A DNA stretch of 64,000 nucleotides from a virus. The DNA is taken from positions 1-64,000 of IMG/VR virus record IMGVR_UViG_3300010399_000034; one strand, written 5' to 3'. The notes under the pieces were generated by a model, which worked only from the letters and a program-made list of their open reading frames with translations, searched no databases and was not told the DNA's origin. Positions 1-64,000 of this stretch are shown one piece after another. How positions within the stretch are numbered: position 1 is the stretch's first letter; each line of letters begins with the position of its first letter. The translations under genes were made by a program, and so were the position numbers.

Positions 1-246
1 ACGTCGCTCACGACCGCATCGCGCCTCTGCGACCTGATCGATCAAGCGGACACCTCGCAGGGCAGCAACCCGTCGGTCCAGGGCGGTCCGTCGGCGTGGG
101 AGCTCGCGGCGGCGCGCTCCGAGCTCGCGCGACTCTACTCGCAGCAACAACAGCAAGCGCCTGCGGGGATGGACTGGACGAAGATCGCAATCGGCGCAGG
201 CATCCTCGGCGCCGTCGGTCTCGCGGCGTACGTCATCCTGAAGTGA
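1..246 (+). CDS. Partial (5'-truncated) protein with C-terminal membrane anchor
   Basis: Frame +1 open from base 1 to TGA 244-246, ending ...MDWTKIAIGAGILGAVGLAAYVILK*. Confidence 0.75.
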   Translation, partial: TSLTTASRLCDLIDQADTSQGSNPSVQGGPSAWELAAARSELARLYSQQQQQAPAGMDWTKIAIGAGILGAVGLAAYVILK

Positions 247-251
247 ACGAA

Positions 252-1799
252 ATGGTCATCCTGAACGGCGGTCTCGGTGATGCTTCCTCGTGCGCAGGTC
301 GTAGCTGGCCTGCGCCGTTCATTCAGAAGCGCGACATCAAGGCCTGTCGTCCGCTGATGACCTACTACAACGTTCCGTGCACTGCGGAGGTGATCGAGTG
401 TCTCCTCTTTCGCAAGGAGAAGTTCCTCGACAAGCAGCGCCAGCTCCGTGCGCTCTCGGGTCAACGGCCGGCGGGCGTCGATGAGCGAATGCGCTGGCTC
501 AAGTCGATGGCGTCGCTCATCGACGGCGCGCTCGATGACACGAACCTCCTGAACGTGTGGATGATCGGCGGGACGCCTCCGACCGACTACAACACGAAGG
601 CAGCGCTCGCGTCGCTCCCCGGCGATCTCTGGGCGAACGGCAATGCGTTCGTCAATACAATGCTGCGCTCGGCGGTCGACCGCGGCTATCCGTGCGTCAT
701 CTTCCCCGCCGGCTTCGGGTTCGTTGGCGACGAGCCTGCGGTAATGGGCGACGGCTCAGTTCGGCCGTTCGCCTACTTCCCGATGTACCACCGCGCGACG
801 GACTTCGTGCAGGACGTGCGCGGTCGTCCGCGTGCGCCGGTTGTCGTCACGCCCGGCACCTCCGGCGTGCGCGGTCTTCGCGGGCTCGGCTTCGGCGATG
901 GTCCTGGCGGCGCAGTCGATCCGCGCTCGTTGTCGCTCACCGCACGTGCTGCGGCGGGGACGGCTGGCGCCCCGGGAACAACGGCCGCGGTTCGTCGTGC
1001 GATGCAGACGAAGGGGTGGTTCCTCAACCCATTCTCGCTCGCACCGGAGATCCTCGCCGAGCATTTGCGACAACATCCTGGCACCGGCCTCGTCGTCGGA
1101 TCGATCCGCGTGCTGACTGACGCCGAGCGAACGTTCTGGACAAACCTCGGCGCGACGCCGCGCACCGACACCCGCGATGGTGTTCGCCAGGATGGCTGGA
1201 TGCAGCTCATGGTCCCCGCTGCGGGCGATATCATGGACTACTACGCGGCCGTCGCGCGCGACATCCAAGAGACCGCCTTCGAGGTCTTCGTGCTCTACGG
1301 CATGGAGAAGTGGGCGCAGAACCTGATGATCTGGGCGCAGAACGGCCGCGTGCAGATGCCCGTTCAGCAGTTCGTCGACACGATTCGCACGATCAACACT
1401 GCGCGTCTTCGCGCGACGTCGGGCGCATTCTTCGGCGTCTCGGCTGGGCTCGCTTCGGCAGTCAATCCGGTCGCAGGCGCCGTGATGCAGATCCTCGGCA
1501 CTGCTGCCGACGCGCTCGTCGCCGCTGTCGGTGCGGGTGTTGGCGGCTGGAACTGTCCGCTTCCGCTCACGCGTCGCAGCGCATCGGGCGACTGCGACTT
1601 CACGCACATCCTCGGGCCCGGCGCGCTTGAGCAGTCAGAGCGCCAGCGCGGCGGCATGGTGGAGTACTTCACGACGCCGCATCCCGCGCCGAGTGCGCCG
1701 TCGACGACGAGCTCGAGCAAGCCGTCGACTACGTTGATCCTCGGAGGCGTCGCGCTCGTCGCTGCCCTCGGCATCGGATACGTTCTACTCTCGGAGTGA
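252..1799 (+). CDS. Putative virion protein with C-terminal membrane anchor
   Basis: ATG 252 just after the previous stop; S/T linker then LILGGVALVAALGIGYVLL; GGLG and LRGLG motifs. Confidence 0.75.
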   Translation: MVILNGGLGDASSCAGRSWPAPFIQKRDIKACRPLMTYYNVPCTAEVIECLLFRKEKFLDKQRQLRALSGQRPAGVDERMRWLKSMASLIDGALDDTNLLNVWMIGGTPPTDYNTKAALASLPGDLWANGNAFVNTMLRSAVDRGYPCVIFPAGFGFVGDEPAVMGDGSVRPFAYFPMYHRATDFVQDVRGRPRAPVVVTPGTSGVRGLRGLGFGDGPGGAVDPRSLSLTARAAAGTAGAPGTTAAVRRAMQTKGWFLNPFSLAPEILAEHLRQHPGTGLVVGSIRVLTDAERTFWTNLGATPRTDTRDGVRQDGWMQLMVPAAGDIMDYYAAVARDIQETAFEVFVLYGMEKWAQNLMIWAQNGRVQMPVQQFVDTIRTINTARLRATSGAFFGVSAGLASAVNPVAGAVMQILGTAADALVAAVGAGVGGWNCPLPLTRRSASGDCDFTHILGPGALEQSERQRGGMVEYFTTPHPAPSAPSTTSSSKPSTTLILGGVALVAALGIGYVLLSE

Positions 1800-1802
1800 A
1801 AC

Positions 1803-2090
1803 ATGGCGATCATCTCGTTCGACGTTCGTGGTCTGGGTGACGTCAATATGACGATGCCAACGGTGCAGCTTACGTCGCAGGCGATGGCGGCACAGGTTGC
1901 AGCCATGCGCCGCGTCTCCGAGCAGAGCGGCCTACATCTCTACGAACGCCTCAACATCATGCCGCAGACGACCACGACGGCGGCAGGCTCGTTCATCGAT
2001 CAGTGGGGCATCCCGATCGCGGCCGGACTCGGCGCGTTCACGGTCGGCCTCGTAATCGCCAAGCTTGCAAGAAAGCGAAAGACGGCATGA
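1803..2090 (+). CDS. Small tail-anchored membrane protein
   Basis: VRGLGD near N-terminus; C-terminal TM followed by RKRK. Confidence 0.75.
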   Translation: MAIISFDVRGLGDVNMTMPTVQLTSQAMAAQVAAMRRVSEQSGLHLYERLNIMPQTTTTAAGSFIDQWGIPIAAGLGAFTVGLVIAKLARKRKTA

Positions 2091-2533
2091 CCCTCCCTAC
2101 GACGTACCATCCGGTCTATCAGGCAGCGACGCCCGACGTCGTGCGGCAGGAGATTCGCAATGCGGTGTACGAAGGTCGTGCTCCGCGCACCGCGCCAACG
2201 CGTGCCGAGCAGCAGACGACACAGGCGCAGACGCCGATGATCGCGCCGCTCGCGCAGCCGCGTATTCTCGCGACGGGCGCGGGGCGCGCTTCGCTCTTCG
2301 GGCCGGCTCAGGTTGGGATCATCCCGGGCAGCGGGCTCTCGCCGGCAGATCTTCCCGCAGGCAACACGTACGCGCAGCCGACTCCGGTCACGCCGTCGTC
2401 GCCGCTCAACGTCGTGCCGAACGGCACGCCGCTACAACAGGTCGCCGTTGTCGGTCGCAAGTACGCGCCATGGATTGCGGGCGCGATCGGGCTCGGCGCG
2501 GGGATCCTCGTCGCGCGTTTCATCTGGGGCTGA
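2087..2533 (+). CDS. Tail-anchored membrane protein
   Basis: ATGA overlap with previous gene; C-terminal WIAGAIGLGAGILVARFIW. Confidence 0.75.
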   Translation: MTLPTTYHPVYQAATPDVVRQEIRNAVYEGRAPRTAPTRAEQQTTQAQTPMIAPLAQPRILATGAGRASLFGPAQVGIIPGSGLSPADLPAGNTYAQPTPVTPSSPLNVVPNGTPLQQVAVVGRKYAPWIAGAIGLGAGILVARFIWG

Positions 2534-2617
2534 GCTCGAGCTCGCGCTGATCGGCAACCCGCGATCAATGGTTGCCTTCATCCAGAACGTGTAGGATAGT
2601 GTAGGTGCAGGTGGTAC

Positions 2618-2878
2618 ATGATCGTTGTGGAACAACGTAGTGCGACGTACGGACTCGGGGCGGCGCGATCGCCGACGATGGGTTGTCCCGGCGCGAAAAC
2701 GATCGTGCTGAACCGTGTTGCAGAGGCGGAGGGCGCTCGGCTCTCGGTCAGCAACGCGGGCACTGGCGCGGTCGGCGACGTCTTCTCGTCGGTTCCGACG
2801 TGGGCGTGGGTGGCGGGCGGTGCGCTCATCGCGGGGCTCGTCGCGGGCGCCGTCTACTTCAAGAAGCGAAAGGGCTGA
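2618..2878 (+). CDS. Small tail-anchored membrane protein
   Basis: YGLGA motif; C-terminal TM plus KKRKG. Confidence 0.75.
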   Translation: MIVVEQRSATYGLGAARSPTMGCPGAKTIVLNRVAEAEGARLSVSNAGTGAVGDVFSSVPTWAWVAGGALIAGLVAGAVYFKKRKG

Positions 2879-2881
2879 GCG

Positions 2882-3154
2882 ATGGCTCGCAAGAAGGTTC
2901 GTCGGAAGAAGACTGCGTGCGGCTCGCGCGGCCGCTTCAAGAGCGGCAAGCGCAAGGGACGTTGCCGCCCGAAGAAGGCGCACGCGAAGCGCGCACGTCG
3001 GAGTACGAAGACCAAGCGAGCGCGCCGTTTCTGCGTGCGCATCGCGGGCAAGAGGCGCTCGGTGAAGTGCTTCGCTTCGCAGAAGTCGGCAGCCCGCGCG
3101 ATGGGCAAGCTCTCCGCCGCTGGCGAGAACCCCGTCATGAAGATTCGCAAGTAA
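2882..3154 (+). CDS. Highly basic protamine-like protein (putative DNA-condensing core protein)
   Basis: 90 aa, very K/R-rich, paired Cys. Confidence 0.75.
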   Translation: MARKKVRRKKTACGSRGRFKSGKRKGRCRPKKAHAKRARRSTKTKRARRFCVRIAGKRRSVKCFASQKSAARAMGKLSAAGENPVMKIRK

Positions 3155-3166
3155 GGAGCGCAGCAG

Positions 3167-3268
3167 ATGGCTCGTCGTCGCAAGAAGAGCTCGTGCAAGT
3201 ACGGTCGGGTGAAGAGCGGACGTCGCAAGGGGCGTTGCAAGCTCCGCCGAGTCCGTCGTCGGAAGTGA
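3167..3268 (+). CDS. 33-aa protamine-like peptide (not in ORF track)
   Basis: AAGGAG RBS then MARRRKKSSCKYGRVKSGRRKGRCKLRRVRRRK*; similar to N-terminus of 2882-3154. Confidence 0.7.
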   Translation: MARRRKKSSCKYGRVKSGRRKGRCKLRRVRRRK

Positions 3269-3322
3269 TCGGTCAGGGTGACCTGGCTCTGTGAGGCGCT
3301 AGGGCGCCGGAGGAAGAAGACA

Positions 3323-3544
3323 ATGGCCAAGCGAAGGAAGCGCCGCGTGAAGCGTGCGAAGCGACGTTCGACCACCAAGCGCAAGTCGACTCGGCTGAAG
3401 GGCCGGCTCGTCTGCCCGAAGCGCTTCAAGGGCAAGAAGGTCCGTCGGCGCTCCGGCCACAAGGGCTGCTGGATCAAGCGCAAGGACGGCACGTTCCGCA
3501 TGATCAAGAAGGTCCGTCGCAAGGTCCGCCGGAAGAGGAAGTGA
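3323..3544 (+). CDS. Highly basic protamine-like protein
   Basis: GGAGG RBS; MAKRRKRR...VCPKRFKGKKVR... Confidence 0.75.
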   Translation: MAKRRKRRVKRAKRRSTTKRKSTRLKGRLVCPKRFKGKKVRRRSGHKGCWIKRKDGTFRMIKKVRRKVRRKRK

Positions 3545-3547
3545 TCC

Positions 3548-3757
3548 ATGGCGAAGCGTCGCAAGCGCGCGAAGAAGCGCAGCTCGAGTCGTGCGGTGTG
3601 CCCCAAGCGCTACAAGGGCGCGAAGGTGCGCAGCAAGAAGATGCGGGGTGGCACGCGCTGCTACATCGTTCGCAAGAGCGGGCAGTGGCGCTTCGTCCCC
3701 AAGAAGGGCGGCAAGTCCAAGAAGCGGGCGAAGTCGCGTCGGCGTAGCAAGCGCTGA
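3548..3757 (+). CDS. Highly basic protamine-like protein, paralog of 3323-3544
   Basis: MAKRRKR...VCPKRYKGAKVR... Confidence 0.75.
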   Translation: MAKRRKRAKKRSSSRAVCPKRYKGAKVRSKKMRGGTRCYIVRKSGQWRFVPKKGGKSKKRAKSRRRSKR

Positions 3758-3772
3758 TCGTAGGAGGGTCCG

Positions 3773-4486
3773 GTGCCCGATCCGATCACACAGAGCACGG
3801 CGAACGGCGAGTCCGTCACCCGTGCTCTTGCTTTCCTCGCTGCGAGCTACTTCGACCGGCTCGTCGCGGGAGATTGGGCGCGTGCGTCCGTTGTCCTCAA
3901 CGCGTTCTCGCAGGCGTACAACGTCCACCACGAAGCCTTCGTTGCGTACGCCGTGCGTCCAGGCGCAGACGCGTCGTGGCTGCCGGCGCGGATCGACGCG
4001 TTCTATACGCTCTCGACGCGCCGCGCTCTCGCAGCTGCGCTCGTCGTCGGTTTCGGAATCTCGTCGGCGATCGGCGAAGCGATGCCGGTCACTGTCGAGG
4101 TTGGCTCTGTCCGTCCGTGGTTCGAGCGCGTTCGTCCCGCGATCACTACGCCGGCTGATGCGTTCATGGACGCGATCGAACACGACTCGATGGGCACGCT
4201 CGGGACGAATATCATCTCGCGCGTCAACGGCATCCTCATGCGATCGACTGCCGAGGTCATCCGCGACGAACGCACGACGCCGTTCGATACGCCGCCTGCT
4301 GGGCCGGTGACGAACACAGACGCATCGCGAGGGCCGATCGTACAGGGTCCGTCGATCCTCGTGCATCCGACGCGCTTCGTCATGCCGACGTGGGGCTGGT
4401 GGGCGGTCGGGCTCGGCCTCGTCGCCGCTTCCGGTGTCGTGATCTACGGCGTCGTCGAGCGCGGATGGTTCGGGGGCAAGCGATGA
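3773..4486 (+). CDS. Tail-anchored membrane protein
   Basis: AGGAGG RBS, GTG start; C-terminal WWAVGLGLVAASGVVIYGVV. Confidence 0.75.
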   Translation: MPDPITQSTANGESVTRALAFLAASYFDRLVAGDWARASVVLNAFSQAYNVHHEAFVAYAVRPGADASWLPARIDAFYTLSTRRALAAALVVGFGISSAIGEAMPVTVEVGSVRPWFERVRPAITTPADAFMDAIEHDSMGTLGTNIISRVNGILMRSTAEVIRDERTTPFDTPPAGPVTNTDASRGPIVQGPSILVHPTRFVMPTWGWWAVGLGLVAASGVVIYGVVERGWFGGKR

Positions 4487-4629
4487 AGCGCCTCGCAAAG
4501 ACCTGTTACTACAAGGTCGCGGGCGTGAAGCGTCGCTTCAAGACGGCGCGTCGTGCAATGAAGGCGGCGCGTAAGCGCGGTCGCGGTGCTCGAGCGGTCA
4601 CTCAGGTGTGCCGTCTCGTTCTTGATTGA
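4483..4629 (+). CDS. Small basic protein
   Basis: ATGA overlap; MKRLAKTCYYKVAGVKRRFKTARRAM... Confidence 0.6.
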   Translation: MKRLAKTCYYKVAGVKRRFKTARRAMKAARKRGRGARAVTQVCRLVLD

Positions 4630-4646
4630 AAGGCTCGTGGCTCTCA

Positions 4647-5096
4647 ATGCGTGTCGTGACGATCGATGGTGGCTTCCGCGGACTCGGCGATGTTGCGCCG
4701 AGTGTTCGCAATGCTGCCGTCGCCGACTTCACGCGCGCCATCGCGCCGCTCGACGACATGCTCGAGCGCTACATCGCGTTTCGCGCGGCGGGCAACATCA
4801 GCGAGTCCGACGATCTGCGGATCATGGATCGCTATCATGTGCTCTCCGAGCGGATCGCGGCGCGTCTTCGTGACGCCGAAGGTCGGCTGAGCGAGAGCGC
4901 GATCGCGGCGTGGTCGAACGGCAATGCTGTCTACGTCAACGACGTGCGGCTCTGGATCAACGACGTCCGCCGCATCATGGGCGACGAGATCCAGAACCGC
5001 GGGCTTCGCACCTTCCTGATCGCGGCCGCTTCGATCACGGTGCTCGGCGGCGGCATGTACGTGATCTACCAGGCGACGAAGGGGAAGAAGCGATGA
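4647..5096 (+). CDS. Tail-anchored membrane protein
   Basis: FRGLGD near N-terminus; helical middle; C-terminal TM plus KGKKR. Confidence 0.75.
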   Translation: MRVVTIDGGFRGLGDVAPSVRNAAVADFTRAIAPLDDMLERYIAFRAAGNISESDDLRIMDRYHVLSERIAARLRDAEGRLSESAIAAWSNGNAVYVNDVRLWINDVRRIMGDEIQNRGLRTFLIAAASITVLGGGMYVIYQATKGKKR

Positions 5097-5866
5097 CCTA
5101 TCGTCAGCCGCATCCGTACGAGAGCATCGGGGACTTCGTTCCTGGCACCGTTGTTCGCTCCGACACGTATCTGCGCGGGCTCGGCTATCTTCCGGGACGC
5201 ACAGCAAATCGTCCCGTCGCGATCCCGCAGCTTGCAACGGGCCCGCGGCCGAGCGTGTTCTCGCGGCAGCCGTTTGCGCGTCCGGTTGCGATCCCGCAGC
5301 TCGCGCCGCGCGTCAACATCCGCGGCGTTGGCGGCAACGTTGTCGACTGCACATGCAGCCAGAACACGCTCGTGCGCCACGCGGCAGAGCATGCAGCGAT
5401 GCGGCAGGCGGGCGCGATGGGGCTCGGCGTGATCCCTGTCTGGTCGCGCGCCACGGTGATCCCGACGTGGTCGCCGTCATCTGTGATCCCAACGTGGCAG
5501 CCGCGTTCGTCGTACACGCTGCGCGGGCTCGGCGCGTGCGAGCCGGAGCTCGAAGCTGACATGCAGACGAACTGGAACCCAGGCGTTCGGTTCGGCACTG
5601 TTGGGGCGGGTACCGGTACTGGAAGCCCCGACGCTCTCTTTCGAGCCATGTTTTCGCGGCGGCAGTTTCCGACCGGAACGCCGAACCTTCATATGCAGTC
5701 GCCGATGTCTGCGATCGTGATGCGTGGACCGAACGACGATGCGGTTACCAGCTTCTTCATGCAGCCCGACGTGAAGCCGTGGTTGTACGTGGGCGGCACT
5801 GTCGGCGTGCTTGCTATCGTCGGCCTTATTTACTGGGCCGGAACGCGTCGTAAGCGACGCCGCTAG
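5093..5866 (+). CDS. Tail-anchored protein with internal repeats and several GLG motifs
   Basis: RPVAIPQLA x2, VIP(V/T)W x3, LRGLG x2; C-terminal TM plus RRKRRR. Confidence 0.75.
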   Translation: MTYRQPHPYESIGDFVPGTVVRSDTYLRGLGYLPGRTANRPVAIPQLATGPRPSVFSRQPFARPVAIPQLAPRVNIRGVGGNVVDCTCSQNTLVRHAAEHAAMRQAGAMGLGVIPVWSRATVIPTWSPSSVIPTWQPRSSYTLRGLGACEPELEADMQTNWNPGVRFGTVGAGTGTGSPDALFRAMFSRRQFPTGTPNLHMQSPMSAIVMRGPNDDAVTSFFMQPDVKPWLYVGGTVGVLAIVGLIYWAGTRRKRRR

Positions 5867-5879
5867 ATAAGAGCTTCGC

Positions 5880-5916
5880 TCTTCAAGAGCGAGAGCGGTT
5901 CTGCTCGTCTTGAAGA
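5880..5916 (+). terminator. Stem-loop after gene 5093-5866
   Basis: TCTTCAAGA...TCTTGAAGA inverted repeat; no clear U-tract. Confidence 0.4.
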
Positions 5917-5982
5917 TGTAGGTAAATGGGGTTGCATCTCGCACCGTGTAGGTGTTAGAACCACACTCAGGAGAAATCGATC

Positions 5983-6522
5983 ATGGCCAAGCGTAGGCGT
6001 CGTCGTCGGATTCGGATGCGCGGACTCGGGGCAATGGGTCCCGCGGCGCGCTCGCTCGTGCCGGTTGCAGCAGGCGGGATTCTTACCGCTGGCGTGACCC
6101 TCGGTCTTCGTGCGTTCCTACGGCCGGATCCGGGAACGTTGAGCGCGACGCTCTACCGCTTCGCTCCGTTGATCGGATCGGTCGCGGGGCTCGTCGGCGC
6201 GGGCGCCATGTACATGGTCGCCGGTCCGTCGGCGGGGCTCGCAGCGGGCCTCACCAGCGTCATCGGCGGCGGTGCGCTCTTCGGCGCGGAAGCGCTGAAT
6301 GCGGCGAAGCCCGGCGGTCTCCTCGCCGTCAGCGGCCCGACCGCGGCGCTTCCCGCGGGCGATGGCACCGCGGGCCTTCGTGCACTGCTCCCGCAGTACG
6401 GCACCGAAGGACTCGGCGCGATCGTCATGAGCCCTGTGGGCGACACCTACGGCGACAGCGTCAACGTCGCCGGGCTCGGCGCCGGCTACCGGCCCAACGC
6501 GTTCGGGAAGAACGCGTTCTGA
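5983..6522 (+). CDS. Multi-pass membrane protein with arginine-rich N-terminal leader
   Basis: AGGAG RBS; MAKRRRRRRIRMRGLG then 2-3 hydrophobic segments; further EGLG and AGLG. Confidence 0.75.
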   Translation: MAKRRRRRRIRMRGLGAMGPAARSLVPVAAGGILTAGVTLGLRAFLRPDPGTLSATLYRFAPLIGSVAGLVGAGAMYMVAGPSAGLAAGLTSVIGGGALFGAEALNAAKPGGLLAVSGPTAALPAGDGTAGLRALLPQYGTEGLGAIVMSPVGDTYGDSVNVAGLGAGYRPNAFGKNAF

Positions 6523-6609
6523 GTCTGGGCAGTCGGGTCGGCCGAGGACACACCACCGTTCAACTCCGACCCGCTGCTCCGGCACCACCAAGGACGACGA
6601 GAAACAACC

Positions 6610-7377
6610 ATGCAGAACGCAGCATGTTTCCCGGTGACGGTCGAGCTCGACGAGGCTGGTAAGCCCGTCCACGCGCTCAACCAGATCACCAAGGTTCGTC
6701 TCGCCGACGGGCGAGAAGTGGCGATCGTCGACTGGACGTGGCGCCCGCTCTACTCGACCATCGACACGTTCTCGGGGTGGACGAACCTCGAGATTCGCGC
6801 CTTCACGTACTCCGCGGGCGATCAGATCTCCTGGTCGAACGGCGGCACGGTGCGCGAGACCGCGACGCTCGTGCACACGAACATCTCCAGCGCCTCCGAG
6901 ATGGACGCGCTCGAAGAGTTCCTCGTGTACGGAATGTGCGTCGAGGTCTATCGCTGTCTCCAGAACACCGGCGCGAGCACGATCGACTTCAACGGCTCGG
7001 GCCTTCCCGGACCGCTGCCGCAGGTCTGGCACGTCGCGATGCTTCAGGCGGCGACGATCCTCGAGCTCGAGGTCTCGCAGAAGGCGTATCAGCAGGCTTC
7101 GACCGGCTGGTTCGCTGCGGGCTTCGGCGCGTACGGAACGGGTGTCGACGACACGAACGAGTTCATGTTCGGCAACAACGGGCATCCGAGCCGCGAAGCC
7201 GTCGACATGTACCCGGTCCCGGTCCACATCGGCGGCACCGAGAAGTACAACGTGATCCTGCACAACCCCCTCGGTCGTGCGATCAACTACGTCTCGGCGA
7301 CGAACGGTGCTCTCTCGAACATCGTCATCCGCCTCCGCATCAACCTGATGGGCCTCCACAAGCGGCCGAGCGCCTGA
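6610..7377 (+). CDS. Putative capsid protein 1 (single jelly-roll-like), paralog family A
   Basis: Beta-rich; shares KVRLADGR..W..PLYST and C-terminal GLxKRP with the next two genes. Confidence 0.6.
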   Translation: MQNAACFPVTVELDEAGKPVHALNQITKVRLADGREVAIVDWTWRPLYSTIDTFSGWTNLEIRAFTYSAGDQISWSNGGTVRETATLVHTNISSASEMDALEEFLVYGMCVEVYRCLQNTGASTIDFNGSGLPGPLPQVWHVAMLQAATILELEVSQKAYQQASTGWFAAGFGAYGTGVDDTNEFMFGNNGHPSREAVDMYPVPVHIGGTEKYNVILHNPLGRAINYVSATNGALSNIVIRLRINLMGLHKRPSA

Positions 7378-7398
7378 TCGGGCGGGAGTACACGCATC

Positions 7399-8115
7399 AT
7401 GGCTCAGCTAGACAAGATCAGATTCGCAGACGGCCGCGTGCAACGGCCGGGCGACTGGACGGCCTCGCCGCTCTACTCGACGGTCGAGATCGACGACGCG
7501 GCAGCGCTTCCTCCTCTCGACGGCTTCTCCTACGGCAACGGTGGCGATGTGCCGGGCTCGGTCGGTCCGCGACAGAGCACGATTGTCGACACCAACATGG
7601 AAGGCCAGGGCTCGATCCTCGCCGAGAACGAAGAGCTTCTCCTCTTCGGCCTCTGCATCGAGCTTATCCAGATCACCGCCGCGACCACGACGAACTTCTT
7701 CACGTCGCAGGAAGCGTGGTGTCCGGACCCGCCGCTCGTCAGCGCGACGAACTGTCAGCGCATTCTTCGCGACACCTTGGTGCGGATGAAGATCGCCGCG
7801 ACCAAGGACTACCTCGCGGTCCCGCTCGGGTGGCTGCCAGGTGCGCGTGGTGTCGACCACACGTACGGCTCGGCGCGCTCGGTCGGCTCGACGTGGACCG
7901 AAGGCGTCTTCGTCGGCTACAACGGCGCGAACTACGAGGGGGCGCATCGTCTCTTCGCGACGCCGCACCAGGTCGCACCGGGCGAGCAGTTCATCGTGCG
8001 CCTCGAGTTCCCCTTCGGGACGATCTCGGGCCTCGAGTTCGGCCTCCCGGATACGAGTGCGCGCATCAAGGCGCGTATCTACCAACGCGGTCTTCGCCGC
8101 CGCCCGGTCGCGTGA
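7399..8115 (+). CDS. Putative capsid protein 2 (single jelly-roll-like), paralog family A
   Basis: KIRFADGR..DW..PLYST, TNMEGQG, PHQVAPGEQFIVRL, GLRRRP. Confidence 0.6.
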   Translation: MAQLDKIRFADGRVQRPGDWTASPLYSTVEIDDAAALPPLDGFSYGNGGDVPGSVGPRQSTIVDTNMEGQGSILAENEELLLFGLCIELIQITAATTTNFFTSQEAWCPDPPLVSATNCQRILRDTLVRMKIAATKDYLAVPLGWLPGARGVDHTYGSARSVGSTWTEGVFVGYNGANYEGAHRLFATPHQVAPGEQFIVRLEFPFGTISGLEFGLPDTSARIKARIYQRGLRRRPVA

Positions 8116-8128
8116 AGAGGAAGCAAGC

Positions 8129-8827
8129 ATGTCCAGCCTGAACAAGGTCCGACTCGCAGACGGCAGAGAGATCGCGATCGCCGAGTGGTACCATCAGCCG
8201 CGCTACTCGACGATCGAGTTCGCCGCGACGTCCGCAGTGAACCTGCGGATGTGGAACTACACGGTCGGCAACAACGTCTCCTCGGTCGGTACGGCGGCAC
8301 GGCAATCGACCGAAGCCGACACGAACCAGATCAAGAAGAAGGCGATGAACATGGACGAAGCTCTCATCGTCATGGCCATCACCTACGAGATCTTCGCGCT
8401 CACGAGCGACGTCGACAACAGCGCGCTCGTCGTGGCGCCCGAGCCGATGACGCTCTCCACCGACGTCCGCCGTCTTCAGCACCAAGGCATCTTCGAGCTG
8501 AAGGTCGGCGCCGGCATCAAGAAGCCGCAGTACGAGGTTCCGTTCGCCTGGCTCTGCCAGTCGCCCGGCACCAAGGCCTACGCTTCGCCCGCCGGCACGA
8601 CGACGGTCCGCATCGACTACGGCACCGGCGGCGAGATCAGCGCCGACGATCAAGAGCTGCTCGCGCTTCCGATCTACATCGGCGGCTTCGGGCAGCAGGC
8701 CAAGCCGGGCAACGCAATGTTCTTCGAAGGCCGTTTCTACAACGGCGACGGCGGCGCCTTCACCGGGCTTCGGCAGAACATGCGGATCCGGTTCTACCTC
8801 GACGGCCTCCAGAAGCGGCCGGCCTGA
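8129..8827 (+). CDS. Putative capsid protein 3 (single jelly-roll-like), paralog family A
   Basis: GAGG RBS, ATG 8129; KVRLADGREIAIAEW..PRYST, LPIYIGG, GLQKRP. Confidence 0.6.
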   Translation: MSSLNKVRLADGREIAIAEWYHQPRYSTIEFAATSAVNLRMWNYTVGNNVSSVGTAARQSTEADTNQIKKKAMNMDEALIVMAITYEIFALTSDVDNSALVVAPEPMTLSTDVRRLQHQGIFELKVGAGIKKPQYEVPFAWLCQSPGTKAYASPAGTTTVRIDYGTGGEISADDQELLALPIYIGGFGQQAKPGNAMFFEGRFYNGDGGAFTGLRQNMRIRFYLDGLQKRPA

Positions 8828-8855
8828 TCTTTTCACGCGCTCCGGCGCGCGATAT

Positions 8856-8920
8856 GGAAGCCCCTCGGAAGGCGCTCACCTTCGGCAATCTGAGGGGCGC
8901 ATCTTCCGAGGGGTTTTCTC
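8856..8920 (+). terminator. Strong hairpin with T-rich tail after the three capsid paralogs
   Basis: GGAAGCCCCTCGGAAG...CTTCCGAGGGGTTTTC followed by TCTT. Confidence 0.55.
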
Positions 8921-8923
8921 TTC

Positions 8924-10063
8924 ATGCGCGCTGACGACGACACGCTCCTCCACGAACCTCGGGCCCTTTGGACCGTGCAGGCGTTGCTTGCCGAGGCGCT
9001 CGAGGCGAACGTCGAAGAAGACATCGTCGTCTCGACCGGGCGCGTGCTAGTCCCGAAGGACGACTTCAAGAACACGAGCCGCTATCCGATCACGCTGACA
9101 AAGATGTGCGTCTGCGCGATCGGCTACACGTATCGCGAGTACGAGTTCACGGCGACGCCGGAGGCCGTGCACAACTCGATGATGGCGGCACAGAACCAGG
9201 TGAAGATCTTCCTCTCGTCGCCGTATTCGTTTCATCTCGACCGCAACGACTTCATCGTCAATCAGGCGCCGCCCGATCCGACGGCCGAGCCTGGCATGCG
9301 CTACGACCCAACTATTGGAAGCTACTCTTCGGGCATCTGGGGGCTCAATCGCTGGACGTTCGATCGCTGCCTCTGGCTCCCGCGCAAGGCGACGCTTCAA
9401 CTCGACATCGGCACGTGGATCATTCCGGATCTCGGCTTCGGCGCGCCGCCGGCTATCTACACGTCGGTGCAGTTCGACGAGCCGCAGACTGGAATCCTCG
9501 GCGGTAACAATCGTCTCCGTGCACGCGCGGCGATCCCCGCTGTCTTCGATACGCATGCTGCCGCAGTCGGGATCCCTGCGCCTGACGCGTTCGGTGCTGG
9601 CAATGGCGGCACGAGCTTCGTGACCTACCCAGCCGAAGGGCTCTTCAAGCCGAACGTCTTCAACCGGCAGGAGAGCGATCGTGGCCAGGACATGAACGCC
9701 TTCACCGGCTTCGCCGTCGCGCTTGATCAGATCGACTACGACCTCGCGATTCAGGCACTCGGTGTGGACTTCGCCGCCAAGCCGATCGCGCCGATCGGGA
9801 CGCGCATCGTCACGCGCGCCAAGTGCAGCAACGGCGGTACGAACGAGTGGTGGTGGCGGCCTAACGCGCCGCTCTGTCTGGTCTCGCCGACGATGGGTCC
9901 GGCGACGGTCTACACTCTGCGCAAGCCCATCGTGCTCGGCCCCGGAGAGCAGCTCGAGGTGGAGCTTCAGGCGCCGCCGATCGTGACCATCGACGACACA
10001 CCCTTTCAACCCACCTACCAGATCGGTGTGTCGTTCACCGGCTACGCGACCATCGAAGGTTGA
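8924..10063 (+). CDS. Putative capsid/vertex protein with tandem beta-rich domains (family B)
   Basis: FKNTSRYPITLT, WTFDRCLWL, NGGTNEWW, PIVLGPGEQLEVEL, VSFTGY; aligns by eye with 10066-10998. Confidence 0.55.
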   Translation: MRADDDTLLHEPRALWTVQALLAEALEANVEEDIVVSTGRVLVPKDDFKNTSRYPITLTKMCVCAIGYTYREYEFTATPEAVHNSMMAAQNQVKIFLSSPYSFHLDRNDFIVNQAPPDPTAEPGMRYDPTIGSYSSGIWGLNRWTFDRCLWLPRKATLQLDIGTWIIPDLGFGAPPAIYTSVQFDEPQTGILGGNNRLRARAAIPAVFDTHAAAVGIPAPDAFGAGNGGTSFVTYPAEGLFKPNVFNRQESDRGQDMNAFTGFAVALDQIDYDLAIQALGVDFAAKPIAPIGTRIVTRAKCSNGGTNEWWWRPNAPLCLVSPTMGPATVYTLRKPIVLGPGEQLEVELQAPPIVTIDDTPFQPTYQIGVSFTGYATIEG

Positions 10064-10065
10064 TC

Positions 10066-10998
10066 ATGGACAAAAACGAGTACATGCAGCGCCTCGCCAA
10101 GCGCAACCTCGTCGAGAAGGACGCGAAGCACTTCGAGCCGCGCCTCTTCTTCGATTCGTTCGTGTTCGACGGGCAGACGGCACGCGTCTTCTCGCAGCCC
10201 GACGTCTATCGCAATGGCGAGAAGTTCCCGTTCCGGGTCACGCACCTCAGTGCGTCGATGCTCTTCACGTCGGACGAGCTTCAGAACCCGGTGGGCGGCG
10301 ACGAGCGGATGATTCAACGCTACTCGATGCGCATCAGGGCGCATGGCGTCTACTACCAGAACTCCGACGTCACACCGATCCCGCTTTGGGCGAATAAGCC
10401 GGTGGCTGCCGCAGACGTTACGACACTCTCGCAGTCGTGCTGGCGCTTCGACAAGCCTTTCATCCTCGGCAATCGTGACACCTTTCAAGTCGAGGTCTCG
10501 CTTATCGTTGCGCCCGACACCGATCTGACGGAGCGCGTCGCGGTGACTTTCGCGGGTCTAGGGCTCTACTCGCGGATGCCGAAGATCTTGACGAGCGAGA
10601 TCGATCTCGCGGACACGCTCGTCGCGACGATGGACACCAACGACTTCCGCAACGACGGCACCGAGCCGCTCGAAGTGACGCACATGGTCGTGCATCACAC
10701 GCCGTCGGTCGAAGTGACCAACCCAGTCGGCAACATCCGCAATGTCAAGCTGCGTGTGCGCGCCAATGGCAATGGTACCAATCAATGGTGGAACTGGACC
10801 GCGGTCTCGGCTGCGACGCAGCTCGTTCCAGCGCAGCTCTTCGGGCTCACGACGGGGCGCTCGGTCGTGCACGAGCTCCCCGGTGACGGCTGGCTCTGGT
10901 ATCCGAACGAAGGTGTGACGGTCGAGGTCGAGTCGCAGGACACGTCGCGCCGGGATACGGTGCTCATCGCCATGGCCGGCTACATCATGGTGACGTGA
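10066..10998 (+). CDS. Putative capsid/vertex protein with tandem beta-rich domains (family B)
   Basis: Internal repeat YRNGEKFPFRVTH / FRNDGTEPLEVTH and VAVTFAG / VLIAMAGY; GNGTNQWW. Confidence 0.55.
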   Translation: MDKNEYMQRLAKRNLVEKDAKHFEPRLFFDSFVFDGQTARVFSQPDVYRNGEKFPFRVTHLSASMLFTSDELQNPVGGDERMIQRYSMRIRAHGVYYQNSDVTPIPLWANKPVAAADVTTLSQSCWRFDKPFILGNRDTFQVEVSLIVAPDTDLTERVAVTFAGLGLYSRMPKILTSEIDLADTLVATMDTNDFRNDGTEPLEVTHMVVHHTPSVEVTNPVGNIRNVKLRVRANGNGTNQWWNWTAVSAATQLVPAQLFGLTTGRSVVHELPGDGWLWYPNEGVTVEVESQDTSRRDTVLIAMAGYIMVT

Positions 10999-11351
10999 TG
11001 CTGCGCAAGAAGACCGAGTGGTATCGGACGACGCTCACGACGCTGCCGAGCATCATCGTGCCGCAGGAAGAAGGCGTGGGAGGGCTGCGTCGTATCACGC
11101 TCCTCGTTCGCGACTCGGCGCAGATTCAGGTCGCGCTCGATAAGGAGGTCGTGCCGTACAAGCCGGTGTCCGACGTCGATCCGACGACGGACGAAGCTGG
11201 CTCGAACGAGATCGACGCGCGCGACGCGTATTGGCCCGAGCCTCCGGTGAATAAGCAGATCATCTTCGAGATCCTCCCAGATCAGTGGGTCGTCGGTCGC
11301 GCTGCGGACGAGCTGCACGAGCTCTCCGTCATCGTCGAGTACCTGGAGTAA
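10998..11351 (+). CDS. Small beta-rich putative virion protein
   Basis: Coupled start; alternating hydrophobic strands. Confidence 0.6.
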   Translation: MLRKKTEWYRTTLTTLPSIIVPQEEGVGGLRRITLLVRDSAQIQVALDKEVVPYKPVSDVDPTTDEAGSNEIDARDAYWPEPPVNKQIIFEILPDQWVVGRAADELHELSVIVEYLE

Positions 11352-11354
11352 GCC

Positions 11355-12158
11355 ATGGGCGCCGGACGAAGCGCAGACGTCTTCTCGATGCTGAGCGAGC
11401 TCAATCTGAGCGAGCAGAGCCTCACGCGTGCATGGGTCGCAGCGCAGTTCTTGGCGGCCAACGGCGCGCTCAACGAGCAGACGCGTCGCGCGGTGATGAC
11501 GCAGCGTGATGCCGTCTTCGGCATCCAGCAGACCATCTACAGCGCGATCCAGCGCGTCCTTGGGCCCATCGGGCAGAGCGATGCGATCCCGCAGCCGCGC
11601 CCGCTCCCGGATCTTCCACCTTCCGGCCAGCCCACGCAGCCGAACATGGTCCAAACGGACGGCCTCGGCATCGCGCCTGCGATCGTTTGGGCCGCTGCGG
11701 TCGTCGGCATCTTGATCCATCTCGCCGCGATCTACGCGGTCGTGCGCGTCATCCAGATCGGCGCCGACGCCGTCGTTCGGATGTACGCGATCCGTGAGAA
11801 CACCAAACGCCTCGATCTGCACACGCGCTCGCAGCAAGACCGCTTTCAACAGTGCCTTGCACAGACGCGCGATCCTGTACGCTGCGCCAATCTCTTTCCG
11901 CTCCCCGATCCGCAGCTCGAGGACACCACTGCGCATCTGCCGATGGACCCCGTCCTCCTCGGCGTCGGCATCGTCTCGGCGATCCTCTCGCTCGGTGTTG
12001 TCGGCTACGTCTTCTGGGAGTTCAGCTCTTCGACGCGCGGTGCGAGTGCGCCTTCGCGGATCTCGGGCGTGCGCGGGCATCCGCAGCTTCTCTCCGGGAC
12101 GGACGTGAGCCGCAGCCTTCGCGCCGACTTCGACGACGAAGAGGACGAGGACGACTGA
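11355..12158 (+). CDS. Membrane protein (two TM segments, acidic tail)
   Basis: DGLG immediately before TM1; DDEEDEDD C-terminus. Confidence 0.7.
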   Translation: MGAGRSADVFSMLSELNLSEQSLTRAWVAAQFLAANGALNEQTRRAVMTQRDAVFGIQQTIYSAIQRVLGPIGQSDAIPQPRPLPDLPPSGQPTQPNMVQTDGLGIAPAIVWAAAVVGILIHLAAIYAVVRVIQIGADAVVRMYAIRENTKRLDLHTRSQQDRFQQCLAQTRDPVRCANLFPLPDPQLEDTTAHLPMDPVLLGVGIVSAILSLGVVGYVFWEFSSSTRGASAPSRISGVRGHPQLLSGTDVSRSLRADFDDEEDEDD

Positions 12159-12571
12159 TGGCGCGCTTCTACACAGGCCATCCCAAGGTCGATGCGCGCT
12201 TCCCGCACTTCGCGCCGGTCCTCGGCGCGCAGCCGCTCGTGCACGAGCCGGGGCGCGGGCTCGAGAGCGTGCTCGGCGATGCGGAACCCGACGGCGTGCC
12301 GAGCCAGATCGTCGCGCCCGATCCGTGGCCTGAGGTCTCCGTCGGCGTCGCGACCGCGGCGCTCTCGGGCGGCCTCGTCGGCGGGATTGCAGCGGGGCAC
12401 TGGCCCGGCGCGTCGATCGGTGCCGGTCTCAGCACTGCGGCGTGGAGCGTGTTTACGCTCTTCGGGTCGTTCCACGATCTCGGCCCTCGAGCGCGTACCG
12501 TCCTTGGCGGTGCTGCCGTCACGGGCGTATTGATGACGGGTCTCGGATTTTGGCTGCGAGGTCGACGATGA
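12158..12571 (+). CDS. Multi-pass membrane protein
   Basis: TGATG overlap; three Gly-rich hydrophobic segments ending RGRR. Confidence 0.7.
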   Translation: MARFYTGHPKVDARFPHFAPVLGAQPLVHEPGRGLESVLGDAEPDGVPSQIVAPDPWPEVSVGVATAALSGGLVGGIAAGHWPGASIGAGLSTAAWSVFTLFGSFHDLGPRARTVLGGAAVTGVLMTGLGFWLRGRR

Positions 12572-12744
12572 GCACCTTCACGAATCTCTTTGCGGCGATC
12601 ACCGGCGCGGTTGCCGCGTCGCAGAAGAAGCCTCGTCGGCGCAACGGCGGCGTAGGAGGCGGTCGGCGTGGCAAACCCGAATGTACGCCCTGTGCGGCGA
12701 ACGCGTACGTCGAATCTCTTCGTCCAAAGACTCCTAAGCGCTGA
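12568..12744 (+). CDS. Small basic protein with CxxC
   Basis: ATGA overlap; MSTFTNLF...KKPRRR...CTPC. Confidence 0.5.
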   Translation: MSTFTNLFAAITGAVAASQKKPRRRNGGVGGGRRGKPECTPCAANAYVESLRPKTPKR

Positions 12745-12937
12745 GCCACGATGCGTCATCTGCGGCACTACGAAAGGTCTGCGGCCCGTCCAAGCGGCTG
12801 GGGATCTCTCCGTCTTGAGCTGCGAGATGCACGAGGGCCTCGCGCGCGTCGGAGTTCGCGGCGTGAAAGAAGCGCTGGCGTTCCTCAAGCCGAAGCTCGC
12901 TTCGTGGTTCGAACGCTTTCGCCGATGAGGGGGCACC

Positions 12938-13486
12938 GTGGCTGAAACCGACGCGCAAAAGAGCCGACGCCGAAATCGGATGGATGCTCGCAACGAGCAG
13001 GGCGATCTCGTCGCCTACGAAGACGAAGGTGGGCAGCGTCTCATCTGGACCGGCGACGAAGAAGCGCCGTACGTCAAGGTCGTCAACAGCATCGACGATC
13101 CTGTCGTCATCTCCCCCGTCGAAGGCGGGACAGCGGTCATCTTCTACCGCGGCACGGCGACGCAGCAGGTCGCGATCGCAACGGGCGCAGTCAAGGTCCG
13201 GCAGGTCCGTGCGATCCTCGAAGCGAGCGTTGTCACAGATCGCTTCTTCATGATCTTCGACGCGGCCGCGCCCGTGGCGAACGGGGCCACGCCTGTGTGG
13301 CAGGCGCTCGTTCCAGGCGGGCTTACAACGGTCACCACGCATGCAGAGGCGGGCGACGACTTCGAACCGATCGGTGGTCTTGCGCTCACGGACGGTTTCG
13401 TGCTTGCGATTTCTACGACGCCTGGAACGTTGACGTTGCCGGGTGTCGCCGATACGTACTTCGAGGCCACCTACACGACGAGTTGA
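12938..13486 (+). CDS. Putative penton/vertex base protein (beta-sandwich)
   Basis: GAGGGG RBS; all-beta pattern (FMIFDAAAPVANGATP...GLALTDGFVLAIST); directly upstream of the spike gene. Confidence 0.45.
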   Translation: MAETDAQKSRRRNRMDARNEQGDLVAYEDEGGQRLIWTGDEEAPYVKVVNSIDDPVVISPVEGGTAVIFYRGTATQQVAIATGAVKVRQVRAILEASVVTDRFFMIFDAAAPVANGATPVWQALVPGGLTTVTTHAEAGDDFEPIGGLALTDGFVLAISTTPGTLTLPGVADTYFEATYTTS

Positions 13487-13491
13487 GCAGT

Positions 13492-15426
13492 ATGGGCTAC
13501 TTTGCAATCCCCTCCGCAGGTATCGGCCTCCCGAGTTCCGGCGTCGGCATCGACCTCTACGTTCGCACGACCGGCGACGACAACAACCCAGGCACCGCAG
13601 CGTTGCCGCTATTGACGGTGACCGAAGCCGTTCGGCGGCTCGACTCGCTCGCCAAGATCACCGGCGTCAACGGCGTCGGCGCCACGGTGCACGTGGGCGC
13701 GGGCACCTTTCAATGGACCATGGGCCTTGGTCCGTTCTTCCTGAGCGAAGCGCTCTTCTTCATCGGGGATGGTGGCGGGCTCGTCGGCGATGACGGCTTC
13801 ACGGTACTTCTCGCGTCGACCGCGGCTCTTGCTGGCTCGGGTCTCGCAGTCGTCAAGTCGAGCGGGCTCACCGTTAATCAGTATCGCGGGAAGACGATCC
13901 AGATCCTCTCTGGCGCTGCCGCAGGCGATCGTCGAACGATTCGAAACAACACGGCGACGGACATCATCCCGTCCGGCAACTTCTCCGCCGCGATCGCGAC
14001 AAACGATACGTATCGGATCCTCGAACCGAACTGCTTCCTAGAGTTCGAGAGCTCCGCGACAGCCACGCCGCTGACGACCGACTTCCCACCAATCGCGAAG
14101 TCGTGTGGCGGCACAGTCGCGCAGGTCGACACGAACGGGACCGGCACTGCGACCGTCGCTCCGTCGATCTACTTCATCAACTTCCGTTTCCAGAACCGCA
14201 CCGGCGATGCGGATCCGACGGCTCGAATCTGCATCATCGATTCGGCGGTGACGTTCTTCGGCGTCGAGCTTAATGCTGTCACGTCGAAGACGATGATCCC
14301 CGTCGTCGACAAGACGTCCATCCTGCAAGCCGGGATGGACTTCCTCGCGAGCACGCTCTGTCTCGCTGTTCGTCCCTTCGAGGCAGGGCTCGCGACGAGC
14401 CGTACGTCGTGGTCGGGTTGGGGCGTCTCGGGCCAGGGCGCGGGCTCCATTCTCTGGAACGCGACCGCGCGCTTCATGGGCTACATCGTCGAGACGCACT
14501 CGCTCTCGATCGAGGACTGCGAGTGGCGAGCATGCGGTGGCTCGGTCCTCGCCGACGCCGCGATGATCATCGCGCGGTGGGGCCACTTCACGTGCCTCAC
14601 GTCGGGCGCTCCGACGTTCCTCATTCGCTCGGAAGCAACGGCGGCGAGCACGGCGGCGCTCCTCGTGCGCGGCAACGGTCAAGCGCAGCTCCTCAACTGC
14701 ACCATCGAGAAACAGAACCAAGGCTTCGCCATCCTTGTGCGCGGTGACGGCGGCGTCGTCAACGCGATTCCGGGGCAGGTGGGGCTCGGAACCGGCGTCA
14801 CGCTGACTGGAGAGACGAGCGGCACCGCGCCGACGAACGCGATCTGCGTGACGTACGGCGGCCAGCTCAGCTACATCGCGACGCCGACGATCTCTGGCTT
14901 CACGACGGGGACGCAGCTCTGTGTTCGGCAGAACGGCCCTGCGGGCACTGTCGTTCAGCAGTGCGACTTCACCGACCTTGCAACGAACGGTGACTGCCTC
15001 CCTGCACAGCCGATCAAGCAGACGTGGAACGCGCTCGGTGCGCTCTCCGGCTTCGCTGACGGCGTTGCCGGCACGTTCACCGTCGCAGGCAGCTTCGACG
15101 GTATGCGCGAGATCACGCGTACGGGGCTCTGGGATACGTTCCGACTTCGGCAACTGGTCGACGGCACCGCGGGCACAACGAGCGTCGAACTGTTCCGTCG
15201 CCGTGGCGGCGTTCTGACCTCGCTCGGGATCGTGTCGCGACTCTTCGGCGGTGGCGCTTTCGCGGAGGCGTCGTTGACGCCGGCTTCTGCTGCGCTTCGC
15301 GCGCTCTCCATCGGCGATGTGCTCGTCGTGCAGTTCACGGCGCGGCAGACGAACGGCGAGACGGTCACGGTCGAGCTCCTCGGCGACGTGGATGGCCGCT
15401 GGGGTCGTATCACGCGCGTCGCCTGA
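13492..15426 (+). CDS. Putative spike/receptor-binding protein with parallel beta-helix (pectin lyase-like) region
   Basis: LYVRTTGDDNNPGTAALPLLTVTEA matches the YV..G.D.N.GT...P..TI..A cap of beta-helix proteins; G/T/A-rich. Confidence 0.65.
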   Translation: MGYFAIPSAGIGLPSSGVGIDLYVRTTGDDNNPGTAALPLLTVTEAVRRLDSLAKITGVNGVGATVHVGAGTFQWTMGLGPFFLSEALFFIGDGGGLVGDDGFTVLLASTAALAGSGLAVVKSSGLTVNQYRGKTIQILSGAAAGDRRTIRNNTATDIIPSGNFSAAIATNDTYRILEPNCFLEFESSATATPLTTDFPPIAKSCGGTVAQVDTNGTGTATVAPSIYFINFRFQNRTGDADPTARICIIDSAVTFFGVELNAVTSKTMIPVVDKTSILQAGMDFLASTLCLAVRPFEAGLATSRTSWSGWGVSGQGAGSILWNATARFMGYIVETHSLSIEDCEWRACGGSVLADAAMIIARWGHFTCLTSGAPTFLIRSEATAASTAALLVRGNGQAQLLNCTIEKQNQGFAILVRGDGGVVNAIPGQVGLGTGVTLTGETSGTAPTNAICVTYGGQLSYIATPTISGFTTGTQLCVRQNGPAGTVVQQCDFTDLATNGDCLPAQPIKQTWNALGALSGFADGVAGTFTVAGSFDGMREITRTGLWDTFRLRQLVDGTAGTTSVELFRRRGGVLTSLGIVSRLFGGGAFAEASLTPASAALRALSIGDVLVVQFTARQTNGETVTVELLGDVDGRWGRITRVA

Positions 15427-15504
15427 GTCCTCGACATTTCAATGTTCGCAGGCTAGGGTTGTTTCTCTCCAGCAAGGGTGCTCGGAGCTAGAAGGGTGGT
15501 TTCA

Positions 15505-16419
15505 ATGCAGCAGAATGGTGGTCAACCTATGGTTGCCCCGCCGCACGGCGTTCGTACGCCGATCGACGGAGCACAGACGCAGCCGCTTGCCGTCGGAGGC
15601 TTCGCGCCGGTCAAGCCGGTGATGCCTTCGCCGGTGCAGTGGCCGCAGCCGCAGCAACAAGGCGGCTGGGCGCCGCCGCAAGCCGCTCCTGTTGTTCCCG
15701 CAGTGCCTCCGCTCGAGGCGCGTCTTCATCCGAACGATCGCGCGAACGTCGTCGAAGGCATCCGCGCAGGCGCTTCGGTCGCGGAGATCCTTCCGTACTT
15801 CGCCGCCGCGCAGCTCACGGTCGACGACCTCCGTGTGATCGCGAAGACCGCAGGGCTCGTGCTGAATGAGGGACAAGGTTCCGTGCAGGTGCCTGCCTCG
15901 CAACAGCCGTTGCCTCCGCCCGCAGCCGCACAACAGCCGGTGCAGCCCACGCAGGCAGGTGGACCCGTCGTCGAGAAGGTCGTGCAGCGGATCACGAAGA
16001 AGCACTGGCCTGCGATCGAAGCGCTCGTGACGCAAGGCGCGTCGGCAGCTCAGATCGCGCAGCAGCTCGGACTCCCCGAGTCCGGTGTCGAGCGTGCATG
16101 CAAGGAGCTCGCGAAGGCTCGGGGTCAGCAGCAGCCTGTGCAGCAGGCCATGGGCCCGACACCGGCTCCCGTCGCGGAGACGGGCGCGATGGTCGGCCAT
16201 CCGCCGCCGATCGAAGAGCCAGCAGCCGCGCGCGATACGTCTGTGGCGCAGAGTTTTGCCGCAAGTTACGGCGCGGCCGACGACGTGACCAACTACGATC
16301 AGCGGCTCTTGCGGTCGTTGGAGATGCTCGAGGCGGTTCGCGCACTCGGGCGTGAGCGCGGCTACTCCTATCAGGAGATCGAAGCTGCGGCCGGGCTGCT
16401 CCACGTCACGCGAAGCTGA
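15505..16419 (+). CDS. Q/P-rich protein with helix-turn-helix
   Basis: GASAAQIAQQLGLPESGVERAC HTH pattern among low-complexity linkers. Confidence 0.6.
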   Translation: MQQNGGQPMVAPPHGVRTPIDGAQTQPLAVGGFAPVKPVMPSPVQWPQPQQQGGWAPPQAAPVVPAVPPLEARLHPNDRANVVEGIRAGASVAEILPYFAAAQLTVDDLRVIAKTAGLVLNEGQGSVQVPASQQPLPPPAAAQQPVQPTQAGGPVVEKVVQRITKKHWPAIEALVTQGASAAQIAQQLGLPESGVERACKELAKARGQQQPVQQAMGPTPAPVAETGAMVGHPPPIEEPAAARDTSVAQSFAASYGAADDVTNYDQRLLRSLEMLEAVRALGRERGYSYQEIEAAAGLLHVTRS

Positions 16420-16754
16420 TGGTCGCGGTGGTCGCGCTCAGGGGTTCGCGCAATACACAGATCGCCTACCTCTACGAATGGATCCGCGGTCTCGATGGTG
16501 CGCGCCTGCGCATCCGCGAGCTCGAGCCGAACCCGCGGATCCATCGTGAGGAGGACGAGCGCATCGCGGTTTACACGGGCGAGGCGTTCGTCCGACGAGG
16601 CGTCCTTGGTGAGCCCGAATACGACTTTCCGGACGGGCGGCTCTTGATCATCCTCTGCTTCACCGGGCCCGAGGTCAGCGTCGAGTGGGTGTGCCCGACG
16701 CATGCAGGGCTCGCGCAGACGGCAATCGCCCGACTTCGCGAACGATTCGGCTGA
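16419..16754 (+). CDS. Hypothetical protein
   Basis: TGATG coupling to the previous gene. Confidence 0.6.
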   Translation: MVAVVALRGSRNTQIAYLYEWIRGLDGARLRIRELEPNPRIHREEDERIAVYTGEAFVRRGVLGEPEYDFPDGRLLIILCFTGPEVSVEWVCPTHAGLAQTAIARLRERFG

Positions 16755-16796
16755 GCTAGCCCAGCGCCGCCGGGCGGGGTAGGATGGTGTAGGCGT

Positions 16797-17048
16797 ATGT
16801 ACTACATTGCCCCCGTCCGGCGGCTTGCTCTTGCGGGCCCAGCGCCGAAACGCGTCCCGATGGATTCGTTCGTCCGGATCGCGGCGCCGCTCGTGACGGG
16901 GCTTCTGAGCGTCGTGGGGATCGTCTACGCGGCTCGCGGCAACAGCAAGGCCGCGATGATCTTCGCGCTCTCGGGGCTCACGCTCAGCGCCGTCGTCGCG
17001 TCTGGGCAAGCGCTCGTGCTCGAAGAGGAGCGGGGGAGGATCGGATGA
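16797..17048 (+). CDS. Small two-TM membrane protein
   Basis: Two hydrophobic segments. Confidence 0.65.
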   Translation: MYYIAPVRRLALAGPAPKRVPMDSFVRIAAPLVTGLLSVVGIVYAARGNSKAAMIFALSGLTLSAVVASGQALVLEEERGRIG

Positions 17049-17581
17049 TCGTCACGATTGCAGTGCGCACGGTGCAGCGCGGGCTCTACACGCAGAACCG
17101 CGCGAACCCGCGCGTCCTCTCGCCGGGCACCGTCGATGGACGCTGGGGGCCGCGTACACAGGCGTCGCTCGACAGCTTCGTGCGGCTCTACGGCGATCCG
17201 GCGCACGTCGGATTGATCCGCAGCGGCTACATCAACTACCCGGTGGGTGCGGGCGCGATCACGCTCGATGGGATCGTCGCCTCGCAGCTCACTGAAGCGG
17301 CGCGCGAGTTCAACGGCCCTGAGGTGCAGGACATCGCCACCGCCGACGAGATCGTGGCGACGCGCGAGAATCAGTCGGCGCAGGTCGTCGGCAGTCCGTT
17401 CGGCCCGGCGACGGTGATCGCTCGCAGCGATCCGATGCGCACCTCGTCGTTTCTGCCGATCATGATGGGCCTCGGTGCAGCGGGGCTCCTCTTCGGTCTC
17501 GGATACCTCTTCTGGAAGGGCTCCAAGGGCGGTCGTCGCGGGCGAACTCCGCGTAGCCGCGCAACCGTCGTTCACTGGTAG
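17045..17581 (+). CDS. Peptidoglycan-binding domain protein with C-terminal membrane anchor
   Basis: VRTVQRGL...VDGRWGPRTQASL (PG_binding_1 DG.xG..T motif); TM plus basic tail. Confidence 0.7.
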   Translation: MIVTIAVRTVQRGLYTQNRANPRVLSPGTVDGRWGPRTQASLDSFVRLYGDPAHVGLIRSGYINYPVGAGAITLDGIVASQLTEAAREFNGPEVQDIATADEIVATRENQSAQVVGSPFGPATVIARSDPMRTSSFLPIMMGLGAAGLLFGLGYLFWKGSKGGRRGRTPRSRATVVHW

Positions 17582-17590
17582 GAGAGACGC

Positions 17591-17971
17591 ATGATCAAGT
17601 ACGCACTCTTTTTCGGCGTGGGCGCAGCGGGCGGAGCGATCGCGACGGTCACCGCGTGGCTCATCGTCTCGAAGGCGCTCGATCGGCAGTTCGACAGCGC
17701 GGCGGGTGAGTTCGTCACGCGTGGCTCGGCCGAGCTTCGTCGGACGCTCGATACCGAGATTCCGGCCCGCGTCGGCGCGGCGATCGATCAGAAGTTCGCC
17801 GAGGCAGGCATCACGCGGCAGACGGGGCAGCAGCTCACGACGCTGCTCGACGCCGCCGATCGCATCGGGCTTATCGGGCTGAGCGGTCGTCCGAACGCGC
17901 CGCGCACCGTGCGTTGGGGTCGGCCGAACACGCCGAACGCGGCACGTCCGTGGTTCATGGGCCGGGCATGA
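17591..17971 (+). CDS. N-terminally anchored membrane protein
   Basis: AGGAG RBS; N-terminal hydrophobic segment. Confidence 0.65.
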   Translation: MIKYALFFGVGAAGGAIATVTAWLIVSKALDRQFDSAAGEFVTRGSAELRRTLDTEIPARVGAAIDQKFAEAGITRQTGQQLTTLLDAADRIGLIGLSGRPNAPRTVRWGRPNTPNAARPWFMGRA

Positions 17972-18279
17972 CTGAGCTCAAGCCGTGGTTCTGGGTGTTC
18001 GGGGGCAGTCTCGCGGCGAGTGGGATCCTGCTCACGTTCCTCATCCTCGAGAAGAAGAAAGCGCTCGAACAGCGCGCGAACGAGCTGCGCATGCAACTCA
18101 CCGCGCAGAGTGGTACGAGCGTCTACGCGCAGCAGATGACGCAGATGCGGCACGATCTCGAGACGTACACGGACACGCTCGCGCATCGCGCTGCCGACGA
18201 TCACATTGGCCGTTACTACGGGCTCACGCCCGAGCGGATGACGAACATTCAGCGGCTTGCAAGGCAGCTCGGCCTCTGA
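17968..18279 (+). CDS. N-terminally anchored membrane protein
   Basis: ATGA overlap; WFWVFGGSLAASGILLTFLIL then coiled coil. Confidence 0.65.
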   Translation: MTELKPWFWVFGGSLAASGILLTFLILEKKKALEQRANELRMQLTAQSGTSVYAQQMTQMRHDLETYTDTLAHRAADDHIGRYYGLTPERMTNIQRLARQLGL

Positions 18280-18668
18280 TGCGTTGTCCGATCCAGCGCG
18301 AGTTTCTGCGGCTGATCAACATGTCGCCCGCCGAGATGCGCCGTTGGACCAAGGACACCAAGTCGCGCTGCTACAACTACACCGAGGACGCGCCGCGTAC
18401 GCGCAAGATCGCCGATCTGAAAGCGAAGAACAGAAAGCGCTGGACCTCTGAAGACTGCGCGCTCGCCTCGGCTGCGGTCGCGTACGTGAAGCGCATGAAG
18501 AGCGCGGCTTCGGGTAAGCAGCTCTGTCACCCGCAGATCACCGGGTCCTTGCGGAGCTGGGGCCATCGATCGCGCTGTGCGCCTCGTAAGTGCGAGCAGC
18601 TGAGCGAGACGAAGCTCGCCGGTACGCCTCGTGTTGCATGGCGGAAGATTCCAATCAAGAAGCCTTGA
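18279..18668 (+). CDS. DUF3140-like protein
   Basis: EFLRLINMSPAEMRRW...AYVKR...SLRSWGH matches the DUF3140 pattern (F..LVNM...EL..W...SL.NWGH). Confidence 0.6.
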   Translation: MRCPIQREFLRLINMSPAEMRRWTKDTKSRCYNYTEDAPRTRKIADLKAKNRKRWTSEDCALASAAVAYVKRMKSAASGKQLCHPQITGSLRSWGHRSRCAPRKCEQLSETKLAGTPRVAWRKIPIKKP

Positions 18669-18701
18669 CGGGCATTCAGTGTTCGGGCAGGTTCGGTCAA
18701 G

Positions 18702-18914
18702 ATGTCGACGAAAGTGAACGGTCGTCCGCACAGTCTCAAGGATGCGCCTGTCGTGGTCTGCGCGATATGCGAGTGGCCGTTTGACAAGAGCCTCGTCGGG
18801 CTGAGCTGTGTCGGGCATATCGGCGTTCACGCGAAGGCGATCCGCTCCCGCGAGCTTCTTCGTTCGGTCGTACAAGACAATGCCTCCGAACATCTGCGGC
18901 TCTACGGACGATGA
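18702..18914 (+). CDS. Small zinc-finger-like protein
   Basis: CAIC...HIGVH. Confidence 0.45.
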   Translation: MSTKVNGRPHSLKDAPVVVCAICEWPFDKSLVGLSCVGHIGVHAKAIRSRELLRSVVQDNASEHLRLYGR

Positions 18915-18917
18915 GCG

Positions 18918-21461
18918 GTGAGAGTCGCCGGCTTCGTCAAGGTCCGTAACGAGATCATCCGGGAGGGGAACCTCTACCGCTTGCTCGCGCAGCTCGAGCA
19001 GCTCTGCGACTGCGGCGTGATCTGCGACGACGCGTCGACCGACGGCACCAAGGAAGCGATCGACCGCTGGATCGATGCACAGAGCGACCACGCCGCGTCG
19101 GAGCTCAAAGACAACCTTCCGTGGATCCCGCTCCACGTCGAGCCCAAGGAGCAGAACTTCGCGAACGAGATGACCGTCAAGCAGGAGATGCTAGACGTCC
19201 TTCATCACTTCTCGTCCGACCTTGGCTGGCGGCCAGACTGGATCCTCTGGATGGACGGCGACGAGCTCTTCGAGCAACGCGCCTTCGATGACGGCGGCGG
19301 TGCGTGGACTGCTGGCGTTATTCGCTTTCGCGCGTGGTTGGATGCCATGGAGCGGGAGACGTCGGTCGACGTCTGGGCCTTTCACTACACGCAGCTCTGG
19401 CGCGGGCTCGAGTGGGCGCGGGTCGATGATGGCTTCGACGACGGGTGGTTCTGGAAGCTCTGGCGCTACAGCCCCGAGCTCTCGTTCACGACGGCCGACG
19501 GCGCGCTTCATCGAGCACAGTTCCCGCAGAACTTCATGGACCCGATCATGCGCGCTGTGAATCGACACGGCGGCAGTCACGGCAAGGCGCAGCGCGCTCC
19601 GTGGGAAGTGCTGCACCTCGGCAACGTAGGCAAGAATCTGATCTGGAAGGCGATCCAATACAGGAACTCCGGGCTGCTCGAGCCGCTCTCGCTCAAGCGG
19701 CACCTCTATTTCGGTTCGCGGGCTCAGTACCGAAGGGTGCCGGAAGAGATCCTTCCGGGTTCGGTCGAGCTCCTCGCGATGGCATCTATGGCTGAAGACA
19801 CGGTGGGAAGAAGCATGGTCTTTACATCTGACGAGCGTGCACTGATCGAGCGCATGGGTGACATGAAGAAGCGGGAGGGGCTCTTCGTCGTGATCGTGCC
19901 GACGTACAACCGCGGCATGCTTCTCGATCGCACGCTTCAATCCGTGCTCGATCAGAGCATCAACGATTGGGTCTGTGTCGTGCTCGACGACGGATCGACC
20001 GACGAGACGCCAGCCGTGATGAAGCGCTGGACCAACAAGGATCCGCGCTTCTTCTACTGTCGCTACGAAGAGAACCGTGGCGGCGTCGCGATGAACGAGA
20101 TCGGGATGCGCATGAGTGTCGAGTTCGGCGAGTTCTGGGTTCGCCTCGGCTCGGACGACTATTTCAAGTCGCACAAGCTCGAGCTCGACAGGCTCGCTTT
20201 CAACTTCGGTGCAGCGGCGTGCTACGGCCCGTACCGCGATCTGCACGGCACGGATTCCGAGCGCGAGCTGCGCGGTCTGCCGACGGATGCTCGTGGCGCG
20301 CTCCTCTCGGACGGCTTCGCGGCAGGTTGGGCGAACGTCGCAGTCCGAACGAGCGTGCTCGAGAAGGTGCTCGAGGTCTTCGGCTCTTTCTGCGATCCAG
20401 CCATTCGCAACATGGAGGACTGGCCAGTCAATGCGCGGATCGCGCGCATCGTCGAGTTCGCGTGGCGCGGCTTCGTTCCGCGCGAACGCGGTGCGGATAC
20501 GGGCGAGTTCCTCTTCGGTCTCGGGCAGGCGCTCGAGTCGCGTAATCTGCTCGGCGAGCATGACGTCGATCTTCTCCTCCATGACGCCGTCTGGCACATC
20601 GGCGCCGACGGCGCATCGCAGAAGGGCGATCAGTGCGCGAAGGATACGGCTGTCGTCGTGAAGCAGCTCGTCGCAGATAACGATCGCCTTCGCCCCGCGC
20701 CACGTGCGGAGAAGAAGATCGTTCGTGCGCGCTACACGCTTCAGAATAAACCGGTCTTCACACCAGCCGTGGGTCCTGCCGACGCCGATCCAGAAGAGCT
20801 GCCGAAGCCGGCAGCATACAGTGAGCCCCGAACGCTCACGTACAAGCAGGACGACATGCTCAGCGCGCAGCGTGCGTTGATCGCGCAGCTCATCCCGCAC
20901 TTGAAGTGGCGTCATCACGGCATCGGCGCACTTCAGGCGTACGTGCTCGAGAAGGGCGAGCCGGAGATGCGCATTCACATCTGGCATCCGCGTCTCGTGA
21001 TGCCCGGCAAGCTCTCGATGCACGATCACCGCTTCGACATGACGAGCGACGTGCTCCTCGGCGAGATCGATCACGTCGAGATGATCCTCACGCCGGACGA
21101 GAGCGGCACCTATCAGAAGTGGGCGATCATGAACGCGCGTCGTGCCGAAGAAGGCAAACAGATCAACGAAGCGCTCACGCTTCAGCCGGGCCGCTTCAAC
21201 TCGCGTGACGTGGCGTACACGATCAAGGCCGGCGAGAGCTATCACTTCCCGCGTCGCTGCTTTCATCGATCCGCGATTCGTGGGCTCGCGGTGACGCTCG
21301 TGACCAAGTGGCGGCAAGAAGATCGGTACGCCTACGTGCTCTCGCCGTTCGGCGTCGACCCGGTCTACGGCTTCGACTTCGACAAGACGCGCGTGGATAC
21401 AGGCTCGGTGCTCGAGGAAGCGCGTACTGCGCTTCTCGCTGCGGTGCTTCAAAGCAGGTGA
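18918..21461 (+). CDS. Tandem GT2 glycosyltransferase with C-terminal cupin-like domain
   Basis: VKVRNE...DDASTDGT...MDGDE and VIVPTYNR...DDGSTDET...GSDD; C-terminal IHIWH...HDHRF...FH. Confidence 0.85.
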   Translation: MRVAGFVKVRNEIIREGNLYRLLAQLEQLCDCGVICDDASTDGTKEAIDRWIDAQSDHAASELKDNLPWIPLHVEPKEQNFANEMTVKQEMLDVLHHFSSDLGWRPDWILWMDGDELFEQRAFDDGGGAWTAGVIRFRAWLDAMERETSVDVWAFHYTQLWRGLEWARVDDGFDDGWFWKLWRYSPELSFTTADGALHRAQFPQNFMDPIMRAVNRHGGSHGKAQRAPWEVLHLGNVGKNLIWKAIQYRNSGLLEPLSLKRHLYFGSRAQYRRVPEEILPGSVELLAMASMAEDTVGRSMVFTSDERALIERMGDMKKREGLFVVIVPTYNRGMLLDRTLQSVLDQSINDWVCVVLDDGSTDETPAVMKRWTNKDPRFFYCRYEENRGGVAMNEIGMRMSVEFGEFWVRLGSDDYFKSHKLELDRLAFNFGAAACYGPYRDLHGTDSERELRGLPTDARGALLSDGFAAGWANVAVRTSVLEKVLEVFGSFCDPAIRNMEDWPVNARIARIVEFAWRGFVPRERGADTGEFLFGLGQALESRNLLGEHDVDLLLHDAVWHIGADGASQKGDQCAKDTAVVVKQLVADNDRLRPAPRAEKKIVRARYTLQNKPVFTPAVGPADADPEELPKPAAYSEPRTLTYKQDDMLSAQRALIAQLIPHLKWRHHGIGALQAYVLEKGEPEMRIHIWHPRLVMPGKLSMHDHRFDMTSDVLLGEIDHVEMILTPDESGTYQKWAIMNARRAEEGKQINEALTLQPGRFNSRDVAYTIKAGESYHFPRRCFHRSAIRGLAVTLVTKWRQEDRYAYVLSPFGVDPVYGFDFDKTRVDTGSVLEEARTALLAAVLQSR

Positions 21462-21464
21462 TTT

Positions 21465-22808
21465 ATGGAGAAGAAGATTGCGATCCACGGTCTCGGCTAC
21501 GTCGGTCTGACGGCCGCAGTGCACTGGGCTCGAGCCGGGTGGACGGTCTTCGCCTTCGATCTCGACACGCGCGTCATCGAGGCCTTGCGCGCTGGTAAGC
21601 CCCGTGCAGGCGAGTTCCTTGGCTACCTCGACGAAGACGTAGGGCGACTTGTGGACGCAGGTCTGCTTCTTCCAACGCACCTCTTCGCCGATACGCTCGA
21701 GTGCCTCGTTCATTCGATCGCGGTGCCGACGGAGAAGGAGGGCTTCCCGCACGACGGGATCGTACTGAAGCTCCTCGATCGGCTGCTTCGCAAGACGCAG
21801 CCCGGGACGACGATCCTCGTCGAGTCCACGCTCACGCCTGGCACGATCGATCGGCTCTTCACGACCGAGCTCGAAGATCCGCTCGAGCCAAGTGGCAAGT
21901 GCTTGCGTGTCGATTTTATGCCGCTTGGCGTTGACAGCAGCGGGCAGGATATTCCAGGGCTGCCGCGACGTTACCTCGCGGTCTGTCCGCGACGCGATTG
22001 GTTCGCGAGCGAAGAGCACAGCCTTTCAACGCTGCGACGCAACGTCGGCGGCGTCACACCGGCATGTACATCGCGCGCCGTCGAGCTCCTGCTCCACGTC
22101 TCTCCGAACATCGACACGGCTGACCATCGCACGATCGAGATCACTAAGGCGCTCGAGAACGCGTGGCTGCACGCGTCGATCGGCATCGCACACGAGCTCG
22201 CGCTCAACCTGAAGAACGGCGCAGACGTCTCCCGCGCTGTCGAGCTCGCATCGACGCACTGGCGACTTCCGGCGCTCTTCTCATCGGCTGGCGCAGGTGG
22301 CCGCTGTGTACCACTCGGGACGCGTTATTTGCTCGATGCGTCGGGACCTGGCGGCATCTTCGAGGCCGTCAATACAGCCGAGCGTCACATCCGCGTCGGC
22401 GTTGCATCGGCGGTCGCGCAGCGTCGTGCGAAGACGGCGCTCGTTCTCGGCGTTGCGTACCGTCCGAACTTTCGCGATGCGGGACTCTCGCCAGGTCTCG
22501 ACGCTGCTCGCTACATGCGACAGGCCTTCGGTGTCGAGGTCACGGTCGCCGATCCAATGTGGTCGCGTGACGAGCTCGCGAACATCGCCGGCTTTCCGGT
22601 GCTCGATGGGCTCGACGTCAGCGCGTTCGACGCAGTCATCCTCGCGACGCCGCACGCGTGCTGGACGACGCCGTACAGCTTCGAGGGCTGGCGCGCCGGG
22701 CAGCTCGTCCTCGACACGCAGCGGACGTGGTTCGCGACGCATCTCGATTGGGCGGCACGCGGCATCGAGTACAGCTACGTCGGCGCGCCTGGATGGTTGA
22801 AGTCGTGA
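21465..22808 (+). CDS. wecC: Nucleotide-sugar dehydrogenase (UDP-glucose/GDP-mannose DH family, WecC-like)
   Basis: GLGYVG Rossmann motif, IAVPT, VESTLTPGT, K.LEN, GGRCVP catalytic Cys, LGVAYR. Confidence 0.8.
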   Translation: MEKKIAIHGLGYVGLTAAVHWARAGWTVFAFDLDTRVIEALRAGKPRAGEFLGYLDEDVGRLVDAGLLLPTHLFADTLECLVHSIAVPTEKEGFPHDGIVLKLLDRLLRKTQPGTTILVESTLTPGTIDRLFTTELEDPLEPSGKCLRVDFMPLGVDSSGQDIPGLPRRYLAVCPRRDWFASEEHSLSTLRRNVGGVTPACTSRAVELLLHVSPNIDTADHRTIEITKALENAWLHASIGIAHELALNLKNGADVSRAVELASTHWRLPALFSSAGAGGRCVPLGTRYLLDASGPGGIFEAVNTAERHIRVGVASAVAQRRAKTALVLGVAYRPNFRDAGLSPGLDAARYMRQAFGVEVTVADPMWSRDELANIAGFPVLDGLDVSAFDAVILATPHACWTTPYSFEGWRAGQLVLDTQRTWFATHLDWAARGIEYSYVGAPGWLKS

Positions 22809-23692
22809 CGAAGTACGTCTCGCTCTCCACGGATCAGAAGGTCGCGTATGCGATCTGGGCGCCGCTCGTCGTTCGCTTCTGGCGGCACCTCGGCTATACG
22901 CCGATCGTCTTCGTGCACCATGGCGATTGGAGCGGGCGATTCGAAGACTTCGTTCTGGCAACGCTCGTCAAGACTCCCGGTGTTCGACTCGAGTATGTCC
23001 CGCGCACCGAGCCGCTCTCGGTCGGGAACACGATGCGTGTCGCGCGACTTGCCGCGGGCTCGCTAGCCGGCATTCAGCCCGACGACTTCATTATCACGGC
23101 CGACATCGACATGGCGCCGATCTCGCGCGCGTTCTTCGAACGCGACCCGGCGCAGATCTGGCTCTTGCGTGCGGACATGTACGGCGGGATTCCTGGCGCC
23201 GCAGGCCTCTTACATGACAAGCAGCCGGCGTTGATCTGCGGACAGTTTCGGCTTCCGCTCTGCTACATCGGGATGCCTGCAATCGTCTGGCAGAAGATCA
23301 TGCCGTACGCCGACGGCGATCCGATCCGCTCCATTCGCAACATCAACCACGGGCTCGGCTGGGATGCTCACGATCACGACGAGGCGTGTACGTCGGCGCG
23401 CTTGCTTCTCTCGAGCTGGGGCGCGGGCCCGCTCGTCTGGCAGGAAGATGGGACGTGGAAGCAAGGCGCGCTGAACATCATCCCGAAGACCGACTGGCCC
23501 AAGGGGACGCCGATCGGGATGCTCCTCGGCGGACAAGCTCGCACGTACAAGGAGCTTGACCCTAGCATTGTAGACTGGCATATGAAGGAAGTCGGGCGCT
23601 GGGTTGGAAGCGCCCTCTCTGTCTTCTGGCCGGAAGAGAAGGACTTCATCGACTCGTACTGGCCTGAAGCGTGTCGGCTCGCAGGGGTGTGA
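22805..23692 (+). CDS. Putative glycosyltransferase (GT-A, DxD)
   Basis: GTGA overlap; FIITADIDMAP DxD motif; position inside sugar cluster. Confidence 0.55.
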   Translation: MTKYVSLSTDQKVAYAIWAPLVVRFWRHLGYTPIVFVHHGDWSGRFEDFVLATLVKTPGVRLEYVPRTEPLSVGNTMRVARLAAGSLAGIQPDDFIITADIDMAPISRAFFERDPAQIWLLRADMYGGIPGAAGLLHDKQPALICGQFRLPLCYIGMPAIVWQKIMPYADGDPIRSIRNINHGLGWDAHDHDEACTSARLLLSSWGAGPLVWQEDGTWKQGALNIIPKTDWPKGTPIGMLLGGQARTYKELDPSIVDWHMKEVGRWVGSALSVFWPEEKDFIDSYWPEACRLAGV

Positions 23693-24036
23693 TCGTGCGT
23701 CTTCTCGGGTGGAGCTCGGTGCTTCTTGGATGCGTCTCGGTGCATCCATCGTTGCGCGTCGTCCCGGCGTTGGAGATCGACGATCCGACGTACGCGCAGG
23801 CGCAGCGCGGGTGTGTCGAAGCTCGTGCGCATGCTGCGGGTGACGAGGACGCGCTCTTCGAGGTTGATCGCATCTGCCAGACGGTGGAGGTCGGCTTCGC
23901 GTTCTTGCGCGAGCACCCAACGATGACGGCCGAGCGCGCGATCGATGAAGGCGTGCACGGTGTCGACGCCGAGGCCCTCAGTGCAGGCCTCGGCGCGTGG
24001 ATGGAGCTCCAAGAGCTCGTGCGAGGCCTCCGATGA
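23689..24036 (+). CDS. Hypothetical protein, possible lipoprotein
   Basis: GTGA overlap; VLLGC lipobox-like. Confidence 0.45.
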   Translation: MIVRLLGWSSVLLGCVSVHPSLRVVPALEIDDPTYAQAQRGCVEARAHAAGDEDALFEVDRICQTVEVGFAFLREHPTMTAERAIDEGVHGVDAEALSAGLGAWMELQELVRGLR

Positions 24037-24692
24037 GAGAAGCAGTCTGGAACGCCTTCCAATGGCTTCAGACGGACGGCGCTTACCCGAACGGGCCGCA
24101 GCCTGCCGCGCTCTGCCACGTCTACCGCGCAGCGAACGAGGGTTGGCTGCCGAAGGACGTCGATGTCACACGCATCCTTGTTGTAGGGCCCGGGTCGCAT
24201 CACGAAGTCGACCTCCTCGTCTCGAAGCTCGGGCAGACGGCGCGTGTGACTGTGCTGACTGCGTACGAGGGCGAAAGCTACGAAGGGTACGGGCACGTCA
24301 GCGACGACGTTCACGACACGGATCTGCCCTCCGCGTATTTTGATCTGATCTTCAGCTCGAACGTCTTCGAGCACGTCTTCGCGCCGTACGTTGCGCTGAT
24401 GGAGTGTCGGCGGCTTCTTCGCAAGGGCGGTTACTTCTACGCGATCGTGCCGACGTTCGACACGGCCGGCGGCGGCGTCACGCCGTGGCACATCTCCTGT
24501 CTCGCAGGAAAGCATTGGTCCGAGCTCCTCAACAAGACCGGCTTCGTCTGTGAGCGCATCGAACACGTCGGCGAAACGCTCGAAGGCGGCGCGCTCGAGA
24601 TGTACTTCCACATCCGTGCTCGTGCTGTCGACCTTCAAGAGCCACACGCCGAAGTCATGCGCCGACTGATCGAAGCGAAGGAATCACGATGA
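24033..24692 (+). CDS. Class I SAM-dependent methyltransferase
   Basis: LVVGPGS, FDLIFSSNVFEH, LLRKGG. Confidence 0.8.
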   Translation: MREAVWNAFQWLQTDGAYPNGPQPAALCHVYRAANEGWLPKDVDVTRILVVGPGSHHEVDLLVSKLGQTARVTVLTAYEGESYEGYGHVSDDVHDTDLPSAYFDLIFSSNVFEHVFAPYVALMECRRLLRKGGYFYAIVPTFDTAGGGVTPWHISCLAGKHWSELLNKTGFVCERIEHVGETLEGGALEMYFHIRARAVDLQEPHAEVMRRLIEAKESR

Positions 24693-25396
24693 ACATTGAC
24701 AAGGCTCGTTCGTTCTGGAAGGTCGCGCGCGACTTCCCGCCCGAGAAGGAGACCGTCTATCCCGCACACGCGAAGGCGCACCACTTCGACGAGCAGGCGA
24801 AAGGACGCGTGCTCGAGTACGGCTGCGGCGGTGGGAGCGACACGATCTCGCTGCTTAGGCGTGGTGCCGAAGTCTTCTTCGTCGACATCGTCTCGGAGAA
24901 CGTAGCGACGACGCGCGAGCGCGTGACGCAGTGGTGCCGTGATCAAAAGGGCGTTGCCCCCGAAGGGCGCGCTGTGGCCGCCGGCTGCATCCTCGAGCGC
25001 TCCGAAGACCTTCCGTTCGAAGAGGCGTGCTTCGATTCGGTCAACTGCCACGGCGTGCTGCACCACATTCCAGTCACGACGATGTTCGATGTGATCCAGG
25101 AAATGCTCCGCGTGCTCAAGCCGGGCGGGCATCTCTACGCGATGCTCTATACCGAACATCTCTGGAAGAAGTGCTGGCCGACGATGGAGGGGCTGATCAA
25201 CCAACGCAGGTGGGCCGACGATCGCGCCTTCGGCTACATGACCGACGGCGGCAACGATTCGGACTGGTGCATCGCGCGGTCGTACACTGAAGCGGAAGGC
25301 CGCGAGCTCTTCGAGGAGCTCGGCTTCGAGTTCGTAGAGGCGACCGAGTACAACGACGCCGATTTTCGGACCTTCGTCTTGAGGAAGCCGCTGTGA
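24689..25396 (+). CDS. Class I SAM-dependent methyltransferase
   Basis: VLEYGCGGG, LPFEEACFD, GVLHH, RVLKPGG. Confidence 0.9.
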   Translation: MNIDKARSFWKVARDFPPEKETVYPAHAKAHHFDEQAKGRVLEYGCGGGSDTISLLRRGAEVFFVDIVSENVATTRERVTQWCRDQKGVAPEGRAVAAGCILERSEDLPFEEACFDSVNCHGVLHHIPVTTMFDVIQEMLRVLKPGGHLYAMLYTEHLWKKCWPTMEGLINQRRWADDRAFGYMTDGGNDSDWCIARSYTEAEGRELFEELGFEFVEATEYNDADFRTFVLRKPL

Positions 25397-26070
25397 CAGA
25401 TGAACGAACGAAGGTCGATCACGACGTTCAGGCCTGGTACGCCGATCCGTCGCGTTGGGCGCCGCAGGGCAAGAGCTACGAATGGCCGGATCGCGTGCTC
25501 CTCGCCGACGGCGAACAACAAGGCGCGTTGGTGCACAACAAGGACGTGCTCAATCTCGGCTGCTTCTATCCCGAGGACGAGCTTTACTTCGGGCATACCG
25601 CTCGGACGTGGACGGCGATCGACTTCGTGCCAGACGTGATCGCGCTCTGTCTCTCACGCTTCGAGTGGACGAAGAATGTCAGCTTTCTCGTCGCCGACAT
25701 GCGGGCGCTTCCGTTCGCCGACGCGTCCTTCGACGTGGTGACCGACTTCTCGTCGGGCGATCATCTTCTTCGCGAGGACTGGCACAAGGTCATCACCGAA
25801 GCGCATCGTGTCCTTCGTCCCGCCGGGCACTTTCTCGTCTGCTACGCCAACCGTGCGGCCTTTGAAGCGCTCGGGCCGTACTGGAAAGAGTGTGGCGACC
25901 GCCCCGGGGACTACGGCTACGTTCGGACGGATACGAAAGAGGCCATGCAGCAGATGCTCGAGGAGCGCGGCTTCATGGTGATCAAGCACTCGCACGACAA
26001 CGTCGGACAGCTCCGTTCGGGGATGTTGGCGGTGAAGCGCTCGCCAGCGCGTACGTCCAGTCGCCCGTAG
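25393..26070 (+). CDS. Class I SAM-dependent methyltransferase
   Basis: VLNLGC, ADMRALPFADASFD, RVLRPAG. Confidence 0.85.
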   Translation: MTDERTKVDHDVQAWYADPSRWAPQGKSYEWPDRVLLADGEQQGALVHNKDVLNLGCFYPEDELYFGHTARTWTAIDFVPDVIALCLSRFEWTKNVSFLVADMRALPFADASFDVVTDFSSGDHLLREDWHKVITEAHRVLRPAGHFLVCYANRAAFEALGPYWKECGDRPGDYGYVRTDTKEAMQQMLEERGFMVIKHSHDNVGQLRSGMLAVKRSPARTSSRP

Positions 26071-26101
26071 TGCAGTGCTAGACTGCAAGTCGAGGTGAGC
26101 A

Positions 26102-26857
26102 ATGCCGAGTGAAGCGAACGACGAACGGATTTGGTGGGATGCGGCCGCGGTCGACATTCAATCCGCGAAGGGCAAGATCGCAGCGGACGAGTCAGCGTGG
26201 AGCGGCGAGCTCCTCGAGCGTTGCCTCGAGCAGATCATACCGACACTCGATGCTCACTGCGATCGGGCGAAGCCGGCGTGCGTCCTCGATCTCGGCTGCG
26301 GCATAGGGCGGCTCACGATTCCGATCTCGCAACGACGGCTCAACTGGACGCTGCACGGCGTGGACATCTCGTGGAACATGATCGAGCTTGCCTACAAGCT
26401 CGACGCCCACATTCAATGGAGCACGTGCAACGGACGAACGCTGCCGTACGACGAAGCAGCATTCGATGCCGTGTACTCGATGATCACACTTCAGCACCTC
26501 CCGCGCGAAGCGCAGCGTGGCTACATCCATGAAGTCGCGCGTGTGCTTCTTCCAGGAGGCGTCTTTCGCTTCCAGGTGCTTGAAGGAACGGCTGAGTCGT
26601 TCATGTGGAACGAACTAGACGAGGCGTATCTTCATGCGTCGTGTGCGGCGACAGGGTTGAAGATCACTGCGCTCAATCGCGTCGCACCGCTTTCGGGCGG
26701 CGATGCGAAGGTGCTCTGGGTGACCGCGGTGAAGCGTGACGCCACTCCGCCGGCGGCCGAGGAGCTCACGCCTGCCGAGGTGCCTTCGAAGAAGCCGAAG
26801 GCGGCCACCAAGAAGGACGTGAAGAAGACGACAACCAAGCGCGGGAGGAAGTCATGA
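26102..26857 (+). CDS. Class I SAM-dependent methyltransferase with K-rich tail
   Basis: VLDLGCGIGR, GVDIS, LQH, RVLLPGG; C-terminal KKPKAATKK... Confidence 0.9.
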   Translation: MPSEANDERIWWDAAAVDIQSAKGKIAADESAWSGELLERCLEQIIPTLDAHCDRAKPACVLDLGCGIGRLTIPISQRRLNWTLHGVDISWNMIELAYKLDAHIQWSTCNGRTLPYDEAAFDAVYSMITLQHLPREAQRGYIHEVARVLLPGGVFRFQVLEGTAESFMWNELDEAYLHASCAATGLKITALNRVAPLSGGDAKVLWVTAVKRDATPPAAEELTPAEVPSKKPKAATKKDVKKTTTKRGRKS

Positions 26858-26973
26858 ATCTCGACCTGAAACAGCCAGCGAGTTTCCTTCTGTGGAGCGT
26901 TGCGGTGTTGGTGTTCGCTGTGATCGCACGTCTGGGGTGGGAGCTTGGTGGTCGGCTCTGGACGATCTTCTGA
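26854..26973 (+). CDS. 39-aa membrane peptide (not in ORF track)
   Basis: GGAGG RBS; ATGA and TGATG overlaps on both sides; MNLDLKQPASFLLWSVAVLVFAVIARLGWELGGRLWTIF*. Confidence 0.55.
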   Translation: MNLDLKQPASFLLWSVAVLVFAVIARLGWELGGRLWTIF

Positions 26974-28037
26974 TGCGCACGCAGATCACACACCTGAAGC
27001 TCGCGCGCTATCCGGAGCTCCTCGCCGGGCCCGTGCGTCCAATACATTGGGACGTCGACCCGAGCTCGGTGTGCGATCATCGCTGCCGCGGATGCCCGTA
27101 CATCTTCGACGGGCCTATCGATCCGATGCTCGGTGTCGTTCGTCCCGAGTCGCACGTTGCGCGTCGTACGCTACTCGAGCTCGCGACCTTCTTGCGCTTC
27201 CTCGACCAGGCGGTCGAGAACGGTTGTAAGGCCATCACGTTCGTCGGCGGAGGCGAGCCGACGATCCATCCTGACTTCACGCGCATGATGCAGGCTGCAA
27301 CGGAACGCGGTGTGAAGTTCGGGGTCATCACGCACCTCGGGCGCAAGTACAGTCCGGACTTCTTCAAAGCACTCGCGCACGCGACGTGGGTGCGCGTCAG
27401 CGTGAACGCGGGGACGCCGGACACGTACCAGCGCCATCAGGGCAAGGACCACTTCACGCAGGCGATCGACAACATGGAGACGGCGGCCGAGCACGGGACG
27501 CGCGTCGGCATGTCGTTCTTGATCACGAACGACAACTACGAAGAGATCGTGCTCGCAGCGGCGCATACCAAGGCCGTCGGCGGCCACTTCATTCAGTACA
27601 AGCCGATCATCGAGCTCGAGCTCGGTAAGGCCTACGAGGGCATCGAAGAGGCGATCGCGAAGCGGCTCGAGGCCGCTCGTGGTCTCGTCGAAGACGGCTT
27701 CCAGGTCATCGATCAGTGGTCCTCGCGCTTCGAGGAGCTCCGTCGCCACGAGCGTGGCGAGTTCAAGGGGCTGTGTCACGTCCCACGTTTCAATCCGAAG
27801 CTCGGCGCCAACGGCATCGTCTACACGTGCTGCGAGCTCGCATACTCCGAAGAGGGCGCGATCGGCTCCATCTACGACGAGCCGCTAGTCGACATCCTCG
27901 AGCGCGCTGGTAAGAAGTGTATGGAGATGAGCAAGTGCCCGCACTGTTGGGACAAGCCTCTCAACACGCTGATCAACGAAGGTCGCCTCGGCGAGGCGCA
28001 GGTCCCGCCCGAGAGCATCGACAAGGAGTTCGTGTGA
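26973..28037 (+). CDS. Radical SAM protein with SPASM/twitch domain
   Basis: CDHRCRGC (CxxxCxxC), GGGEP, C-terminal CHVP...GIVYTCC...CPHC. Confidence 0.9.
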   Translation: MRTQITHLKLARYPELLAGPVRPIHWDVDPSSVCDHRCRGCPYIFDGPIDPMLGVVRPESHVARRTLLELATFLRFLDQAVENGCKAITFVGGGEPTIHPDFTRMMQAATERGVKFGVITHLGRKYSPDFFKALAHATWVRVSVNAGTPDTYQRHQGKDHFTQAIDNMETAAEHGTRVGMSFLITNDNYEEIVLAAAHTKAVGGHFIQYKPIIELELGKAYEGIEEAIAKRLEAARGLVEDGFQVIDQWSSRFEELRRHERGEFKGLCHVPRFNPKLGANGIVYTCCELAYSEEGAIGSIYDEPLVDILERAGKKCMEMSKCPHCWDKPLNTLINEGRLGEAQVPPESIDKEFV

Positions 28038-28315
28038 GCCGGCCGACTATCAGTGATTCGGAATACTGGGCGGCTGTAAAGGCCGTTCCGCCACCAATCG
28101 GAACGCAGTGGGAGTCCGATCCTTCTGCGTCGAGCGATCGACTGCGCTTGTTTCGCAACCAAGGCGGTGAGATTTGCGTCGTCTATCCCGACGGTGTGTG
28201 GGCTGTTGACGAACGTGGCGGCTACAACTTCTGTGCGCGTGGCCGAGAGGTCGATCTACACTCTGCGATGCGTCGTGCATTGCGTGTCGCGGAAGCGCTT
28301 GGTTGGTTCGAATGA
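28034..28315 (+). CDS. Hypothetical protein
   Basis: GTGA/ATGA coupling on both sides. Confidence 0.5.
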   Translation: MSRPTISDSEYWAAVKAVPPPIGTQWESDPSASSDRLRLFRNQGGEICVVYPDGVWAVDERGGYNFCARGREVDLHSAMRRALRVAEALGWFE

Positions 28316-29418
28316 AGCGCGTCCTCGTCATCCTCGGCACGCGTCCCGAAGCGATCAAGCTCTGGCCGGTGATCAATACGCTCCGCTCGCGCGATCTCGA
28401 CGTGCGTGTTGCCTCGACGAATCAGCAGCCGGATCTTCTTCAGCCGATCCTCGACGAGCTCGGCATTGATGAGGAGTACGCGCCATTGCCCGCGTTCGAA
28501 TCGGCGCTCGAAGGAAAGCCACTCGATGCGCGACTCGGTGCGTGGATCACCTGGCTCGGCGAGATCGTGCGCATCGCTCGCCCAGATCTTGTCATCGTCC
28601 AGGGCGACACCACGACCGCGCTCGCAGGTGCGCTCGCTGCCTTCTACAACCAAGTGCCGATCGCGCACGTCGAGGCCGGCCTACGCACGTACGACCTGAC
28701 GAGTCCGTTCCCGGAAGAGGCGAATCGGCAGATGATCGCGCGGCTCGCAACGCTGCACTTCGCTCCGACCAAGGCAGCTCGTGCGGCGCTTCGAATGGAG
28801 CTTCGAGACGGTTGGCGCTCCATGGTCGAAGCGGACGCAGACAAGCCCACACGCGGCATCTTCCTCGTCGGCAACACCTCGGTCGACGCGCTGCACATGG
28901 CAATGAAGCTTCCTGGGTTGTCGCACGAGCTGCCGCCCGCAGACATCCTCGTGACCTTCCATCGACGCGAGTCGTGGCCGGAAGCGAAGCAGGTCGTCCA
29001 CGCGGTAGACGAGCTCGCGAAGAGCGGACGCAAGGTCACTTGGGTGCTTCACAAGAACGTCGTCGGCGACATTGCAATGCAGGAGGCGCGACACATGCGC
29101 CTTGTTCCGGCGCTCCCCTATGGCGCCTTCGTCGATCAGCTCCTCAACGCCAAGCTCGTGATCACCGACTCGGGTGGCGTTGTCGAGGAAGCCGTCACGA
29201 TCGGCGTTCCGACGATCATGCTTCGCAATGCCACGGAGCGTAGCGAAGCGCTCGATGCTGGCGCGGATATCCTAGGTCTCGATGAGCTCCACCTGCTCGA
29301 ACGTGCTGTCGATGCGCAGCTCACGCGCGGCCGCAATCCATCCGACGTCTTCGGCGACGGCAAAACCGCAGAACGCATTGCCGATCGCGTCTGCGACTTC
29401 CTGCGTGCGAAACGCTGA
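28312..29418 (+). CDS. wecB: UDP-N-acetylglucosamine 2-epimerase (non-hydrolysing)
   Basis: GTRPEAIK, VQGDTTT, HVEAGLRT, PFPEEANR, TFHRRE, TDSGG..EEA, TERSE, FGDG. Confidence 0.95.
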   Translation: MKRVLVILGTRPEAIKLWPVINTLRSRDLDVRVASTNQQPDLLQPILDELGIDEEYAPLPAFESALEGKPLDARLGAWITWLGEIVRIARPDLVIVQGDTTTALAGALAAFYNQVPIAHVEAGLRTYDLTSPFPEEANRQMIARLATLHFAPTKAARAALRMELRDGWRSMVEADADKPTRGIFLVGNTSVDALHMAMKLPGLSHELPPADILVTFHRRESWPEAKQVVHAVDELAKSGRKVTWVLHKNVVGDIAMQEARHMRLVPALPYGAFVDQLLNAKLVITDSGGVVEEAVTIGVPTIMLRNATERSEALDAGADILGLDELHLLERAVDAQLTRGRNPSDVFGDGKTAERIADRVCDFLRAKR

Positions 29419-29771
29419 TGATCAACACGCTCAAGTTCCCCGACGGAACCGAGGTCGCGCTCTCGGATTGGAAGGAGGCTCCGCCTGTCTGGAGTACGCT
29501 CTACGCGCCGTGGGTCGAGTACGAGGACGGCCGCGTGCTGATCACGCCCGGCGGCTCCACGTCGTACTGCGATGGACAGCAAACCAGCAAGGGTTTCATC
29601 GGCGACTGTTCTCCGGAGGAATACGCTGTGTGGGCGAATCTTTCAGGGCGCGACCTCTGGCGCTTCTCCTGCTTCGTACGCGAATACGCTGGTCGTAGTG
29701 GATGCCGGCGGAGACGAACGCCGCAGTGGGTACGCCTCGTCGCCTTCATCATCGAGCACAACCCACAATGA
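29418..29771 (+). CDS. Small protein with capsid-family-A-like N-terminal motif
   Basis: LKFPDGTEVALSDWKEAPPVWST. Confidence 0.55.
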   Translation: MINTLKFPDGTEVALSDWKEAPPVWSTLYAPWVEYEDGRVLITPGGSTSYCDGQQTSKGFIGDCSPEEYAVWANLSGRDLWRFSCFVREYAGRSGCRRRRTPQWVRLVAFIIEHNPQ

Positions 29772-29992
29772 AGAAGCTGACAGTTGACATGCTCGACGTG
29801 CTTACGAGCATCGTCGCTGCTGAAGCCCACGGCCGCACGGTGTGGATGCATGGCTCTGCGGTTGCAGCATTGCAGAAGCGTGGCTTGATCGAGCTAGCGA
29901 ATCATAACGGCGTGTTGCACTGGGCGATCACGACGGCTGGACGAGAAGCGTTGAAGACGGGCAATGACGGAGCGAGGGGCCGACGATGCTAA
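29768..29992 (+). CDS. Small winged-helix-like protein
   Basis: ALQKRGLIE...WAITTAGREAL. Confidence 0.5.
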   Translation: MKKLTVDMLDVLTSIVAAEAHGRTVWMHGSAVAALQKRGLIELANHNGVLHWAITTAGREALKTGNDGARGRRC

Positions 29993-30312
29993 TCCGCGAC
30001 CAAGGCGGTCGACAGCGTGAACTCGGCGAGAGCGATCCGATTCGCCTTACAGACGGGACGAGCGTTCGGCTCTGCGACTGGGCGCATCTTCCGCTCTTCC
30101 CTGGCGTCTACGAGAACCACGACGAAGGTGGGCTGCTGATCTATCCAGGACCCGGCCACCTCGGCATGTTCACTGAAACGGAGTGGGCTGAGAAGATGAA
30201 CCGTCCGCTCTGGGCGATTCAGCGGATGGTCGACGCGTACCAGTCGCGTCGAGCTCGGGGCTTGCCGGCCCTGACGCAGTGGCGACAGCTCACTCGACGG
30301 AGGCGGCGGTGA
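29986..30312 (+). CDS. Small protein, paralog of 29418-29771
   Basis: IRLTDGTSVRLCDWAHLPL; EWA...RPLW vs VWA...RDLW. Confidence 0.55.
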   Translation: MLIRDQGGRQRELGESDPIRLTDGTSVRLCDWAHLPLFPGVYENHDEGGLLIYPGPGHLGMFTETEWAEKMNRPLWAIQRMVDAYQSRRARGLPALTQWRQLTRRRRR

Positions 30313-30707
30313 AAGACTATCAATGCGTCTACGACGTCAGCTTCAAGCTCTGGCACCTCACGCAGCGACAAGCCGATCCGCCGAGTAAGACCGAACCGTG
30401 GTGCTGGACGAGCTGCTACGTTGTGGCGATCCCGAAGCACGGCTACGAGAAGCGCCGGCCGACGTGCGAAGAGTGCCTTGGCCACGTCACGAAGTTCGAA
30501 CGCACCGGCGAAGCGGGCAAGACGCCAGAGCAGATCAATCGAGAGAACGGCCTCGGCTTCCAGGGCGCCAAGCAGTACAAGATGGTGCCACCAGGCGAGC
30601 TCGCGTCAGTTGCTTCGGAGCTATGGCTTGGGGGTGTAGAAGATCAGCTCGACGCGCTCTTCGTTGGCCGCACGAGTCGACGTGCTAGACTTGCAAGACG
30701 GCGATGA
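30309..30707 (+). CDS. Hypothetical Cys-containing protein
   Basis: GTGA overlap; WH...C...PTCEEC. Confidence 0.5.
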   Translation: MKDYQCVYDVSFKLWHLTQRQADPPSKTEPWCWTSCYVVAIPKHGYEKRRPTCEECLGHVTKFERTGEAGKTPEQINRENGLGFQGAKQYKMVPPGELASVASELWLGGVEDQLDALFVGRTSRRARLARRR

Positions 30708-31114
30708 TTCTGTTCGATCAACGCGACGGTATGTTGACGCTGACCTTCCCGAGCCGGCTTCGGCATGACGAGTTCAAGATCGGTCTTCAGCGGCTCATGG
30801 AGACCTGCAATGACGTCGACCTCCAAGGTGGTAAGCTCGTCATCATCGCCGATGTCCGTGTTGCAGAGGTGCCTAGTGCGACCGAACGTCGGCTCGTTGG
30901 CGAAGCGATCCGTGCAAACGACAACTGCCTGCGGCGGATCCTTTGCGGCTGGGCGGTCGTTACCGACTCGCTCCTGCATCGCGGCGTGATCACGGCCATC
31001 AGCTGGATCTCGCCATCGCCCTGTCCGCTCAGTACGTTCTCATCCGTCTCGCGAGCAGAGGCCTGGGCACAGCGTCAACTCTCCGGCGTCGGCTCCTCGT
31101 CATCGTCGTCCTGA
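30704..31114 (+). CDS. STAS/SEC14-like small protein (myxobacterial type)
   Basis: LVIIADVR...PSATERR...AVVTDS..RGVITAISW..P..P...F.S...AEAW. Confidence 0.55.
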   Translation: MILFDQRDGMLTLTFPSRLRHDEFKIGLQRLMETCNDVDLQGGKLVIIADVRVAEVPSATERRLVGEAIRANDNCLRRILCGWAVVTDSLLHRGVITAISWISPSPCPLSTFSSVSRAEAWAQRQLSGVGSSSSSS

Positions 31115-31509
31115 TCCTCGTCGCGGTGGGCCGGCATGTTCGGGATCGTCGTCGTCCAGCCGCGCAGATACTTGTTCTCTGCCTGAAGCCGAGCATTCCG
31201 CCCTGTGAGCTTCACATGCTCACGGTGAAGCGCAGCGAGCTGCATCTCGAGCTCGTTCACCCGATCGAACATCTCTTCGATGATCTTGGGCTGCGCCTCG
31301 GCCTGCACAAGCGCGAAGCGCCCGGAGTCTTCTCGGATCTGCTTGTCACGTTCGGCTTCACGGTCGCGAGCCGCCTTCTGCGCCTCTCTTTCGGCCTTGT
31401 CTTGCGCCATCCGCCGTGCGGCTCGTCCCTTGGCCCAGTGCCCCGCAGCGCCGGCTACGAGGCTCAGCGCGACGATGCCTAGATCCTTGGTGAGCTCGAG
31501 AACGTCCAC
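31075..31509 (-). CDS. Membrane-anchored coiled-coil protein
   Basis: N-terminal TM, coiled coil, acidic tail. Confidence 0.6.
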   Translation of the reverse strand: MDVLELTKDLGIVALSLVAGAAGHWAKGRAARRMAQDKAEREAQKAARDREAERDKQIREDSGRFALVQAEAQPKIIEEMFDRVNELEMQLAALHREHVKLTGRNARLQAENKYLRGWTTTIPNMPAHRDEDQDDDDEEPTPES

Positions 31510-31542
31510 GTGTAGGAGTATGTCCTACACCTGCGGGAAGTT

Positions 31543-31992
31543 CTAGCCGTCGATCGGTCTGCGGATGCGCAGTGGCGGCGCTGACGCTAACAGCGGGCAC
31601 GGTCCGAACATGTGCCGATGCTCTTTGATGAAGATCCGCGCTTCTTCCTCGAAGAACGCATGTAGGAGCTTCGCGATCTCGTCGCAATGCTCTTCGGCGC
31701 ACGTGATGTCGAGCGAGTCGTGAAGCCACGCGAACGTGGCCGTCGGATCGATCTCCGCCGCACGACGGACGAGCACAACGTACCGGTTTAGGGTCGGCTT
31801 GCGTGGAAGGTCGATCGTCTTGAACGTCGGCGTGCCAGCCCATTCGGAGGCTTGCAGGACTGGCGGCAGCGCCGGTTGCAGCTTCGGCTCTTCGAGCCTT
31901 CGTCCGGTGCGCGACATCTTGAATGTGCACTTCTCGCACGCGTACGAGATCAAGAGCTCGACCAGCTTCGATCCACAGTCGGGGCAGTTCAT
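31543..31992 (-). CDS. Zn-ribbon protein
   Basis: CPDCGSKLVELLISYACEKC. Confidence 0.6.
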   Translation of the reverse strand: MNCPDCGSKLVELLISYACEKCTFKMSRTGRRLEEPKLQPALPPVLQASEWAGTPTFKTIDLPRKPTLNRYVVLVRRAAEIDPTATFAWLHDSLDITCAEEHCDEIAKLLHAFFEEEARIFIKEHRHMFGPCPLLASAPPLRIRRPIDG

Positions 31993-32777
31993 GTCTTCTC
32001 CGGTTCGTCCCAACGAAGCGTGTATCGACGCTTCGGCTTGAGGCCCAAAGCTTCCGCGGCACGAACGACAGCGATGTCTTCACGGATCCACTCGCGTCGC
32101 TCTGTTGTATTGCCGAGCAGCCCGTTGTAAAGATGGCCATTGTGGCGCTCGATGAAACCGTCCGGGATGTCGTTCGCGAGCAGATTTTCAGCCTTGGCGA
32201 GAAGCTTTGCGTGGCGCATCACTCGCGTCTCCGCTCTTGCCGCTCCTGGTAGCGGACCGACGACTTGTAGTCCTCGATGTCCATCACGTTGCCGCTGTAG
32301 CACGCACCGAGCGCCTCTGGATTGAGCTCGTAGCCGGGGCAGCTCGAGAGGAGCTCGCCCTCGGCGGCGCGACAGACCGTGCAGAGCGCGAGCCCTCCGG
32401 CGCAGATGTGGCAGCGCTCGCTGTCGCAGGCGTGGAAGTTGTGCTTGATGCCGCTCATTCGCGGACCTCCCACGTCGAGAGCCCGATCGCATCGCATTCG
32501 GCTTGCGTCAGGTGATGCCACCTGACGAGCGTTTCGATCGACTCTTCGGTTGTCATCTGCGCGTCGTCGGCATGCGCACCAGGCCTTTCGAACTGCCGGC
32601 CGACGTTGACCGCTACTTCGATCTCGTATTCGAGGAGCTGCCTCTCGGCTTCGTCCAAAGCTCGAAAACTCGCGTGTGAAACGATCCAGCGCGTGTGAAG
32701 GCCAATCCACTCGCGTGGCGTCACTCGAAGAACTACGTACTTGTCGCGATCGTCGAACAGGTAGCTGCGTACGAGTT

Positions 32778-33173
32778 TCATTGACACACCGTCGGCAAGC
32801 AGTAGATCGCAGCGTCGTTGTGGAACTCCTCGCACGAGTTGACGTCGAGGCTTGCGAAGCAGCGCTCAAGCTCCTCTTCGTCACACGTGCCGCGCACCCA
32901 TGGGCAGCTCGGCATCGGACAGCCAGGCTCGATCGAGCCGTCGAGCACGCCGACGTTCCACTCGAGCGTGAACTCGTTGCAGGCTTGTGCGGCTGTAGTC
33001 TGCTGCTCGGCCGGCGCGCACGAGCTCGAGAGGATCGCGATCACGATTGCGAGAACTAGGATCCCGAGCGCGTAGAGGCAGCCCGTCGTATTGATCACGA
33101 CATGACGCTTGGCGCCCTCCGCGTTCGTCATTGTGAACGTTACTTCGAACAACGGCTTCTTCTCGTCGCTCAT
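32778..33173 (-). CDS. Cys-rich putative lipoprotein
   Basis: Hydrophobic stretch ending LSSSC; many Cys. Confidence 0.55.
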   Translation of the reverse strand: MSDEKKPLFEVTFTMTNAEGAKRHVVINTTGCLYALGILVLAIVIAILSSSCAPAEQQTTAAQACNEFTLEWNVGVLDGSIEPGCPMPSCPWVRGTCDEEELERCFASLDVNSCEEFHNDAAIYCLPTVCQ

Positions 33174-33535
33174 GGCTTTGAGCCCTCCCCGCGGATCTCT
33201 ACGTACGCTTCGAGCGCAGCGAGGACTTCAGCTTTCGCGGCGCGAAAGATCGTATAGCTTTCTGGGCGGGACCTGTGCGGTCCGACATTGAAGAGTGCCG
33301 CAACAGCGTCCGCGAGCTTGTCGGCCGCTTCGAGTTGCTCCGTCGGCCAGTCGATCGGCTCGTCGTCTTCGATTCGACGCCCGAACGCTGCCTCAGCGAC
33401 CGTTTGTTCGGTCATCTCGGACAGCCACTTGCGGAGCGCAGGGAACGCGTTGAAGAACTCTTCGCGAAGAGCAGCTCGCGTCGCTTCTCGCGAAACTCCG
33501 AACCCACCGAAGGGCTTCTTCTCATCATCGGCCAT
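33170..33535 (-). CDS. Hypothetical protein
   Basis: ORF track; AAAGG RBS; ATGA coupling downstream. Confidence 0.55.
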   Translation of the reverse strand: MADDEKKPFGGFGVSREATRAALREEFFNAFPALRKWLSEMTEQTVAEAAFGRRIEDDEPIDWPTEQLEAADKLADAVAALFNVGPHRSRPESYTIFRAAKAEVLAALEAYVEIRGEGSKP

Positions 33536-33829
33536 TGCTTATGCCTTTCGTTAGTTCCCCCAAAGCCATAGCTCCAAACCCGCGCCTCATCGTGGCCCCT
33601 CGTCCGTCGGCGGCATCTCGAGCGGGCTCACCGTCACACCCTCGATCCAACCGGCCTCTCGCACGAAGTCCCGTACGATCCTACGCCAAGGATTCGGCTT
33701 GATCTGCCCGCGCATTCGAAAGCAGCTCGCGCAGAGCTTATAGCCTTCGAAGAAGCCCGCCGGTTTGCCGTTCATTTGCCCAAGGCAGCATTGACATTGA
33801 TGCCGCTTCCGCTTCTTCACGTCGGTGGC

Positions 33830-34108
33830 TCAGAAGCGGAGGTCCATCGCCCTGACAGCTCGGATCTTGATCTCGGCATCCGCGACCTCGCCGCCAATGA
33901 AGCCGAACTGTCGGATAGCGCTCTCGAGCGTGTCGGCCGCGTCGATGCCGCAACGTGCGCAGGCGTGCACCAGTGCTTCCATGAGTGGGCGTGTCTCTCG
34001 GTCGTGCTGTGCGAGCAGGTACGCTGTGCCGATGATGCCACAGTAGTAGGCCTGCTGTTCGCGCTTCACATCTTCGTTCGAACCTTCGATCACGTTTAGC
34101 TTGTCCAT
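33830..34108 (-). CDS. Hypothetical protein
   Basis: GAGGG RBS, MDKLNV start. Confidence 0.5.
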   Translation of the reverse strand: MDKLNVIEGSNEDVKREQQAYYCGIIGTAYLLAQHDRETRPLMEALVHACARCGIDAADTLESAIRQFGFIGGEVADAEIKIRAVRAMDLRF

Positions 34109-34232
34109 TTCACCCTCTCTTGTTGTTAGGACAGGATCTCGATCAGCATGCGGACGATTGCGACCTTGGCGACGTCGAAGTAGCCGCGGGAGGCTGCAAG
34201 CACTGCGATGCTGCGCCAGTATTGCATGTTGT

Positions 34233-34637
34233 TCATGTGTCATCGCTGCACGGTGGGAGCCCGAGGACGCTGCGGACTTGTTCACGATCGCGCGGTTGTT
34301 CTTTCCACGAACGGGTTCGACTTGCGCGGTGGTGCTCGATGAACTCCTTGAACGAGCCGAAGACGAGCGCGCGATCGGGCTCGACCTTCGGTGCGTCTTT
34401 GAAGCGTGGAAGCTTCAGGACGTTGCGCGCGAGGATCAGCGAGCCGATGCAGTGCTCGCCGCGCTCGCGGCTCTCCCACTTCGTGAGCCACTCCGGATCT
34501 TCGTAGTCGATCGACTCGTGGCACGGGAGCGCTTCGTCACGTGCGATCGAGAGTGCGAACTCTTCGGGCATGGCTGCGCCGAGCCAGCCTGGCAACGACG
34601 TCCGGCGGAACGGGCAACTCCTGCAAGGCTTCTTCAT
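34233..34637 (-). CDS. Cys/His-rich protein (DUF6283-like)
   Basis: PCRSCPFRR...GW...LPCH...HCIGSL. Confidence 0.5.
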   Translation of the reverse strand: MKKPCRSCPFRRTSLPGWLGAAMPEEFALSIARDEALPCHESIDYEDPEWLTKWESRERGEHCIGSLILARNVLKLPRFKDAPKVEPDRALVFGSFKEFIEHHRASRTRSWKEQPRDREQVRSVLGLPPCSDDT

Positions 34638-35542
34638 GTCTCGAACTTCGAGAGCTTGCGGACGCCGTCCGTGTCGTAGCCGAGCTCGCGCAACGTAGAG
34701 ATGAGGCCGCGGACCTGCTTGGCGCGGCTCTCTTCGCCGAGGACCCAATGAAGGAGCGCCCGCGCGTCGTTCGAGAGTCCACCGAGGAAGTCCTCGTTCT
34801 CGGCGAGCTTGCGCAGGACGGCGGTCCCCGGGCGCGCTGCACGGACCTCGCCCGTGGCGTGTCCATTCCCGTTGCTCTTGCGCATCTTCGTCTGGCGCTT
34901 CGCTTCTTCGACGGTGACGCCGAGCGTGGCGTACTCCTCAGCCTTCTCGCGCTGCTGTTCGCGTGGCAGATCGCGCAGGGTCATGGCGGCGGTCTGCGAG
35001 AGCCGGCGGTCGTGAACGAGGCGCTGTACCTGATCGTCGAGGTCGAGCAGGTTGAGCAGCGTCTTCACGCTCGGAAGCGGCAGACCCATCGTGACCGCTA
35101 CGTCCTCTTCGGACCGCCCGAGATCGAGGTAGCGCTGCGCCTTGCGCGCCCGGATGATCGGCGAGTCGTCGACCCTGTTTTCGTTCTCGGCGAGCGTGAT
35201 CCCGAACGCGTCGCCGTCGCTCGTCCGCTTCACCATGCACGGGACCTTGATCGGCTCGCCGCCGGCTGCGACGAGGCGTTTGTTCGCTTCGCGTGCTCCG
35301 CGGACGCGTTGGCGGCCTGCGATGACCTCGACCTGTTCCCCGTTCTTGCGAACGAGCACCGGCTCGAGCACGCCATAGCACATGATGTTCTTGACCCACT
35401 CTTCGGTGAGTCCGAGATGGATCCGCTCGTCGTAGAGCGGGTGTTCGCGCCCATCTTTCGTGTCGAGCCCAACGATCGTCAGGTCGTCCGGGTCCATGCC
35501 GAACGCATTGAGCCTCGAGCCCTCGAGTGCCTGCTTAGCCAT
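34634..35542 (-). CDS. parB: ParB/Srx-family protein with HTH
   Basis: GVLEPVLVRK...VIAGRQRVRGA, LAENENR, GRSEEDVAVTMG HTH. Confidence 0.85.
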   Translation of the reverse strand: MAKQALEGSRLNAFGMDPDDLTIVGLDTKDGREHPLYDERIHLGLTEEWVKNIMCYGVLEPVLVRKNGEQVEVIAGRQRVRGAREANKRLVAAGGEPIKVPCMVKRTSDGDAFGITLAENENRVDDSPIIRARKAQRYLDLGRSEEDVAVTMGLPLPSVKTLLNLLDLDDQVQRLVHDRRLSQTAAMTLRDLPREQQREKAEEYATLGVTVEEAKRQTKMRKSNGNGHATGEVRAARPGTAVLRKLAENEDFLGGLSNDARALLHWVLGEESRAKQVRGLISTLRELGYDTDGVRKLSKFET

Positions 35543-35566
35543 TGTTCACCACCCTTCTTTCAACGA

Positions 35567-35728
35567 TCCCGCCCGGCCGAGTCGAACGGCCGATCCGCGT
35601 CTCACATGTGCTCTCGCTCTTTCATTACGGGGTGCCTGGCTGGCTGCCCCGTTCGAGGTGCCCGCTAGACGGCGCCGCACAGTCGATGAATGCGAGGGCG
35701 CGCTTATACGCGGCGAACCCACGGCGGG
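35567..35728 (-). ncRNA. tRNA-like structured element with long insertion
   Basis: Acceptor CCCGCC/GGCGGG+A; T-arm CGGCCG-TTCGACT-CGGCCG; long stem CCGCGT/ACGCGG; fills the intergenic gap. Confidence 0.5.
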
Positions 35729-35733
35729 TAGTT

Positions 35734-36033
35734 CTAACGCTTGTTCAATCGACGCTGCTCGACCCCTTCATAGATGTTCAATCGACGCTGCTCCTCGAGC
35801 ATTGCCCGGCGCTCCGTTTCGATCTTGTTGAGGTCGATCTCGAAGTAGCGCGAAAGGATTGTCTCGACCCCTTCATAGATGCGTTCGTACTCTGCGCGCT
35901 GGTCATTCCAGCGACACAGCCTGATGGCTTCTTCCTGCGCTTCCAACCAATCGAGGAACGCACCGATCTTCTGCGAGTCGTCTTTGATCGCGTGCAAGCG
36001 CGTGTGCTCCGGGTACGGGTCGTTGTCGGGCAT
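35734..36033 (-). CDS. Hypothetical protein with C-terminal duplication
   Basis: MPDNDPYPEH...IYEGVE and EQRRLN repeated. Confidence 0.6.
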   Translation of the reverse strand: MPDNDPYPEHTRLHAIKDDSQKIGAFLDWLEAQEEAIRLCRWNDQRAEYERIYEGVETILSRYFEIDLNKIETERRAMLEEQRRLNIYEGVEQRRLNKR

Positions 36034-36569
36034 CGCTACTCGTCCTCCTCGTCCATCACGTCCATTGCGTGGTCCGCTGCGAGGCGGCGTGCTGCTTGGA
36101 GATGAATCGACGCCTTCTTGATGATCTCGCGTTGTCCTTCCACCGAGGACCGGCCCGCCTCGCCGGAGTCGACACACGGCGTAAGGAGCGCGATGTCTAC
36201 CATCCAGACGAAACCGTCGCGTGCCTTTACCCAGGCCTTCGGTCCGGTGACGTCTTGGACCAACGCACGCGCCGTGAGCGATCCTCGCGGCGCCCAGACG
36301 TAATCGCCCTTCTGCACGTTCGCCACTTCCGGCGCCCTGAACGGCGGACGCTTCCCACTCGAGTCGATCACGATCACCACCCTTTCAACGCTCTCAGCGT
36401 TTGCTCTTCCGAGGACCACCCTTGCTCTTCTTCCGTTCCTTCCGGCGTCGGAGCGTCTTTGGATTGCCGTTCGCCGGCTTGGTCGAGATCTCGACGGGCG
36501 TGCTCTCGAGGAGCGCATCGAGACCGGCGATGCCCGCATTCAACGGGATGCGAATCCGCGGTACGAGCT

Positions 36570-37448
36570 TCATGCGTCCCTCATCTTCTTCCGGACCTGC
36601 CGGAGTAGCTTTGCCGACTCGAGCGCGGCTGCTTCGTCGAGGTAGCCGTCGGTCGTCTCGGGCGAGTCGTGGTTCAAGATCTTCTGAACAGCGAACCTGT
36701 TACCAGAGATCATGCCTGCTTGCAATGCTACGGTGCGACGAAGCCGATGCAAATAGATTCTGTCCTCGATGCCCGCAGCGGCCGCGAGCTCGTGAAGCTT
36801 GCGCCGACAGGCCTGATACGCTGCGCCGTTCGCGGTCCAGTCGTCCGTCTTGCTGACGGCCGTGGCGACGAGCTGACCTTCGCCGAGGCGATCGCGCAGG
36901 CGCTTCCATTCCCGCTTGGCGCCGAGCACCGAATAGACGATCGGCTTACTCCCCTTCACCACGATCCGTGTGATCCCGTCCTCGCGTGCGAATCCGGCAT
37001 CGATGACCCCAGCGTCGGTCCGCAGCACGTCCGAGACGCGCAGAGCCGAGCTGCACATCACGTCGATCACCCGGCCGGCCGTCGTCTCGTCTGCCTCTAC
37101 GAGTCGAAGGAACGGCCTCCACAGCTCGATCGGGATGGACACGGCCTCCTTGAGCCGCTTGGGCTCCTTGCGCCTCTTCCTCTTGCGGTGCGACGCCGGC
37201 TCGGGCGGGAGCTCGGCGGGCGGTGGAAGCCTGTTCCGGCGCCCCTCAGATTCGCAGAAGTCGGCCCAGAGGGCCCACGCCCAGCGGTAGTCACGCAGGC
37301 GCTTGCGGAGCATTTGCGAGGCCGGCGGGCTCGTCCCGTGGTCGCGCATCGTCCTCACGTCGTTCGCAGCCTTCCGCGCCGAGGTGATCGCCAGCTTCTC
37401 GCGATCGATCATCCACGCACGAAAGCGGTCGAGTGCTTCGGCGTTCAC
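36570..37448 (-). CDS. Tyrosine recombinase/integrase
   Basis: Catalytic set R (LRVSD), K (VKGSK), HxxR (HRLRR), H (LNH), Y (TDGY); GTG start overlapping the upstream stop. Confidence 0.85.
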   Translation of the reverse strand: MNAEALDRFRAWMIDREKLAITSARKAANDVRTMRDHGTSPPASQMLRKRLRDYRWAWALWADFCESEGRRNRLPPPAELPPEPASHRKRKRRKEPKRLKEAVSIPIELWRPFLRLVEADETTAGRVIDVMCSSALRVSDVLRTDAGVIDAGFAREDGITRIVVKGSKPIVYSVLGAKREWKRLRDRLGEGQLVATAVSKTDDWTANGAAYQACRRKLHELAAAAGIEDRIYLHRLRRTVALQAGMISGNRFAVQKILNHDSPETTDGYLDEAAALESAKLLRQVRKKMRDA

Positions 37449-37936
37449 TTGGCCCTCGTGTATTCGTGGCCGCTCTCGGTGAGCTGCCAGATGCTTCCAC
37501 CGCGATACGCGCCAACGGAGAATGCGAGATCGCGACGTTTGAGCGCGTACAACGTCGCGTGGTGAAACGACCGCACCGATCCGCCGTGATCGATCGCGCG
37601 AAGGCACGCGAGCTGCACCTTGTTCAGGCGCCACTGGCGCGGGCGTGGACTCCGGATCTCGACGACGCGCTTGGTGATCGAAGGCCCCATGCAGCAAAGC
37701 CGAGCTCGGCCGAAGAACGAATCGTTCAGCGCGCACGTGCGGATCGCCGTCGCCGCGTTCTTCTGTTGCGCCCAAAGCAGCGCGCAGCGGACATGGAACG
37801 TCCAGCACCCGAGCTGCACCGGGTTGAATGCGAGCTTCTTACAGCGATCGCACGGCACCATCTTGCGGACTTCGTGCGATGTCTTCGGGCGATCGCATCG
37901 GCACGGCCCTTCTTTGATTTTGAGCTTGGGCATCAC
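37445..37936 (-). CDS. Cys-rich protein with C-terminal winged-helix-like segment
   Basis: CDRC..., LYALKRRDLA...WQLTESGHEY. Confidence 0.5.
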   Translation of the reverse strand: MMPKLKIKEGPCRCDRPKTSHEVRKMVPCDRCKKLAFNPVQLGCWTFHVRCALLWAQQKNAATAIRTCALNDSFFGRARLCCMGPSITKRVVEIRSPRPRQWRLNKVQLACLRAIDHGGSVRSFHHATLYALKRRDLAFSVGAYRGGSIWQLTESGHEYTRAK

Positions 37937-38286
37937 GCTGGCTCCAAATGCACGCGGTTAGGTCCGGGTGTATGCGTCGCGTCCGGGTAGACTTCGAACA
38001 GGCGATCGGCGAGCTCGATGTCTCGCACGCTGCCAGTGCTCTGCCGCCAATGGAACGGTTCCGGTGAGAGCACAACGCGGATAGGCTTCGCATCGAGGCC
38101 CGCAGCGGCGCGCCACTTCTCGGCGTCACGCACCGTCTTGAAGACGTATTCGCAGCTCCCGTTCGGGCGAGCGCGCCAAACGATGTAGCCGCGGTGCGGC
38201 TCCGGCGCCGACGCGCCTTCGCATCGATCGCAGACCGACGAGAGCAGGAGCTCTACCATCGGCTCTTTGCATGTGGGGCAGATCAC
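37933..38286 (-). CDS. Zn-ribbon protein; N-terminus paralogous to 31543-31992
   Basis: CPTCKEPMVELLLSSVCDRC. Confidence 0.6.
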   Translation of the reverse strand: MICPTCKEPMVELLLSSVCDRCEGASAPEPHRGYIVWRARPNGSCEYVFKTVRDAEKWRAAAGLDAKPIRVVLSPEPFHWRQSTGSVRDIELADRLFEVYPDATHTPGPNRVHLEPA

Positions 38287-38788
38287 GGTGCGCCCTTCTT
38301 CGCTTTGCGCTTCGCGCACATCGTTGCCGCATCGAAGCGGAGTTTGCGCGCCATCGTTTCGTGCTTCTCGGCACTCGCAATCTTCACGCAGATGGAGCAC
38401 GACTTTGGGCGGTAGACGCCGTCGGCGTGCATCCACACGCTTCGATGTGCGATGTGTCCGCAGCGCGGACAGGCGTGCTTTACCTTCGCCATTTGCGCGA
38501 CGCCGCTCACGCCCCGTCGTCCTCGTTCGTATGCTCGAGGAAGCGCGCTCGATCAGCGCTCTTGCGAATCTGCTCGCGCAGGCTCTTCAGCTCTTCGAGA
38601 TCGAGCGACCACTCGAGCAAGATCGGCGTGAGCAGATTCGTGATCGCCCCGCGGATTGCGGGCGTATGAAAGTCGATTCCGTGCGCCTCGCATTGCCGCT
38701 CCGCTGCGGCGAGCGCCTCATCCCGGCTCATCATGATCACCACCTCCATGCGATCCGCGAGCGTTCGCGGATCGGAGCAGGCTGCGAT

Positions 38789-39373
38789 CTACTTCAGAAG
38801 ATGCAGGAGCGCGCCGATCTTCTCGGCACGCTCACGCGCCTGCGCTGCGCGCTTGCTCGCGTTGCCGTTGGCGTATTCGGACAGGTGGCGCAGGATGTGC
38901 CCGACGATCGGGTTGATCTCGTATTCGCTTGCGACTTCCTGGATCGTGAGCTCACGCTCGGACGACTCCCACGCGGAGATCGATCCTTGCCAGCGCGACC
39001 ACGATCCCGTGTATTCGAGCTCTACGAAACTGCCGTCATCGCGAATGAAGAGATCGGTACCCTCGTACGCCCCGCTGTTGGAACGCGGATTGTCCTCGAT
39101 CGCGCCGGGCCATTTGTCCGAGACGCACATGCCACGCCACGCGGCACGCTTGCTGCTCTCGCGTTGCGAGTCCGTCGCTAGGCCCGTGCAGCGATATTCG
39201 ATCTTCGGCCGACTACACAACGCCGGTAGCGCTCCGCCGAGCTTGGCGATGACCGCTTCGAGTAAGAGCGCATCCGCTTTGTTCTCTTCGGCGATCGCGC
39301 TCACGAGCGCGACGTGCTGCGCCTCGACCGTCTTTGCAAGCGTCTCGATCTGATTCAACGTTTCGGTTTCCAT
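38789..39373 (-). CDS. Hypothetical protein
   Basis: GAGGAGG RBS; 194 aa. Confidence 0.65.
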   Translation of the reverse strand: METETLNQIETLAKTVEAQHVALVSAIAEENKADALLLEAVIAKLGGALPALCSRPKIEYRCTGLATDSQRESSKRAAWRGMCVSDKWPGAIEDNPRSNSGAYEGTDLFIRDDGSFVELEYTGSWSRWQGSISAWESSERELTIQEVASEYEINPIVGHILRHLSEYANGNASKRAAQARERAEKIGALLHLLK

Positions 39374-39420
39374 GGTGTCCTCCTCGAACGAATGCCGCGG
39401 CTCCTCACCGTGGCAAGCGC

Positions 39421-39476
39421 TTGATCTGCGCTCGGACAGCGCTCTCGCGTGAGAGCACCTACCGGCCGAAGATCAA
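39421..39476 (-). repeat. Conserved intergenic hairpin, copy A
   Basis: TTGATCTT CGGCCGGTAGG TGCTCTC-ACGC-GAGAGCG CTGTCC GAGCG CAGATCAA. Confidence 0.8.
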
Positions 39477-39721
39477 TCCTGTCGAGCGGCCTCCCGCCAC
39501 TGGTAGCGCTGCGTTGCTTCGTTGACCTCGAGTGCCGCATTGATGAGCTCGCTCATCGTATAGGTCCGTTGAAACCGATACGGCAGCGCATCGTCGAGCC
39601 GTCGCTCGGCTTGATCCGTTTCGCCCCAACCACCCTCAGGGCAGCCTACGAAGCTTCCGAGAGCTCGACGGATGTTCGGGTTGTTGAGCGCTTGATTGAG
39701 CGTCTGTTTCTTCTCGGACAT
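39473..39721 (-). CDS. Hypothetical protein
   Basis: GGGGAG RBS; MSEKKQ start. Confidence 0.55.
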   Translation of the reverse strand: MSEKKQTLNQALNNPNIRRALGSFVGCPEGGWGETDQAERRLDDALPYRFQRTYTMSELINAALEVNEATQRYQWREAARQD

Positions 39722-39732
39722 CGCTCCCCCTT

Positions 39733-40116
39733 TCACTCGCACGCTTCGGTGCACTCCGGCGATTCCAAGATCGCGCGGACGTTGACACAGTTGTCGCCCT
39801 GCTCCGCGAGCTCGCGTGCGCAGAACGCCACCGCTTCCGCATTGCAGACTCCGGCGAACGGGCACGCGACATCGCACTCGTTCGCGACCATTTCGCATGC
39901 CTCGGCCGTGTCGATCGTCTCGGGGCCCGCGTCGAGCGCCTGCCCGGCGTCCGCGCCCGAGTCGCAGTCGTGAAGGCACGTGATCGGATGCCCGTCGATC
40001 GGTTCGAGTTGCCCGGCGTCGTTCACGAGCTCGGGGCCCGCATCCGTTTCGGCAGGAACGTGACACACGCCGCATCCGCCGAGCATGAGCACGCACGCAA
40101 TCAAGAGTCGTCGCAT
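39733..40116 (-). CDS. Cys-rich lipoprotein with DAG repeats (myxobacterial style)
   Basis: MRRLLIACVLMLGGC lipobox; DAG x4; paired Cys. Confidence 0.65.
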   Translation of the reverse strand: MRRLLIACVLMLGGCGVCHVPAETDAGPELVNDAGQLEPIDGHPITCLHDCDSGADAGQALDAGPETIDTAEACEMVANECDVACPFAGVCNAEAVAFCARELAEQGDNCVNVRAILESPECTEACE

Positions 40117-40130
40117 TTGGAAACCTCCCA

Positions 40131-40216
40131 TGGAGCGCCCGGGGGCTCGAACCCCGGACACAGGACTCAGCATGCGATCTTCGCCGCAGCAGCCTGCATG
40201 CACCAACGTGCGCCCC
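40131..40216 (-). ncRNA. tRNA-like RNA with Ala-type acceptor stem and no D-stem
   Basis: GGGGCGC/GCGCTCC-A (G3.U70, A73); T-arm CCGGGG-TTCGAGC-CCCCGG. Confidence 0.6.
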
Positions 40217-40222
40217 GAAGAA

Positions 40223-40660
40223 TCAGCCTAGCCATTCATGCTTGAGGCTATACCCTCGCGCGTAGCACTCCGGCGTAGGCTTGTTGGCAGCCTTGAAGCT
40301 CCCGGACGTGGTCCGCTCCTCTCCACCGCCTTTCGATTCCGGATGAAGCGTCAGGCTCAGCTCGTGAACGAGCGCAAAGCCCATATCCATGCCGCACCCA
40401 CTGATGCCCACAGCTTCGCGTCGTTCGTCGAATCGATATCCGAGCGCCTTAGCTACGTTGTAGCTGAGCCACAAATGATCGATGCGGCCCTCATCTCCAC
40501 ACTTGAACACGTAGAGATCGATCGCGCGGTACATGCCCGAGCGAGCGACGTGCCGAAGGACGCACGTCACGACGGATCCGGGCGGAAGAATCTCCCGCAA
40601 GCGCTCGATCGCCTCTTGCCGCTCCGCTTCTTTCTCTTTCTTGCTCGCCACGATTTCCAC
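40223..40660 (-). CDS. Phage hypothetical protein
   Basis: LRHVARSGMYRAI...GCGMDMGF. Confidence 0.7.
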   Translation of the reverse strand: MEIVASKKEKEAERQEAIERLREILPPGSVVTCVLRHVARSGMYRAIDLYVFKCGDEGRIDHLWLSYNVAKALGYRFDERREAVGISGCGMDMGFALVHELSLTLHPESKGGGEERTTSGSFKAANKPTPECYARGYSLKHEWLG

Positions 40661-40670
40661 CCTTTCAGCG

Positions 40671-40729
40671 TTGAATCCCGCTCGGAGTCCGCGTGTCAGC
40701 TAGACGCGCGGCTACCGGCCGCTATTCAA
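40671..40729 (-). repeat. Conserved intergenic hairpin, copy D
   Basis: TTGAATAG CGGCCGGTAG CCGCGCGTC-TAGCT-GACACGCGG ACTCC GAGCG GGATTCAA. Confidence 0.75.
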
Positions 40730-40731
40730 TG

Positions 40732-41145
40732 CTACCCCTGCGCTGCTTCGATTTCTTCCCATGAATCAGGGTCCACGTAGGTGTCCACGAGGTACTCTTC
40801 TGCTTCCGCGTTCGTCTCGAACGGGCCCGCCCATTCGGTGCAGTCCATGTAACCGGAAGCGCTCAGCCGAGCGAAATAGCCGTGGACGTATTCCGCATCG
40901 GCAAGGCCCTCGACCCCGTTCGGATGATCGAGTTCATCCGGCGTCCCTTCGCAGTAGTCTTGCACCGCATCGATCGTCGGATAGCCGTGCTCTTGCGCCT
41001 TTTCGTCACCGATCAGATCGGCGGGGACCGTGTACGTTTCGCCACCATTGCAGCTCACAGCCCATGCGCCCATGAGCTCGATCTCGGGGGACATGAACTG
41101 CGCTTCCAAGTGCGCCATGCCCTTCGCTCGTTCGTTGTTGTCCAT
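40732..41145 (-). CDS. Acidic phage hypothetical protein
   Basis: GGGAG RBS; FARLSASGYMDCTEWAGPF. Confidence 0.7.
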   Translation of the reverse strand: MDNNERAKGMAHLEAQFMSPEIELMGAWAVSCNGGETYTVPADLIGDEKAQEHGYPTIDAVQDYCEGTPDELDHPNGVEGLADAEYVHGYFARLSASGYMDCTEWAGPFETNAEAEEYLVDTYVDPDSWEEIEAAQG

Positions 41146-41161
41146 CGTGTTCTCCCTTCGG

Positions 41162-41216
41162 TTGAATCCGCTCGGACGAACGCGAGCCGAGCTCGCGTCC
41201 TACCGGCCGGGTTCAA
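41162..41216 (-). repeat. Conserved intergenic hairpin, copy C
   Basis: TTGAACC CGGCCGGTAGG ACGCGAGC-TCG-GCTCGCGT TCGTCC GAGCG GATTCAA. Confidence 0.8.
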
Positions 41217-41986
41217 GCTTCGCAAACCTCCCACGCGCGTTTCGCAGGATCGGTCGGAGGCCTGTAGTGTCCCCCAGCGCAAAGCAGCCCGCAGCGCTTA
41301 CAGGTCCGGCGTGGCGACGTCCAGCGGCGCGCTACCGCCCAATAGGGCTCGACCAACGGATCATCGTCGAGCGCGCTCCATCCGTGGTACGACGCGGCCA
41401 GTTCGTACAGATAACAGACATCGCGCGGGAGTCCGCTCAGGGCCGCTTCGAAGATCTCCCACGGATCTTGATCCGTGTAACGCGCGATGCTCTCCCATTC
41501 GCACCAGTCGAGCGCGCTCCGAATGTCCTCGGGAGTTGCGCCTACGGGAACCCTGTAGACTTCGAGCCCCGTCTTTCGATACGCGCGCTGCTCCTCACGC
41601 GTGCCGTATTCGTCGCCGTCCGTTTCGGCGCCTTCGATCCCGGGCGTGTATTCGAGCATGAGCTCGCACCCGTAGCGCGAGCGGACCTTGACCAGCGCTC
41701 CGCCCCCGTGATCCTCGGGCGAGGTATCACCGATCCGCTCGATCACGGTCCGGCGTACACCGCGAGGCTTGCGCTCGTGCATGCCGACGAGGGAGGCGCG
41801 AAGCTCGCGCGCACGTACATCGCCACTCTCCGGGCGCCCTGCGACGTAGTCCGCGGGATCGCCCTTCGGCTCGTATCCGCCCGCTGCGCGCCACGCTGCG
41901 TAATCGCGCAGAGCCGCTCGCGCTTCGCTGTACTCACCACGAACGAACGCGCGTTGCGCGCGTTGTAGACATGCTTCCGGATCCAT
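41213..41986 (-). CDS. Hypothetical early protein
   Basis: GGGAGGGG RBS; MDPEACL start. Confidence 0.65.
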   Translation of the reverse strand: MDPEACLQRAQRAFVRGEYSEARAALRDYAAWRAAGGYEPKGDPADYVAGRPESGDVRARELRASLVGMHERKPRGVRRTVIERIGDTSPEDHGGGALVKVRSRYGCELMLEYTPGIEGAETDGDEYGTREEQRAYRKTGLEVYRVPVGATPEDIRSALDWCEWESIARYTDQDPWEIFEAALSGLPRDVCYLYELAASYHGWSALDDDPLVEPYWAVARRWTSPRRTCKRCGLLCAGGHYRPPTDPAKRAWEVCEA

Positions 41987-42004
41987 GATCAACCCCTCCC
42001 TTCT

Positions 42005-42060
42005 TTGATCTGCGCTCGCACGGTGCGCTCGGATGGAGCGCACCTAGCGGCCGTAGATCA
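42005..42060 (-). repeat. Conserved intergenic hairpin, copy B
   Basis: TGATCTA CGGCCGCTAGG TGCGCTC-CATCC-GAGCGCA CCGTGC GAGCG CAGATCAA. Confidence 0.8.
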
Positions 42061-42240
42061 CTCAAGATCGAAAGCGATCAACTCAGCCATCATGCCGGGG
42101 CGCTCCGCGTTCAGTACGCGGAATGCGGCCGCTTCGTTGACCGCATACGCGCTGAACGTCTCGCCGTCCGCGCACTTGTAGTAGTAGCGCGATCCGCCAC
42201 CGGCCTGCCGTGCGCGTTCCTCCTGAGTCTGCCGCTCCAT
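42058..42240 (-). CDS. Small early protein (first gene of leftward operon)
   Basis: AGAGGGG RBS; 60 aa. Confidence 0.6.
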   Translation of the reverse strand: MERQTQEERARQAGGGSRYYYKCADGETFSAYAVNEAAAFRVLNAERPGMMAELIAFDLE

Positions 42241-42288
42241 CCGATCCCCTCTTTCCGGCCGGCTTCCGCCGCGCTCGAATCCTAGTAT

Positions 42289-42304
42289 TGCATGCGGCGG
42301 GCCA
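42289..42304 (-). promoter_or_regulatory. Sigma54-like (-24/-12) promoter, leftward
   Basis: TGGCCCGCCGCATGCA = GG-N10-GC. Confidence 0.55.
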
Positions 42305-42341
42305 AGTCAGCTAGGCACCCTTGCTAGCTGACAAAAGGCCC

Positions 42342-42461
42342 TGTCGGACTATAGTCCGACAACGCGATCGGCCTCGAGCTCGCACCCACACCTACATGTA
42401 GCCCTGTGAAGAAAAAGGCCCTCAAACCGTGCCGATCCGGCCCAGACTACATGTAGGTGTG
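42342..42461. promoter_or_regulatory. Palindromic operator/enhancer cluster
   Basis: Perfect 20-bp palindrome TGTCGGACTATAGTCCGACA (42342-42361); 15-bp inverted pair CACACCTACATGTAG (42387-42401) / CTACATGTAGGTGTG (42447-42461). Confidence 0.65.
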
Positions 42462-42484
42462 AGCCGGCTCGGCGCGATCCAAGC

Positions 42485-42500
42485 TGGCACGGCGCTAGCA
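42485..42500 (+). promoter_or_regulatory. Sigma54-like (-24/-12) promoter, rightward
   Basis: TGGCACGGCGCTAGCA vs consensus TGGCACG-N4-TTGCA. Confidence 0.6.
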
Positions 42501-42513
42501 TTGTAAGGGTTCC

Positions 42514-42777
42514 ATGGAAGGCGGAACGGCGAGTAGGACGGTGTGGATCGAGCGGAGCAAGGTCTACCCCGCTCCCGGCTCGAACCCGCGCTATCAATGG
42601 CGCTGGATCTACCGCCTCCGTTGCGAGGGTTTCACCGGCCCGACCTGGACTATGCCGGACGGCCGCTCGGGTGCAGTGTCCTTCGAAGGGCAGACCCTCA
42701 GCACCATCCGCCAAACGGCGGCGAAGATCGCTCGCGAGCACGGCGCGGCCGTCCGCGAAGCATGGAAGGAAGGCTGA
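42514..42777 (+). CDS. Small early protein (first gene of rightward operon)
   Basis: ORF track; directly follows the promoter. Confidence 0.55.
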   Translation: MEGGTASRTVWIERSKVYPAPGSNPRYQWRWIYRLRCEGFTGPTWTMPDGRSGAVSFEGQTLSTIRQTAAKIAREHGAAVREAWKEG

Positions 42778-42779
42778 TC

Positions 42780-43430
42780 ATGAAGCGCTACAGCGAATGG
42801 TCCCCGAGTCCGCACGACACCAAGGGGCTCAATCTGCCGGACCGGCAGGACTGGATCGTGGTCCCCACGATTCGCGCGCGCGACTCGGGCCCGCTGGACG
42901 AGTCCAACTTCGCTGTGGCTCTCGCGACGCTCGGCGGCGAGAACGCCGGAGAAGACGAGAACGGCGAGAACGGCATGATCGAGACGCACTCGTTCAATCA
43001 CTGGGCGTGCGGATGGTTCGAGATCATCCTGGCTCACCCTTCGCGCGAGCTCGAAGTACAGGCGATCGCCGATCGGCTCGAAAACTATCCGATCTTGGAC
43101 GAGAACGACCTGTCGGAGCGTGAGCTCGAAGCAGAAGGGGAGGGATGGGAGAGCTACGCCCGGCGCGACGTCACGCGCAAGCTAGTCGAGGATTTCGGCC
43201 TCAGCGATGCGGCGGAAGCCTTGCTCGACGAATCGGGCGAGACGATCTACGCGGCGTTGATCTGCGGGCACCACTACTCGGAAGGGATCAAGACTCAGAT
43301 CCAGGTCGAGCACGACGACGAAGGGCCTCGCTTCGATACGGATCAACTCGATCCGATGACGCGCGAGGAAATGGCGTTGCTTCTTCGGCTCTGCCGCAAA
43401 GAGAAGCGCGCCGCGATGGCCAAAGTCTGA
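42780..43430 (+). CDS. Phage hypothetical protein
   Basis: AAGGAAGG RBS; RDS..LDESNF...FNHWACGWFE. Confidence 0.7.
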   Translation: MKRYSEWSPSPHDTKGLNLPDRQDWIVVPTIRARDSGPLDESNFAVALATLGGENAGEDENGENGMIETHSFNHWACGWFEIILAHPSRELEVQAIADRLENYPILDENDLSERELEAEGEGWESYARRDVTRKLVEDFGLSDAAEALLDESGETIYAALICGHHYSEGIKTQIQVEHDDEGPRFDTDQLDPMTREEMALLLRLCRKEKRAAMAKV

Positions 43431-43506
43431 TCTTCGCGTTCGCTCCGGCGCACGAGTCCTACTCGTGCTCCGCGTGAGACTGCGAAGTCTGAAGGGAAGG
43501 GTTTCA

Positions 43507-43932
43507 ATGCGTGGGATCAAGGTTCCGAGCGCGGCGCGGCTCTGCACGGCGTTCCCGCAGCTCGAACGTGAGCAAGCTTTGTTGATCCGGAAGCTCGCGC
43601 ACGTGCGCGATGAACCGGAACGGCTCGGCGCATTGCTCGAAAAGGAGTGTCCGGAAACGGACGCGTATCGGCGCCGCTGCTACAACGATCCGCTCGATTC
43701 ACGGATGTGGCGCACTACGCTGGTGCTCCATGCGATCGATCTGATCCTCGGAACGTCCGGCGTAGAAGTCTTGGGCGAGCCCGAAGATTTCAGATCGGCG
43801 CCTCCGTACGAATACTGCAATACCGGCGATTCGTACGGCACGACGTTGGTCTACCACCGCGACGCGGACGCGATCCGGATCGGAAGCTGGGCTGACATCG
43901 CAGAACGGATGCCCGAGAAAGGCGAGGGTTGA
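43507..43932 (+). CDS. Phage hypothetical protein
   Basis: AAGGGAAGG RBS; YCNTGDSYGTTL. Confidence 0.7.
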   Translation: MRGIKVPSAARLCTAFPQLEREQALLIRKLAHVRDEPERLGALLEKECPETDAYRRRCYNDPLDSRMWRTTLVLHAIDLILGTSGVEVLGEPEDFRSAPPYEYCNTGDSYGTTLVYHRDADAIRIGSWADIAERMPEKGEG

Positions 43933-43934
43933 TC

Positions 43935-44237
43935 ATGGACTGGAAACAACGACACACCGAAGCTATGCGCGCTCCGCGTGGACGCGAGCTCGCGATCGTC
44001 CGCATGCTGCAAGCGTGGGAGCTGTACCGCGAGCAGCACCGACAAGCCTACGAATCCGGGATCGGAGATGACGGCGTGCTCGGGCCCGAATGGGCGGCAA
44101 TCGGTTTCGCGATCCGCGGACTCCTGAACGGAGATTGCGGACGCTTGGACTGCGGCACGATCGACGGCGGGATCTGCGACGCGCTTACCGCCGAGGGCTT
44201 CGATCCGTACATCGAGGGCGAACGTCTACCGCGTTGA
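43935..44237 (+). CDS. Phage hypothetical protein
   Basis: GAGGG RBS; IGDDGVLGPEW...LLNGDCGRLDCGT. Confidence 0.65.
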   Translation: MDWKQRHTEAMRAPRGRELAIVRMLQAWELYREQHRQAYESGIGDDGVLGPEWAAIGFAIRGLLNGDCGRLDCGTIDGGICDALTAEGFDPYIEGERLPR

Positions 44238-44288
44238 ATCTGGCCGCTAGGCGCTGAGTCATGCTCGGCGCCGTGCGAGCGGAGTCAA
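44234..44288 (+). repeat. Conserved intergenic hairpin, copy E
   Basis: TTGAATC TGGCCGCTAGG CGCTGAG-TCATG-CTCGGCG CCGTGC GAGCG GAGTCAA. Confidence 0.8.
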
Positions 44289-44307
44289 CAACAGAAGGGA
44301 AGGGTGC

Positions 44308-44745
44308 ATGAACGAGCGAGATCTCCCGCGCACGCCGCGCAAGCGGCCGCGCCGAACGGTCGAGAAGAAGCTGCGCGAGCTTCGCGCGGACGAGGTTACG
44401 TTCACGCTCGAGATCGAGCCGGAATGCGAGCCGTATGTCGGGAACTGCTCGGCGATCGATCCCGAGACGGATCGCGAGCAAGAGGACTGGATCCGGCGCG
44501 AGCTCGACGCCGGCAACGTCGCCGCATGGTGCTCGGTTGTCGTGCGAGCCACATGGGAAACGCCTACCGGCCGCACGATCGTCGGGATCGCTTCCCTTGG
44601 CGCGTGCTCCTACCGCAGCGTCATGGAGATCCGCCGCGAGCTGTATCCAGAGATGTGCGAGAACGCTCTCGACGATCTCAATCGCTCGATCGGAGCAATC
44701 TTCGATTCCGCGGATGCGCTCCGCAACGCGTTGAAAGAGGTCTAG
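44308..44745 (+). CDS. Phage hypothetical protein
   Basis: AAGGGAAGG RBS; AWC.VVVRA...G.ASLGACSY. Confidence 0.65.
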   Translation: MNERDLPRTPRKRPRRTVEKKLRELRADEVTFTLEIEPECEPYVGNCSAIDPETDREQEDWIRRELDAGNVAAWCSVVVRATWETPTGRTIVGIASLGACSYRSVMEIRRELYPEMCENALDDLNRSIGAIFDSADALRNALKEV

Positions 44746-44747
44746 CC

Positions 44748-46547
44748 GTGCACCTTACAATCTACGCGCGCAAATCCGAGAACGAGCGGCCGAAGGACCG
44801 GCCGATCCACGTCCGGAAGCACGGCGCGTTCGCGACGTCTGCGGGCGGAGGGCCGTCGTACCCGGCGACCGTATCGCTCCGCTTCGAGCTCGAAGAAGAA
44901 GCGAAATGGGGCCATCCCGTCGTCTGGATCAGTAACATGTCCGCGGATGAAGCGGCCGAGCTCGGGAGCATGCTGCTCAACGCAGCCGATCGCGCTCGCG
45001 CGCTCGCACGAGGGGAGAAGTAGCCATGGATCGCAACGCTGCTGATTACGATCGATACCACGGGCCGGACGCGCGGGAGAAGCCCGCTACGATCAAGGTC
45101 GAGATCGAGATCGACGAATCAGAGGTCATGGCGTGCATCGAGTCCGCGCTCGGGAGTCACACCTACGGGATCGGCTACTGGGGCGAAGTGAAGTACGGAG
45201 AACACGCGACGTGCGTCCGCGAGCGCGAAGACGAGGAGGATCCCGAAGTGCCGGGACCCTGGCGCGCACTCGACGATGCTGCGATCAAGCGTGGTCTCGC
45301 CGTGCTCGCGAGGATTCAACCCAAGCTCTTCGGACGATTGCTCGCCGGACAGGGCGATGGACCGCTCGGCGATCTCTTGATCCAGTGCGCGCTATTCGGA
45401 GAGGAGCGTTACGGATGAGCCGGAAGATCGTTCACACGATGAGCGACGGAACGAGGATCGAGCTCGAACGCGAGGCGTACGTCTCCGTCATTGCAACAGA
45501 CGCGCGCAGCGCGCTCGCGTTCTTCGGATTCCGCCCTGGCGAAGCGTGGGCGGTCGACGCCGGCCCGCCGGCCGATCCGCACCGCTGGAAGCCGAACGCG
45601 CGCCGCTGGCACGTGTACCGCAACAAGGGGGACATGCCGTCATGAACACGCTCCCGCCGCGCCGAGCTACGTTCGGACGCTGCCACGCGTGCAAGGTGAT
45701 CTGGCGCTGGCCGAGTCACAAATACGCCCGTGTGCGCGATGCGCACTGCCCGCGATGCGGCACCAAGCTCGCACGGACTGCCGAAGCGCTCGTGAAGCGC
45801 ATTCCCGTTGTCGATGGAACGCCAACCTTTCGCCGGAGCATGCTCGGATGAAAGACGAAGATCGCAGACCGCTCGCGCAGATCGCGCGTAGCATCGAGCT
45901 CCGCCGCGCCGAGATCCTCTTTCCCGGAGGTGGAGCCGGGCCCGAAGGCGATGCGTCACGAGACGCATCGGAGTGTCCGCTCGCCGAGCAGCACTATCTG
46001 CTCGCGCTGAGCGCGCTCGAACAAGCCGAACGCCATTTCCTCCTTGCTGCGACGTTCGCCACACGCGCGATCGCGGAGAAGCAGGGCCGTCGATGAAGGT
46101 GACTGCTGAAGGCATCGAGCTGACCGGCGATGAAGTCGCTACCGCGATCGACGCCTATCTCGTGGCGCACAACGTTCACGTGAGCGGGCCGCGCACGATC
46201 CGCGTCAATGGCGAGCTGTGCAAGACCGGGCTCGTCTACGTAGACCCATCGGGGTTCGTCAACTACGACGGAGAGATCTTCCGGACCATGAGGCAACGAT
46301 GACAATCTGGCTTGCATGGGACCACGAGCACCACGTCGGGCGCGGTGGAGTCCTCGAGATCTTCGCCTCGCGCGAAGCGGCGCTGCGCTTCCTTCAGGAG
46401 CGCGTTGCCGTCCTCGTGGACTCGTGCGGCTTCGAGCTCGAATACGCGCGAAGCGAATGGCGCCTCGCTGAAGCGGAGCTTCAGTCGTCGGGACGATACG
46501 TCTTTCCGAGCGCCGTCATGCCTGGAGCATGGGCCTCGTCCGGTTGA
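44748..46547 (+). other. Run of seven small translationally coupled hypothetical genes (44748-45023, 45026-45418, 45415-45645, 45642-45851, 45848-46096, 46093-46302, 46299-46547)
   Basis: Successive ATGA overlaps; 45642-45851 has a CxxC..CxxC Zn ribbon. Confidence 0.6.
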
Positions 46548-46578
46548 GCACCACGCACCCACGTTGTACGCTCGAGGC

Positions 46579-47214
46579 GTGCCCTGCACATACTATCCGC
46601 CCGTTGCGCCCGGACTCGGCCGACTGAGCTCGCGCTACGGCGTGCGGCCTGCGCGCCGGCCTCCACACGCGCCGACGTTCCACGCGGGGATCGACATCTC
46701 GATCCCTGGCCATCGGCCCGGCGAGGTTCCCGTCTACTCGGTCGCGGATGCGCTTGTCGAGCGTCTGCCGCTCCATACGACGCGCAGAGGCCCGTTCGAC
46801 GGCTACGGGAACGCTGTCGTCCTGAAGCACATCGGCTCGGCCGATGCGGGCTTCTGGACGTTCTATTGCCACCTGGACCACCACGCGCCGTACATGCAGC
46901 AGTTTCTCGGAACGCAGCGCGTGCTGCCTGCCGGATCGGTGGTCGGGTTCGTTGGTAACACGACGAACGACAAGTTTCCGGGGATGCACTGGCACCTCCA
47001 TTTCGAGGTGCGTCACGCGACGCGTGCAGGCGCCTCGCCGCTCCCGGGACCGTATCAGGTCTACAACGACGACCCGCAAGCGTGGTTGGCACAGCGCGGG
47101 ATCACGTTCTCCGGCGCGAATATCGTGGTCGACGGGCAACGCGCATGCGTTCCTGTCTACGCGCTCTCGGACGCGTTGGTACGTCAAGCGCTCCTCGTGG
47201 GAGGTAACGCGTGA
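46579..47214 (+). CDS. M23 family metallopeptidase (endolysin-like); start uncertain
   Basis: FHAGIDI (HxxxD), GYGNAVVLKH, YCHL, HWHLHFEV (HxH). Confidence 0.85.
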   Translation: MPCTYYPPVAPGLGRLSSRYGVRPARRPPHAPTFHAGIDISIPGHRPGEVPVYSVADALVERLPLHTTRRGPFDGYGNAVVLKHIGSADAGFWTFYCHLDHHAPYMQQFLGTQRVLPAGSVVGFVGNTTNDKFPGMHWHLHFEVRHATRAGASPLPGPYQVYNDDPQAWLAQRGITFSGANIVVDGQRACVPVYALSDALVRQALLVGGNA

Positions 47215-47351
47215 ATCCCGAATACGAGCCCGTGATGGACGATCCGGATCTCGCCGTCAGCTTCGACTGGAAGGTGTTCGGTCTCGCGCTCGTTGGGGGC
47301 GTGAGCGTGCTCGGCCTCGGTTACGGATTGTGGCTCGCTTTCCGGAGGTAA
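47211..47351 (+). CDS. 46-aa tail-anchored membrane peptide (not in ORF track)
   Basis: GGAGG RBS, GTGA overlap; ...FDWKVFGLALVGGVSVLGLGYGLWLAFRR*. Confidence 0.55.
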   Translation: MNPEYEPVMDDPDLAVSFDWKVFGLALVGGVSVLGLGYGLWLAFRR

Positions 47352-47354
47352 CCC

Positions 47355-47630
47355 GTGAGCGAACGAGCGAAGGCGATGATCGAGCTCGTAGAGCGCGACT
47401 CGTGGGACGATCTCGATCCGGCAGAGCGCGCCGTGTTCGGCGAATGGCTGCGCGAGATCGTCTACAACCCGACGACAGGCAAGATGGAGCAGCACCTCGC
47501 CGAGGGACACGACCTCTATCTGCTGCTGCGCTCCGCGTGGCGGAAGTGGACGCGCAAGGTACGCACCTCGAGCTCGCAAACGTTCCAGTCGATCAAGGAC
47601 ACGCCGAAGCTGCCTGACGACGAGAAGTGA
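47355..47630 (+). CDS. Hypothetical protein
   Basis: GGAGG RBS, GTG start. Confidence 0.55.
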   Translation: MSERAKAMIELVERDSWDDLDPAERAVFGEWLREIVYNPTTGKMEQHLAEGHDLYLLLRSAWRKWTRKVRTSSSQTFQSIKDTPKLPDDEK

Positions 47631-47858
47631 GCGTTGCGTGAAGCCGCGCTTCCTATTTCGCAGCGCACGACGTGCGAAGGACAGCTCGCCAACGGTGCGG
47701 ATCAACCTGACGAATACGAAGCTCGAAGCCGCGGATAAACTGGCGCTTCGGATCGCCGACTACTTCAACGCGCCACCGGATTCGGCTGAACGTGCAATCG
47801 CACGTGACCGCGTGCTTCTCGCACTCGAGAACTATCACGAGCTCCGCCGAACGCCCGG

Positions 47859-48695
47859 CTAGAGCACGACGAACGGGCGGATCTCGTCGATCACTTCGAG
47901 CGCGTACGCGTGCTTGAAGCGAAAGAAGTGTTTGCCCGCCCAGAAGCGGATGTGGTTACAGCCCACGCCAGTCGCGCTCGCGATCGCCTTCATCATCGCG
48001 TCGTGCGGTGGCAGGTTGGTGAAGCGCTGATGGTAAGCTGCGTGCCCCGAGACGATGCGCTGCTTCGGGAAGCGCTCGCGCGCGAGAAGGATCGATTCAC
48101 GCGGGTAGCGATCGGGGCCGAGCGGCCCGAACGCTGGGACCGCCTGCCCGTCGTGCGATGCGACCGCGTAGTTCTGTGAGACGAGCACATCGGCGAGCTT
48201 CACGAGCTCGGCCGCGCTGGAATAGGCGCTCGGGAAGACGGTGACCTCGGTGCGCACGCCCGGCTTTCGTAGAACGCGCATCGTGTCCGCCGCCGCTTCG
48301 CCGAGCGTCGCGTAGCCGACCAGAAACTTCTTCGCCCATTTGCCGGCGGGTTCCGCATCGGCCTCGATTGCGATCGGCTTGAGCGCGTCGGCAAGCTCCA
48401 TGATCTTCGCCTCGAGCTCGGCGATCGGATGCTTCTGCGCGGGTGTCCACACCGTCATGATCCGATCGTGCGCCGGGAACGCAGCGAAGAACTCTTTCAA
48501 CTGTGCGGCGCTCCAACGCGCGTCCTTGATCCCTGGCTTGGGCCCGTCGACCATGACGGCGAGCTCGCGGAACGGGAGCGCGTGGATCGCGTCGATGTAC
48601 GCCGGCTTGAGGACGTCGTGCGGAGGATCATCGATCCAAACTCCGAGCTTCAACGGACCGCACTGCACGAGCGCCTCTTTCAACACGCCGTCCAT
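47859..48695 (-). CDS. Putative glycoside hydrolase-like (TIM-barrel) protein
   Basis: Alternating beta/alpha pattern; IEADAE, VSQNY, IRFWA. Confidence 0.45.
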   Translation of the reverse strand: MDGVLKEALVQCGPLKLGVWIDDPPHDVLKPAYIDAIHALPFRELAVMVDGPKPGIKDARWSAAQLKEFFAAFPAHDRIMTVWTPAQKHPIAELEAKIMELADALKPIAIEADAEPAGKWAKKFLVGYATLGEAAADTMRVLRKPGVRTEVTVFPSAYSSAAELVKLADVLVSQNYAVASHDGQAVPAFGPLGPDRYPRESILLARERFPKQRIVSGHAAYHQRFTNLPPHDAMMKAIASATGVGCNHIRFWAGKHFFRFKHAYALEVIDEIRPFVVL

Positions 48696-48930
48696 GCCCC
48701 GCTCTCGTCTTTCTGGAGGACGACTTCGTAGCGTCCACCTACCGCAGCGTCTTCGACAACGAAAGCCACATGCGCGCAATCGACGTGGCCGTCTGGGCAG
48801 CTCTCCGCGCTGCCGAACTCGTTGCAGTACAAAGTCGCCAGCCGGACCAACGCCTCGTTGAGCGCTTCGTCCGTGTGAAGACTACGAGCTAGGGCCTGCC
48901 GTGGGTACTCTTCAGCAAACCAGATGCGCA

Positions 48931-49548
48931 TCACCGCCTCCAGATCATCCAGCCGAGCCAGCCGAGCATGCCCACGATGCCGACCGTGCCGATGATCGCA
49001 GCGACGCGGCTCGGCGGATCGGTTGGAAGAAGGTGAACGCCGAAGATCTGCTGCTCGAGACGACGAGCCCACGTGCGGCTTCCTTCGCGCGTGAAGTGCA
49101 CGCCGTCTTGTGTGTGCGGAAGATCGGCAGTCATCGCACCGCCGTCGATCCAGTCGAAGCCGAGCTGTCCGCTCATCACACGCTGCTGCGCGTCGACTTC
49201 GCGCTTGCGCGTCTGGATCTCTGGCACGCTCGAATGCGCCGGTCCTACCCAGACGATCCGTGGCGTGCCGTACGTACGAAGCTGCGCGACGACGAGCCGG
49301 ATCTTGTCGCGTAGCGCGTCGACCGGCATGTCGTTTCCGCCGAGCACGACGACGACGAAGCTCGGCCGACCTTGCACGACGTCGACCGCGGCACGTGTCG
49401 CAGCGAAGCGCGACGTGCTCCACCCGACGTTGCCGATGTAGCCGTCGAGTGCAAAGCCGTGCGCAGCGAAGAACTCGCGCAGATGCGGCTCGAGCCCCAC
49501 GGCTTGCGAATCGCCGATCAACGCCCAGGTGTGTGCGACGTCGCTCAT
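48931..49548 (-). CDS. SGNH/GDSL hydrolase with C-terminal membrane anchor
   Basis: LIGDS, GNVG, LGGND, DGVHF blocks; C-terminal TM plus RR. Confidence 0.85.
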   Translation of the reverse strand: MSDVAHTWALIGDSQAVGLEPHLREFFAAHGFALDGYIGNVGWSTSRFAATRAAVDVVQGRPSFVVVVLGGNDMPVDALRDKIRLVVAQLRTYGTPRIVWVGPAHSSVPEIQTRKREVDAQQRVMSGQLGFDWIDGGAMTADLPHTQDGVHFTREGSRTWARRLEQQIFGVHLLPTDPPSRVAAIIGTVGIVGMLGWLGWMIWRR

Positions 49549-50020
49549 GTTTCCTCTGGAAGCGGCAACGGAGTGAAGACTTCGTCGGCTTTGCTCAACG
49601 CCTCTCGACGCGTATCCCATAACCCGATCCGAAGAAGCGCGGCTCCGGGCGGACGCGGCTTCGGCCCGTCCACGCCGAGATGGAACGTGTTCCCGTGCTG
49701 ATAAACGAGCACGGTAAAGGGCCCATAGCTCTTTGCCTGGATCGGCTTCGTGAGCGACATGCTTCAGTCCTTCGGAGGCGGCGCGTAGCCGACGAACTTC
49801 ACAGCGCCGCCACAAGCACAACGCGCATCCGTCGCCCGCCTGAAAGTCGTTCCAACGAGGATGTCCGTGACACCACCAAGCCGCGCTCCGCACTTCTCGC
49901 ACTTCCAGAACGAGCCCCACTTCGCCTGGAAGGCGTCACGCTGCCGCTTCAACGCAGCACGTTGCGCAGCACGCATCTGCTCGGACAGCTCCACCACACG
50001 CGCATCGAGCTCGGCTTGAT

Positions 50021-50635
50021 TCATCGGTGCCTCCAGATGAACCAAGCTGCCGTACCGAAGACCGCGAGTCCAGCGACGAAGCCGCCAACGACGTACGGCC
50101 AGGTGCTCGGTCCGAGCGCGACGTAGTTGTTCGGCCAGCGCGCCGATTCGGGCGTGATGATGTAGCAGCAGCCAACGAGCTGCGAGCCAGGATGCGCGGC
50201 AACGTATTCCCGCGCACGATCGCCGACGGCGAAGTTGACCACGCGAGGAACAGGATTGGCGAGCGATCCCTTGCTCAGTGCAGCAATCGCCGCCTTCACG
50301 TCGGCGCTGAACGTCGCCGGATCGCGCGAGCTCATCTCTTCGCGTCGATCGAGCAGACGCTCGGCACAGTCCGGAGTGCCGTAGCCGCTTCCACCCGTCG
50401 CGCACTTGTCCCCGCCACGCATCCATCGCGGATTGACCGGCTGGCTGAACGCGCGAACGAAGCTCGTCAGCGTCGGAAATGTGTGCCTGAACGCGGGCAG
50501 CGAGAAGCGCTGAAGCATCGCCCAGATGACGGCTCGCGGGTCGCCCCCTTCGCCCTGCGCCGCACGACCGAGCCAGAGGAGATCTTCCGCTGTGATCTCG
50601 TAGTCCTTCTTCCCGTCGATGTAGAGCGCCGTCAC
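50021..50635 (-). CDS. Cell-wall hydrolase-like (SleB/Hydrolase_2-like) protein with C-terminal anchor
   Basis: LLWLGRAAQGEGG..AVIWAMLQR resembles LAR....EA.GE...AV..V..NR; TM plus RHR. Confidence 0.45.
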   Translation of the reverse strand: MTALYIDGKKDYEITAEDLLWLGRAAQGEGGDPRAVIWAMLQRFSLPAFRHTFPTLTSFVRAFSQPVNPRWMRGGDKCATGGSGYGTPDCAERLLDRREEMSSRDPATFSADVKAAIAALSKGSLANPVPRVVNFAVGDRAREYVAAHPGSQLVGCCYIITPESARWPNNYVALGPSTWPYVVGGFVAGLAVFGTAAWFIWRHR

Positions 50636-50731
50636 GCCTACAGAGTACGACGAGGCCGGAAAAGAGGCTACCTGACGCTAGCGCGAAGGAACGCGGAGCA
50701 GCCGACTTGATCAGTTGCTCCGCTCGATGGC

Positions 50732-52216
50732 TCAGAGATGCGACTCGAGAATGTACGCAGTGATGTCGTCGACATCGCCAGGAGAGAGGATGAACGCCTC
50801 CCAGTTCGGATCGCCGAAGGCACGCAGTGCGAGCGCGACTTGTTCGCTGCCGACCGCCACCGCGTCGACCTGATCGTGCACGGTCGCTTCCACATTGTCG
50901 TGCAAGAAGCGCTGCCGATGCGAGACGCCGCGCAGGGTCGCGATCATGAACTGTGGAAGCGCAACGCCTGGCGACAAGCCGCACGAGGCGGGGACCTCGC
51001 CACACGGATCCCCGGTGCGCAGCGGACGCCCCGGATCATGCGCGTGGATAACGAACTCACCTGCGGGCGTCGCGAAGCGGTACGTGCGGAAGGGCAGCTC
51101 GGCCGTCGGTTGCAGCCCGCCCATCGCCGACGTGCGGTGAAGGCAGACTAGGCCGACGCCCGGGTAGTCGATAGGACCCTCCATGTCGACGTACGGCGCG
51201 CAGGTCCCGCTCGGACCAGGGGGCTGTCCGTTCGAACACGGGCATCCACCAGACGGGAGCGGCGGATACGGCGGCTGAAGCGGGTTGAACGGTGAAGTAC
51301 GCATCATCATCGGACCGCCGTGGCAGCTCGCGCAGAAGCCACGATGCGCCATGTCCGTGCTCAACATGGGTTGCTCGATCAAGAACTCGCGACCGCGCAG
51401 ACACGCTGCCGTCGCGTGCGGAGGGCACTCCGGCGGACCGGGCTCCGCGCCACCACGCGCCATCTCCGCGAGCTCGGGCGAGCTGAAGAGCGAACGCTGG
51501 AAGTTCGCGATGTCCGTTCGCTGCTGAGCGGTGAACGGGATCGTCGGCTGGAAGTGATCGTTGAGCGCGCTCCCAGCTTGATGCGCAAGCTCGAGCTCCC
51601 GCCCATCCCACATGATCCCGCCTCCGCGGTGATAGCCGAGCGGCGCGGTGCCGGGCTCCTTGAGCGCGACATTCAAGACGTGCGGTGAGGAGCGCCGTAC
51701 GATCACCTGGATACGGCCGTCGGGCAGCATGGTGATGTCGGGGTCGGTCCCGAGCTCGTCCACCGTAACGTTCGGCGGCAGGATGACCGGGATGCGGATG
51801 AGCGCGTGATCACGCAACACCGAGAAGTCGGCGCCCACGCCATCGTTCGAATCGATCGACCTGAAGAGTGGGTCCGTCGGGTCGACTGCAAAGACGGCTT
51901 GCGCAAACTCGTCGCTCAGATCGAACGTCGCGTGCTCCTGGACGAAGTGTGCCCCAGTCAACGCAGCGAGAAGCGGCGGCTGCCCTTCCATGATCCCGGT
52001 TCGATAACCGATGTTGAATGCACGCTCGACGGTCGTATGACACGACGCGCACGCGCGTCCATTCGTCCCGGGAGGCGAGTTATTGAAGAGCGCCCGTCCT
52101 CTCGCGATGCTCGCCAGCATCGACAGGTCGAGATCAGCCTCCGTACGATCGACAGGACCCGGATCCGCACAACCGCAAATCAACGCAGCTACTAGTGTCA
52201 ACAAGACTTGTCGCAT
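50732..52216 (-). CDS. Di-heme cytochrome c peroxidase/MauG-like lipoprotein
   Basis: LICGC lipobox; two CxxCH (ACASCH, FCASCH); MWDGR; TLRGV...FLHD. Confidence 0.8.
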   Translation of the reverse strand: MRQVLLTLVAALICGCADPGPVDRTEADLDLSMLASIARGRALFNNSPPGTNGRACASCHTTVERAFNIGYRTGIMEGQPPLLAALTGAHFVQEHATFDLSDEFAQAVFAVDPTDPLFRSIDSNDGVGADFSVLRDHALIRIPVILPPNVTVDELGTDPDITMLPDGRIQVIVRRSSPHVLNVALKEPGTAPLGYHRGGGIMWDGRELELAHQAGSALNDHFQPTIPFTAQQRTDIANFQRSLFSSPELAEMARGGAEPGPPECPPHATAACLRGREFLIEQPMLSTDMAHRGFCASCHGGPMMMRTSPFNPLQPPYPPLPSGGCPCSNGQPPGPSGTCAPYVDMEGPIDYPGVGLVCLHRTSAMGGLQPTAELPFRTYRFATPAGEFVIHAHDPGRPLRTGDPCGEVPASCGLSPGVALPQFMIATLRGVSHRQRFLHDNVEATVHDQVDAVAVGSEQVALALRAFGDPNWEAFILSPGDVDDITAYILESHL

Positions 52217-52969
52217 GTTCTCTCCTTTGCGCGCCCAGTATGACGCACAGCTCCTATACCGTGGAGTCGTTACTTCACACGCACTGCGCGGTAGGCGCGG
52301 AGTGCGCGGTCGACCTCGCCGCCTGATTCGACGTGTGCACCCGGCCGAGTCGCCACCGCATCCGCGAGAGCGTCGGCGGCCTCGAGCTGCGCCAGAAACG
52401 CTGCGATCGCCGCCCGCTGTGTTGAAAGTCCGATGCGCGCATCATGGAGCTTGCGCTCAGCCGCGTTCGCGTCTTCATTCGCCTGCGTCAGCGCGCAGTC
52501 ACGGCAGTGGTTGCGTGCGTCGACTCCGTGCTCGCAGTTGTCCATCAGCCCATCTCTCCATTCAGCTTCGCGCGGAGGGCTTCGAGTGCATCGTCAAGCT
52601 CCAGCCTGGCCATCGACGCGTCGCGGCGGCCATCGCGCACCTCCACCGCCGCCCGCACGACGGCGACGATCTCAGCGTGAGCTCTCTCGTAAGCGCCTCG
52701 AGCGATGGCCTGATGAAAAACGTCGGCCATCGTGCCGGTGCTCGACAGTCCGGCGAGCCAACACGCAATCGGATCAGGCATGGGACCAGCGGACTCGACG
52801 TGACTCGCTTTGACGGCAAGGCCCGCAACATCCACGCGCGGTCCGTAGCACACGGCAGCGATTGACTCGGCGCGTACGCAGCGACACGGGTGTGTGGCGC
52901 TGACGTCGGAAACGAAGCCGCGTCCGCAACACCACAAGCACTTGCTATCGACCGTGAGGATGTGGCGTG

Positions 52970-53458
52970 TCATCCGTACGCCCCGCTGAGCCAGACATCG
53001 AGCTCAGGCTCTACGAGCACGAAGCGATCGTCGAGATGGCGCTCGAGGATTGGAAGCACGTCGGCCTTGCGAAGACGCCCATTGCCGCAGCCAACGAGCG
53101 GCAGAGCGACAGAGGAGCCGTCCAGCGTGAGCGCCGCGAGCTGGCGCGCCGAGCGTTCGATGAGCTCGAGCGAGCTGTCCTGCCGCCACGACAAGAACGG
53201 AAACTGCGTGACGAGTGGCTTAGTCGGGAAGAAGATCATGTCGGATACGCCAATCGTCACAGGCGTCTCTTCGCCGCCACGCATGCACTCGCGCCCCCAC
53301 CACGTCTCGTAATCGTACGAGCCCAAATCGCAGAGCTGCTTCGCGATGCCGCGGCCCATGACGGCCTTGCCGTTGCGGCGCCACCCGATGTTGACCGGGA
53401 TCACGCGGTACTTGCAGCCGTGCTCTTCCGCCCAGAGATCGCTGTAGACGTGCCGCAT
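52970..53458 (-). CDS. Macrodomain (ADP-ribose binding/hydrolase) protein
   Basis: IPVN...AVMGRGIAKQ, FFPTK..W...S.LE.I, VALPLVGCGNGRL. Confidence 0.8.
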   Translation of the reverse strand: MRHVYSDLWAEEHGCKYRVIPVNIGWRRNGKAVMGRGIAKQLCDLGSYDYETWWGRECMRGGEETPVTIGVSDMIFFPTKPLVTQFPFLSWRQDSSLELIERSARQLAALTLDGSSVALPLVGCGNGRLRKADVLPILERHLDDRFVLVEPELDVWLSGAYG

Positions 53459-53811
53459 CACTTCGGCTCGACGCACGGCTCGAACCGCTTCTCGAACACG
53501 TCTTGTCGAATCTTCGTCTTCCGTTGCGTTCCGACGCGCGCCACAACGACGTAGCGCTGACTCGCACGTTCGTGTCTGAAGCCGACAACCTTGACGATTC
53601 TGTGTTCGCGCTTGTCCTTGTCGCGATACAGCTGTCCAACCTCGATCTTCATCGCGGCACCGCCCTTCCAACGCCGCTTACAATACGAGAAAGGAAGAGG
53701 CCCGTCCAGCATTGTTTACTGTGCGGGCCTCACAGCGGGATCGAGCACGCTCGTCCCGGCCAAGTCAGTGGCTTGGAGCTATGGCTTTGGGGGTCTTGCA
53801 AGACTAGCGCA

Positions 53812-54402
53812 TCAAGACGGGTCTGCCAACGCGTATCCCGTGTTCAACGTTCCGCGGCAAACGAGCGGCACGAGTCCGTGCGCGAGCGCGTTCGCGTGAT
53901 CCTCCGCCGAGCCCCATGTGAATACTGCGCCGTCACAGGGCTCGAGCCGAAGTCGCCCAGTGACAAGCCGAAGCGAAACAGTACGGATCTGCTGCCAGCG
54001 ACGCGTGAAGCGGCCCCACTCGAGATCTTCAGGCCAGCCTTCCGGCTGTGTGTCGTTGTCCTGCAAGTAGCGACTGTACCTACAGTTGCCTTGTGCTTCT
54101 TGTTCGCTCATCGGCCGATCGGTGAGCACGCACGACGAGTGCGCACGAAGCCACGCGAGTCGACTCTCGTCGGTGCGCGCTCTGTTTCGCGCGGCCTGCC
54201 AGATGAGGGCACAATCCTCTGGAGCTGCCGCAGAGAGGCTCGCCTCGTTCACGCATACGCGGCTCACTGCCAACGCAAGCTCGCGTTGCACTTCGTCTTG
54301 CGCATGCCCGTGCGGCGGTGATACGCAGAGACAGAGCTGCGGGACGATCAATGCAACGAGCAGCCAGAACCCGACTTCGAGCTTTTCCATACAACCCTCC
54401 AA
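53812..54402 (-). CDS. Secreted/membrane protein, possibly cell-wall hydrolase-like
   Basis: N-terminal hydrophobic segment; LAVSRVCVNEAS...ALIWQAARNR resembles 50021-50635. Confidence 0.45.
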   Translation of the reverse strand: MEGCMEKLEVGFWLLVALIVPQLCLCVSPPHGHAQDEVQRELALAVSRVCVNEASLSAAAPEDCALIWQAARNRARTDESRLAWLRAHSSCVLTDRPMSEQEAQGNCRYSRYLQDNDTQPEGWPEDLEWGRFTRRWQQIRTVSLRLVTGRLRLEPCDGAVFTWGSAEDHANALAHGLVPLVCRGTLNTGYALADPS

Positions 54403-54433
54403 CCCGCCGTCGTAGGCGAATAGACGAGGGCGG

Positions 54434-54595
54434 TCAAGCTCGGCGACGTCGGGCGCGATCGCGATTCACGGTGGCGGCTGCGATTCGCTTACAGACGATC
54501 GCGGCTTTCTTCGTGCGGCGACGAGCGCGCTTACAAGACACGAGGATGTGCTTGTATTTGCGCTCGTCTTTTGCCGTCCACGAGCCGCGAGGCAT
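54434..54595 (-). CDS. Small basic protein
   Basis: MPRGSWTAKDERKYKHI...IAAATVNRDRA resembles a small conserved bacterial family (W..K.ER.Y.HI...IAA.TVN). Confidence 0.55.
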   Translation of the reverse strand: MPRGSWTAKDERKYKHILVSCKRARRRTKKAAIVCKRIAAATVNRDRARRRRA

Positions 54596-55041
54596 CAGCG
54601 CCGCCGCATCGCCTTGTAGGCGCGATATCCGCCCCAGCCGAGAAGACCGGCGCCGATCAGCACGTACGCCGTGCCCACGAGCGTCGAGCCGCCGAGGCCG
54701 GCGACCGGCGTTTCCATCGCGGGCGGCGCCGCTTCGGGCGTGCTCGAGAGGAAGAGCGTTCCGAGGCCGGCGCCGAGGCCCGCGAGCCCGCTCGAGAGCA
54801 GCGCTCCGGTTCCTGCCGCCTTCCACGAGCCCGCCGACGCGCCCGCGAGCGCGCCACCGTAGAGGCCCGCGCTCAGCATCACGCCGGCCGGCGCGATCGG
54901 GCCCATGCCCGCGATCATCTCTCCGGCCGCGTTGGCGCCTTGCGCAAGACCGCCTGTGAGCGGCTCCATGACCACTGCACCGAGCCCGCGCATGCCTGCC
55001 ACGTTCATCGGTCCGCAGTTCACACAGTTTCCTAGCATCAT
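54595..55041 (-). CDS. Gly-rich membrane protein with MRGLG motif
   Basis: Three hydrophobic segments; C-terminal RRR. Confidence 0.65.
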   Translation of the reverse strand: MMLGNCVNCGPMNVAGMRGLGAVVMEPLTGGLAQGANAAGEMIAGMGPIAPAGVMLSAGLYGGALAGASAGSWKAAGTGALLSSGLAGLGAGLGTLFLSSTPEAAPPAMETPVAGLGGSTLVGTAYVLIGAGLLGWGGYRAYKAMRRR

Positions 55042-55412
55042 GATGTTGCTCTCCTGATCCAGTAGTAGCCGACCATGCCGGCCGTGATCGTCGCGGAACC
55101 GGCGAACGAAAGCCCGAGGAGCTCGTAGACGCTCAGATCGATCCGCATGACCTTCGAGGTCACCCAGATCCCCGGGATGATGAAGCAGCCGCGCAGAAGC
55201 GTCAGGCCGACAAGACGAAGCATCGAGCCTGACTCCCCGTCGAGGACCGCGAGGACGGCGTAGCTCGAGGGCGGCGAGCCATGCTCACCTGTCGGAGAGG
55301 CTTGCTGCGCGGGCGTGTCTTGCCCGAGCGGCATCGTGGGCGGGCCGAAGCCCTGCCGCCACATCGGCGCGATGCGCATGAAACCTTGCGTACGGAACGC
55401 GTCTTCCATCAC
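55038..55412 (-). CDS. Two-TM membrane protein
   Basis: Hydrophobic segments; basic tail. Confidence 0.6.
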   Translation of the reverse strand: MMEDAFRTQGFMRIAPMWRQGFGPPTMPLGQDTPAQQASPTGEHGSPPSSYAVLAVLDGESGSMLRLVGLTLLRGCFIIPGIWVTSKVMRIDLSVYELLGLSFAGSATITAGMVGYYWIRRATS

Positions 55413-55604
55413 CCCTCGTGTAGCTTCTCGGCGAGCTGCTTACGGAGCTCTGCCTTCTGTCGCGCGTGTTCGACGTCAGCTTTCATCTTCGCCGGAAGAA
55501 CGTCGACCAGATGCCTGGCATTGTCGTCTCCGTTGACGAACGCCGCCACGGCCTTGATCACCCAGCCAGCGATCTCCGCGCCGAGCTCGATCGCCTCTTT
55601 GACT

Positions 55605-56135
55605 TCACTGACCGTCGGATCCGCCATCGTCTTCTCCTGCGTCGTGCGTGCACGACGACTGCGCGAAGCCACCGAGCGCCTGGACGGCGTCCACGAACGT
55701 GTCCGGCAGATCGATCCCGCCAACCTCTTCGATAGTGCTCACGACGTCGCTCAGCGCGGTCAGCGCGCACGCCGCAGCAGAATAGAAGGTGAGCTCGGCG
55801 TCGTTCACGCCTGCCTTCCATTCATCGAGGGCACGCTCGACGGCGAGAAGAAGGCCACGAGCGACCCGCACGACGCGCCGTGCCCGGTTGGTCGGCGTCA
55901 TCAGCTCTTCGAAGCGGGCGAGCCCCTGCTCGATCGTGGTGATCGTGCCGGCGTCGACCTCGCGGATGACCTGCTCGCGCGCCTCGGGCCCGCGCACCTC
56001 TATCTGGTGCGCGATCCCCTCGTCGGCCACGTTGAGGCCTTCGCCGAGCTGTTCGAGGACCGTGCGCGCTCCGGCCGGCGGACCCCCGCAGCTCGCGAGC
56101 AGAAGGAGCACGGCGCTGACATTACTGCTTTTCAT
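55605..56135 (-). CDS. Lipoprotein (possible lysis accessory)
   Basis: VLLLLASC lipobox; helical. Confidence 0.6.
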   Translation of the reverse strand: MKSSNVSAVLLLLASCGGPPAGARTVLEQLGEGLNVADEGIAHQIEVRGPEAREQVIREVDAGTITTIEQGLARFEELMTPTNRARRVVRVARGLLLAVERALDEWKAGVNDAELTFYSAAACALTALSDVVSTIEEVGGIDLPDTFVDAVQALGGFAQSSCTHDAGEDDGGSDGQ

Positions 56136-56419
56136 CGGGGGTCCCTCTCCTCTTGCTTCACGACCGGAGCCAACGCGGGCGAGCGCGCGATGCCGTGTGG
56201 CACGAACAGCTTAGCGATCTCGAAGACCGCGACGACGCCGTCCAGAAACCGCACGAGCTTATCGTCGGCCTGGGTCGACGTCTTCTTCGCACGCTCCTTG
56301 ATCGTGGTCTCGTTGAGGCGGTAGACGCCAACGAACGCGGTCAGCGTGCCGAAGATGGCCCAGCCCGTCTCTGCCGGATGCGCGAACACCCAGGCCCATG
56401 CCGTTGCGAGAAAGCCCAT
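56132..56419 (-). CDS. Holin-like membrane protein
   Basis: Small, N-terminal TM, T.TQADDK..motif; next to lipoprotein. Confidence 0.5.
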   Translation of the reverse strand: MGFLATAWAWVFAHPAETGWAIFGTLTAFVGVYRLNETTIKERAKKTSTQADDKLVRFLDGVVAVFEIAKLFVPHGIARSPALAPVVKQEERDPR

Positions 56420-56601
56420 ACGCCCTCAAGCAGAGAATACCGCCGAGGATGTAGGTGCGGCAACTACACCGCTCTACATGGTCCGCCAGCAACAAAGACA
56501 GCGATCTCTACCGCCCTCGGTGACCGCCTGTCTGCCACGGAGATAGCGGTCCGGCACGAAGCAGTAGATGTGCCCGAGGATGAAGCAAGTCGCGCGGACT
56601 G

Positions 56602-57015
56602 TCACTCTTCGTCCTTCTTTCCGCCCTCGAGCACCTTGAAGCCGGCGCGTCGTTCTTCCGCTGCAAGAGCAGGCGGCGCCGACTTGGCGAGCTCCGCCTT
56701 CCACGGCCACTGAACGATCATCGTGTCGGTCGCGTGCTGCGACAGCACGTCGATCGTGCTCATCGCGACGACGGCCGACCACGGAACGACGCAATGGAAC
56801 GGCGTGCGGTCGAACGAAAGCGTCCCAGAGAAGCCCTCGCTGTTGAAGATGAGATCTGGGATCGGGATCGCGAGGTGTCGCCCGAGATGAACGAAAAGGA
56901 TCTCGCCTTGCAAGTGTGAAGGAAGACGTACGCCGTGTCCGCGCAGCAAGATCCAGATCTTGAAGACGAGCTCGGTGTCGAGCAGCTCCTCGAAGACTTT
57001 CTTCTTGGCGAGCAT
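56602..57015 (-). CDS. sspB: ClpXP specificity factor SspB-like protein
   Basis: GVRLPSHL...PIPDL...GFSGTLSFDRTPFHCVVPWSAV; C-terminal FKVLEGGK. Confidence 0.7.
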   Translation of the reverse strand: MLAKKKVFEELLDTELVFKIWILLRGHGVRLPSHLQGEILFVHLGRHLAIPIPDLIFNSEGFSGTLSFDRTPFHCVVPWSAVVAMSTIDVLSQHATDTMIVQWPWKAELAKSAPPALAAEERRAGFKVLEGGKKDEE

Positions 57016-57398
57016 CAGCCCCTCGTTCGCTTTCGGCTGCGGCGCCCCCGGCCGGAGAGCCCTTCGAGGACTTCCCCCTCGACGACGTCTGCGCCTGGTG
57101 CAGGAAGCGCGCGAGTCGGCGGCTCGACAGCGACGCCCGCATCGGAAGAACCACCGAGCAGCTCCTCGACTAGGATCTCACGCACGCGTCGCCTGATGCG
57201 CTGCATCTTCTCTTGAAGCATGGCTTGGAACGCCGCGATCTCTTCTCCGATCGCAGCCTCCAACGCTGGCGTCTCGACGGCACGTTGCAAGATGAAGCGG
57301 ATCGTCTGCGACCGCTGATAGCCACGACTCGCGCCGAGCTGATCGATCTTAGCGATGAGCTCATCCGGAACGCGAATGCTGATTTTGTGGTCCGCCAT
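57015..57398 (-). CDS. Ribbon-helix-helix (CopG/Arc-like) regulator
   Basis: KISIRVPDELIAKID...RSQTIRFIL. Confidence 0.75.
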   Translation of the reverse strand: MADHKISIRVPDELIAKIDQLGASRGYQRSQTIRFILQRAVETPALEAAIGEEIAAFQAMLQEKMQRIRRRVREILVEELLGGSSDAGVAVEPPTRALPAPGADVVEGEVLEGLSGRGRRSRKRTRG

Positions 57399-57431
57399 GT
57401 CCTACGAGGTTACGTCATGCGAATGCGTCCG

Positions 57432-57683
57432 TCACCACGACTCGACACGCACGAAACGCGGCACCGTGTGTCCGTCGATGTCGCGAACGTTTTCGAAGAA
57501 CTCACCCGCGCTGCGTATTCGCATTCGATCATCGTCTGCGCTTTGGATCGACTCGTACACAATGAACTCGATAGCACCGTCGGCCACGCCGGCAGCACTG
57601 CCATGCACAGCAACGCCGTGAATGAAGTAAACGCCTCCCTTCCAATGCCGATAGAAGCCACGGACCTCGGAGCTCATCATCAC
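57432..57683 (-). CDS. DUF1653-like protein
   Basis: GFYRHWKGGVY...IVYE...IRSAGEF. Confidence 0.7.
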   Translation of the reverse strand: MMMSSEVRGFYRHWKGGVYFIHGVAVHGSAAGVADGAIEFIVYESIQSADDDRMRIRSAGEFFENVRDIDGHTVPRFVRVESW

Positions 57684-58090
57684 TCGTTCTCCGGCTTGCG
57701 GTTCTCGGATCGTTCGACCGTGAAATGACCCTCCGGATATCTGGCTTTCAACTTCGCGACGTTCCGCTCGGCGATCTCGCTGAGCTTGATCCCAAGCCCA
57801 GTCGCGCCTTCAGCGAGGTACCAGAGGAGATCGCCGTACTCCTTGATCAGATACTCGCGGTCGAGGTGCTTGCCGTGAAAGCGGATGTGTTTCACGTGTT
57901 CCATGATCTCGCCCGCCTCCGACGCGATGCCGCAGGCGCTGTGGTCGATGCGAACAAACTCCTCCGTAATGACGGCGTGTGCATCGAGAATCGGATCTAT
58001 AAAAGGCGGATCTACGACCCTCGTGTCAGCAGCCACGTTTCGCACCGACGACGTCGTTGCAGCCCAGGCCTGATATTCGTCGAACGTCAT
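57680..58090 (-). CDS. MazG-like nucleotide pyrophosphohydrolase
   Basis: MTFDEYQ..A..T, GIASEAGE, KEYGDLLWY, NVAKLKARYP. Confidence 0.85.
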   Translation of the reverse strand: MTFDEYQAWAATTSSVRNVAADTRVVDPPFIDPILDAHAVITEEFVRIDHSACGIASEAGEIMEHVKHIRFHGKHLDREYLIKEYGDLLWYLAEGATGLGIKLSEIAERNVAKLKARYPEGHFTVERSENRKPENE

Positions 58091-59026
58091 GCTGCTGACT
58101 CCTTCGCTTTCAACTCGCGTACGGCAGCCTCGATCTTGCCGCACCACATGTTCATCTGCCAGACGAGCCCGCCGATCGAGTCGCTAGTCGTCCCCTCGAA
58201 GCCGAGCTTCAGGAGATGCTTGCACGCGCCCTCGAGCGTGCTGTGATACGGCGCCTTCGCCGGCCGCCACTGCGACAGCTCGTTTCGCTCTTTGATGAAC
58301 GCGCGCATGACGACGGTGAAGTTGTAGCCGTCGCAGTCGACCCCGTAGACCGACCCGCTCGGATGTTGAATCTGGAAGAGCAGGCTCATGGCGACTGCTT
58401 ATCTTTCGCGTCGAGTACCAACAGCACGCGCTTCTCCGCAGGGATGAGATCCATGATCTCTTCGAAGGTCGGCGCCGGCTGCTCGCCGAGAAGCTCGCGG
58501 CAGAGACCGTCGTAGTTGAGTGCGAACTCGTGCGTGAACACCGGACGTTCGAGCGCCTTTTCCATCGCTTCGTGGAAGACGGCGAACGGCATGCAGAGAC
58601 GATCCTCGAAGAGCTGAAACATCGCGAGCTCACGAGGCGGCTTCCCCTCCCACCACTTCGAGTCGCACAACGCGATAGCCTGTTCTCGGGTCAACTGAGA
58701 TTCTTTGGGACCTGACATTATGCACCTCCTTGAAAGAGCCCAGCGCCACGCAGCTTGCGTCGGACGTGAGCGGCCGCGTACTCAGAGCAACACCTTGCGC
58801 AGATCGTTTTTCCATCGGCTGCCGGACGACTGCCGCACGCCTGGCACCGGCCCTCGAACTTCATCTTCGCGCGCCAAACGCGCTTCTGTGCAGGCTCGCT
58901 CGGCGAACGCTTACGCTTTGGTTTGTGCGCAAAGTGCCACCAGCAATGGTGGTTTCCGCGCCCGCTGATCTTCGGACTCTTGCAGCCGTCAACGCGGCAC
59001 GGCACCGAGTGCTTTTGACCGCTCAC
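58087..59026 (-). other. Three small coupled hypothetical genes (58087-58389, 58386-58718, 58718-59026)
   Basis: Overlapping start/stop junctions; 58718-59026 is Cys-rich. Confidence 0.55.
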
Positions 59027-59063
59027 GCGCTCTCGCTTTCTGCGACCTCGGGACGGATCATTG

Positions 59064-59537
59064 TCATCGCTGCTCCTTCAACTGTTGAATGCGGCGCTCG
59101 AGATACCACGCAGCTTTTCGTAAATCTTCGATCTCCTTCGTTGGATCCTTCTTCCCAGCGCGAGAGATGTACTTCACTGCATTGCCGAGACAGAAGTCGA
59201 GCTTCCACGCCTCGATCACTTTGATCGCTTCGTACGTCGTGTCGCCGCCGTAGTACGAAGGGTGATCTACGTCGGAACACGCGACGAACTTGTTGAGCTT
59301 CACGAGTCTTGCATGCTCGTTGACCCCATCCAAGATGGTGTCGAAGTTCCCAGCCCAGGCGCCGTCTTTGCGTCTGATGAAAAACGACACGCGATCCACA
59401 TGCGAGACCCGGCGGAACTCAAGCTCCGGTTCTCCGCGTACTGCTGCATACTCGAGCCACGGGCAATCACTTGTGTGCGCGCAGCAGCCTTCCACGTAAG
59501 GCGCGCCACAGTCTACACAACGCTTCTTCTCCGACAT
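59064..59537 (-). CDS. DUF3310-domain protein with N-terminal Zn finger
   Basis: VDHPSYY...FCLGNAVKYISRAGKK...EDLRKAAWYL. Confidence 0.8.
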   Translation of the reverse strand: MSEKKRCVDCGAPYVEGCCAHTSDCPWLEYAAVRGEPELEFRRVSHVDRVSFFIRRKDGAWAGNFDTILDGVNEHARLVKLNKFVACSDVDHPSYYGGDTTYEAIKVIEAWKLDFCLGNAVKYISRAGKKDPTKEIEDLRKAAWYLERRIQQLKEQR

Positions 59538-59676
59538 GCGCGTCTCCTGCTGATCCACCAGATCGTCGATCCATTGAATGCGTCGCTGAATCATCGTTGC
59601 GAACCTAACCTTGGATTGGCGTGCAGAGCACCGCAATGCCCCGCCTTACCCCGCAGCGCAAAGCCGCACAAAGTCC

Positions 59677-62526
59677 TCACACCGAATACCAGTCATCGCC
59701 GATCTTGGCGACGGCAGGAAATGGCATCGCATCTGCCCCAGGAACCAATGTTAGCTTCTGCGACATACAACGCTCGAGGAGCGCCGCGACCTTGTCGGCT
59801 TTGTGCTCGTCGCATTCAACGTAGATCGCGTCGTGGACCTGCGCGATGATGATCGCAGTCGGGTCGACGCTCGGAAGTTGATGCGCAAGTTCGAGCATCG
59901 AGAGGTTCATCATCGATGCGACCGTTGAGTTCTTGCTGATGATTCCTGCACTGTCGTAGCGGTGGAGGTCGTGCTGGACAGCAAGCGTGTACAAGTCTGC
60001 GCTTTCCTCGAGCTGACACACTGCCGCAACGGTCCCGGTCGAATAGAGCTCAGCGTCGCGCCAGTCACCAGCAGCCTCCGTCATACGCTGAAGCGTGTGC
60101 GGGTTCGTTGTACCGCCGTGCGCCAACCGAGACCAAAGCACGTACATGCTCCGCTCCGTGGCGTACGAGAACGGGTTTCGTGGGTAGGTTTCAAGAAACC
60201 GATCACGCGCGGCACGACCAAGACGATCATCACGACTGAAACGTTGTCGATCCGTTGGATCGCCGTAAGCGAGCTGGCTCCGCAGCAGGGAGCCAGCGAA
60301 GTTCAGCCGCCACGCCATGTGTCCATCGCGATCGGAGACATACGGTCCGTCGATACGCGAGGTCACGCCGCAACTTCGTGCGAGCAGTTGCAGGTCACGA
60401 AGCAGCTCTAGGTTCGGCGTGTTGGAAGACGGCTGCCCCATAGACAGCGTTCCGTCAGCGTCCATGTAGCCGAGAAGGAACGCTTTTCGCGCCGACAAGC
60501 AAGCACGCCAGATCGAATCTGGTACGCGTTTCGTCTTGGCACGCCAAGTCGGGTCAACCCCCCAGGAGGGGAGAAGCTGTCGAAGGCGACTATCTGCGGC
60601 CACGCTGATTGCCGTCAATGGTCCGTGAACCTGGGCCTTCCAGAGGCCGCCGTATTGTATCGCCCAGCGTGTAAAGGACGCAGCGTACTCGTCATGCGCG
60701 AAGCGTTTTACACGTGTACCGAAGCACCACACAAGTTGGTCTGTGGAGCCGGTTCGTTGCGACCACGACCCGTTTCCGATCCAATACCCGAGCCAGTACG
60801 CGTCGGCGTCATTGAAAGGGGCACCGAACTCCTGCGCTGAGGCAAGCGGCTGCGCAATACGGTCGCCTTCACGTAACTCTCCAACAGCGCGCCATTCGAA
60901 CTCGATTCCGTCGTCACGAAGCACGCGAAGATAGTGTTCTTCGTTCGTCTGAAGTACATGCCCGTTGGTGAGCTTCGTCTCCCATAGTTGCTCAGTCCGC
61001 TTTCCAAGCGTCATCGATGGAGCCCATTGATTTGGCGCGCCGAGCGACGCGGAGCACGTCGCATGTTCCACCGGGAGATAGCCTTCTGTTGTAAGAACGC
61101 GCGTCCCGCCTCGAACGCACTGCATCTTGTAGTTGTATACAACTGTCGCATCGATCAAGAGAAGCGGGAACTCGCGACGACGACCGATGAGCGCGTCGGT
61201 GACACGGCCAGTTCGCTTGGCTTCAGTGAGCTCGCGCTCGCGCCACGGCCGCACCGACGGGAACGCTTTGAAGATCGCGGCGAGGATCGTCTCGACCGTC
61301 GCGATGTCGATCGGCATGCCCTCGTAGCCGCCGTCGTAGATGGAGTTGAGGATCGTCTCCGACCCAGCGCCGTAGAAGCTGCCGTAGATGACGCGCTTCT
61401 CGAGATCGCGCAGCGCTGACCGCGTCTTGTCGTCGGCCTTGAGGTAGCCGTCCTTGAACGCGATCGCGCTCACGTACGCGTGTGGGTCGCAGTCGGGCTC
61501 GTACTTGCGCGCTTCGTCAGCGTTGACGCAGAGCGAGATGAGCTTCTCGTCGCCGCAGAGCGCACCGAGCACGCGAAGCTCAGCCTGTCCGAGGTCGGCG
61601 CCGACGATCTTGCGGCCCGGCGGCGCGACGATGCACTCGCGGATGCCGGGCACCTCGAGCGTGATCTTCCCTGGCTTCGCCTTCGCGAGGAAGATCTCGT
61701 CGCCAGGAAAGAGCGGAAGCTGCCATGGACCGCCGTGCGGTCGGCCCTTGCTGTCGAGTGCCTCGAAGATCGCAAGCATGAGAAGGATGCGCTTCCCCCA
61801 GTTCATTAGGTTCGGCTCGCTGCTCCATCTCCCGGTCCTCGCACCGAGCGGCTTCCAACGCACGCGGATGCGCCAGTCCTGCGAGACCGGCATCCCCTCG
61901 ATGTACGTCGACTTGATCTTCTCCCAGCGACGATAGTCAAGGAGCAGATCGACGAACGGATGACCCTTGTAAGAGAGCAACGACGATTTATCTGTCGATG
62001 GCTGCCCTTGTGGATGCGTCTTGCTCGGGTCGGTGTACTTCATCGGAAGCAGCCGACACGGCCCGTTCTTGTCGTAGAGCGCCCACGCGAGCTGCGGAGG
62101 ACTCGTAGGGCTAAAGTCTGGCCGACCCGTGAATGCACGCAGGAGCTCGACCGAACGCGCCATGTAGAAATCAGAACGCTGCGACCAGCGGATCCACCGT
62201 TCTCGACTCACTGGCAAGCCGGCGCGCTCGACGTCCTTCGCGACGTGGAACATCCCGACGTCGAGGTCATGGACGAAGCGTGCGTTCTCTGCTTCGAGCT
62301 CGGTGAGCTGCGAGAGCATGGAGAGCGTCGTATTGTAAACGTCGCGACCGTTGTAAGCGAAGAGCTGCTCGTTCGACTCCCAGACCTGCTGCCCGCCCTT
62401 CTCCTTCGGCGGCTTCCACGGCGGCGTGTCGGTGTAGCAGCCGGCGATGTGTTGCAAGCGATGAGGCTCGTCGGGATGAACGGCGTTGTGCGCGATCTCG
62501 GTGTCGTAGACGTAGCCGCGAGTCAT
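59677..62526 (-). CDS. polA: Family A DNA polymerase (C-terminal exonuclease half plus polymerase) containing an intein
   Basis: RTGRWSSEPNL, motif A ADLGQAELR, motif B R..EK..IYG..YG, motif C QVHDAI. Confidence 0.9.
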   Translation of the reverse strand: MTRGYVYDTEIAHNAVHPDEPHRLQHIAGCYTDTPPWKPPKEKGGQQVWESNEQLFAYNGRDVYNTTLSMLSQLTELEAENARFVHDLDVGMFHVAKDVERAGLPVSRERWIRWSQRSDFYMARSVELLRAFTGRPDFSPTSPPQLAWALYDKNGPCRLLPMKYTDPSKTHPQGQPSTDKSSLLSYKGHPFVDLLLDYRRWEKIKSTYIEGMPVSQDWRIRVRWKPLGARTGRWSSEPNLMNWGKRILLMLAIFEALDSKGRPHGGPWQLPLFPGDEIFLAKAKPGKITLEVPGIRECIVAPPGRKIVGADLGQAELRVLGALCGDEKLISLCVNADEARKYEPDCDPHAYVSAIAFKDGYLKADDKTRSALRDLEKRVIYGSFYGAGSETILNSIYDGGYEGMPIDIATVETILAAIFKAFPSVRPWRERELTEAKRTGRVTDALIGRRREFPLLLIDATVVYNYKMQCVRGGTRVLTTEGYLPVEHATCSASLGAPNQWAPSMTLGKRTEQLWETKLTNGHVLQTNEEHYLRVLRDDGIEFEWRAVGELREGDRIAQPLASAQEFGAPFNDADAYWLGYWIGNGSWSQRTGSTDQLVWCFGTRVKRFAHDEYAASFTRWAIQYGGLWKAQVHGPLTAISVAADSRLRQLLPSWGVDPTWRAKTKRVPDSIWRACLSARKAFLLGYMDADGTLSMGQPSSNTPNLELLRDLQLLARSCGVTSRIDGPYVSDRDGHMAWRLNFAGSLLRSQLAYGDPTDRQRFSRDDRLGRAARDRFLETYPRNPFSYATERSMYVLWSRLAHGGTTNPHTLQRMTEAAGDWRDAELYSTGTVAAVCQLEESADLYTLAVQHDLHRYDSAGIISKNSTVASMMNLSMLELAHQLPSVDPTAIIIAQVHDAIYVECDEHKADKVAALLERCMSQKLTLVPGADAMPFPAVAKIGDDWYSV
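59929..61119 (-). mobile_element. Intein with LAGLIDADG homing endonuclease in the DNA polymerase
   Basis: ...YKMQ|CVRGGTRVLTTEG...GIISKN|STV; AYWLGYWIGNG and AFLLGYMDADG; 397 aa. Confidence 0.9.
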
Positions 62527-63983
62527 GCGACACCCCACACGCTCTGTATGACCTGCGTGTCGTAAATCCCGTTTTGAAAACACTTCTTGAAGCGCTCGTC
62601 TTGCAACCAGCGAACGACTGTCTCGAGCAGCGGATCACCGCGCTTCATCCCGATCGTGTTGAGAACGACGGCCGCTTCGCGTTGCGTCCAGTCGACTGTC
62701 GGTCGTCCCTTGTGCAGCCCGATGCAACGAATCTCCGTGACGGTCCACGGATCCTTCGAGTCGGTCTCGATGTCGACCGACGTGAAGAGTGGCGGCGTTT
62801 CATCGCCGAAGAGGTAGCGTTCCAGAAACTCGAGTGAAGCCTTGTAAGCTTCGGTCTTGACCAACGGCGCCTGATACTCCTGACCCGTACGAGCGAGCTC
62901 CGCCTCGAGCCCACACTCCATGTGATCGGGAAGAACGATGTACTGGTACTCCCACTTCGCATCTTCGGTCAGGAGCCGTTGCGCCTTGCGCAGATGTGCG
63001 AGCGACGCGTTGATCATGAACTGCCCGGCGGCCGTCTTCTTCTCCTTGCCGTCTGGCTGCCGTAGAAGGAACGCTGGGTGGTACGTCGGGATCACGTACG
63101 CGCACGGGAGATCCACGCGCGCGAACTCGTCCATCTTCGCGTAGTCGGGCGCGTGCCGACCACGATAGAGCGCGCCTGCTGACGCCATCAGCTTGTGCTG
63201 CGTCTTCCAGAGCTGAAGCTCGACCTGCTGTGTCTTGCGCCCAGCACACGTCGGACAGCGCTTCTTGCGCTTCTCGATCGTAACGGTGTCGTATCGGTGA
63301 CTCCATGCCGGAGCCATTGTCCCGCCGCCCTCGATACGGTCTTCATTCAACGCGCGATCGCTCACGAGGCCAGCGCAGACAAAGTCAGACAGGCCAGCCG
63401 CGCGAGCAGAGACCTGCTGTCCGCACCACGCGTCCCAACCCGGCGGAAGAAGCTGTTCGCTCTTACACTGCGCGCACTTCCACCACGCGAGCGTCATCTC
63501 GCCATTGCACTGCGGGCAGTTGAGGGGCTTGCCGGCAGAGTCCTTGAAGAGCGGAACGCGCGCCGTCTTGGCGACGAAGCGTCCGGTAAGCGCGGAGAGC
63601 GCGCCAGCTCCGAGCGCGACGATGACGCGCGGCTGAAGCATCTCGATCTCGGCGAGAAGGCGAGGACGACACTTCGGGATCGCCGCTTCGACTTGGTCGT
63701 CCTTCGTACCATGCTCAGGGAGGCAAAGCTCAGCGTTGGAAACGTAACAATGTCGTCGCTCTATACCAACCATCGAAAGGAGCTTGTCGAGCAGACTGCC
63801 GGAGCGGCCAACGAAGGGCACTTTGAGTTGTGCCTCCTGGAGACCTGGTCCTTCGCCGACGAGCATCAGCCCGTTGAACTCGTCAGGGCGCTGCGAAAGG
63901 CAGATCGTACGATCGCGCCGACCGACGAGCGGACAGCCCGCACAATCAGCGATCCGATGGTCGTACACGTACTGATACGCCAT
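62523..63983 (-). CDS. Uracil-DNA glycosylase family 4-like domain with Zn-ribbon insertion fused to N-terminal half of 3'-5' exonuclease
   Basis: CAGC, LVGEGPG..E....PFVGRSG, PTYHPAFLLR; then VDIETD (ExoI) and FQNGIYD (ExoII). Confidence 0.85.
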   Translation of the reverse strand: MAYQYVYDHRIADCAGCPLVGRRDRTICLSQRPDEFNGLMLVGEGPGLQEAQLKVPFVGRSGSLLDKLLSMVGIERRHCYVSNAELCLPEHGTKDDQVEAAIPKCRPRLLAEIEMLQPRVIVALGAGALSALTGRFVAKTARVPLFKDSAGKPLNCPQCNGEMTLAWWKCAQCKSEQLLPPGWDAWCGQQVSARAAGLSDFVCAGLVSDRALNEDRIEGGGTMAPAWSHRYDTVTIEKRKKRCPTCAGRKTQQVELQLWKTQHKLMASAGALYRGRHAPDYAKMDEFARVDLPCAYVIPTYHPAFLLRQPDGKEKKTAAGQFMINASLAHLRKAQRLLTEDAKWEYQYIVLPDHMECGLEAELARTGQEYQAPLVKTEAYKASLEFLERYLFGDETPPLFTSVDIETDSKDPWTVTEIRCIGLHKGRPTVDWTQREAAVVLNTIGMKRGDPLLETVVRWLQDERFKKCFQNGIYDTQVIQSVWGVA

Positions 63984-64000
63984 CCGCCGCAGCGGAACGA

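Follow-up and report, generated by a model that had tools for sequence, protein, structure and literature searches.

A candidate virion module centred on jelly-roll proteins in an uncultured, unusually large bacterial virus

What does a virus build with a long run of membrane-anchored, basic and beta-rich proteins? The question is raised by the start of IMGVR_UViG_3300010399_000034, a soil virus record of 86,806 bp including a 123-bp terminal repeat; the window, that is, the whole stretch analysed here, is its first 64 kb, the remaining 22.8 kb lying outside. A first-pass annotation had described an 18-kb co-oriented block, and GC-frame gene calling confirmed a single block filling positions 1-18279 on the + strand (the strand of all block features given below). 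Its true start is at genome position 84858, beyond the window, from where it runs across the terminal repeat; the first gene, also outside, encodes a transglutaminase-fold cysteine protease. On balance we favour a reading of this block as the virion module of an uncultured dsDNA bacterial virus of ~87 kb, with a shell of jelly-roll proteins and not of the HK97 fold.

About 115 genes were called in the 86.8-kb genome, and 50 proteins were taken into a PHROGs profile search. Shine-Dalgarno-like motifs precede 55 of 112 genes, and an M23 peptidase (46564-47214), ParB and other bacterial-phage genes are present, as are an integrase (36570-37448) and the PolA/UDG replication module that had been proposed. 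The two canonical Walker A proteins of the genome are a Sak4-type AAA_24 protein and a DUF3987 primase. The synteny of the module is kept across 24 related loci. Profile searches covered six genomes, this record and five relatives, two of which are rated 100% complete (G003, 69.5 kb, and G004, 77.0 kb with DTR); in these two, anchored, basic and jelly-roll genes follow one another in the same order as here.

Protease, membrane-anchored proteins and basic proteins

The protein at the head of the module is predicted to be a transglutaminase-core cysteine peptidase with a Cys-His-Asp triad: it matches PF01841 (transglutaminase-core; E 1.5e-5, 25.7 bits against a cut-off of 23), and Cys130, His162 and Asp178 are invariant in 7/7 orthologs. 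The motif G-L-G is enriched fivefold in the 20 structural proteins, where 17 occurrences were observed against 3.4 ± 1.8 expected and none of 1000 shuffles reached 17; in the 83 other proteins, 13 were observed against 10.0 expected (217/1000 shuffles). Sites of the form L/F/M-R-G-L-G recur, and in seven a hydrophobic residue occupies -4. The enrichment suggests, at the level of sequence, that structural proteins undergo proteolytic maturation at G-L-G.

Membrane-anchored proteins had been claimed for the block, and C-terminal hydrophobic anchors were indeed found in seven genes. The first is the junction gene, which runs from genome position 86258 across the terminal repeat and ends at 246 (3' part 1..246); its 224-aa product carries two G-L-G motifs besides the anchor. 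It is followed by a 518-aa protein (243-1799) with a single C-terminal transmembrane anchor (residues 494-512), which has no relative in PHROG, Pfam or PDB and whose positional counterparts in G004 and G003 (749 and 763 aa) are likewise C-terminally anchored. Two basic anchored proteins (2003-2533, 176 aa, pI 11.3; 2618-2878, 86 aa, pI 10.0), a 237-aa protein with transmembrane segments at 85-103 and 209-227 (3773-4486) and two proteins of 156 and 257 aa with G-L-G motifs close to the N-terminus (4626-5096 and 5093-5866) complete the set.

The basic core-like proteins of the earlier description correspond to five small ORFs with a K+R content of 35-58% and a pI of about 12. Four are protamine-like (2882-3154, 3167-3268, 3323-3544 and 3548-3757; 90, 33, 73 and 69 aa; K+R 41-58%, pI 12) and are candidate DNA-condensing core proteins; tiny ORFs of pI 10-12 occupy the matching position in G003 and G004. 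The fifth (4483-4629, 48 aa) has a K+R content of 35%. Last before the capsid-type genes, a lineage-core membrane protein (5983..6522) carries an arginine-rich leader with R-G-L-G at its end, and its orthologs retain the basic leader and G(L/F)G.

Jelly-roll proteins and genes downstream

The conserved centre of the module, as modelled, consists of three adjacent single jelly rolls and two proteins with a jelly-roll base and an inserted beta-sandwich. The three single jelly-roll capsid-type proteins (6610..7377, 255 aa; 7399..8115, 238 aa; 8129..8827, 232 aa) are mutual paralogs (BLAST E 9e-15 to 2e-21), and so are the 379-aa protein at 8924..10063 and the 312-aa capsid-type protein at 10060..10998 (hhalign probability 99.4, E 3.3e-21). 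Trio and pair have no detectable relation (hhalign probabilities 4.3 and 0.05), so that the five beta-rich paralogs first proposed stand as paralogs within the trio and within the pair, not as one family. Both folded conserved structural families, that of the trio and that of the 312-aa protein, were modelled as jelly rolls, the fold suspected earlier.

The closest structural matches of the trio all come from internal-membrane icosahedral viruses (P23-77, 6.5; HHIV-2, 6.4; SH1, 6.3; HCIV-1, 6.1). In the 312-aa model (pLDDT 92.1, pTM 0.88), N- and C-terminal segments form the jelly-roll base around an inserted beta-sandwich domain at about residues 118-248; by homology, the 379-aa paralog would combine the same base with a larger insert. 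This nested layout is supported by residue couplings (66 of the 89 top couplings are intra-domain, background 0.46, p 5.7e-8). A tandem layout was rejected, with only 40/97 couplings (p 0.85); the two halves give a weak self-alignment. The top VIA rows of the model are PBCV-1 (8.9), EhV-201 (8.8), Faustovirus (8.2) and HHIV-2 (8.1), and its fold alignments span one domain of about 105-128 residues. There were 117 Foldseek PDB matches with E ≤ 1e-3, and birnavirus VP2 accounts for 17/17 among the matches listed (PDB chains with E from 9e-6 to a best value of 1e-7); birnavirus polyproteins also lead the BFVD list (best E 9e-9). In VP2 a second beta-barrel is inserted into the jelly-roll shell domain and projects from it, the same nested plan as in the 312-aa protein; the resemblance is architectural and implies no kinship, birnaviruses being dsRNA animal viruses and the global superposition being poor (TM 0.21, rmsd 21 Å).

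Downstream lie a 118-aa acidic protein (10995..11351) whose position is kept in relatives (109 aa in G003 and G004), a 267-aa protein with three hydrophobic segments and an acidic tail (11355..12158) and a 168-aa acidic protein (12938/12980-13486), the putative beta-sandwich gene product of the first-pass annotation. The next gene (13483-15426) encodes a 647-aa putative receptor-binding spike with a weak beta-helix signal (Pfam Beta_helix, sub-threshold, E 0.094); in this two-gene region the G004 counterpart gives weak tail-spike PHROG matches (E 8.4e-4 and 0.006). A 307-aa protein with a helix-turn-helix segment (15496..16419) precedes small proteins (16419..18279), four of them with one or two transmembrane segments, which may have holin-like or membrane roles; the gene at 17591-17971 is conserved in G001, G003 and G004.

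Assembled into one scheme, the small and large jelly-roll proteins would form the capsomers and vertices of an icosahedral shell, by analogy with SPV1 and P23-77/SH1-type viruses, around an internal lipid membrane that holds the C-terminally anchored proteins. The protamine-like proteins would condense the DNA, and a genome so condensed would be enclosed by co-assembly and not pumped in by a dedicated motor. During maturation the protease would trim the basic leaders and other sites at G-L-G; the 647-aa protein would serve as the receptor-binding spike, and the M23 peptidase and small transmembrane proteins may act in entry or lysis. Internal membrane, taillessness and icosahedral symmetry are what we infer from this gene content. 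An unlikely alternative is a virus that uses jelly-roll structural proteins in another architecture, externally enveloped, pleomorphic or otherwise non-icosahedral, or membrane-free, whose anchored proteins work solely in the membrane of the host, in assembly, entry or lysis. The VP2 matches of the 312-aa model, the significant ones among the matches listed, would suit it, VP2 forming a membrane-free capsid, as would the absence of lipid-synthesis genes among the proteins scanned, in which an SGNH hydrolase is the sole lipid-related hint. Against it, at least seven anchored proteins, and the basic proteins with them, have kept their position in relatives between protease and capsid genes despite lost sequence similarity, which points to structural roles, and the trio matches internal-membrane icosahedral viruses best.

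Tailed-phage and packaging genes

The first-pass annotation had found no terminase, portal, HK97 capsid or tail families in the 64 kb; the same holds for the further 22.8 kb, and no terminase-portal-HK97 operon was detected on the 86.8-kb record or in the five relatives. These absences come from six-frame profile searches with positive controls, HMMs that very divergent genes could escape. It is quite unlikely that the virus is a member of Caudoviricetes, a tailed phage in which the genes for terminase, portal, capsid and tail have become too divergent to detect and the jelly rolls serve as decoration, cement or fibre. The terminase large subunit profile PF03354 (TerL_ATPase) found nothing in this genome (0/1) or the relatives (0/5), and Terminase_6N (PF03237), Phage_capsid (PF05065) and Phage_portal (PF04860) each scored 0/5 genomes. 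Of the proteins compared with PHROGs, 50 from this genome and 10 from G004, none matched a capsid family, and the ten G004 structural proteins include no head, portal or tube family. Three proteins of at least 400 aa are unassigned: a membrane-anchored one, the one with the weak beta-helix signal, and a third, of 741 aa, that has no match in PHROGs, Pfam, PDB sequences or Atlas and no tblastn match in either complete relative. This leaves no conserved protein as a candidate terminase or portal, and the conserved non-membrane structural genes are those of the five jelly-roll proteins and the 118-aa protein.

Some weak PHROG rows did appear: a tape-measure row on the M23 peptidase (E 9.1e-5), with similar rows on the M23 peptidase domain in G004, and a minor-head row on the integrase (E 0.0019). 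PHROG 'terminase' rows on a 900-aa protein (73684-76386) were discarded, the signal being an intein within an SNF2 helicase.

Jelly-roll, anchored and protamine-like proteins together with a protease, in genomes where tailed-phage head, tail and packaging genes were not detected, make it probable that the virus represents an undescribed lineage of tailless bacterial viruses of unusually large size. It is very unlikely that the block instead belongs to a large plasmid-like or integrative element and assembles beta-sandwich proteins into a cell-surface or membrane-associated structure (fibres, adhesins, a vesicle coat). The records carry a viral classification and two have terminal repeats, the replication genes are of phage type and the M23 peptidase is a core gene of the lineage, and no conjugation or secretion ATPase occurs among the proteins scanned. 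Capsid proteins give the best fold matches, a protease and protamine-like proteins in one operon suit a nucleoprotein core better than a surface organelle, and two pattern scans of 185,579 species genomes found no copy, so that no chromosomal or plasmid residence was seen.

Comparison with known viruses

Some points count against our preferred reading of a jelly-roll virion module. The large proteins of 518, 647 and 741 aa have no firm place in it. ATPase-free packaging of 87 kb is, to our knowledge, unprecedented among large dsDNA phages, and a terminal repeat, if physically real, usually implies a terminase-like cutter. A search for the A32/FtsK-HerA packaging ATPase of PRD1/PM2-like and Sphaerolipoviridae-like viruses, to which the block had been likened, gave no detection in the six genomes (Pox_A32, PF04665, 0/5 genomes; FtsK, PF01580, 0/5 over cut-off); membership in either group is thus a poor fit. 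The double jelly-roll (DJR) viruses (Tectiviridae, Corticoviridae, FLiP-like) differ from this virus by their A32/FtsK-type ATPase feature, and PRD1, PM2, FLiP and phiCjT23 by a tandem double jelly roll, which the coupling analysis rejects here. Most prokaryotic DJR viruses also replicate by protein-primed polymerases or rolling circle, unlike this one. The claim that known jelly-roll viruses of prokaryotes are much smaller is sustained for the DJR viruses, with 7-18 kb given in an excerpt of one source (PMC5894146) and <20 kbp in an excerpt of another (PMC8812541). The same excerpts describe the A32/FtsK-type ATPase as absent in the Odin and FLiP groups of DJR viruses (PMC5894146) and an FtsK-HerA packaging ATPase as encoded by the Helvetiavirae/Singelaviria viruses P23-77, SH1, HHIV-2 and HCIV-1 (PMC8812541).

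The likeness to Helvetiavirae/Singelaviria lies in at least two single jelly-roll MCPs side by side, here three adjacent capsid-type paralogs; the difference lies in their FtsK-HerA ATPase and two capsid genes, against an undetected ATPase and five capsid-type genes. Their genomes measure about 17-31 kb, and we know of no protease or protamine-like proteins in them. SPV1 (Portogloboviridae) infects archaea and has a genome of about 20 kb, and no sequence similarity to it was detected; the present genome, of ~86.7 kb, encodes two larger capsid-type proteins besides the three paralogs, as well as a protease, and has genes and ribosome-binding sites of bacterial type. Adenovirus offers a working analogy: its arginine-rich core proteins condense DNA and its virion cysteine protease cleaves precursors at (M/L/I)-x-G-x-G, which resembles the basic core proteins, protease and short glycine motifs of the module, where cleavage is putative. 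It differs in having adenain in place of a transglutaminase-core protease, a packaging ATPase and a tandem double jelly-roll hexon.

More tentatively, these genomes could belong to a lineage of bacterial dsDNA viruses that is new at high rank: icosahedral, membrane-containing, tailless particles of five jelly-roll proteins, with genomes of 70-90 kb and no terminase or FtsK-type motor, DNA condensed by protamine-like proteins and enclosed by co-assembly, and a transglutaminase-fold protease cutting at G-L-G. If so, an adenovirus-like core-and-protease logic would have arisen independently in bacteria, SPV1-like and Helvetiavirae-like capsids would be linked, and the genomes would be roughly three to four times those of any known prokaryotic jelly-roll virus. 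Tailless phages with single jelly rolls are not known to exceed about 31 kb; the general view is that tailless jelly-roll phages are small, and that large dsDNA phages have tails and depend on a terminase. A widespread 70-90 kb lineage with neither packaging machine would break both assumptions and give motor-free packaging of a large genome a test case in bacteria. It would also bring a third capsid-gene arrangement, three small and two tower-bearing jelly rolls, into the debate on SPV1-like, Helvetiavirae and DJR kinship, and would show that current viral classifiers place such genomes among tailed phages because of their replication genes.

The capsid-type families of the trio and the 312-aa protein form 62 and 65 metagenomic clusters at 90% identity (the second 188 at 50%), and neither occurs in 50,697 deposited phages. 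The myxobacterium-like host suggested at first found no support: the sole host label is one Planctomycetota MAG, on a 2.6-kb contig. Records carrying these capsid genes range from 52.9 to 89.5 kb.

Genome ends and layout of the proposed virion module

The record is 86,806 bp long (an IMG/VR virus classed as having direct terminal repeats), of which the window covers bases 1-64000. The same 123 bases stand at both ends as a direct terminal repeat (1-123 and 86684-86806), which would fit either a circular genome or fixed ends; terminal repeats were also assigned to G004, one of the relatives analysed as full records. G+C content is 59-68% along the window, and raw ORF lists were therefore crowded with antisense frames. 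Gene calling by G+C at codon positions, together with a codon model specific to each frame, yielded ~115 genes; Shine-Dalgarno-like cores were present upstream of 55 of 112 starts (vs 12.7% at random positions), and a search of the window for tRNA genes was negative. Among public sequencing runs, the genome was fully present in a single soil metagenome, possibly the source of the record itself; one further soil run contained a small share of it and no RNA run did.

The first-pass annotation had described a co-oriented morphogenesis block beginning at base 1. The single plus-strand, operon-like array held up and its start did not: the module begins at 84858 in genome coordinates, crosses the terminal repeat and extends to ~18279 of the window. 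A junction gene (86258 to window position 246, + strand, 224 aa) spans the repeat and encodes a C-terminal anchor. Hydropathy scans showed the membrane-anchored proteins ascribed to this block, with single C-terminal anchors in the products of the junction gene, 243-1799, 2003-2533, 2618-2878, 4626-5096 and 5093-5866, and with one anchor near the C-terminus plus one additional segment in that of 3773-4486. The basic core-like proteins were also recovered, as five small ORFs of extreme composition (K+R 35-58%, pI ~12), four of which are preceded by a Shine-Dalgarno-like sequence. For the putative beta-helix spike (13483-15426, 647 aa), Pfam offered a sub-threshold beta-helix match (E 0.094).

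Database searches with the module proteins were mostly silent. No structural PHROG family matched the 20 proteins between 243 and 18279, the only PHROG matches among them being to helix-turn-helix families, on 15496-16419. Pfam gave sub-threshold rows and nothing over threshold for the module proteins, and PDB sequence searches with the 741-, 647- and 518-aa proteins and with the family profile A4 returned nothing for structural proteins. Matches in the Atlas were viral clusters without names; the 379-aa protein had a neighbour at 0.77, carrying P2_N/P2_C, the PM2 capsid domains, which lies below the lead threshold and was given no weight.

Predicted folds of the capsid-type proteins

Five beta-rich genes had been proposed to form one paralogous family. 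Paralogy is evident, in two separate sets: a trio (6610-7377, 7399-8115 and 8129-8827; BLAST E 9e-15 to 2e-21) and a large pair (8924-10063, 379 aa, and 10060-10998, 312 aa; hhalign probability 99.4%, E 3.3e-21). Kinship between trio and large pair was not detectable (hhalign probabilities of 4.3% and 0.05%) and was rejected as a reading.

In keeping with the jelly-roll capsids anticipated from the sequence, the predicted structure of the first trio member is mainly beta (44-row alignment, pLDDT 84.8, pTM 0.78) and resembles viral jelly-roll capsid proteins, SPV1 best. Foldseek returned no match at E <= 1e-3 with this model; its best match was SPV1 (E 9.4e-3, probability 0.98), and P23-77, HHIV-2, HCIV-1 and SH1 appeared within 50 rows, amid TNF-like and other sandwiches. 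An exhaustive structural aligner placed SPV1 first (7.3), followed by HHIV-2 (6.4), PHM (6.3), P23-77 VP17 (6.2), SPMV (6.1) and HCIV-1 (6.0), and in a second alignment round SPV1 reached 8.0 over 132 residues at 3.3 A, ahead of P23-77 (6.5), HHIV-2 and PHM (6.4 each), SH1 (6.3) and HCIV-1 (6.1). Complex prediction on the three trio members stayed below its mark of 0.32 (0.18 and 0.02) and speaks neither for nor against an assembly. The trio members and their orthologs in related loci (L006-L027) all end in (K/R)(K/R)RP(V/A)(A/G) directly before the stop codon, an invariant basic tail that may serve in membrane or DNA contact or as a processing signal.

In the predicted layout of the 312-aa protein, strands from both termini close a jelly-roll base into which a beta-sandwich is inserted. 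We deduced this layout from residue couplings and not from model coordinates, using a mean-field analysis of 166 family members (effective number 145), because the couplings fit a nested and not a tandem partition: with residues 20-112 and 262-312 as one domain and 118-248 as the other, 66 of 89 couplings drawn from the top 100 fell within domains (background 0.46, p 5.7e-8), whereas a tandem double jelly roll held 40 of 97 (p 0.85) and was rejected. Reading the second pair as a tandem duplication is not supported either. Aligned with each other, the two halves of the 312-aa sequence show a weak match (E 3.1e-4, probability 39.5%). The same nested plan is that of birnavirus VP2, and in P23-77-type viruses the large capsid proteins that bear towers likewise combine a jelly-roll base with a beta-sandwich insert.

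Structure searches with the confident model of this protein (59 rows, pLDDT 92.1, pTM 0.88) gave 117 Foldseek matches in the PDB at E <= 1e-3. All 17 rows listed were birnavirus VP2, the best at 1e-7, yet with a TM of 0.21, and BFVD returned birnavirus polyproteins (best 9.3e-9), then CRESS/circovirus capsids and a few tail proteins. The exhaustive aligner ranked a capsid chain of PBCV-1 (8.9), EhV-201 (8.8), Faustovirus (8.2) and HHIV-2 (8.1) highest, then an orf virus scaffolding protein (7.5), STIV (7.4) and PHM (7.3), and, further down, phiCjT23, hexon, FLiP and PRD1 P3 at 6.0-6.8; each row aligned over ~105-128 residues, some covering residues 120-239 only. Profile positions ~131-218 also matched Ig-like ASH/HYDIN/DUF1573/Cep192_D4 repeats in giant surface proteins of bacteria (810-3800 aa), with between 6 and 21 matches in each. 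We did not retain the middle domain as an Ig-like repeat of this kind: individual matches reach only 13-20 bits, and neither structure search shows an Ig/PapD-type fold in its top 50 rows. The resemblance, seen at the profile level, might stem from a strand motif of local extent, or it might show where the inserted domain came from.

Conserved gene order and a predicted maturation protease

Among 90%-identity clusters, the search at E <= 1e-3 brought up 62 relatives for the first jelly-roll protein, on records of up to 89.5 kb, and there are 65 for the 312-aa family; an exhaustive profile search extended the latter, at 50% identity, to 188 clusters, of which 127 had E <= 1e-30. None of these relatives bears an informative name, and the sole organism label, Planctomycetota, comes from a MAG whose contig is 2.6 kb long. 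By tblastn, neither the 312-aa protein nor the third jelly-roll protein matched any of 50,697 deposited phages, and two pattern scans of 185,579 GTDB species genomes revealed no relative, so that these scans offered no prophage or host clue.

Gene order is common to 24 related loci: an opposite-strand primase, the protease and a variable stretch are followed by the 5983-type protein (a membrane protein with an arginine-rich leader, gene 5983-6522), the jelly-roll trio, the 379/312 pair and, last, a small acidic protein. At BLAST level, with the core defined on the full records of G001, G003 and G004, the structural part includes the protease, the 5983-type protein (no match in G003), the trio and a 126-aa TM protein, together with the 379/312 pair in G003 and G004 only. 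The replication part includes both polymerase parts, the AAA_24 protein, an exonuclease, SNF2, the primase and a 127-aa protein at 81255-81638; the recombinase (G003, G004), an M23 peptidase (G001, G003), an SGNH hydrolase and a 204-aa protein also belong to the core. Where sequence similarity is gone, G003 and G004 keep the architecture, and their protease-to-jelly-roll stretch encodes basic proteins, tiny proteins (pI 10-12) and C-terminally anchored proteins of ~280 aa and 749/763 aa.

At the head of the module is a gene whose product falls in the transglutaminase-core family by profile match (E 1.5e-5, 25.7 bits vs a cut-off of 23), and Cys130 (in G-D-C-D-D), His162 and Asp178 are kept in 7 of 7 orthologs. 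Across the 20 structural proteins (4043 residues) the motif G-L-G occurs 17 times, as compared with 3.4 +/- 1.8 in shuffled sequences (none of 1000 reached 17); the 83 other proteins contain 13, for 10.0 in shuffles (217/1000). Seven sites carry a hydrophobic residue at -4, vs 0.9 expected (1/1000). Several of all the G-L-G sites directly follow basic N-terminal leaders. From its likelier start, the 5983 protein has an arginine-rich leader ending in R-G-L-G, and its orthologs in G003 and G004 have basic leaders ending in G-F-G. These motifs are consistent with a maturation step in which the predicted transglutaminase-core protease would cleave structural proteins at putative G-L-G sites.

Packaging genes, replication set and the probable nature of the virion

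Packaging and head families were searched in six frames in the genome itself and/or five relatives, each with positive controls in reference genomes. TerL_ATPase was found neither in the genome nor in any of the five relatives; Terminase_6N, Phage_capsid, Phage_portal and Pox_A32 were found in none of the relatives; and FtsK_SpoIIIE was not found over cut-off in these five, where a G001 frame of 71 aa gave a single match of 12 bits. A terminase-portal-HK97 operon, not seen in the window by the first-pass annotation, was not detected on the full record or in the relatives (six-frame and PHROGs), among them G003 (69,483 bp) and G004 (76,963 bp, terminal repeats), both rated 100% complete. A strict Walker A search of all six frames retrieved two motifs in called genes, in the primase and in a 250-aa protein; the latter was discarded as a packaging ATPase, being an AAA_24 (Sak4-type) ATPase that adjoins a weak DUF669 match. 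PHROG "terminase large subunit" matches to a 900-aa protein were dismissed as well, since they map to the intein of an SNF2 helicase. From G004, ten proteins of the structural module yielded no more than an M23 endolysin-like protein and a weak resemblance to tail spikes.

A virion that lacks a tail and has a jelly-roll shell is the simplest account and probably the correct one, because five conserved jelly-roll capsid-type genes occur with a likewise conserved set of anchored and protamine-like proteins and a dedicated protease, and because HK97, portal, terminase and tail genes were not detected in six genomes. Such a particle would contain an internal membrane and condense its DNA without a motor, and the 647-aa protein may form its spike. 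It would be closest in working to SPV1 and the P23-77/SH1 group. It differs from SPV1 in predicted host type and in genome size and from Helvetiavirae in that the packaging ATPase of that group was not found here, and the tandem double jelly roll of PRD1/PM2-type viruses is not supported. A jelly-roll virus of some other architecture is unlikely. The claim that known jelly-roll viruses are much smaller agrees with two papers, which put prokaryotic double jelly-roll virus genomes at 7-18 kb (PMC5894146) and <20 kbp (PMC8812541). The literature searched, mostly titles and abstract openings, held nothing on jelly-roll phages of 70-90 kb. That the genome represents a new high-rank lineage with motor-free packaging is a tentative proposal.

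A very divergent tailed phage is unlikely, because no conserved unassigned protein is big enough for a terminase or portal. The replication and recombination set is phage-type, and the expected PolA/UDG module is present, with a UDG-domain protein preceding a family-A DNA polymerase (59677-62538, - strand) within which lies a LAGLIDADG intein. The set also includes an RNase T-type and a second exonuclease, the AAA_24 ATPase, the SNF2 helicase with its Hint/LAGLIDADG intein (genome 73684-76386, - strand; L001:9684-12386 in the part beyond the window), a DUF3987 primase-helicase and a DNA methyltransferase. A 741-aa ORF (genome 78193-80418, - strand; L001:14193-16418) is shared with G001 only, at 27-30% identity; PHROG, Pfam, PDB and Atlas searches brought up no other relative of it, and its Atlas model is poor (pTM 0.22).

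A non-virion structure on a plasmid-like element is also unlikely. 

Several accessory genes were also seen. A ParB-like protein (34634-35542, - strand) and a tyrosine recombinase (36570-37448, - strand; tblastn matches in G003 and G004, not G001) together point to a carrier state in which the genome would be circular, plasmid-like or integrating. A 10-kb glycan and methylation cluster (18918-29418) lies directly downstream of the virion module and could decorate virion proteins or DNA; it encodes a double GT2 fusion (847 aa), a UDP-glucose/GDP-mannose dehydrogenase, a radical SAM/SPASM enzyme, a UDP-GlcNAc 2-epimerase and four class I methyltransferase-like genes. The conserved M23 peptidase (46564-47214, + strand) is matched in G001 and G003, and in G004 the structural module ends with a C-terminally anchored protein that contains an M23 domain. 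The SGNH/GDSL-type hydrolase of the lineage core lies at 48931-49548 (- strand). A 483-aa multi-haem cytochrome c-like protein (50732-52183, - strand) gave several weak haem-binding and cytochrome c/di-haem peroxidase matches, a gene type uncommon in phages.

Follow-up and report, generated by a model that had tools for sequence, protein, structure and literature searches.

Basic genes within a structural-gene block

The DNA analysed here (the window) comprises positions 1 to 64,000 of IMG/VR record IMGVR_UViG_3300010399_000034, which derives from an uncultured soil virus with a genome of 86.8 kb (~87 kb) and a GC content of 65%. The genome is taken to be complete because an exact direct terminal repeat of 123 bp is present at its ends. 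Near the start of the window lie five short open reading frames, A to E, all open on the plus strand, with lysine and arginine contents of 35-58% and a summed charge of +143 (Table 1), much as the initial annotation had described them. They are co-oriented with the genes for seven tail-anchored membrane proteins (96-5866) and with capsid-like paralogues, the term "capsid-like" being a reading of synteny. The encoded proteins are strongly cationic (+16 to +39 each) and are encoded together with late/structural-type genes, a combination expected of DNA-condensing core proteins. Between positions 1700 and 6700, neither a promoter-like site nor a plus-strand terminator-like site was found, and the single terminator-like site of this interval is on the minus strand. 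No RNA run covering positions 2600-6600 was found. The hairpin between B and C (3262-3330) is unremarkable (z = -1.17).

Table 1. Features of the basic-gene locus, in window coordinates (K+R, fraction of lysine plus arginine residues)
Feature	Coordinates	Strand	Length (aa)	K+R	Net charge	Cys	Remarks
Antisense shadow ORF	2854..3606	-	250				Arg/Phe-rich; judged a non-gene
Gene A	2882..3154	+	90	0.41	+36	4	
Gene B	3167..3268	+	33	0.58	+19	2	
Gene C	3323..3544	+	73	0.55	+39	2	
Gene D	3548..3757	+	69	0.48	+33	2	
Tail-anchored membrane protein	3773..4486	+					Synteny anchor; C-terminal hydrophobic run, basic tail
ORF E	4483..4629	+	48	0.35	+16	2	Candidate gene
Arg-rich leader	5983..6030	+	16				Ends in RGLG; on the hydrophobic protein of 5983-6522

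The host of the virus is apparently a bacterium, in view of the Shine-Dalgarno sites, the coupled genes and a related virus that was binned together with a Myxococcales genome. An origin as a eukaryotic virus was considered and rejected on account of the Shine-Dalgarno sites, the overlaps of start and stop codons, and the presence of ParB, of a Sak4-type ATPase and of an integrase encoded at 36570-37808. Neither D nor the capsid-like gene had a tblastn match among 50,697 GenBank phage records, and a keyword search of the open-access literature returned no description of a bacterial virus with protamine-like core proteins.

Lysine is the discriminating residue for this locus, since frames rich in arginine only are common as off-frame artefacts at 65% GC. 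When the 1104 ORFs of 25 aa or more in the whole genome are ranked by lysine fraction, A to D, which adjoin one another, take the first four places (0.20-0.25), and the next-richest ORF reaches 0.15. Across A to E, the fraction of arginine is 0.21-0.36 and that of lysine 0.15-0.26. GC3 is high in A, C and D (0.82-0.89) and is 0.68 in B. Each of the five frames begins with ATG, and good ribosome sites precede B, C and D; the site of B (AAGGAG, 8 nt upstream of the start) bears out the proposal of the initial annotation that B is an overlooked gene with a strong site. The longest frame of C begins with a GTG at 3278, the ATG at 3323 follows a GGAGGA site, and its Met corresponds to the first residue of the database homologue P0006. 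An N-terminus of Met-Ala-Lys/Arg is found in four of the five proteins and in most relatives, and includes no hydrophobic segment in A to E.

The antisense ORF (2854-3606) has the same GC3 as A to D because the wobble positions are common to both, and of 20 basic ORFs from 7 loci, 18 have an open frame codon-for-codon on the antisense strand, as expected from GC3; frames alone thus cannot settle the strand. The strand of A to D is set by their starts, ribosome sites, homologues and predicted folds. That A to E are not genes, but by-products of the opposite-strand ORF or of composition, is hardly credible: the antisense frame is long, equal in GC3 and favoured by a crude GC3 gene picker, and a word-based homologue search with A found none among 16 candidates (even A itself was missed), yet the frame equivalent to the antisense ORF is broken in 12 of the 20 basic ORFs of the 7 loci, which speaks against it as a true gene, the starts and ribosome sites described above, the paralogy and the homology all belong to the sense frame, the sense translations receive confident predicted folds, and A and D are present letter for letter in the ESM Atlas. 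As judged from sequences and models together, A to D are genuine, conserved and modular genes with predicted folds.

ORF E is a different case. Its start overlaps the preceding stop codon (ATGA) and it occupies the gap up to the next gene; its GC3 is only 0.65, it has no significant similarity to any of the basic proteins tested (z <= 1.0, shuffles), and no positional equivalent was found in the related loci L008, L013 or L021. Of the five-gene cluster originally put forward, A to D therefore stand as real and conserved, while the status of E as a gene is doubtful and it falls outside both the A/B and the C/D family. The Arg-rich leader with a GLG site, likewise pointed out at the outset, is indeed present at 5983, and most of the 5983-gene homologues that were seen likewise have a basic leader with R/K-G-(L/F/M)-G at its end (L001, L003, L007, L008, L009, L011, L014, L017, L018 and L021). 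No G-L-G motif occurs in A to E, and the complete genome gave no match at E<=1 to Peptidase_C5 or Peptidase_C48 (adenain-like protease).

Modules, conservation and predicted folds

Three modules are distinguished in these proteins. M1 is a basic loop, Cys-x14-Cys, which forms the N-terminus of A and stands alone in B. M2 is a Cys-Pro ... Cys-aromatic core, which has Lys/Arg tails on both sides in C and is also flanked by basic tails in D. M3 is a predicted beta-beta-alpha-beta mini-domain at the C-terminus of A (residues ~48-90; AlphaFold, alignment A6). The two paralogous pairs recognized in the initial annotation hold, both for A and B (z=6.7) and for C and D (z=9.4), none of 1000 composition-preserving shuffles reaching the observed score in either case; by such shuffles, no similarity was detected between A and C, B and C, or B and D. 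Searches of Pfam and PHROGs with A to E gave nothing at E<=0.01. In Pfam, A, B, D and E match no family at E<=10, and the sole match of C is Prok-E2_E (E 0.049, below the family cut-off). The three modules are predicted to be new, very compact folds with an affinity for nucleic acids.

Basic, Cys-paired ORFs of high GC3 occur within ~3.5 kb upstream of the capsid-like gene in all 11 loci with an informative upstream flank of at least ~1 kb (the window, L001, L007, L008, L011, L013, L014/L010, L017, L018, L020 and L021), and syntenic counterparts were recovered in related contigs. The basic ORFs directly precede the homologue of the 3773-4486 gene in the window and in L001 (where that homologue has 27-30% identity), L008, L013, L014, L017 and L021. 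The number and kind of modules vary among relatives: M1-like ORFs are found in L011 (269-370, also 33 aa), L018 (7582-7827, two modules in tandem) and L017, and A resembles the syntenic proteins of L014 and L007 (z=3.2 and 2.7, respectively; composition-preserving shuffles). In L008 and L013, the flanking genes share 93-100% nucleotide identity (93% in the 4500-6791 gene and 97-100% in the others), and the four-Cys basic gene between them (57 aa) is 61% identical without gaps, or at about two thirds of its residues with one gap, all four cysteines and the charge being kept despite the divergence.

An exhaustive profile search yielded 16 more small basic relatives of C and D. Two long profile matches, P0011 and P0012 (1737 and 2014 aa, with four short stretches each), were taken as low-complexity matches and rejected. 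In the database homologues, which come from independent assemblies, the same Met start and the Cys-bracketed core are kept, and the tails vary in sequence but not in charge; a conserved core with variable tails is seen in the homologues of D (P0002-P0005), and C has homologues with 96% (P0006) and 49% (P0007) identity. The contigs of three DNA runs revealed only a near-identical strain, in which D differs at just two positions, both third-position and synonymous; this comparison concerns D, since A-C and E were covered partly or not at all in the run concerned.

The cysteine pairing claimed in the initial annotation extends throughout the family. The number of cysteines is even in each of A to E, in 21 of 24 locus-derived proteins and in 17 of 17 database proteins, a count which leaves out P0001 and P0006 (the window's own or a near-identical protein), P0005 and P0022 (N-terminal extensions resembling miscalled starts), P0011 and P0012. 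Cysteine accounts for 4.5% of residues in the basic proteins, versus 1.95% in a crude gene set. Each module carries two cysteines, 8-20 residues apart, a spacing more in keeping with hairpin staples than with links between molecules. In the AlphaFold2 model of A, residues 51-90 have pLDDT values of 87-94 and strands are formed by residues 50-54 and 60-64; from the strand register, Cys51 would face Cys63 across the paired strands. The core of D (pLDDT ~88) is predicted to be a three-stranded antiparallel sheet at residues 25-50.

The modules contain no CxxC knuckle, conserved His or second conserved ligand. With two cysteines, set 13-19 residues apart in the comparison with zinc ribbons, and no CxxC, a module does not by itself provide a classical zinc site (four ligands, two knuckles), and a predicted homodimer of the D core with zinc scored 0.01, which is too low to count either way. 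No viral thiol oxidase (Evr1/Alr), thioredoxin or glutaredoxin was found in the genome. The bacterial cytoplasm is reducing, and disulfides of A to D could therefore form only after release.

Comparisons of the predicted structures gave marginal matches. For the model of D, the best Foldseek E-value was 0.41, and VIA-align returned one of 48,161 chains at Z>=2, the zinc-ribbon-like C-terminal domain of topoisomerase I (Z 2.1, rmsd 3.1, 39 residues aligned). When the C/D core profile was compared with PDB sequences, ribosomal protein bL36 was the best match, below significance (E 0.053 and 0.17). The model of A had no Foldseek match at E<=0.001 (best E 1.2), and VIA-align with its residues 48-90 gave many tied rows, including a gyrase subdomain (Z 4.5), ClpS (4.3) and the SPOR domain of CwlC (4.0). 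In the ESM Atlas, A has a TM score of 0.51 to a cluster with DUF2188 in 16% of its members, and the best feature scores (0.78 and 0.79) are below the level that shuffled proteins also reach.

Genome packaging and the role of the basic proteins

According to PMC3281028, the DNA of phages is generally regarded as packed essentially naked by a motor, the neutralization of its charge falling to cations and polyamines and hardly to basic proteins. A coating and compaction of DNA by A to D would be unusual among phages. In the present genome, only two real Walker-A ORFs were detected, a Sak4-like AAA_24 protein and a DUF3987 primase-type protein, and there was no match at E<=1 to Pox_A32, FtsK_SpoIIIE, Terminase_6N, TerL_ATPase or the HK97 capsid family. 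This absence of a packaging ATPase is one by sequence profiles and the Walker-A pattern, and a divergent or host-supplied motor is a possible alternative to a true absence. As no DNA-packaging motor is recognizable, a protein-condensed genome is a reasonable model. Double-jelly-roll viruses devoid of a packaging ATPase are presented as exceptional, and as having small genomes only, in Yutin et al. 2018 (PMC5894146).

The explanation we favour, with about even confidence, is that A to D (and E less surely) are abundant internal DNA-neutralizing core proteins of a tailless, membrane-containing bacterial virus. Their virion location, DNA binding, condensation, assembly order and redox chemistry are inferred, and may be pictured as follows. 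Each protein would consist of a small rigid core, namely a beta-hairpin or mini-sheet with a cysteine on either side, and of disordered Lys/Arg tails; the tails would supply the charge, and the cores a defined surface for contact with DNA or with each other. A to D would bind the genomic dsDNA irrespective of sequence and neutralize its charge, whereby the genome would be compacted into a nucleoprotein. Assembly around or onto this nucleoprotein would begin with the membrane proteins, with their basic C-terminal tails and the Arg-rich 5983 leader, and continue with the capsid shell, no motor pumping the DNA in. After release into oxidizing surroundings, the cross-strand Cys pairs could close as disulfides and stiffen the core.

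By arithmetic, ~600 sets of the proteins would neutralize half of the ~173,000 phosphates of the genome, and ~1,100 sets would neutralize 90%. Such a stoichiometry is feasible, being of the same order as the 500-800 copies of protein VII per adenovirus virion (PMC7998265, which also gives 100-300 copies of Mu). The full scheme is more tentative, namely an 87-kb bacterial dsDNA lineage lacking an ATP-driven motor, in which rapidly evolving, cysteine-bracketed hairpin polycations first collapse the genome, a membrane studded with proteins and a jelly-roll shell then wrap it, and the cysteines oxidize on release and lock the core.

A role as genome-escort or pilot proteins is unlikely, though it shares much of the same evidence. 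The proteins would then be bound to the DNA in modest copy number and enter the host with it, rather than serve as the main condensing agent, and in the host they might, with similarly low probability, shield the DNA against nucleases or host defences, or anchor it to the viral membrane while it is being delivered. The placement of the genes and their DNA-affine composition are as expected of core proteins, and the number and kind of modules differ among relatives. The sharp divergence of the four-Cys gene between L008 and L013, with cysteines and charge kept, would fit an arms-race protein, and local hypervariability of this kind is more typical of a host-interface or anti-defence protein than of a structural polycation made in bulk; an exchange of cassettes is another possible cause. 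However, a charge of +143 over five proteins and a tandem amplification look suited to mass production rather than to a few pilots, and no similarity to anti-defence or ejection families was found in Pfam or PHROGs.

Somewhat less probable still is a late, non-virion function in nucleic-acid binding, for instance in compacting the host nucleoid or shutting it off, as RNA chaperones, or as mini-proteins associated with ribosomes. Basic mini-proteins of this style do bind cellular RNA and DNA, and bL36 and the topoisomerase I domain are, respectively, the best sequence match of the C/D core profile and the sole VIA-align match of the D model, yet both matches are below significance. Moreover, A to D lie between membrane and capsid-like genes, while the replication and early genes are on the other strand, and the synteny with structural genes is kept in every relative seen.

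A cationic beta-hairpin bracketed by cysteines is also the architecture of several membrane-active peptides. The genes adjoin those of membrane proteins, and a function of the antimicrobial style, in which the hairpins aid envelope crossing or lysis, was weighed. It is very improbable, given that A to E have no signal peptide and no hydrophobic face, that hydrophobic residues are few in each module, that lysine and arginine make up 35-58% of residues with one to three aromatics per module, and that long polybasic tails such as theirs are typically found in nucleic-acid binders.

If the core-protein explanation is true, nucleoprotein-core packaging, so far seen in adenoviruses, baculoviruses, giant viruses and one archaeal family, reaches bacterial viruses, and encapsidation without a motor occurs at a genome size where assembly around the DNA is unexpected. 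A to D are small enough for synthesis, so that their binding to DNA, their condensation of it and any dependence on redox state or metals are directly testable.

Comparison with known nucleoprotein cores

In mammalian protamines, cysteines cross-link the condensate, and in true protamines arginine accounts for well over half of the residues. Protamines, baculovirus P6.9 and the basic proteins of ASFV and ascoviruses resemble the present proteins in being small, very positive and proposed neutralizers of DNA. The term protamine-like, used in the initial annotation, is apt for the high basic charge of A to E. It does not extend to their composition or structure: lysine is about as frequent as arginine, which reaches only 0.21-0.36, Pfam reveals no homology, A and D have confidently predicted folded mini-domains, and the Cys pairs within modules suggest hairpin staples. 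Proteins of adenovirus, asfarvirus and baculovirus are grouped as arginine-rich and protamine-like in PMC3281028.

The mini-sheets of bL36 and of zinc ribbons are tiny, basic, three-stranded and antiparallel, as is predicted for the D core, with a local, non-significant sequence likeness around the second cysteine and the following hairpin. bL36 binds nucleic acid, which for A to D is a prediction. Unlike bL36 and zinc ribbons, the viral modules have two cysteines each and neither CxxC nor His, and they are multi-copy and equipped with polybasic tails.

In the Portogloboviridae, as described by the ICTV (PMC8459092), Sulfolobus polyhedral virus 1 has an icosahedral shell over a lipid layer, and its genome forms a nucleoprotein core with VP1 rather than being naked DNA. 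A nucleoprotein core beneath lipid and shell is what is proposed here. The VP1 protein forms an ordered filament of A-form DNA, and its comparison with A to D is by description only. The archaeal virus has a hyperthermophilic host and a circular genome of 20 kb; that of the present, apparently bacterial virus is about four times as large.

Adenovirus proteins VII, V and Mu (pX) are likewise small, highly basic and encoded by late structural genes, in a non-tailed icosahedral dsDNA virus. They condense DNA non-specifically, which is also the role proposed for A to D on the evidence of their genes. In addition, the basic leader with a motif of the (M/L/F)-R-G-L-G type in some structural proteins of the present viral lineage resembles the adenain consensus, given as (M/I/L)XGX-G in PMC7998265. 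Adenovirus possesses adenain and the packaging ATPase IVa2, whereas the present genome shows neither a C5 or C48 protease nor such an ATPase, and A to E lack GLG. Unlike the adenovirus core proteins, A to E match no adenovirus core family in Pfam, have Cys-bracketed, predicted folded cores and are genes of a bacterial virus. If the proposed role is correct, they would constitute a bacterial counterpart of the nucleoprotein cores of adenoviruses and portogloboviruses, built from previously undescribed protein families.

Five basic reading frames and their coding status

The initial annotation described five Lys/Arg-rich frames between 2882 and 4629, all of which (A-E in the table below) proved to be open. 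The genome has 1104 ORFs of 25 aa or more, and the four highest Lys fractions among them (0.20-0.25) belong to exactly A-D, the next value being 0.15; in DNA of 65% GC, off-frame Arg-rich frames are frequent and Lys-rich ones are not. Local alignment scores were compared with those of 1000 composition-preserving shuffles, none of which reached the observed score for A/B (z 6.7) or for C/D (z 9.4), and both proposed paralogue pairs are thus real. The same test revealed no similarity of A or B to C or D, nor of E to any protein tested, such that E stands apart as an orphan.

Features of the basic gene block and of other regions of the genome
Feature	Position	Strand	Description
Seven consecutive proteins	96-5866	+	C-terminal hydrophobic run, followed in most by a short Lys/Arg tail
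A	2882-3154	+	90 aa, K+R 0.41, net +36, 4 Cys
B	3167-3268	+	33 aa, K+R 0.58, net +19, 2 Cys
C	3323-3544	+	73 aa, K+R 0.55, net +39, 2 Cys
D	3548-3757	+	69 aa, K+R 0.48, net +33, 2 Cys
Synteny anchor	3773-4486	+	Tail-anchored membrane protein
E	4483-4629	+	48 aa, K+R 0.35, net +16, 2 Cys
5983 gene	5983-6522	+	Hydrophobic protein with Arg-rich leader
Leader of 5983 gene	5983-6030	+	16 residues, ten Arg or Lys, ends RGLG
Antisense shadow ORF	2854-3606	-	250 aa
Antisense shadow ORF	3299-4498	-	
Cytochrome-like protein	50732-52216	-	494 aa; weak di-haem cytochrome c peroxidase and cytochrome c motifs, odd in a virus; N-terminus resembles a lipoprotein signal
Family-A DNA polymerase	59677-62583	-	LAGLIDADG-type domain within the reading frame

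A crude GC3-based gene picker preferred the first of the two antisense frames over A-D. Since this frame shares third positions with the sense frames and hence has their GC3, neither GC3 nor codon bias can separate the strands; Lys codons become Phe codons in it, and Arg is kept. It was nevertheless rejected as a real gene on the grounds of its state in the relatives and of the starts, ribosome sites, homologues and folds of the sense frames. Across the seven loci examined, the equivalent antisense frame is broken in 12 of 20 basic ORFs, and the sense frames are bounded by their own stops everywhere; the codon-for-codon antisense frame is open in 18 of the 20, as is expected if TTA, CTA and TCA codons are avoided. 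All of the sense ORFs A-E begin with ATG, four of the five open with Met-Ala-Lys/Arg, and a good ribosome site lies at the proper distance upstream of each of B, C and D. Independent gene calls from other assemblies use the same Met start in the database homologues P0002-P0004, P0006, P0008, P0009 and others, and the sense translations of A and D yield predicted folds of good confidence. In a near-identical strain from another soil run, the differences seen in D are confined to 3604 and 3649, both third-position and synonymous. It is therefore almost certain that A-D are real genes and that their families are conserved. Long antisense shadow ORFs over the basic genes are a likely source of mis-annotation.

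E is weaker than A-D as a gene: its GC3 is 0.65, it lacks homologues, and nothing occupies the equivalent position in three related loci (L008, L013 and L021). In its favour, its start overlaps the upstream stop and it occupies an otherwise empty 160-nt gap.

Cys-bracketed modules and their predicted folds

Comparison of all these basic proteins resolves them into three kinds of Cys-bracketed unit, combined with Lys/Arg tails. The first module (M1) is a basic, Gly-rich loop of about 15 residues flanked by two Cys, found in the N-terminus of A, in B, and in the related loci L011 (269-370), L018 (7582-7827, twice) and L017. The second (M2) runs from Cys-Pro to Cys-aromatic-Ile/Val, with a Gly-x-aromatic-Arg-Phe-Val strand after it, and is shared by C, D, the database homologues P0002-P0010 and P0013-P0023, and two genes of L001. 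A shorter variant was recognised at 392-520 of L011, and P0007, P0014, P0015 and P0020 carry it in their N-terminal half. When 1.84 billion representative proteins were searched exhaustively with an M2 profile, 18 matched at E<=0.001; 16 of these are small basic proteins of 36-150 aa, several with two modules, and two are very long. Among close homologues of D the core is near-invariant, and the tails conserve charge alone. Two of its homologues, P0005 and P0022, have some 40 additional residues, similar in both, non-basic and with Cys, before the usual Met-Ala-Lys start. This may reflect an upstream element that is conserved, or a start called wrongly in two independent assemblies.

The third module (M3) comprises aromatic-Cys and Cys-aromatic strands followed by a helix, and is present in the C-terminal half of A, in syntenic proteins of about 100 aa in L008, L013 and L020, and in L014/L010, L007 and L021; a Cys-Gly-Cys motif opens the syntenic proteins of all these loci. 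A scores at z 1.7-3.2 against them in the shuffle test, giving modest support for a relationship. The number of Cys is even in 21 of 24 locus-derived proteins and in all 17 database proteins (a count that leaves out P0001, P0005, P0006, P0011, P0012 and P0022), and Cys accounts for 4.5% of residues in the basic proteins versus 1.95% in the crude gene set.

The AlphaFold2 model of D (10-row alignment; mean pLDDT 72.8, approximately 88 over residues 21-50) contains three antiparallel strands (25-32, 35-41 and 47-50) between low-confidence tails. In that of A (8-row alignment) the N-terminal half is of low confidence, and residues 51-90, with block means of 87-94, form strands at 50-54 and 60-64, a helix at 67-79 and a strand at 84-88; the DSSP ranges would place Cys51 opposite Cys63 in the hairpin. 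In view of these confident predicted mini-domains, the term "protamine-like" no longer seems apt, as A-D would be tiny folded units with polycationic tails rather than featureless coils. No PDB structure matches either model significantly: the best Foldseek E for D is 0.41, its sole VIA-align row being a zinc-ribbon-like domain of topoisomerase I at a Z of 2.1 (below significance), and the best Z for A is 4.5, with ClpS, a SPOR domain and others tied. The M2 profile retrieves ribosomal protein bL36 from PDB sequences at E 0.053 and 0.17, a likeness that may serve as a lead rather than a match.

Genomic setting and synteny

The contig of 86,806 bp (65% GC), of which the window is the first 64 kb, is recorded in IMG/VR as having direct terminal repeats, and an exact 123-bp repeat was confirmed at both ends, indicating a complete genome. 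Shine-Dalgarno sites and overlapping start and stop codons identify it as a virus of bacteria. The LAGLIDADG insertion in its polymerase gene probably represents either an intein or a homing endonuclease; glycosyltransferases, a UDP-glucose dehydrogenase, an integrase, ParB, a Sak4-like AAA_24 ATPase and a DUF3987 primase-type protein are also encoded. The first 18 kb of the window are co-oriented on the + strand, and between 1700 and 6700 there is no promoter-like site and no + strand terminator-like site, the sole terminator-like site being on the - strand. The basic genes are surrounded by the seven consecutive proteins of 96-5866, a putative battery of tail-anchored membrane proteins, and neighbouring genes are assigned by synteny to putative shell ("capsid-like") proteins.

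Searches with the neighbouring membrane protein and a capsid-like gene gathered relatives among uncultured viruses, as contigs of 35-69 kb and a number of fragments. The search for syntenic homologues suggested by the initial annotation was borne out: at least one Lys-rich, Cys-paired, high-GC3 ORF lies upstream of the capsid-like gene in all 11 loci with about 1 kb or more of upstream sequence (the window, L001, L007, L008, L011, L013, L014/L010, L017, L018, L020 and L021), L003, L004, L005, L009, L012 and L022 having too little to be counted. In the recurrent order, one or more basic genes are followed by the homologue of the 3773-4486 gene, more tail-anchored proteins, the 5983 homologue and two to three capsid-like paralogues. 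D and the capsid-like protein had no tblastn match in 50,697 GenBank phage records. L023 (37% GC, a partial match only, E 1e-4) looks unrelated and was set aside. L017 (68,397 bp) is filed in a metagenome-assembled genome labelled uncultured Myxococcales bacterium, a weak hint of the host, since binning follows composition.

The Arg-rich leader attributed to the 5983 gene is indeed present, and most of the 5983 homologues seen bear a basic leader ending in R/K-G-(L/F/M)-G (L001, L003, L007, L008, L009, L011, L014, L017, L018 and L021). A comparable leader, followed by GLGD, is found on the large basic Cys proteins of L008, L013 and L014; the protein encoded at 4647 and its L008 homologue also have it. 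Such a leader looks like a processing or docking signal; profile searches of the genome found no adenain-type or Ulp-type (C48) protease.

A possible role in genome condensation

Most simply, A-D would be structural proteins inside the virion that are bound to the genome, neutralise its charge and compact it; the chances that they are virion-internal DNA-neutralising proteins are judged to be evenly balanced. The condensed genome would then be wrapped without a motor, an assembly made plausible by the failure to find a motor and by the basic tails of the membrane proteins. Only two genuine Walker-A ORFs exist genome-wide, both encoding replication or recombination proteins, and the six-frame translation gave nothing at E<=1 for Pox_A32, FtsK_SpoIIIE, Terminase_6N, TerL_ATPase or the HK97 capsid family. 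Each A-E set carries a charge of +143 against some 173,000 genome phosphates, and by this arithmetic about 600 sets would neutralise half of them and about 1,100 sets 90%, the level that dense DNA packing is stated to need in PMC3281028.

The initial annotation further envisaged a core stabilised by disulfides or Zn. The Cys pairs are placed where stapling of a hairpin would be possible, although in a reducing cytoplasm closure would come only after release; no Erv1-type oxidase, thioredoxin or glutaredoxin was found in the genome. Two Cys per module would make no standard zinc site, and a site shared between two modules is possible.

Alternatively, basic proteins of this type may serve at the host interface or as escorts rather than in bulk structure. 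In the close pair L008 and L013, flanking genes are 93-100% identical in nucleotides, and a 57-aa four-Cys basic protein (7548-7721) has its central 35 residues largely replaced, with identical termini and with all four Cys, their spacing and the charge kept. This pattern points to cassette exchange or to diversifying selection, and would be no less compatible with a role as escort or at the host interface than with one in bulk structure. A basic protein of L021 (7597-7827) has a long Ala-Lys-Lys-type repeat ahead of its Cys-bracketed module, presumably resembling bacterial histone-H1-like tails.

For the DNA-bound structural reading, the nearest functional analogues would be adenovirus VII, V and Mu, the protamine-like proteins of baculoviruses and asfarviruses, and portoglobovirus VP1. 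By sequence or fold, A-E fell into none of the Pfam, PHROG or PDB families tested, nor among these analogues, and keyword searches of the open-access literature retrieved no bacterial virus with such core proteins. The number of sets needed is of the same order as the copy numbers of adenovirus protein VII quoted in PMC7998265. Condense-then-wrap assembly is described for the archaeal portogloboviruses in their ICTV profile (PMC8459092), and in the statement by Yutin et al. drawn on here (PMC5894146) motor-less assembly of this type is considered for small genomes only. The strategy of a basic-protein genome core is thus known, and what is new is the undescribed protein modules that would carry it; if the reading is true, such a core would extend to a host domain and a genome size where it was unexpected.

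What the first reader, a model, noticed from the sequence alone, without database searches (positions are those of the whole stretch)
8924..10998. Second paralog pair with an internal tandem duplication (double-jelly-roll-like)
Seen: 8924-10063 and 10066-10998 align by eye (FKN..YP..LT / YRN..FP..VT; W.FD...L; NG.TN.WW; terminal F/M-x-GY). The second protein clearly has two similar halves (YRNGEKFPFRVTH vs FRNDGTEPLEVTH; VAVTFAG vs VLIAMAG). PIVLGPGEQLEVEL echoes PHQVAPGEQFIVRL in family A. Inference: single- and double-jelly-roll-like proteins of shared ancestry may coexist in one genome, which would bear on how double jelly rolls arose by fusion.
Basis: partly seen in the sequence, partly recalled or inferred. 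Interest (0 to 1): 0.75.

Follow-up and report, generated by a model that had tools for sequence, protein, structure and literature searches.

The report
Two tandem-duplicated capsid-like virus genes
Two neighbouring genes of a complete 87-kb soil virus encode related proteins, each made of two copies of one beta-rich domain that can still be recognised by sequence, and they most likely form double-jelly-roll shell units of a large, undescribed, apparently tailless bacterial virus.

Summary
Genes 8924-10063 (B1, 379 aa) and 10066-10998 (B2, 310 aa) are clear paralogs: profile-profile probability 99.2%, E 1e-19, 285 colinear columns.

B2's two halves are homologous: E 2.9e-7 over 111 columns, score 45.5 against 11.2 +/- 1.8 in 40 column permutations. 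Cross-half matches show that B1 carries the same duplication and that it predates the B1/B2 split.

No Pfam, PHROG, NCBIfam or PDB sequence relative exists. The ESM Atlas model of B2 is of low confidence. Its only named structural neighbours are three double-jelly-roll families: GH172/DUF2961, DJR-like_dom and NCLDV capsid, at TM 0.56-0.61.

Kinship with family A rests on one 32-column motif only (E 3e-4).

The host record is a direct-terminal-repeat virus genome of 86.8 kb. It has no detectable terminase, portal, HK97 capsid or FtsK/A32 ATPase. The array A1-A2-A3-B1-B2 is kept in relatives down to about 25% identity.

The scan noted the same "three single plus two tandem" layout before on other DNA (e1-5795894). 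I could not show that it is kin to this locus.

The parts
8924..10063 (+). B1, 379 aa, 41.5 kDa, pI 4.8, no transmembrane segment. It is the two-domain paralog with insertions relative to B2.
   Evidence: The family has 32 proteins at E<=1e-3. Its profile matches the B2 profile at probability 99.2%, E 1.1e-19.
10066..10998 (+). B2, 310 aa, 35.0 kDa, pI 5.5, no transmembrane segment. It is the two-domain paralog whose halves are still alike. Its ATG lies 2 nt after the B1 stop, and its stop overlaps the next gene's ATG at 10998.
   Evidence: The family has 47 proteins. Among 1.84 billion representatives there are 151 hits at E<=1e-3, of which 125 are at <=1e-30.
10180..10560 (+). B2 first repeat (residues about 39-165). 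It begins with the F/Y-R-N-G-E-x-x-P-x-R-[IV]-T-H motif and ends with V-x-V-x-F-x-G.
   Evidence: hhalign of N-half against C-half.
10618..10983 (+). B2 second repeat (residues about 185-306). It begins with F-R-N-D-G-x-E-P-x-x-[IV]-T and ends with the A-x-x-G-Y strand. It carries the NGNGT..W loop.
   Evidence: Invariant columns are listed.
8936..9481 (+). B1 first domain (residues about 5-186), equivalent to the B2 first repeat.
   Evidence: B1N-B2N E 7.8e-21 over 147 columns. B1N-B2C E 5.5e-5 over 30 columns.
9797..10057 (+). B1 second domain core (residues about 292-378), equivalent to the B2 second repeat.
   Evidence: B1C-B2C E 5e-15 over 79 columns. B1C-B2N E 5.7e-8 over 46 columns.
9899..9994 (+). 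32-residue segment of B1 (residues 326-357, around P-I-V-L-G-P-G-E-Q-L-E-V). It is the only part of the B family that matches the family A profile.
6610..8827 (+). Family A: three tandem paralogs, A1 6610-7377, A2 7399-8115 and A3 8129-8827 (255, 238 and 232 aa). They lie directly upstream and are always syntenic with B1-B2.
   Evidence: A1 against A2 gives z 28.7. The A3 start was found. The A2 family has 119 proteins. Synteny.
8856..8918 (+). Long GC-rich hairpin between A3 and B1, followed by UUUUCUCUU. The Shine-Dalgarno-like GAGGGG of B1 lies in its 3' arm.
   Evidence: -56.2 kcal/mol, z -5.3, 0 of 200 shuffles fold as well. Hairpins at the same place in relatives.

Best explanation
B1 and B2 are paralogous structural proteins of a complete virus genome of about 86.7 kb from soil, apparently tailless.

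Shown:
- Each protein consists of two homologous beta-rich domains made by an ancient internal tandem duplication.
- That duplication came before the gene duplication that gave B1 and B2.

Inferred:
- The two domains are jelly rolls packed side by side, as in double-jelly-roll capsid proteins.
- The proteins form trimeric, pseudo-hexameric capsomers (homo- or heterotrimers).
- Together with the three family A proteins encoded just upstream, these capsomers tile an icosahedral shell.
- The shell probably assembles around a membrane and a condensed nucleoprotein core, not by motor-driven packaging.
For: Homology and duplication:
- B1 and B2 are paralogs, and the halves are homologous.
- Equivalent halves match far better (N-N E 8e-21, C-C E 5e-15) than opposite halves (6e-8, 5e-5, 3e-7), which gives the order of events.

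Fold:
- The Atlas model of B2 has as its only named structural neighbours GH172/DUF2961 (TM 0.61), DJR-like_dom PF21738 (TM 0.60) and NCLDV capsid (TM 0.56). Each aligns across both halves.
- DUF2961 is a DJR fold that clusters with viral DJR capsid proteins (PMC8812541, passages read).
- The nearest named clusters by language-model features carry the PM2 coat protein families P2_N and P2_C, at 0.79. That level is a lead only.
- A crude Chou-Fasman profile gives 41% strand, 6% helix and 15 strand segments for B2.

Protein properties: soluble and acidic, with no transmembrane segment.

Context:
- The genes sit in a co-oriented, translationally coupled block of unannotatable genes.
- The record has 124-bp direct terminal repeats and is held as a virus record.
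- TerL ATPase, Terminase_6N, Phage_portal, the HK97 Phage_capsid family, FtsK and Pox_A32 are over the cut-off in 0 of 4 related records, two of which have terminal repeats.
- No such family appeared in the Pfam scans.
- None appeared in the PHROG scans either. In one search only 25 of 43 matched PHROG families were shown.

Conservation:
- The array A1-A2-A3-B1-B2 is kept in L008, L010, L012, L016 (partial), L017, L019 and the 78-kb terminal-repeat genome G002, at 24-50% identity.
- In the G000-G002 comparison, the A and B genes are the only genes of the structural block detectable at E<=1e-5. That is the behaviour expected of core shell proteins.
Against: - No model of my own could be made.
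- The Atlas model is of low confidence (pLDDT 0.56, pTM 0.41), so the DJR reading rests on one indirect source.
- There is no sequence match to any DJR capsid family in Pfam, PHROGs or NCBIfam, or to PDB sequences.
- No FtsK-HerA/A32 packaging ATPase is present. Most DJR viruses have one (PMC5894146, passages read). Only a Sak4-like protein and a DUF3987 helicase carry a Walker A motif.
- A strong terminator-like hairpin sits between A3 and B1. It may make B1 and B2 less abundant than family A, which would make them minor, not major, shell proteins.
- Many nearly invariant residues of the B2 family are polar: E24, R26, N50, E52, N196, E200, H269. That would also fit a binding or catalytic site.
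- No particle, proteome or expression data exist.
Confidence: 0.55

Rival explanations
1. B1 and B2 are virion proteins with two tandem beta-sandwich domains, but they are not the shell-forming units. Family A would form the shell (an SPV1- or Helvetiavirae-like single-jelly-roll capsid). B1 and B2 would form vertex, peripentonal, spike-base or membrane-linking complexes.
For: - A terminator-like hairpin lies between A3 and B1, and B1's ribosome-binding site is inside its stem. Hairpins sit at the same place in 3 of 3 relatives folded (the third is weak, z -1.8).
- The word-based search returned more family A proteins (119) than B proteins (47 and 32).
Against: - The whole-length Atlas neighbours are DJR capsid-type families, not spike or adaptor folds.
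- B2 is as well conserved between distant lineages as A1 (E 5e-20 against 3e-26).
- The hairpin's function is unknown.
Confidence: 0.22
2. The genome is a tailed phage whose head, portal, terminase and tail genes have diverged beyond detection. B1 and B2 would then be accessory structural proteins, such as decoration, baseplate or fibre parts.
For: - The replication and nucleotide-metabolism genes are typical of tailed phages: PolA, SNF2, Sak4, DUF3987, MazG, nucleotide kinase, DUF3310.
- The Atlas cluster labels say 'commonest Uroviricota'.
Against: - TerL, portal and HK97 families are over the cut-off in 0 of 4 records in six-frame searches.
- No ORF of 400 aa or more is left as a terminase candidate. 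The 567-aa ORF ends in a hydrophobic anchor, the 741-aa ORF is acidic and coiled-coil-like, and the 709-aa ORF looks like a beta-helix. All three lack a canonical Walker A motif; the 709-aa ORF has a lone G-K-T.
- No tape-measure-sized gene lies in the structural block.
- The taxon labels of metagenomic clusters are automatic.
Confidence: 0.1
3. B1 and B2 are DJR-fold enzymes or carbohydrate binders of the cellular GH172/DUF2961 type, carried by the virus to act on host or virion glycans.
For: - GH172 is the best named structural neighbour (TM 0.61).
- Several nearly invariant residues are polar.
- A large glycan-synthesis block lies 8 kb downstream (GT2 fusion; UDP-glucose dehydrogenase).
Against: - There is no hit to the GH172 Pfam families even at E<=1.
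- DUF2961 genes are reported not to be associated with viruses (PMC8812541).
- The genes are tightly coupled to family A and to membrane-protein genes, not to the glycan block.
- Two paralogs kept side by side across the whole virus group fits structural parts better.
Confidence: 0.05

Closest known systems
Double-jelly-roll major capsid proteins of prokaryotic Varidnaviria (PRD1 P3, PM2 P2, STIV B345; names recalled). The PM2 P2_N/P2_C Pfam families were the nearest named feature clusters.
   Same: - Size of 310-379 aa.
- Two tandem beta-rich domains in one chain.
- Soluble and acidic.
- Encoded beside smaller beta-rich proteins and membrane-protein genes.
- The structural neighbours of the Atlas model are DJR families.
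   Different: - No sequence similarity to any of them.
- Two conserved paralogs instead of one gene.
- The halves are still alike in sequence. [quoted passage not shown]
- The genome is 78-87 kb, against roughly 7-18 kb for prokaryotic DJR viruses (PMC5894146).
- No FtsK-type ATPase.
DUF2961 / GH172 cellular DJR proteins (PF11175 and partners)
   Same: It is the best named structural neighbour (TM 0.61 by query). It is a DJR whose two domains stayed similar to each other (PMC8812541).
   Different: There is no Pfam match at E<=1. The context is viral, whereas DUF2961 is reported as not virus-associated. GH172 proteins are longer (529 aa in the neighbour cluster).
Portogloboviridae (SPV1): single-jelly-roll VP4 hexamers and VP10 pentamers, inner membrane, nucleoprotein core, no packaging ATPase
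   Same: Several jelly-roll-like paralogs, many membrane-protein genes, no packaging ATPase and a circular or terminally redundant dsDNA genome. The virion description comes from PMC8459092, passages read.
   Different: SPV1 infects archaea and has a 20-kb genome with single-domain capsid proteins only. No sequence match to any PDB chain was found. The fold comparison could not be run.
Helvetiavirae (Sphaerolipoviridae and kin): two adjacent single-jelly-roll capsid genes
   Same: Adjacent paralogous capsid-type genes, once proposed as the precursor state of DJR proteins (PMC8812541).
   Different: Here the duplicated units are already fused, and the fused gene is itself duplicated. Helvetiaviruses encode a packaging ATPase (recalled). 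No sequence relation was tested beyond the PDB search.

Membership tests
DJR major capsid protein (Bamfordvirae type) | Two tandem domains of common origin in one polypeptide | tested here: met
   B2 N-half against C-half: E 2.9e-7 over 111 columns, score 45.5 against a null maximum of 17.1 in 40 permutations. Cross-half matches with B1.
DJR major capsid protein (Bamfordvirae type) | Each domain is an eight-stranded jelly roll, and the two pack side by side | tested here: inconclusive
DJR major capsid protein (Bamfordvirae type) | Forms trimers with pseudo-hexagonal shape | not testable with these tools
DJR major capsid protein (Bamfordvirae type) | Sequence match to a described DJR capsid family | tested here: not met
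   There were no hits in Pfam or PHROGs at E<=1, or in NCBIfam. PDB profile searches at E<=10 gave only chance-level rows.
DJR virus morphogenetic module | FtsK-HerA / A32-type packaging ATPase | tested here: not met
   PF04665 and PF01580 are over the cut-off in 0 of 4 records. The only Walker A proteins are a Sak4-like protein and a DUF3987 helicase. Some DJR groups also lack the ATPase (Odin group, FLiP; PMC5894146).
DJR virus morphogenetic module | Accompanying single-jelly-roll minor (penton) protein | tested here: inconclusive
   Family A is beta-rich. Its Atlas neighbours are unnamed viral clusters, plus TM 0.39-0.42 to a GH172 beta-sandwich. The fold is not established.
GH172 / DUF2961 | Match to PF11175, PF28588 or PF28589 | tested here: not met
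   No Pfam hit at E<=1.
HK97-fold capsid (Caudoviricetes) | HK97-type capsid together with terminase and portal | tested here: not met
   PF05065, PF03354, PF03237 and PF04860 are over the cut-off in 0 of 4 records. B1 and B2 are predicted to be nearly all-beta.
Portogloboviridae-type single-jelly-roll capsid | Similarity to SPV1 VP4/VP10 | tested here: inconclusive
   No PDB chain was matched by the A or B profiles at sequence level. The fold comparison was not possible.

The most novel reading that the evidence does not exclude
B1 and B2 are the double-jelly-roll shell proteins of an undescribed, widespread lineage of large (about 68-89 kb) tailless bacterial viruses from soil and groundwater. 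These viruses have no packaging motor.

Their DJR would have arisen by its own tandem duplication of a single jelly roll, one that is still visible in sequence. It lies next to three single-domain relatives that share a motif with it. The locus would therefore preserve, in one genome, the single-to-double jelly-roll transition that has so far only been inferred from structures.
Probability: 0.3. Interest if true: 0.85.

Novelty: new variant of a known kind. Interest (0 to 1): 0.7.

Why it matters
Prokaryotic double-jelly-roll viruses are described as having genomes of about 7-18 kb, and nearly always a packaging ATPase (PMC5894146).

How the double jelly roll arose is an open debate. One view is fusion of two viral single jelly rolls. 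The other is capture of a cellular DUF2961-like protein. The debate has been argued from structures alone, because the two halves of viral DJR proteins no longer resemble each other in sequence (PMC8812541).

This family has halves that do align in sequence. It is duplicated again into two conserved paralogs, and it sits beside three smaller beta-rich paralogs. Its genomes are five times larger than the known range and have no motor. It would therefore give a sequence-level handle on that question, and it would point to a large unexplored group of tailless phages.

Tried and rejected
Structure and binding:
- Complex prediction (three copies of B2) was not available. Nothing can be said about trimers.

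Sequence searches that found nothing:
- PDB profile searches with the B2, B1, A and deep B2 alignments gave only chance-level rows: collagenase-family protease E 0.062, azurin 0.031, a picornavirus-like VP3 0.46, and a polyketide synthase 1.6.
- tblastn of B2, A2 and B1 against 50,697 GenBank phage records gave no match.
- IMG/VR and the GTDB genomes, searched with the B2 alignment, gave no relative.

Spurious distant hits: the far hits of the representative search to giant FG-GAP/Ig-repeat proteins are spurious by their Pfam content (one of the three was scanned).

Bicupin reading: I considered it because of the His and Glu invariants. I rejected it because there are no cupin Pfam hits and no cupin among the Atlas neighbours.

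Recent gene conversion as the source of the A-B1 motif: rejected, because the motif is a family-level consensus in both profiles.

Sequencing runs: one soil run holds the stretch and may be its source. No RNA holder is listed.

Literature: four keyword searches listed no paper on phages of about 80 kb with DJR-like paralogs. These are listings only and the searches were narrow. Supplementary files were not consulted.

Earlier notes of the scan: look-ups by sequence with P0021 and P0022, and by relatives, found no indexed look-alike. The kinship of e1-5795894 to this locus is therefore unverified.
Full report
**What is there.** The window is the first 64 kb of a single-contig record of 86,806 bp. 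Its first 124 bases recur at its end, and the collection holds it as a virus record with direct terminal repeats. At the finding's coordinates lie two co-oriented ORFs with coding-type base composition (GC3 0.82-0.84). B1 is 8924-10063 (379 aa). B2 starts at ATG 10066 and ends at 10998 (310 aa). B2's start lies two bases after the B1 stop, and B2's stop overlaps the ATG of the next gene, so the genes are translationally coupled. Both proteins are acidic and have no hydrophobic segment of transmembrane type.

**The paralog pair.** At single-sequence level the likeness is modest: BLASTP E 0.004, and Smith-Waterman z 4.9 with 0 of 300 shuffles reaching the score. I collected each family: 47 proteins for B2 and 32 for B1. 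Compared as profiles, they align colinearly over 285 columns with probability 99.2% and E 1.1e-19. B1 and B2 are paralogs.

**The internal duplication.**
- The two halves of B2 give z 7.5, with 0 of 300 shuffles.
- Profiles of 45 sequences give E 1e-3 over 115 columns.
- The exhaustive representative search found 151 proteins at E<=1e-3, of which 125 were at <=1e-30. Adding these gave a 148-sequence alignment. With it, N-half against C-half gives probability 93.2% and E 2.9e-7 over 111 columns, nearly the whole domain.
- The score of 45.5 compares with 11.2 +/- 1.8 (maximum 17.1) in 40 column permutations, and with E 0.035 for the reversed template.
- B1's own halves are not significantly alike (E 0.035). 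However, B1C matches B2N (E 5.7e-8) and B1N matches B2C (E 5.5e-5). Equivalent halves match far better: N-N 7.8e-21 and C-C 5e-15. All six reversed controls stay at E>=0.035.

So the tandem duplication is ancestral to both genes and predates the B1/B2 gene duplication. B2 kept the likeness and B1 lost most of it.

**What the domains are.** No described family matches.
- B1 and B2 have no significant Pfam or PHROG match at E<=1; the only rows are three chance-level B1 matches at E 0.098-0.45.
- NCBIfam at E<=1 gives nothing.
- The PDB sequence profiles give only chance-level rows.
- GenBank phage records give no match.

My own structure prediction was not possible. The only structural evidence is therefore the ESM Atlas, which holds this exact protein with a low-confidence model (pLDDT 0.56, pTM 0.41). 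Among its 30 nearest models, the only named family sets are three:
- GH172/DUF2961: TM 0.61, residues 8-310.
- DJR-like_dom: TM 0.60, residues 21-310.
- NCLDV major capsid protein: TM 0.56, residues 18-310.

All three are double-jelly-roll families. For DUF2961 this is stated in PMC8812541 (passages read). By language-model features, the nearest named clusters carry the PM2 coat protein families, at 0.79, which the tool itself rates as a lead only. A crude propensity profile on the alignment gives 41% strand, 6% helix and 15 strand segments. I read this as moderate, single-source support for a double-jelly-roll-like build.

**Relation to family A.** Upstream lie three paralogs: A1 6610-7377, A2 7399-8115 and A3 8129-8827. 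A1 against A2 gives z 28.7, and the A3 start was found.
- A 53-sequence family A profile matches the B family in one place only.
- Against B2N, B2C and B1N, the best alignments fall at the topologically equivalent spot but are not significant: E 0.099, 0.057 and 0.49. For B2N and B2C the scores lie within or just above the permutation null; B1N was not permuted.
- In both A and B1 the motif is followed, after 10-20 residues, by the last predicted strand.
- The Atlas neighbours of A2 are large unnamed viral clusters (TM 0.67-0.74). There is also only a weak match to a GH172 beta-sandwich, at TM 0.39-0.42.

Common ancestry of A and the B halves is thus possible but not shown.

**Context and relatives.**
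- *Synteny.* The order (5983 gene)-A1-A2-A3-B1-B2-(10998 gene)-(11355 membrane protein) recurs in the metagenome loci L008, L010 and L012, and partly in L016. It also recurs in the IMG/VR records behind L017 and L019. In the 78,056-bp terminal-repeat genome G002, five genes of 255, about 230, 258, 378 and 326 aa stand in the same order, at only 24-31% identity to the window's proteins.
- *Shared genes.* Between G000 and G002 the shared genes are A1, A2, B1, B2 and replication genes: PolA, UDG, SNF2 helicase, DUF3987 helicase, an exonuclease and an integrase. Three further genes also match: a 204-aa ORF, a 344-aa ORF in the glycan block and a 155-aa ORF. No other gene of the structural block is detectable at E<=1e-5.
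- *Genome size.* Contigs that carry family members cluster at 68-89 kb.
- *Missing hallmark genes.* Six-frame searches of four records gave no match over the cut-off for TerL ATPase, Terminase_6N, Phage_portal, HK97 Phage_capsid, FtsK or Pox_A32 (0 of 4 each). The two sub-threshold rows are a 20-residue P-loop match in G003 and an 11-bit match containing a stop codon in G002.
- *Family scans of the window's genome.* Pfam scans of the ORFs and PHROG scans (in one search only 25 of 43 families were displayed) showed only replication, nucleotide-metabolism, glycan, integrase, ParB and M23 peptidase functions.
- *Walker A motifs.* Only a Sak4-like protein and the DUF3987 helicase carry one.
- *Habitat.* The source is a soil metagenome. 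Relatives come from soil, sediment and groundwater contigs.

**How it most likely works.** The A and B genes are the conserved core of the only plausible morphogenetic block of a genome that lacks all tailed-phage hallmark genes.
- Shown: the homology, the duplication order, the conservation and the absence of detectable hallmark genes.
- Inferred: B1 and B2 are double-jelly-roll-like shell proteins that trimerise into pseudo-hexameric capsomers. With the family A proteins they tile an icosahedral shell. With no packaging ATPase, and with many small basic and membrane proteins nearby (other notes on this window), assembly around a condensed core, as described for SPV1 (PMC8459092), is the most economical model.

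**Points against B1/B2 as the major component.**
- A very stable hairpin with a U-rich tail lies between A3 and B1 and sequesters B1's ribosome-binding site. Hairpins occur at the same place in three relatives.
- Many nearly invariant residues are polar.
- The rival in which family A forms the shell and B1/B2 form special capsomers or vertex parts therefore remains substantial.

**Comparison with what is known.**
- Published prokaryotic DJR viruses have genomes of roughly 7-18 kb and a single DJR gene. Most have an FtsK-type ATPase, although the Odin group and FLiP lack one (PMC5894146, passages read).
- The ANME-1 tailless viruses with new DJR capsid proteins have 10-11 kb genomes (PMC9894754, passages read).
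- For viral DJR proteins, no pairwise sequence similarity is detectable even within the family, and one of the two domains diverged more strongly. Whether the duplication happened once in cells or independently is stated as open (PMC8812541).

The present family differs in several ways: it has no sequence tie to any DJR family, its halves are alike in sequence, it comprises two conserved paralogs, its genomes are five times larger and there is no motor. It fails the sequence-membership and ATPase tests of the DJR module. The fold and trimer tests could not be run. I therefore file it as a new variant that probably works like a DJR capsid protein, not as a proven member.

**Earlier notes of this scan.** These are AI notes and are not evidence. 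Other windows were reported with large tailless jelly-roll viruses. One has the same "three single plus two internally duplicated" layout, on a 69-kb genome (e1-5795894). I could not link that genome to this one by sequence look-up.

Noticed in passing
window 8856-8918; L008:6660-6785, L010:8699-8815, L016:1042-1190: A long GC-rich hairpin (-56 kcal/mol, z -5.3) with a U-rich tail lies between A3 and B1 and covers B1's Shine-Dalgarno-like GAGGGG. Hairpins with GCCCCUC/GAGGGGC-type arms sit at the same intergenic place in three diverged relatives (z -3.3, -4.0, -1.8). It may be an attenuator, a terminator or a transcript-stabilising element that sets the A:B ratio.
   Followed up: partly
whole record (window 1-124 and genome 86683-86806): A 124-bp direct terminal repeat shows that the record is a complete or circularly permuted genome of about 86.7 kb. 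The distant relative G002 (78,056 bp) has a like repeat starting at 77,929.
   Followed up: yes
window 59677-62583 (-) and genome 73684-76386 (-): The family A DNA polymerase and the SNF2 helicase both carry LAGLIDADG or Hint domains, which suggests that two replication genes are interrupted by inteins.
   Followed up: no
whole record and G001-G003: No P-loop packaging ATPase or terminase is detectable. The only Walker A proteins are a Sak4-like annealing protein (genome 66371-67123) and a DUF3987 helicase (genome 83161-84510). How an 87-kb genome gets into a particle is unexplained.
   Followed up: partly
window 13297-15426 (+): A 709-aa ORF rich in Gly, Thr, Ala and Ser has short repetitive strands that look like a beta-helix spike. 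It has no Pfam or PHROG hit. A homolog lies downstream of B2 in L019 (29% identity over 404 residues).
   Followed up: no
window 50732-52216 (-): A 494-aa ORF has weak di-haem cytochrome c peroxidase (MauG-like) and cytochrome c matches. This is unusual cargo for a virus genome.
   Followed up: no
L003, L005, L007 (contig names): Three related contigs come from groundwater samples whose names contain '01um'. If that means a 0.1-um filter fraction, it would fit free particles larger than 100 nm. This is a reading of contig names only.
   Followed up: no
G003 (record behind L019): IMG/VR classes this 63.9-kb relative as a provirus, and the window's genome encodes a tyrosine integrase (36570-37808) and a ParB. 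The group may be temperate. Host flanks were not examined.
   Followed up: no
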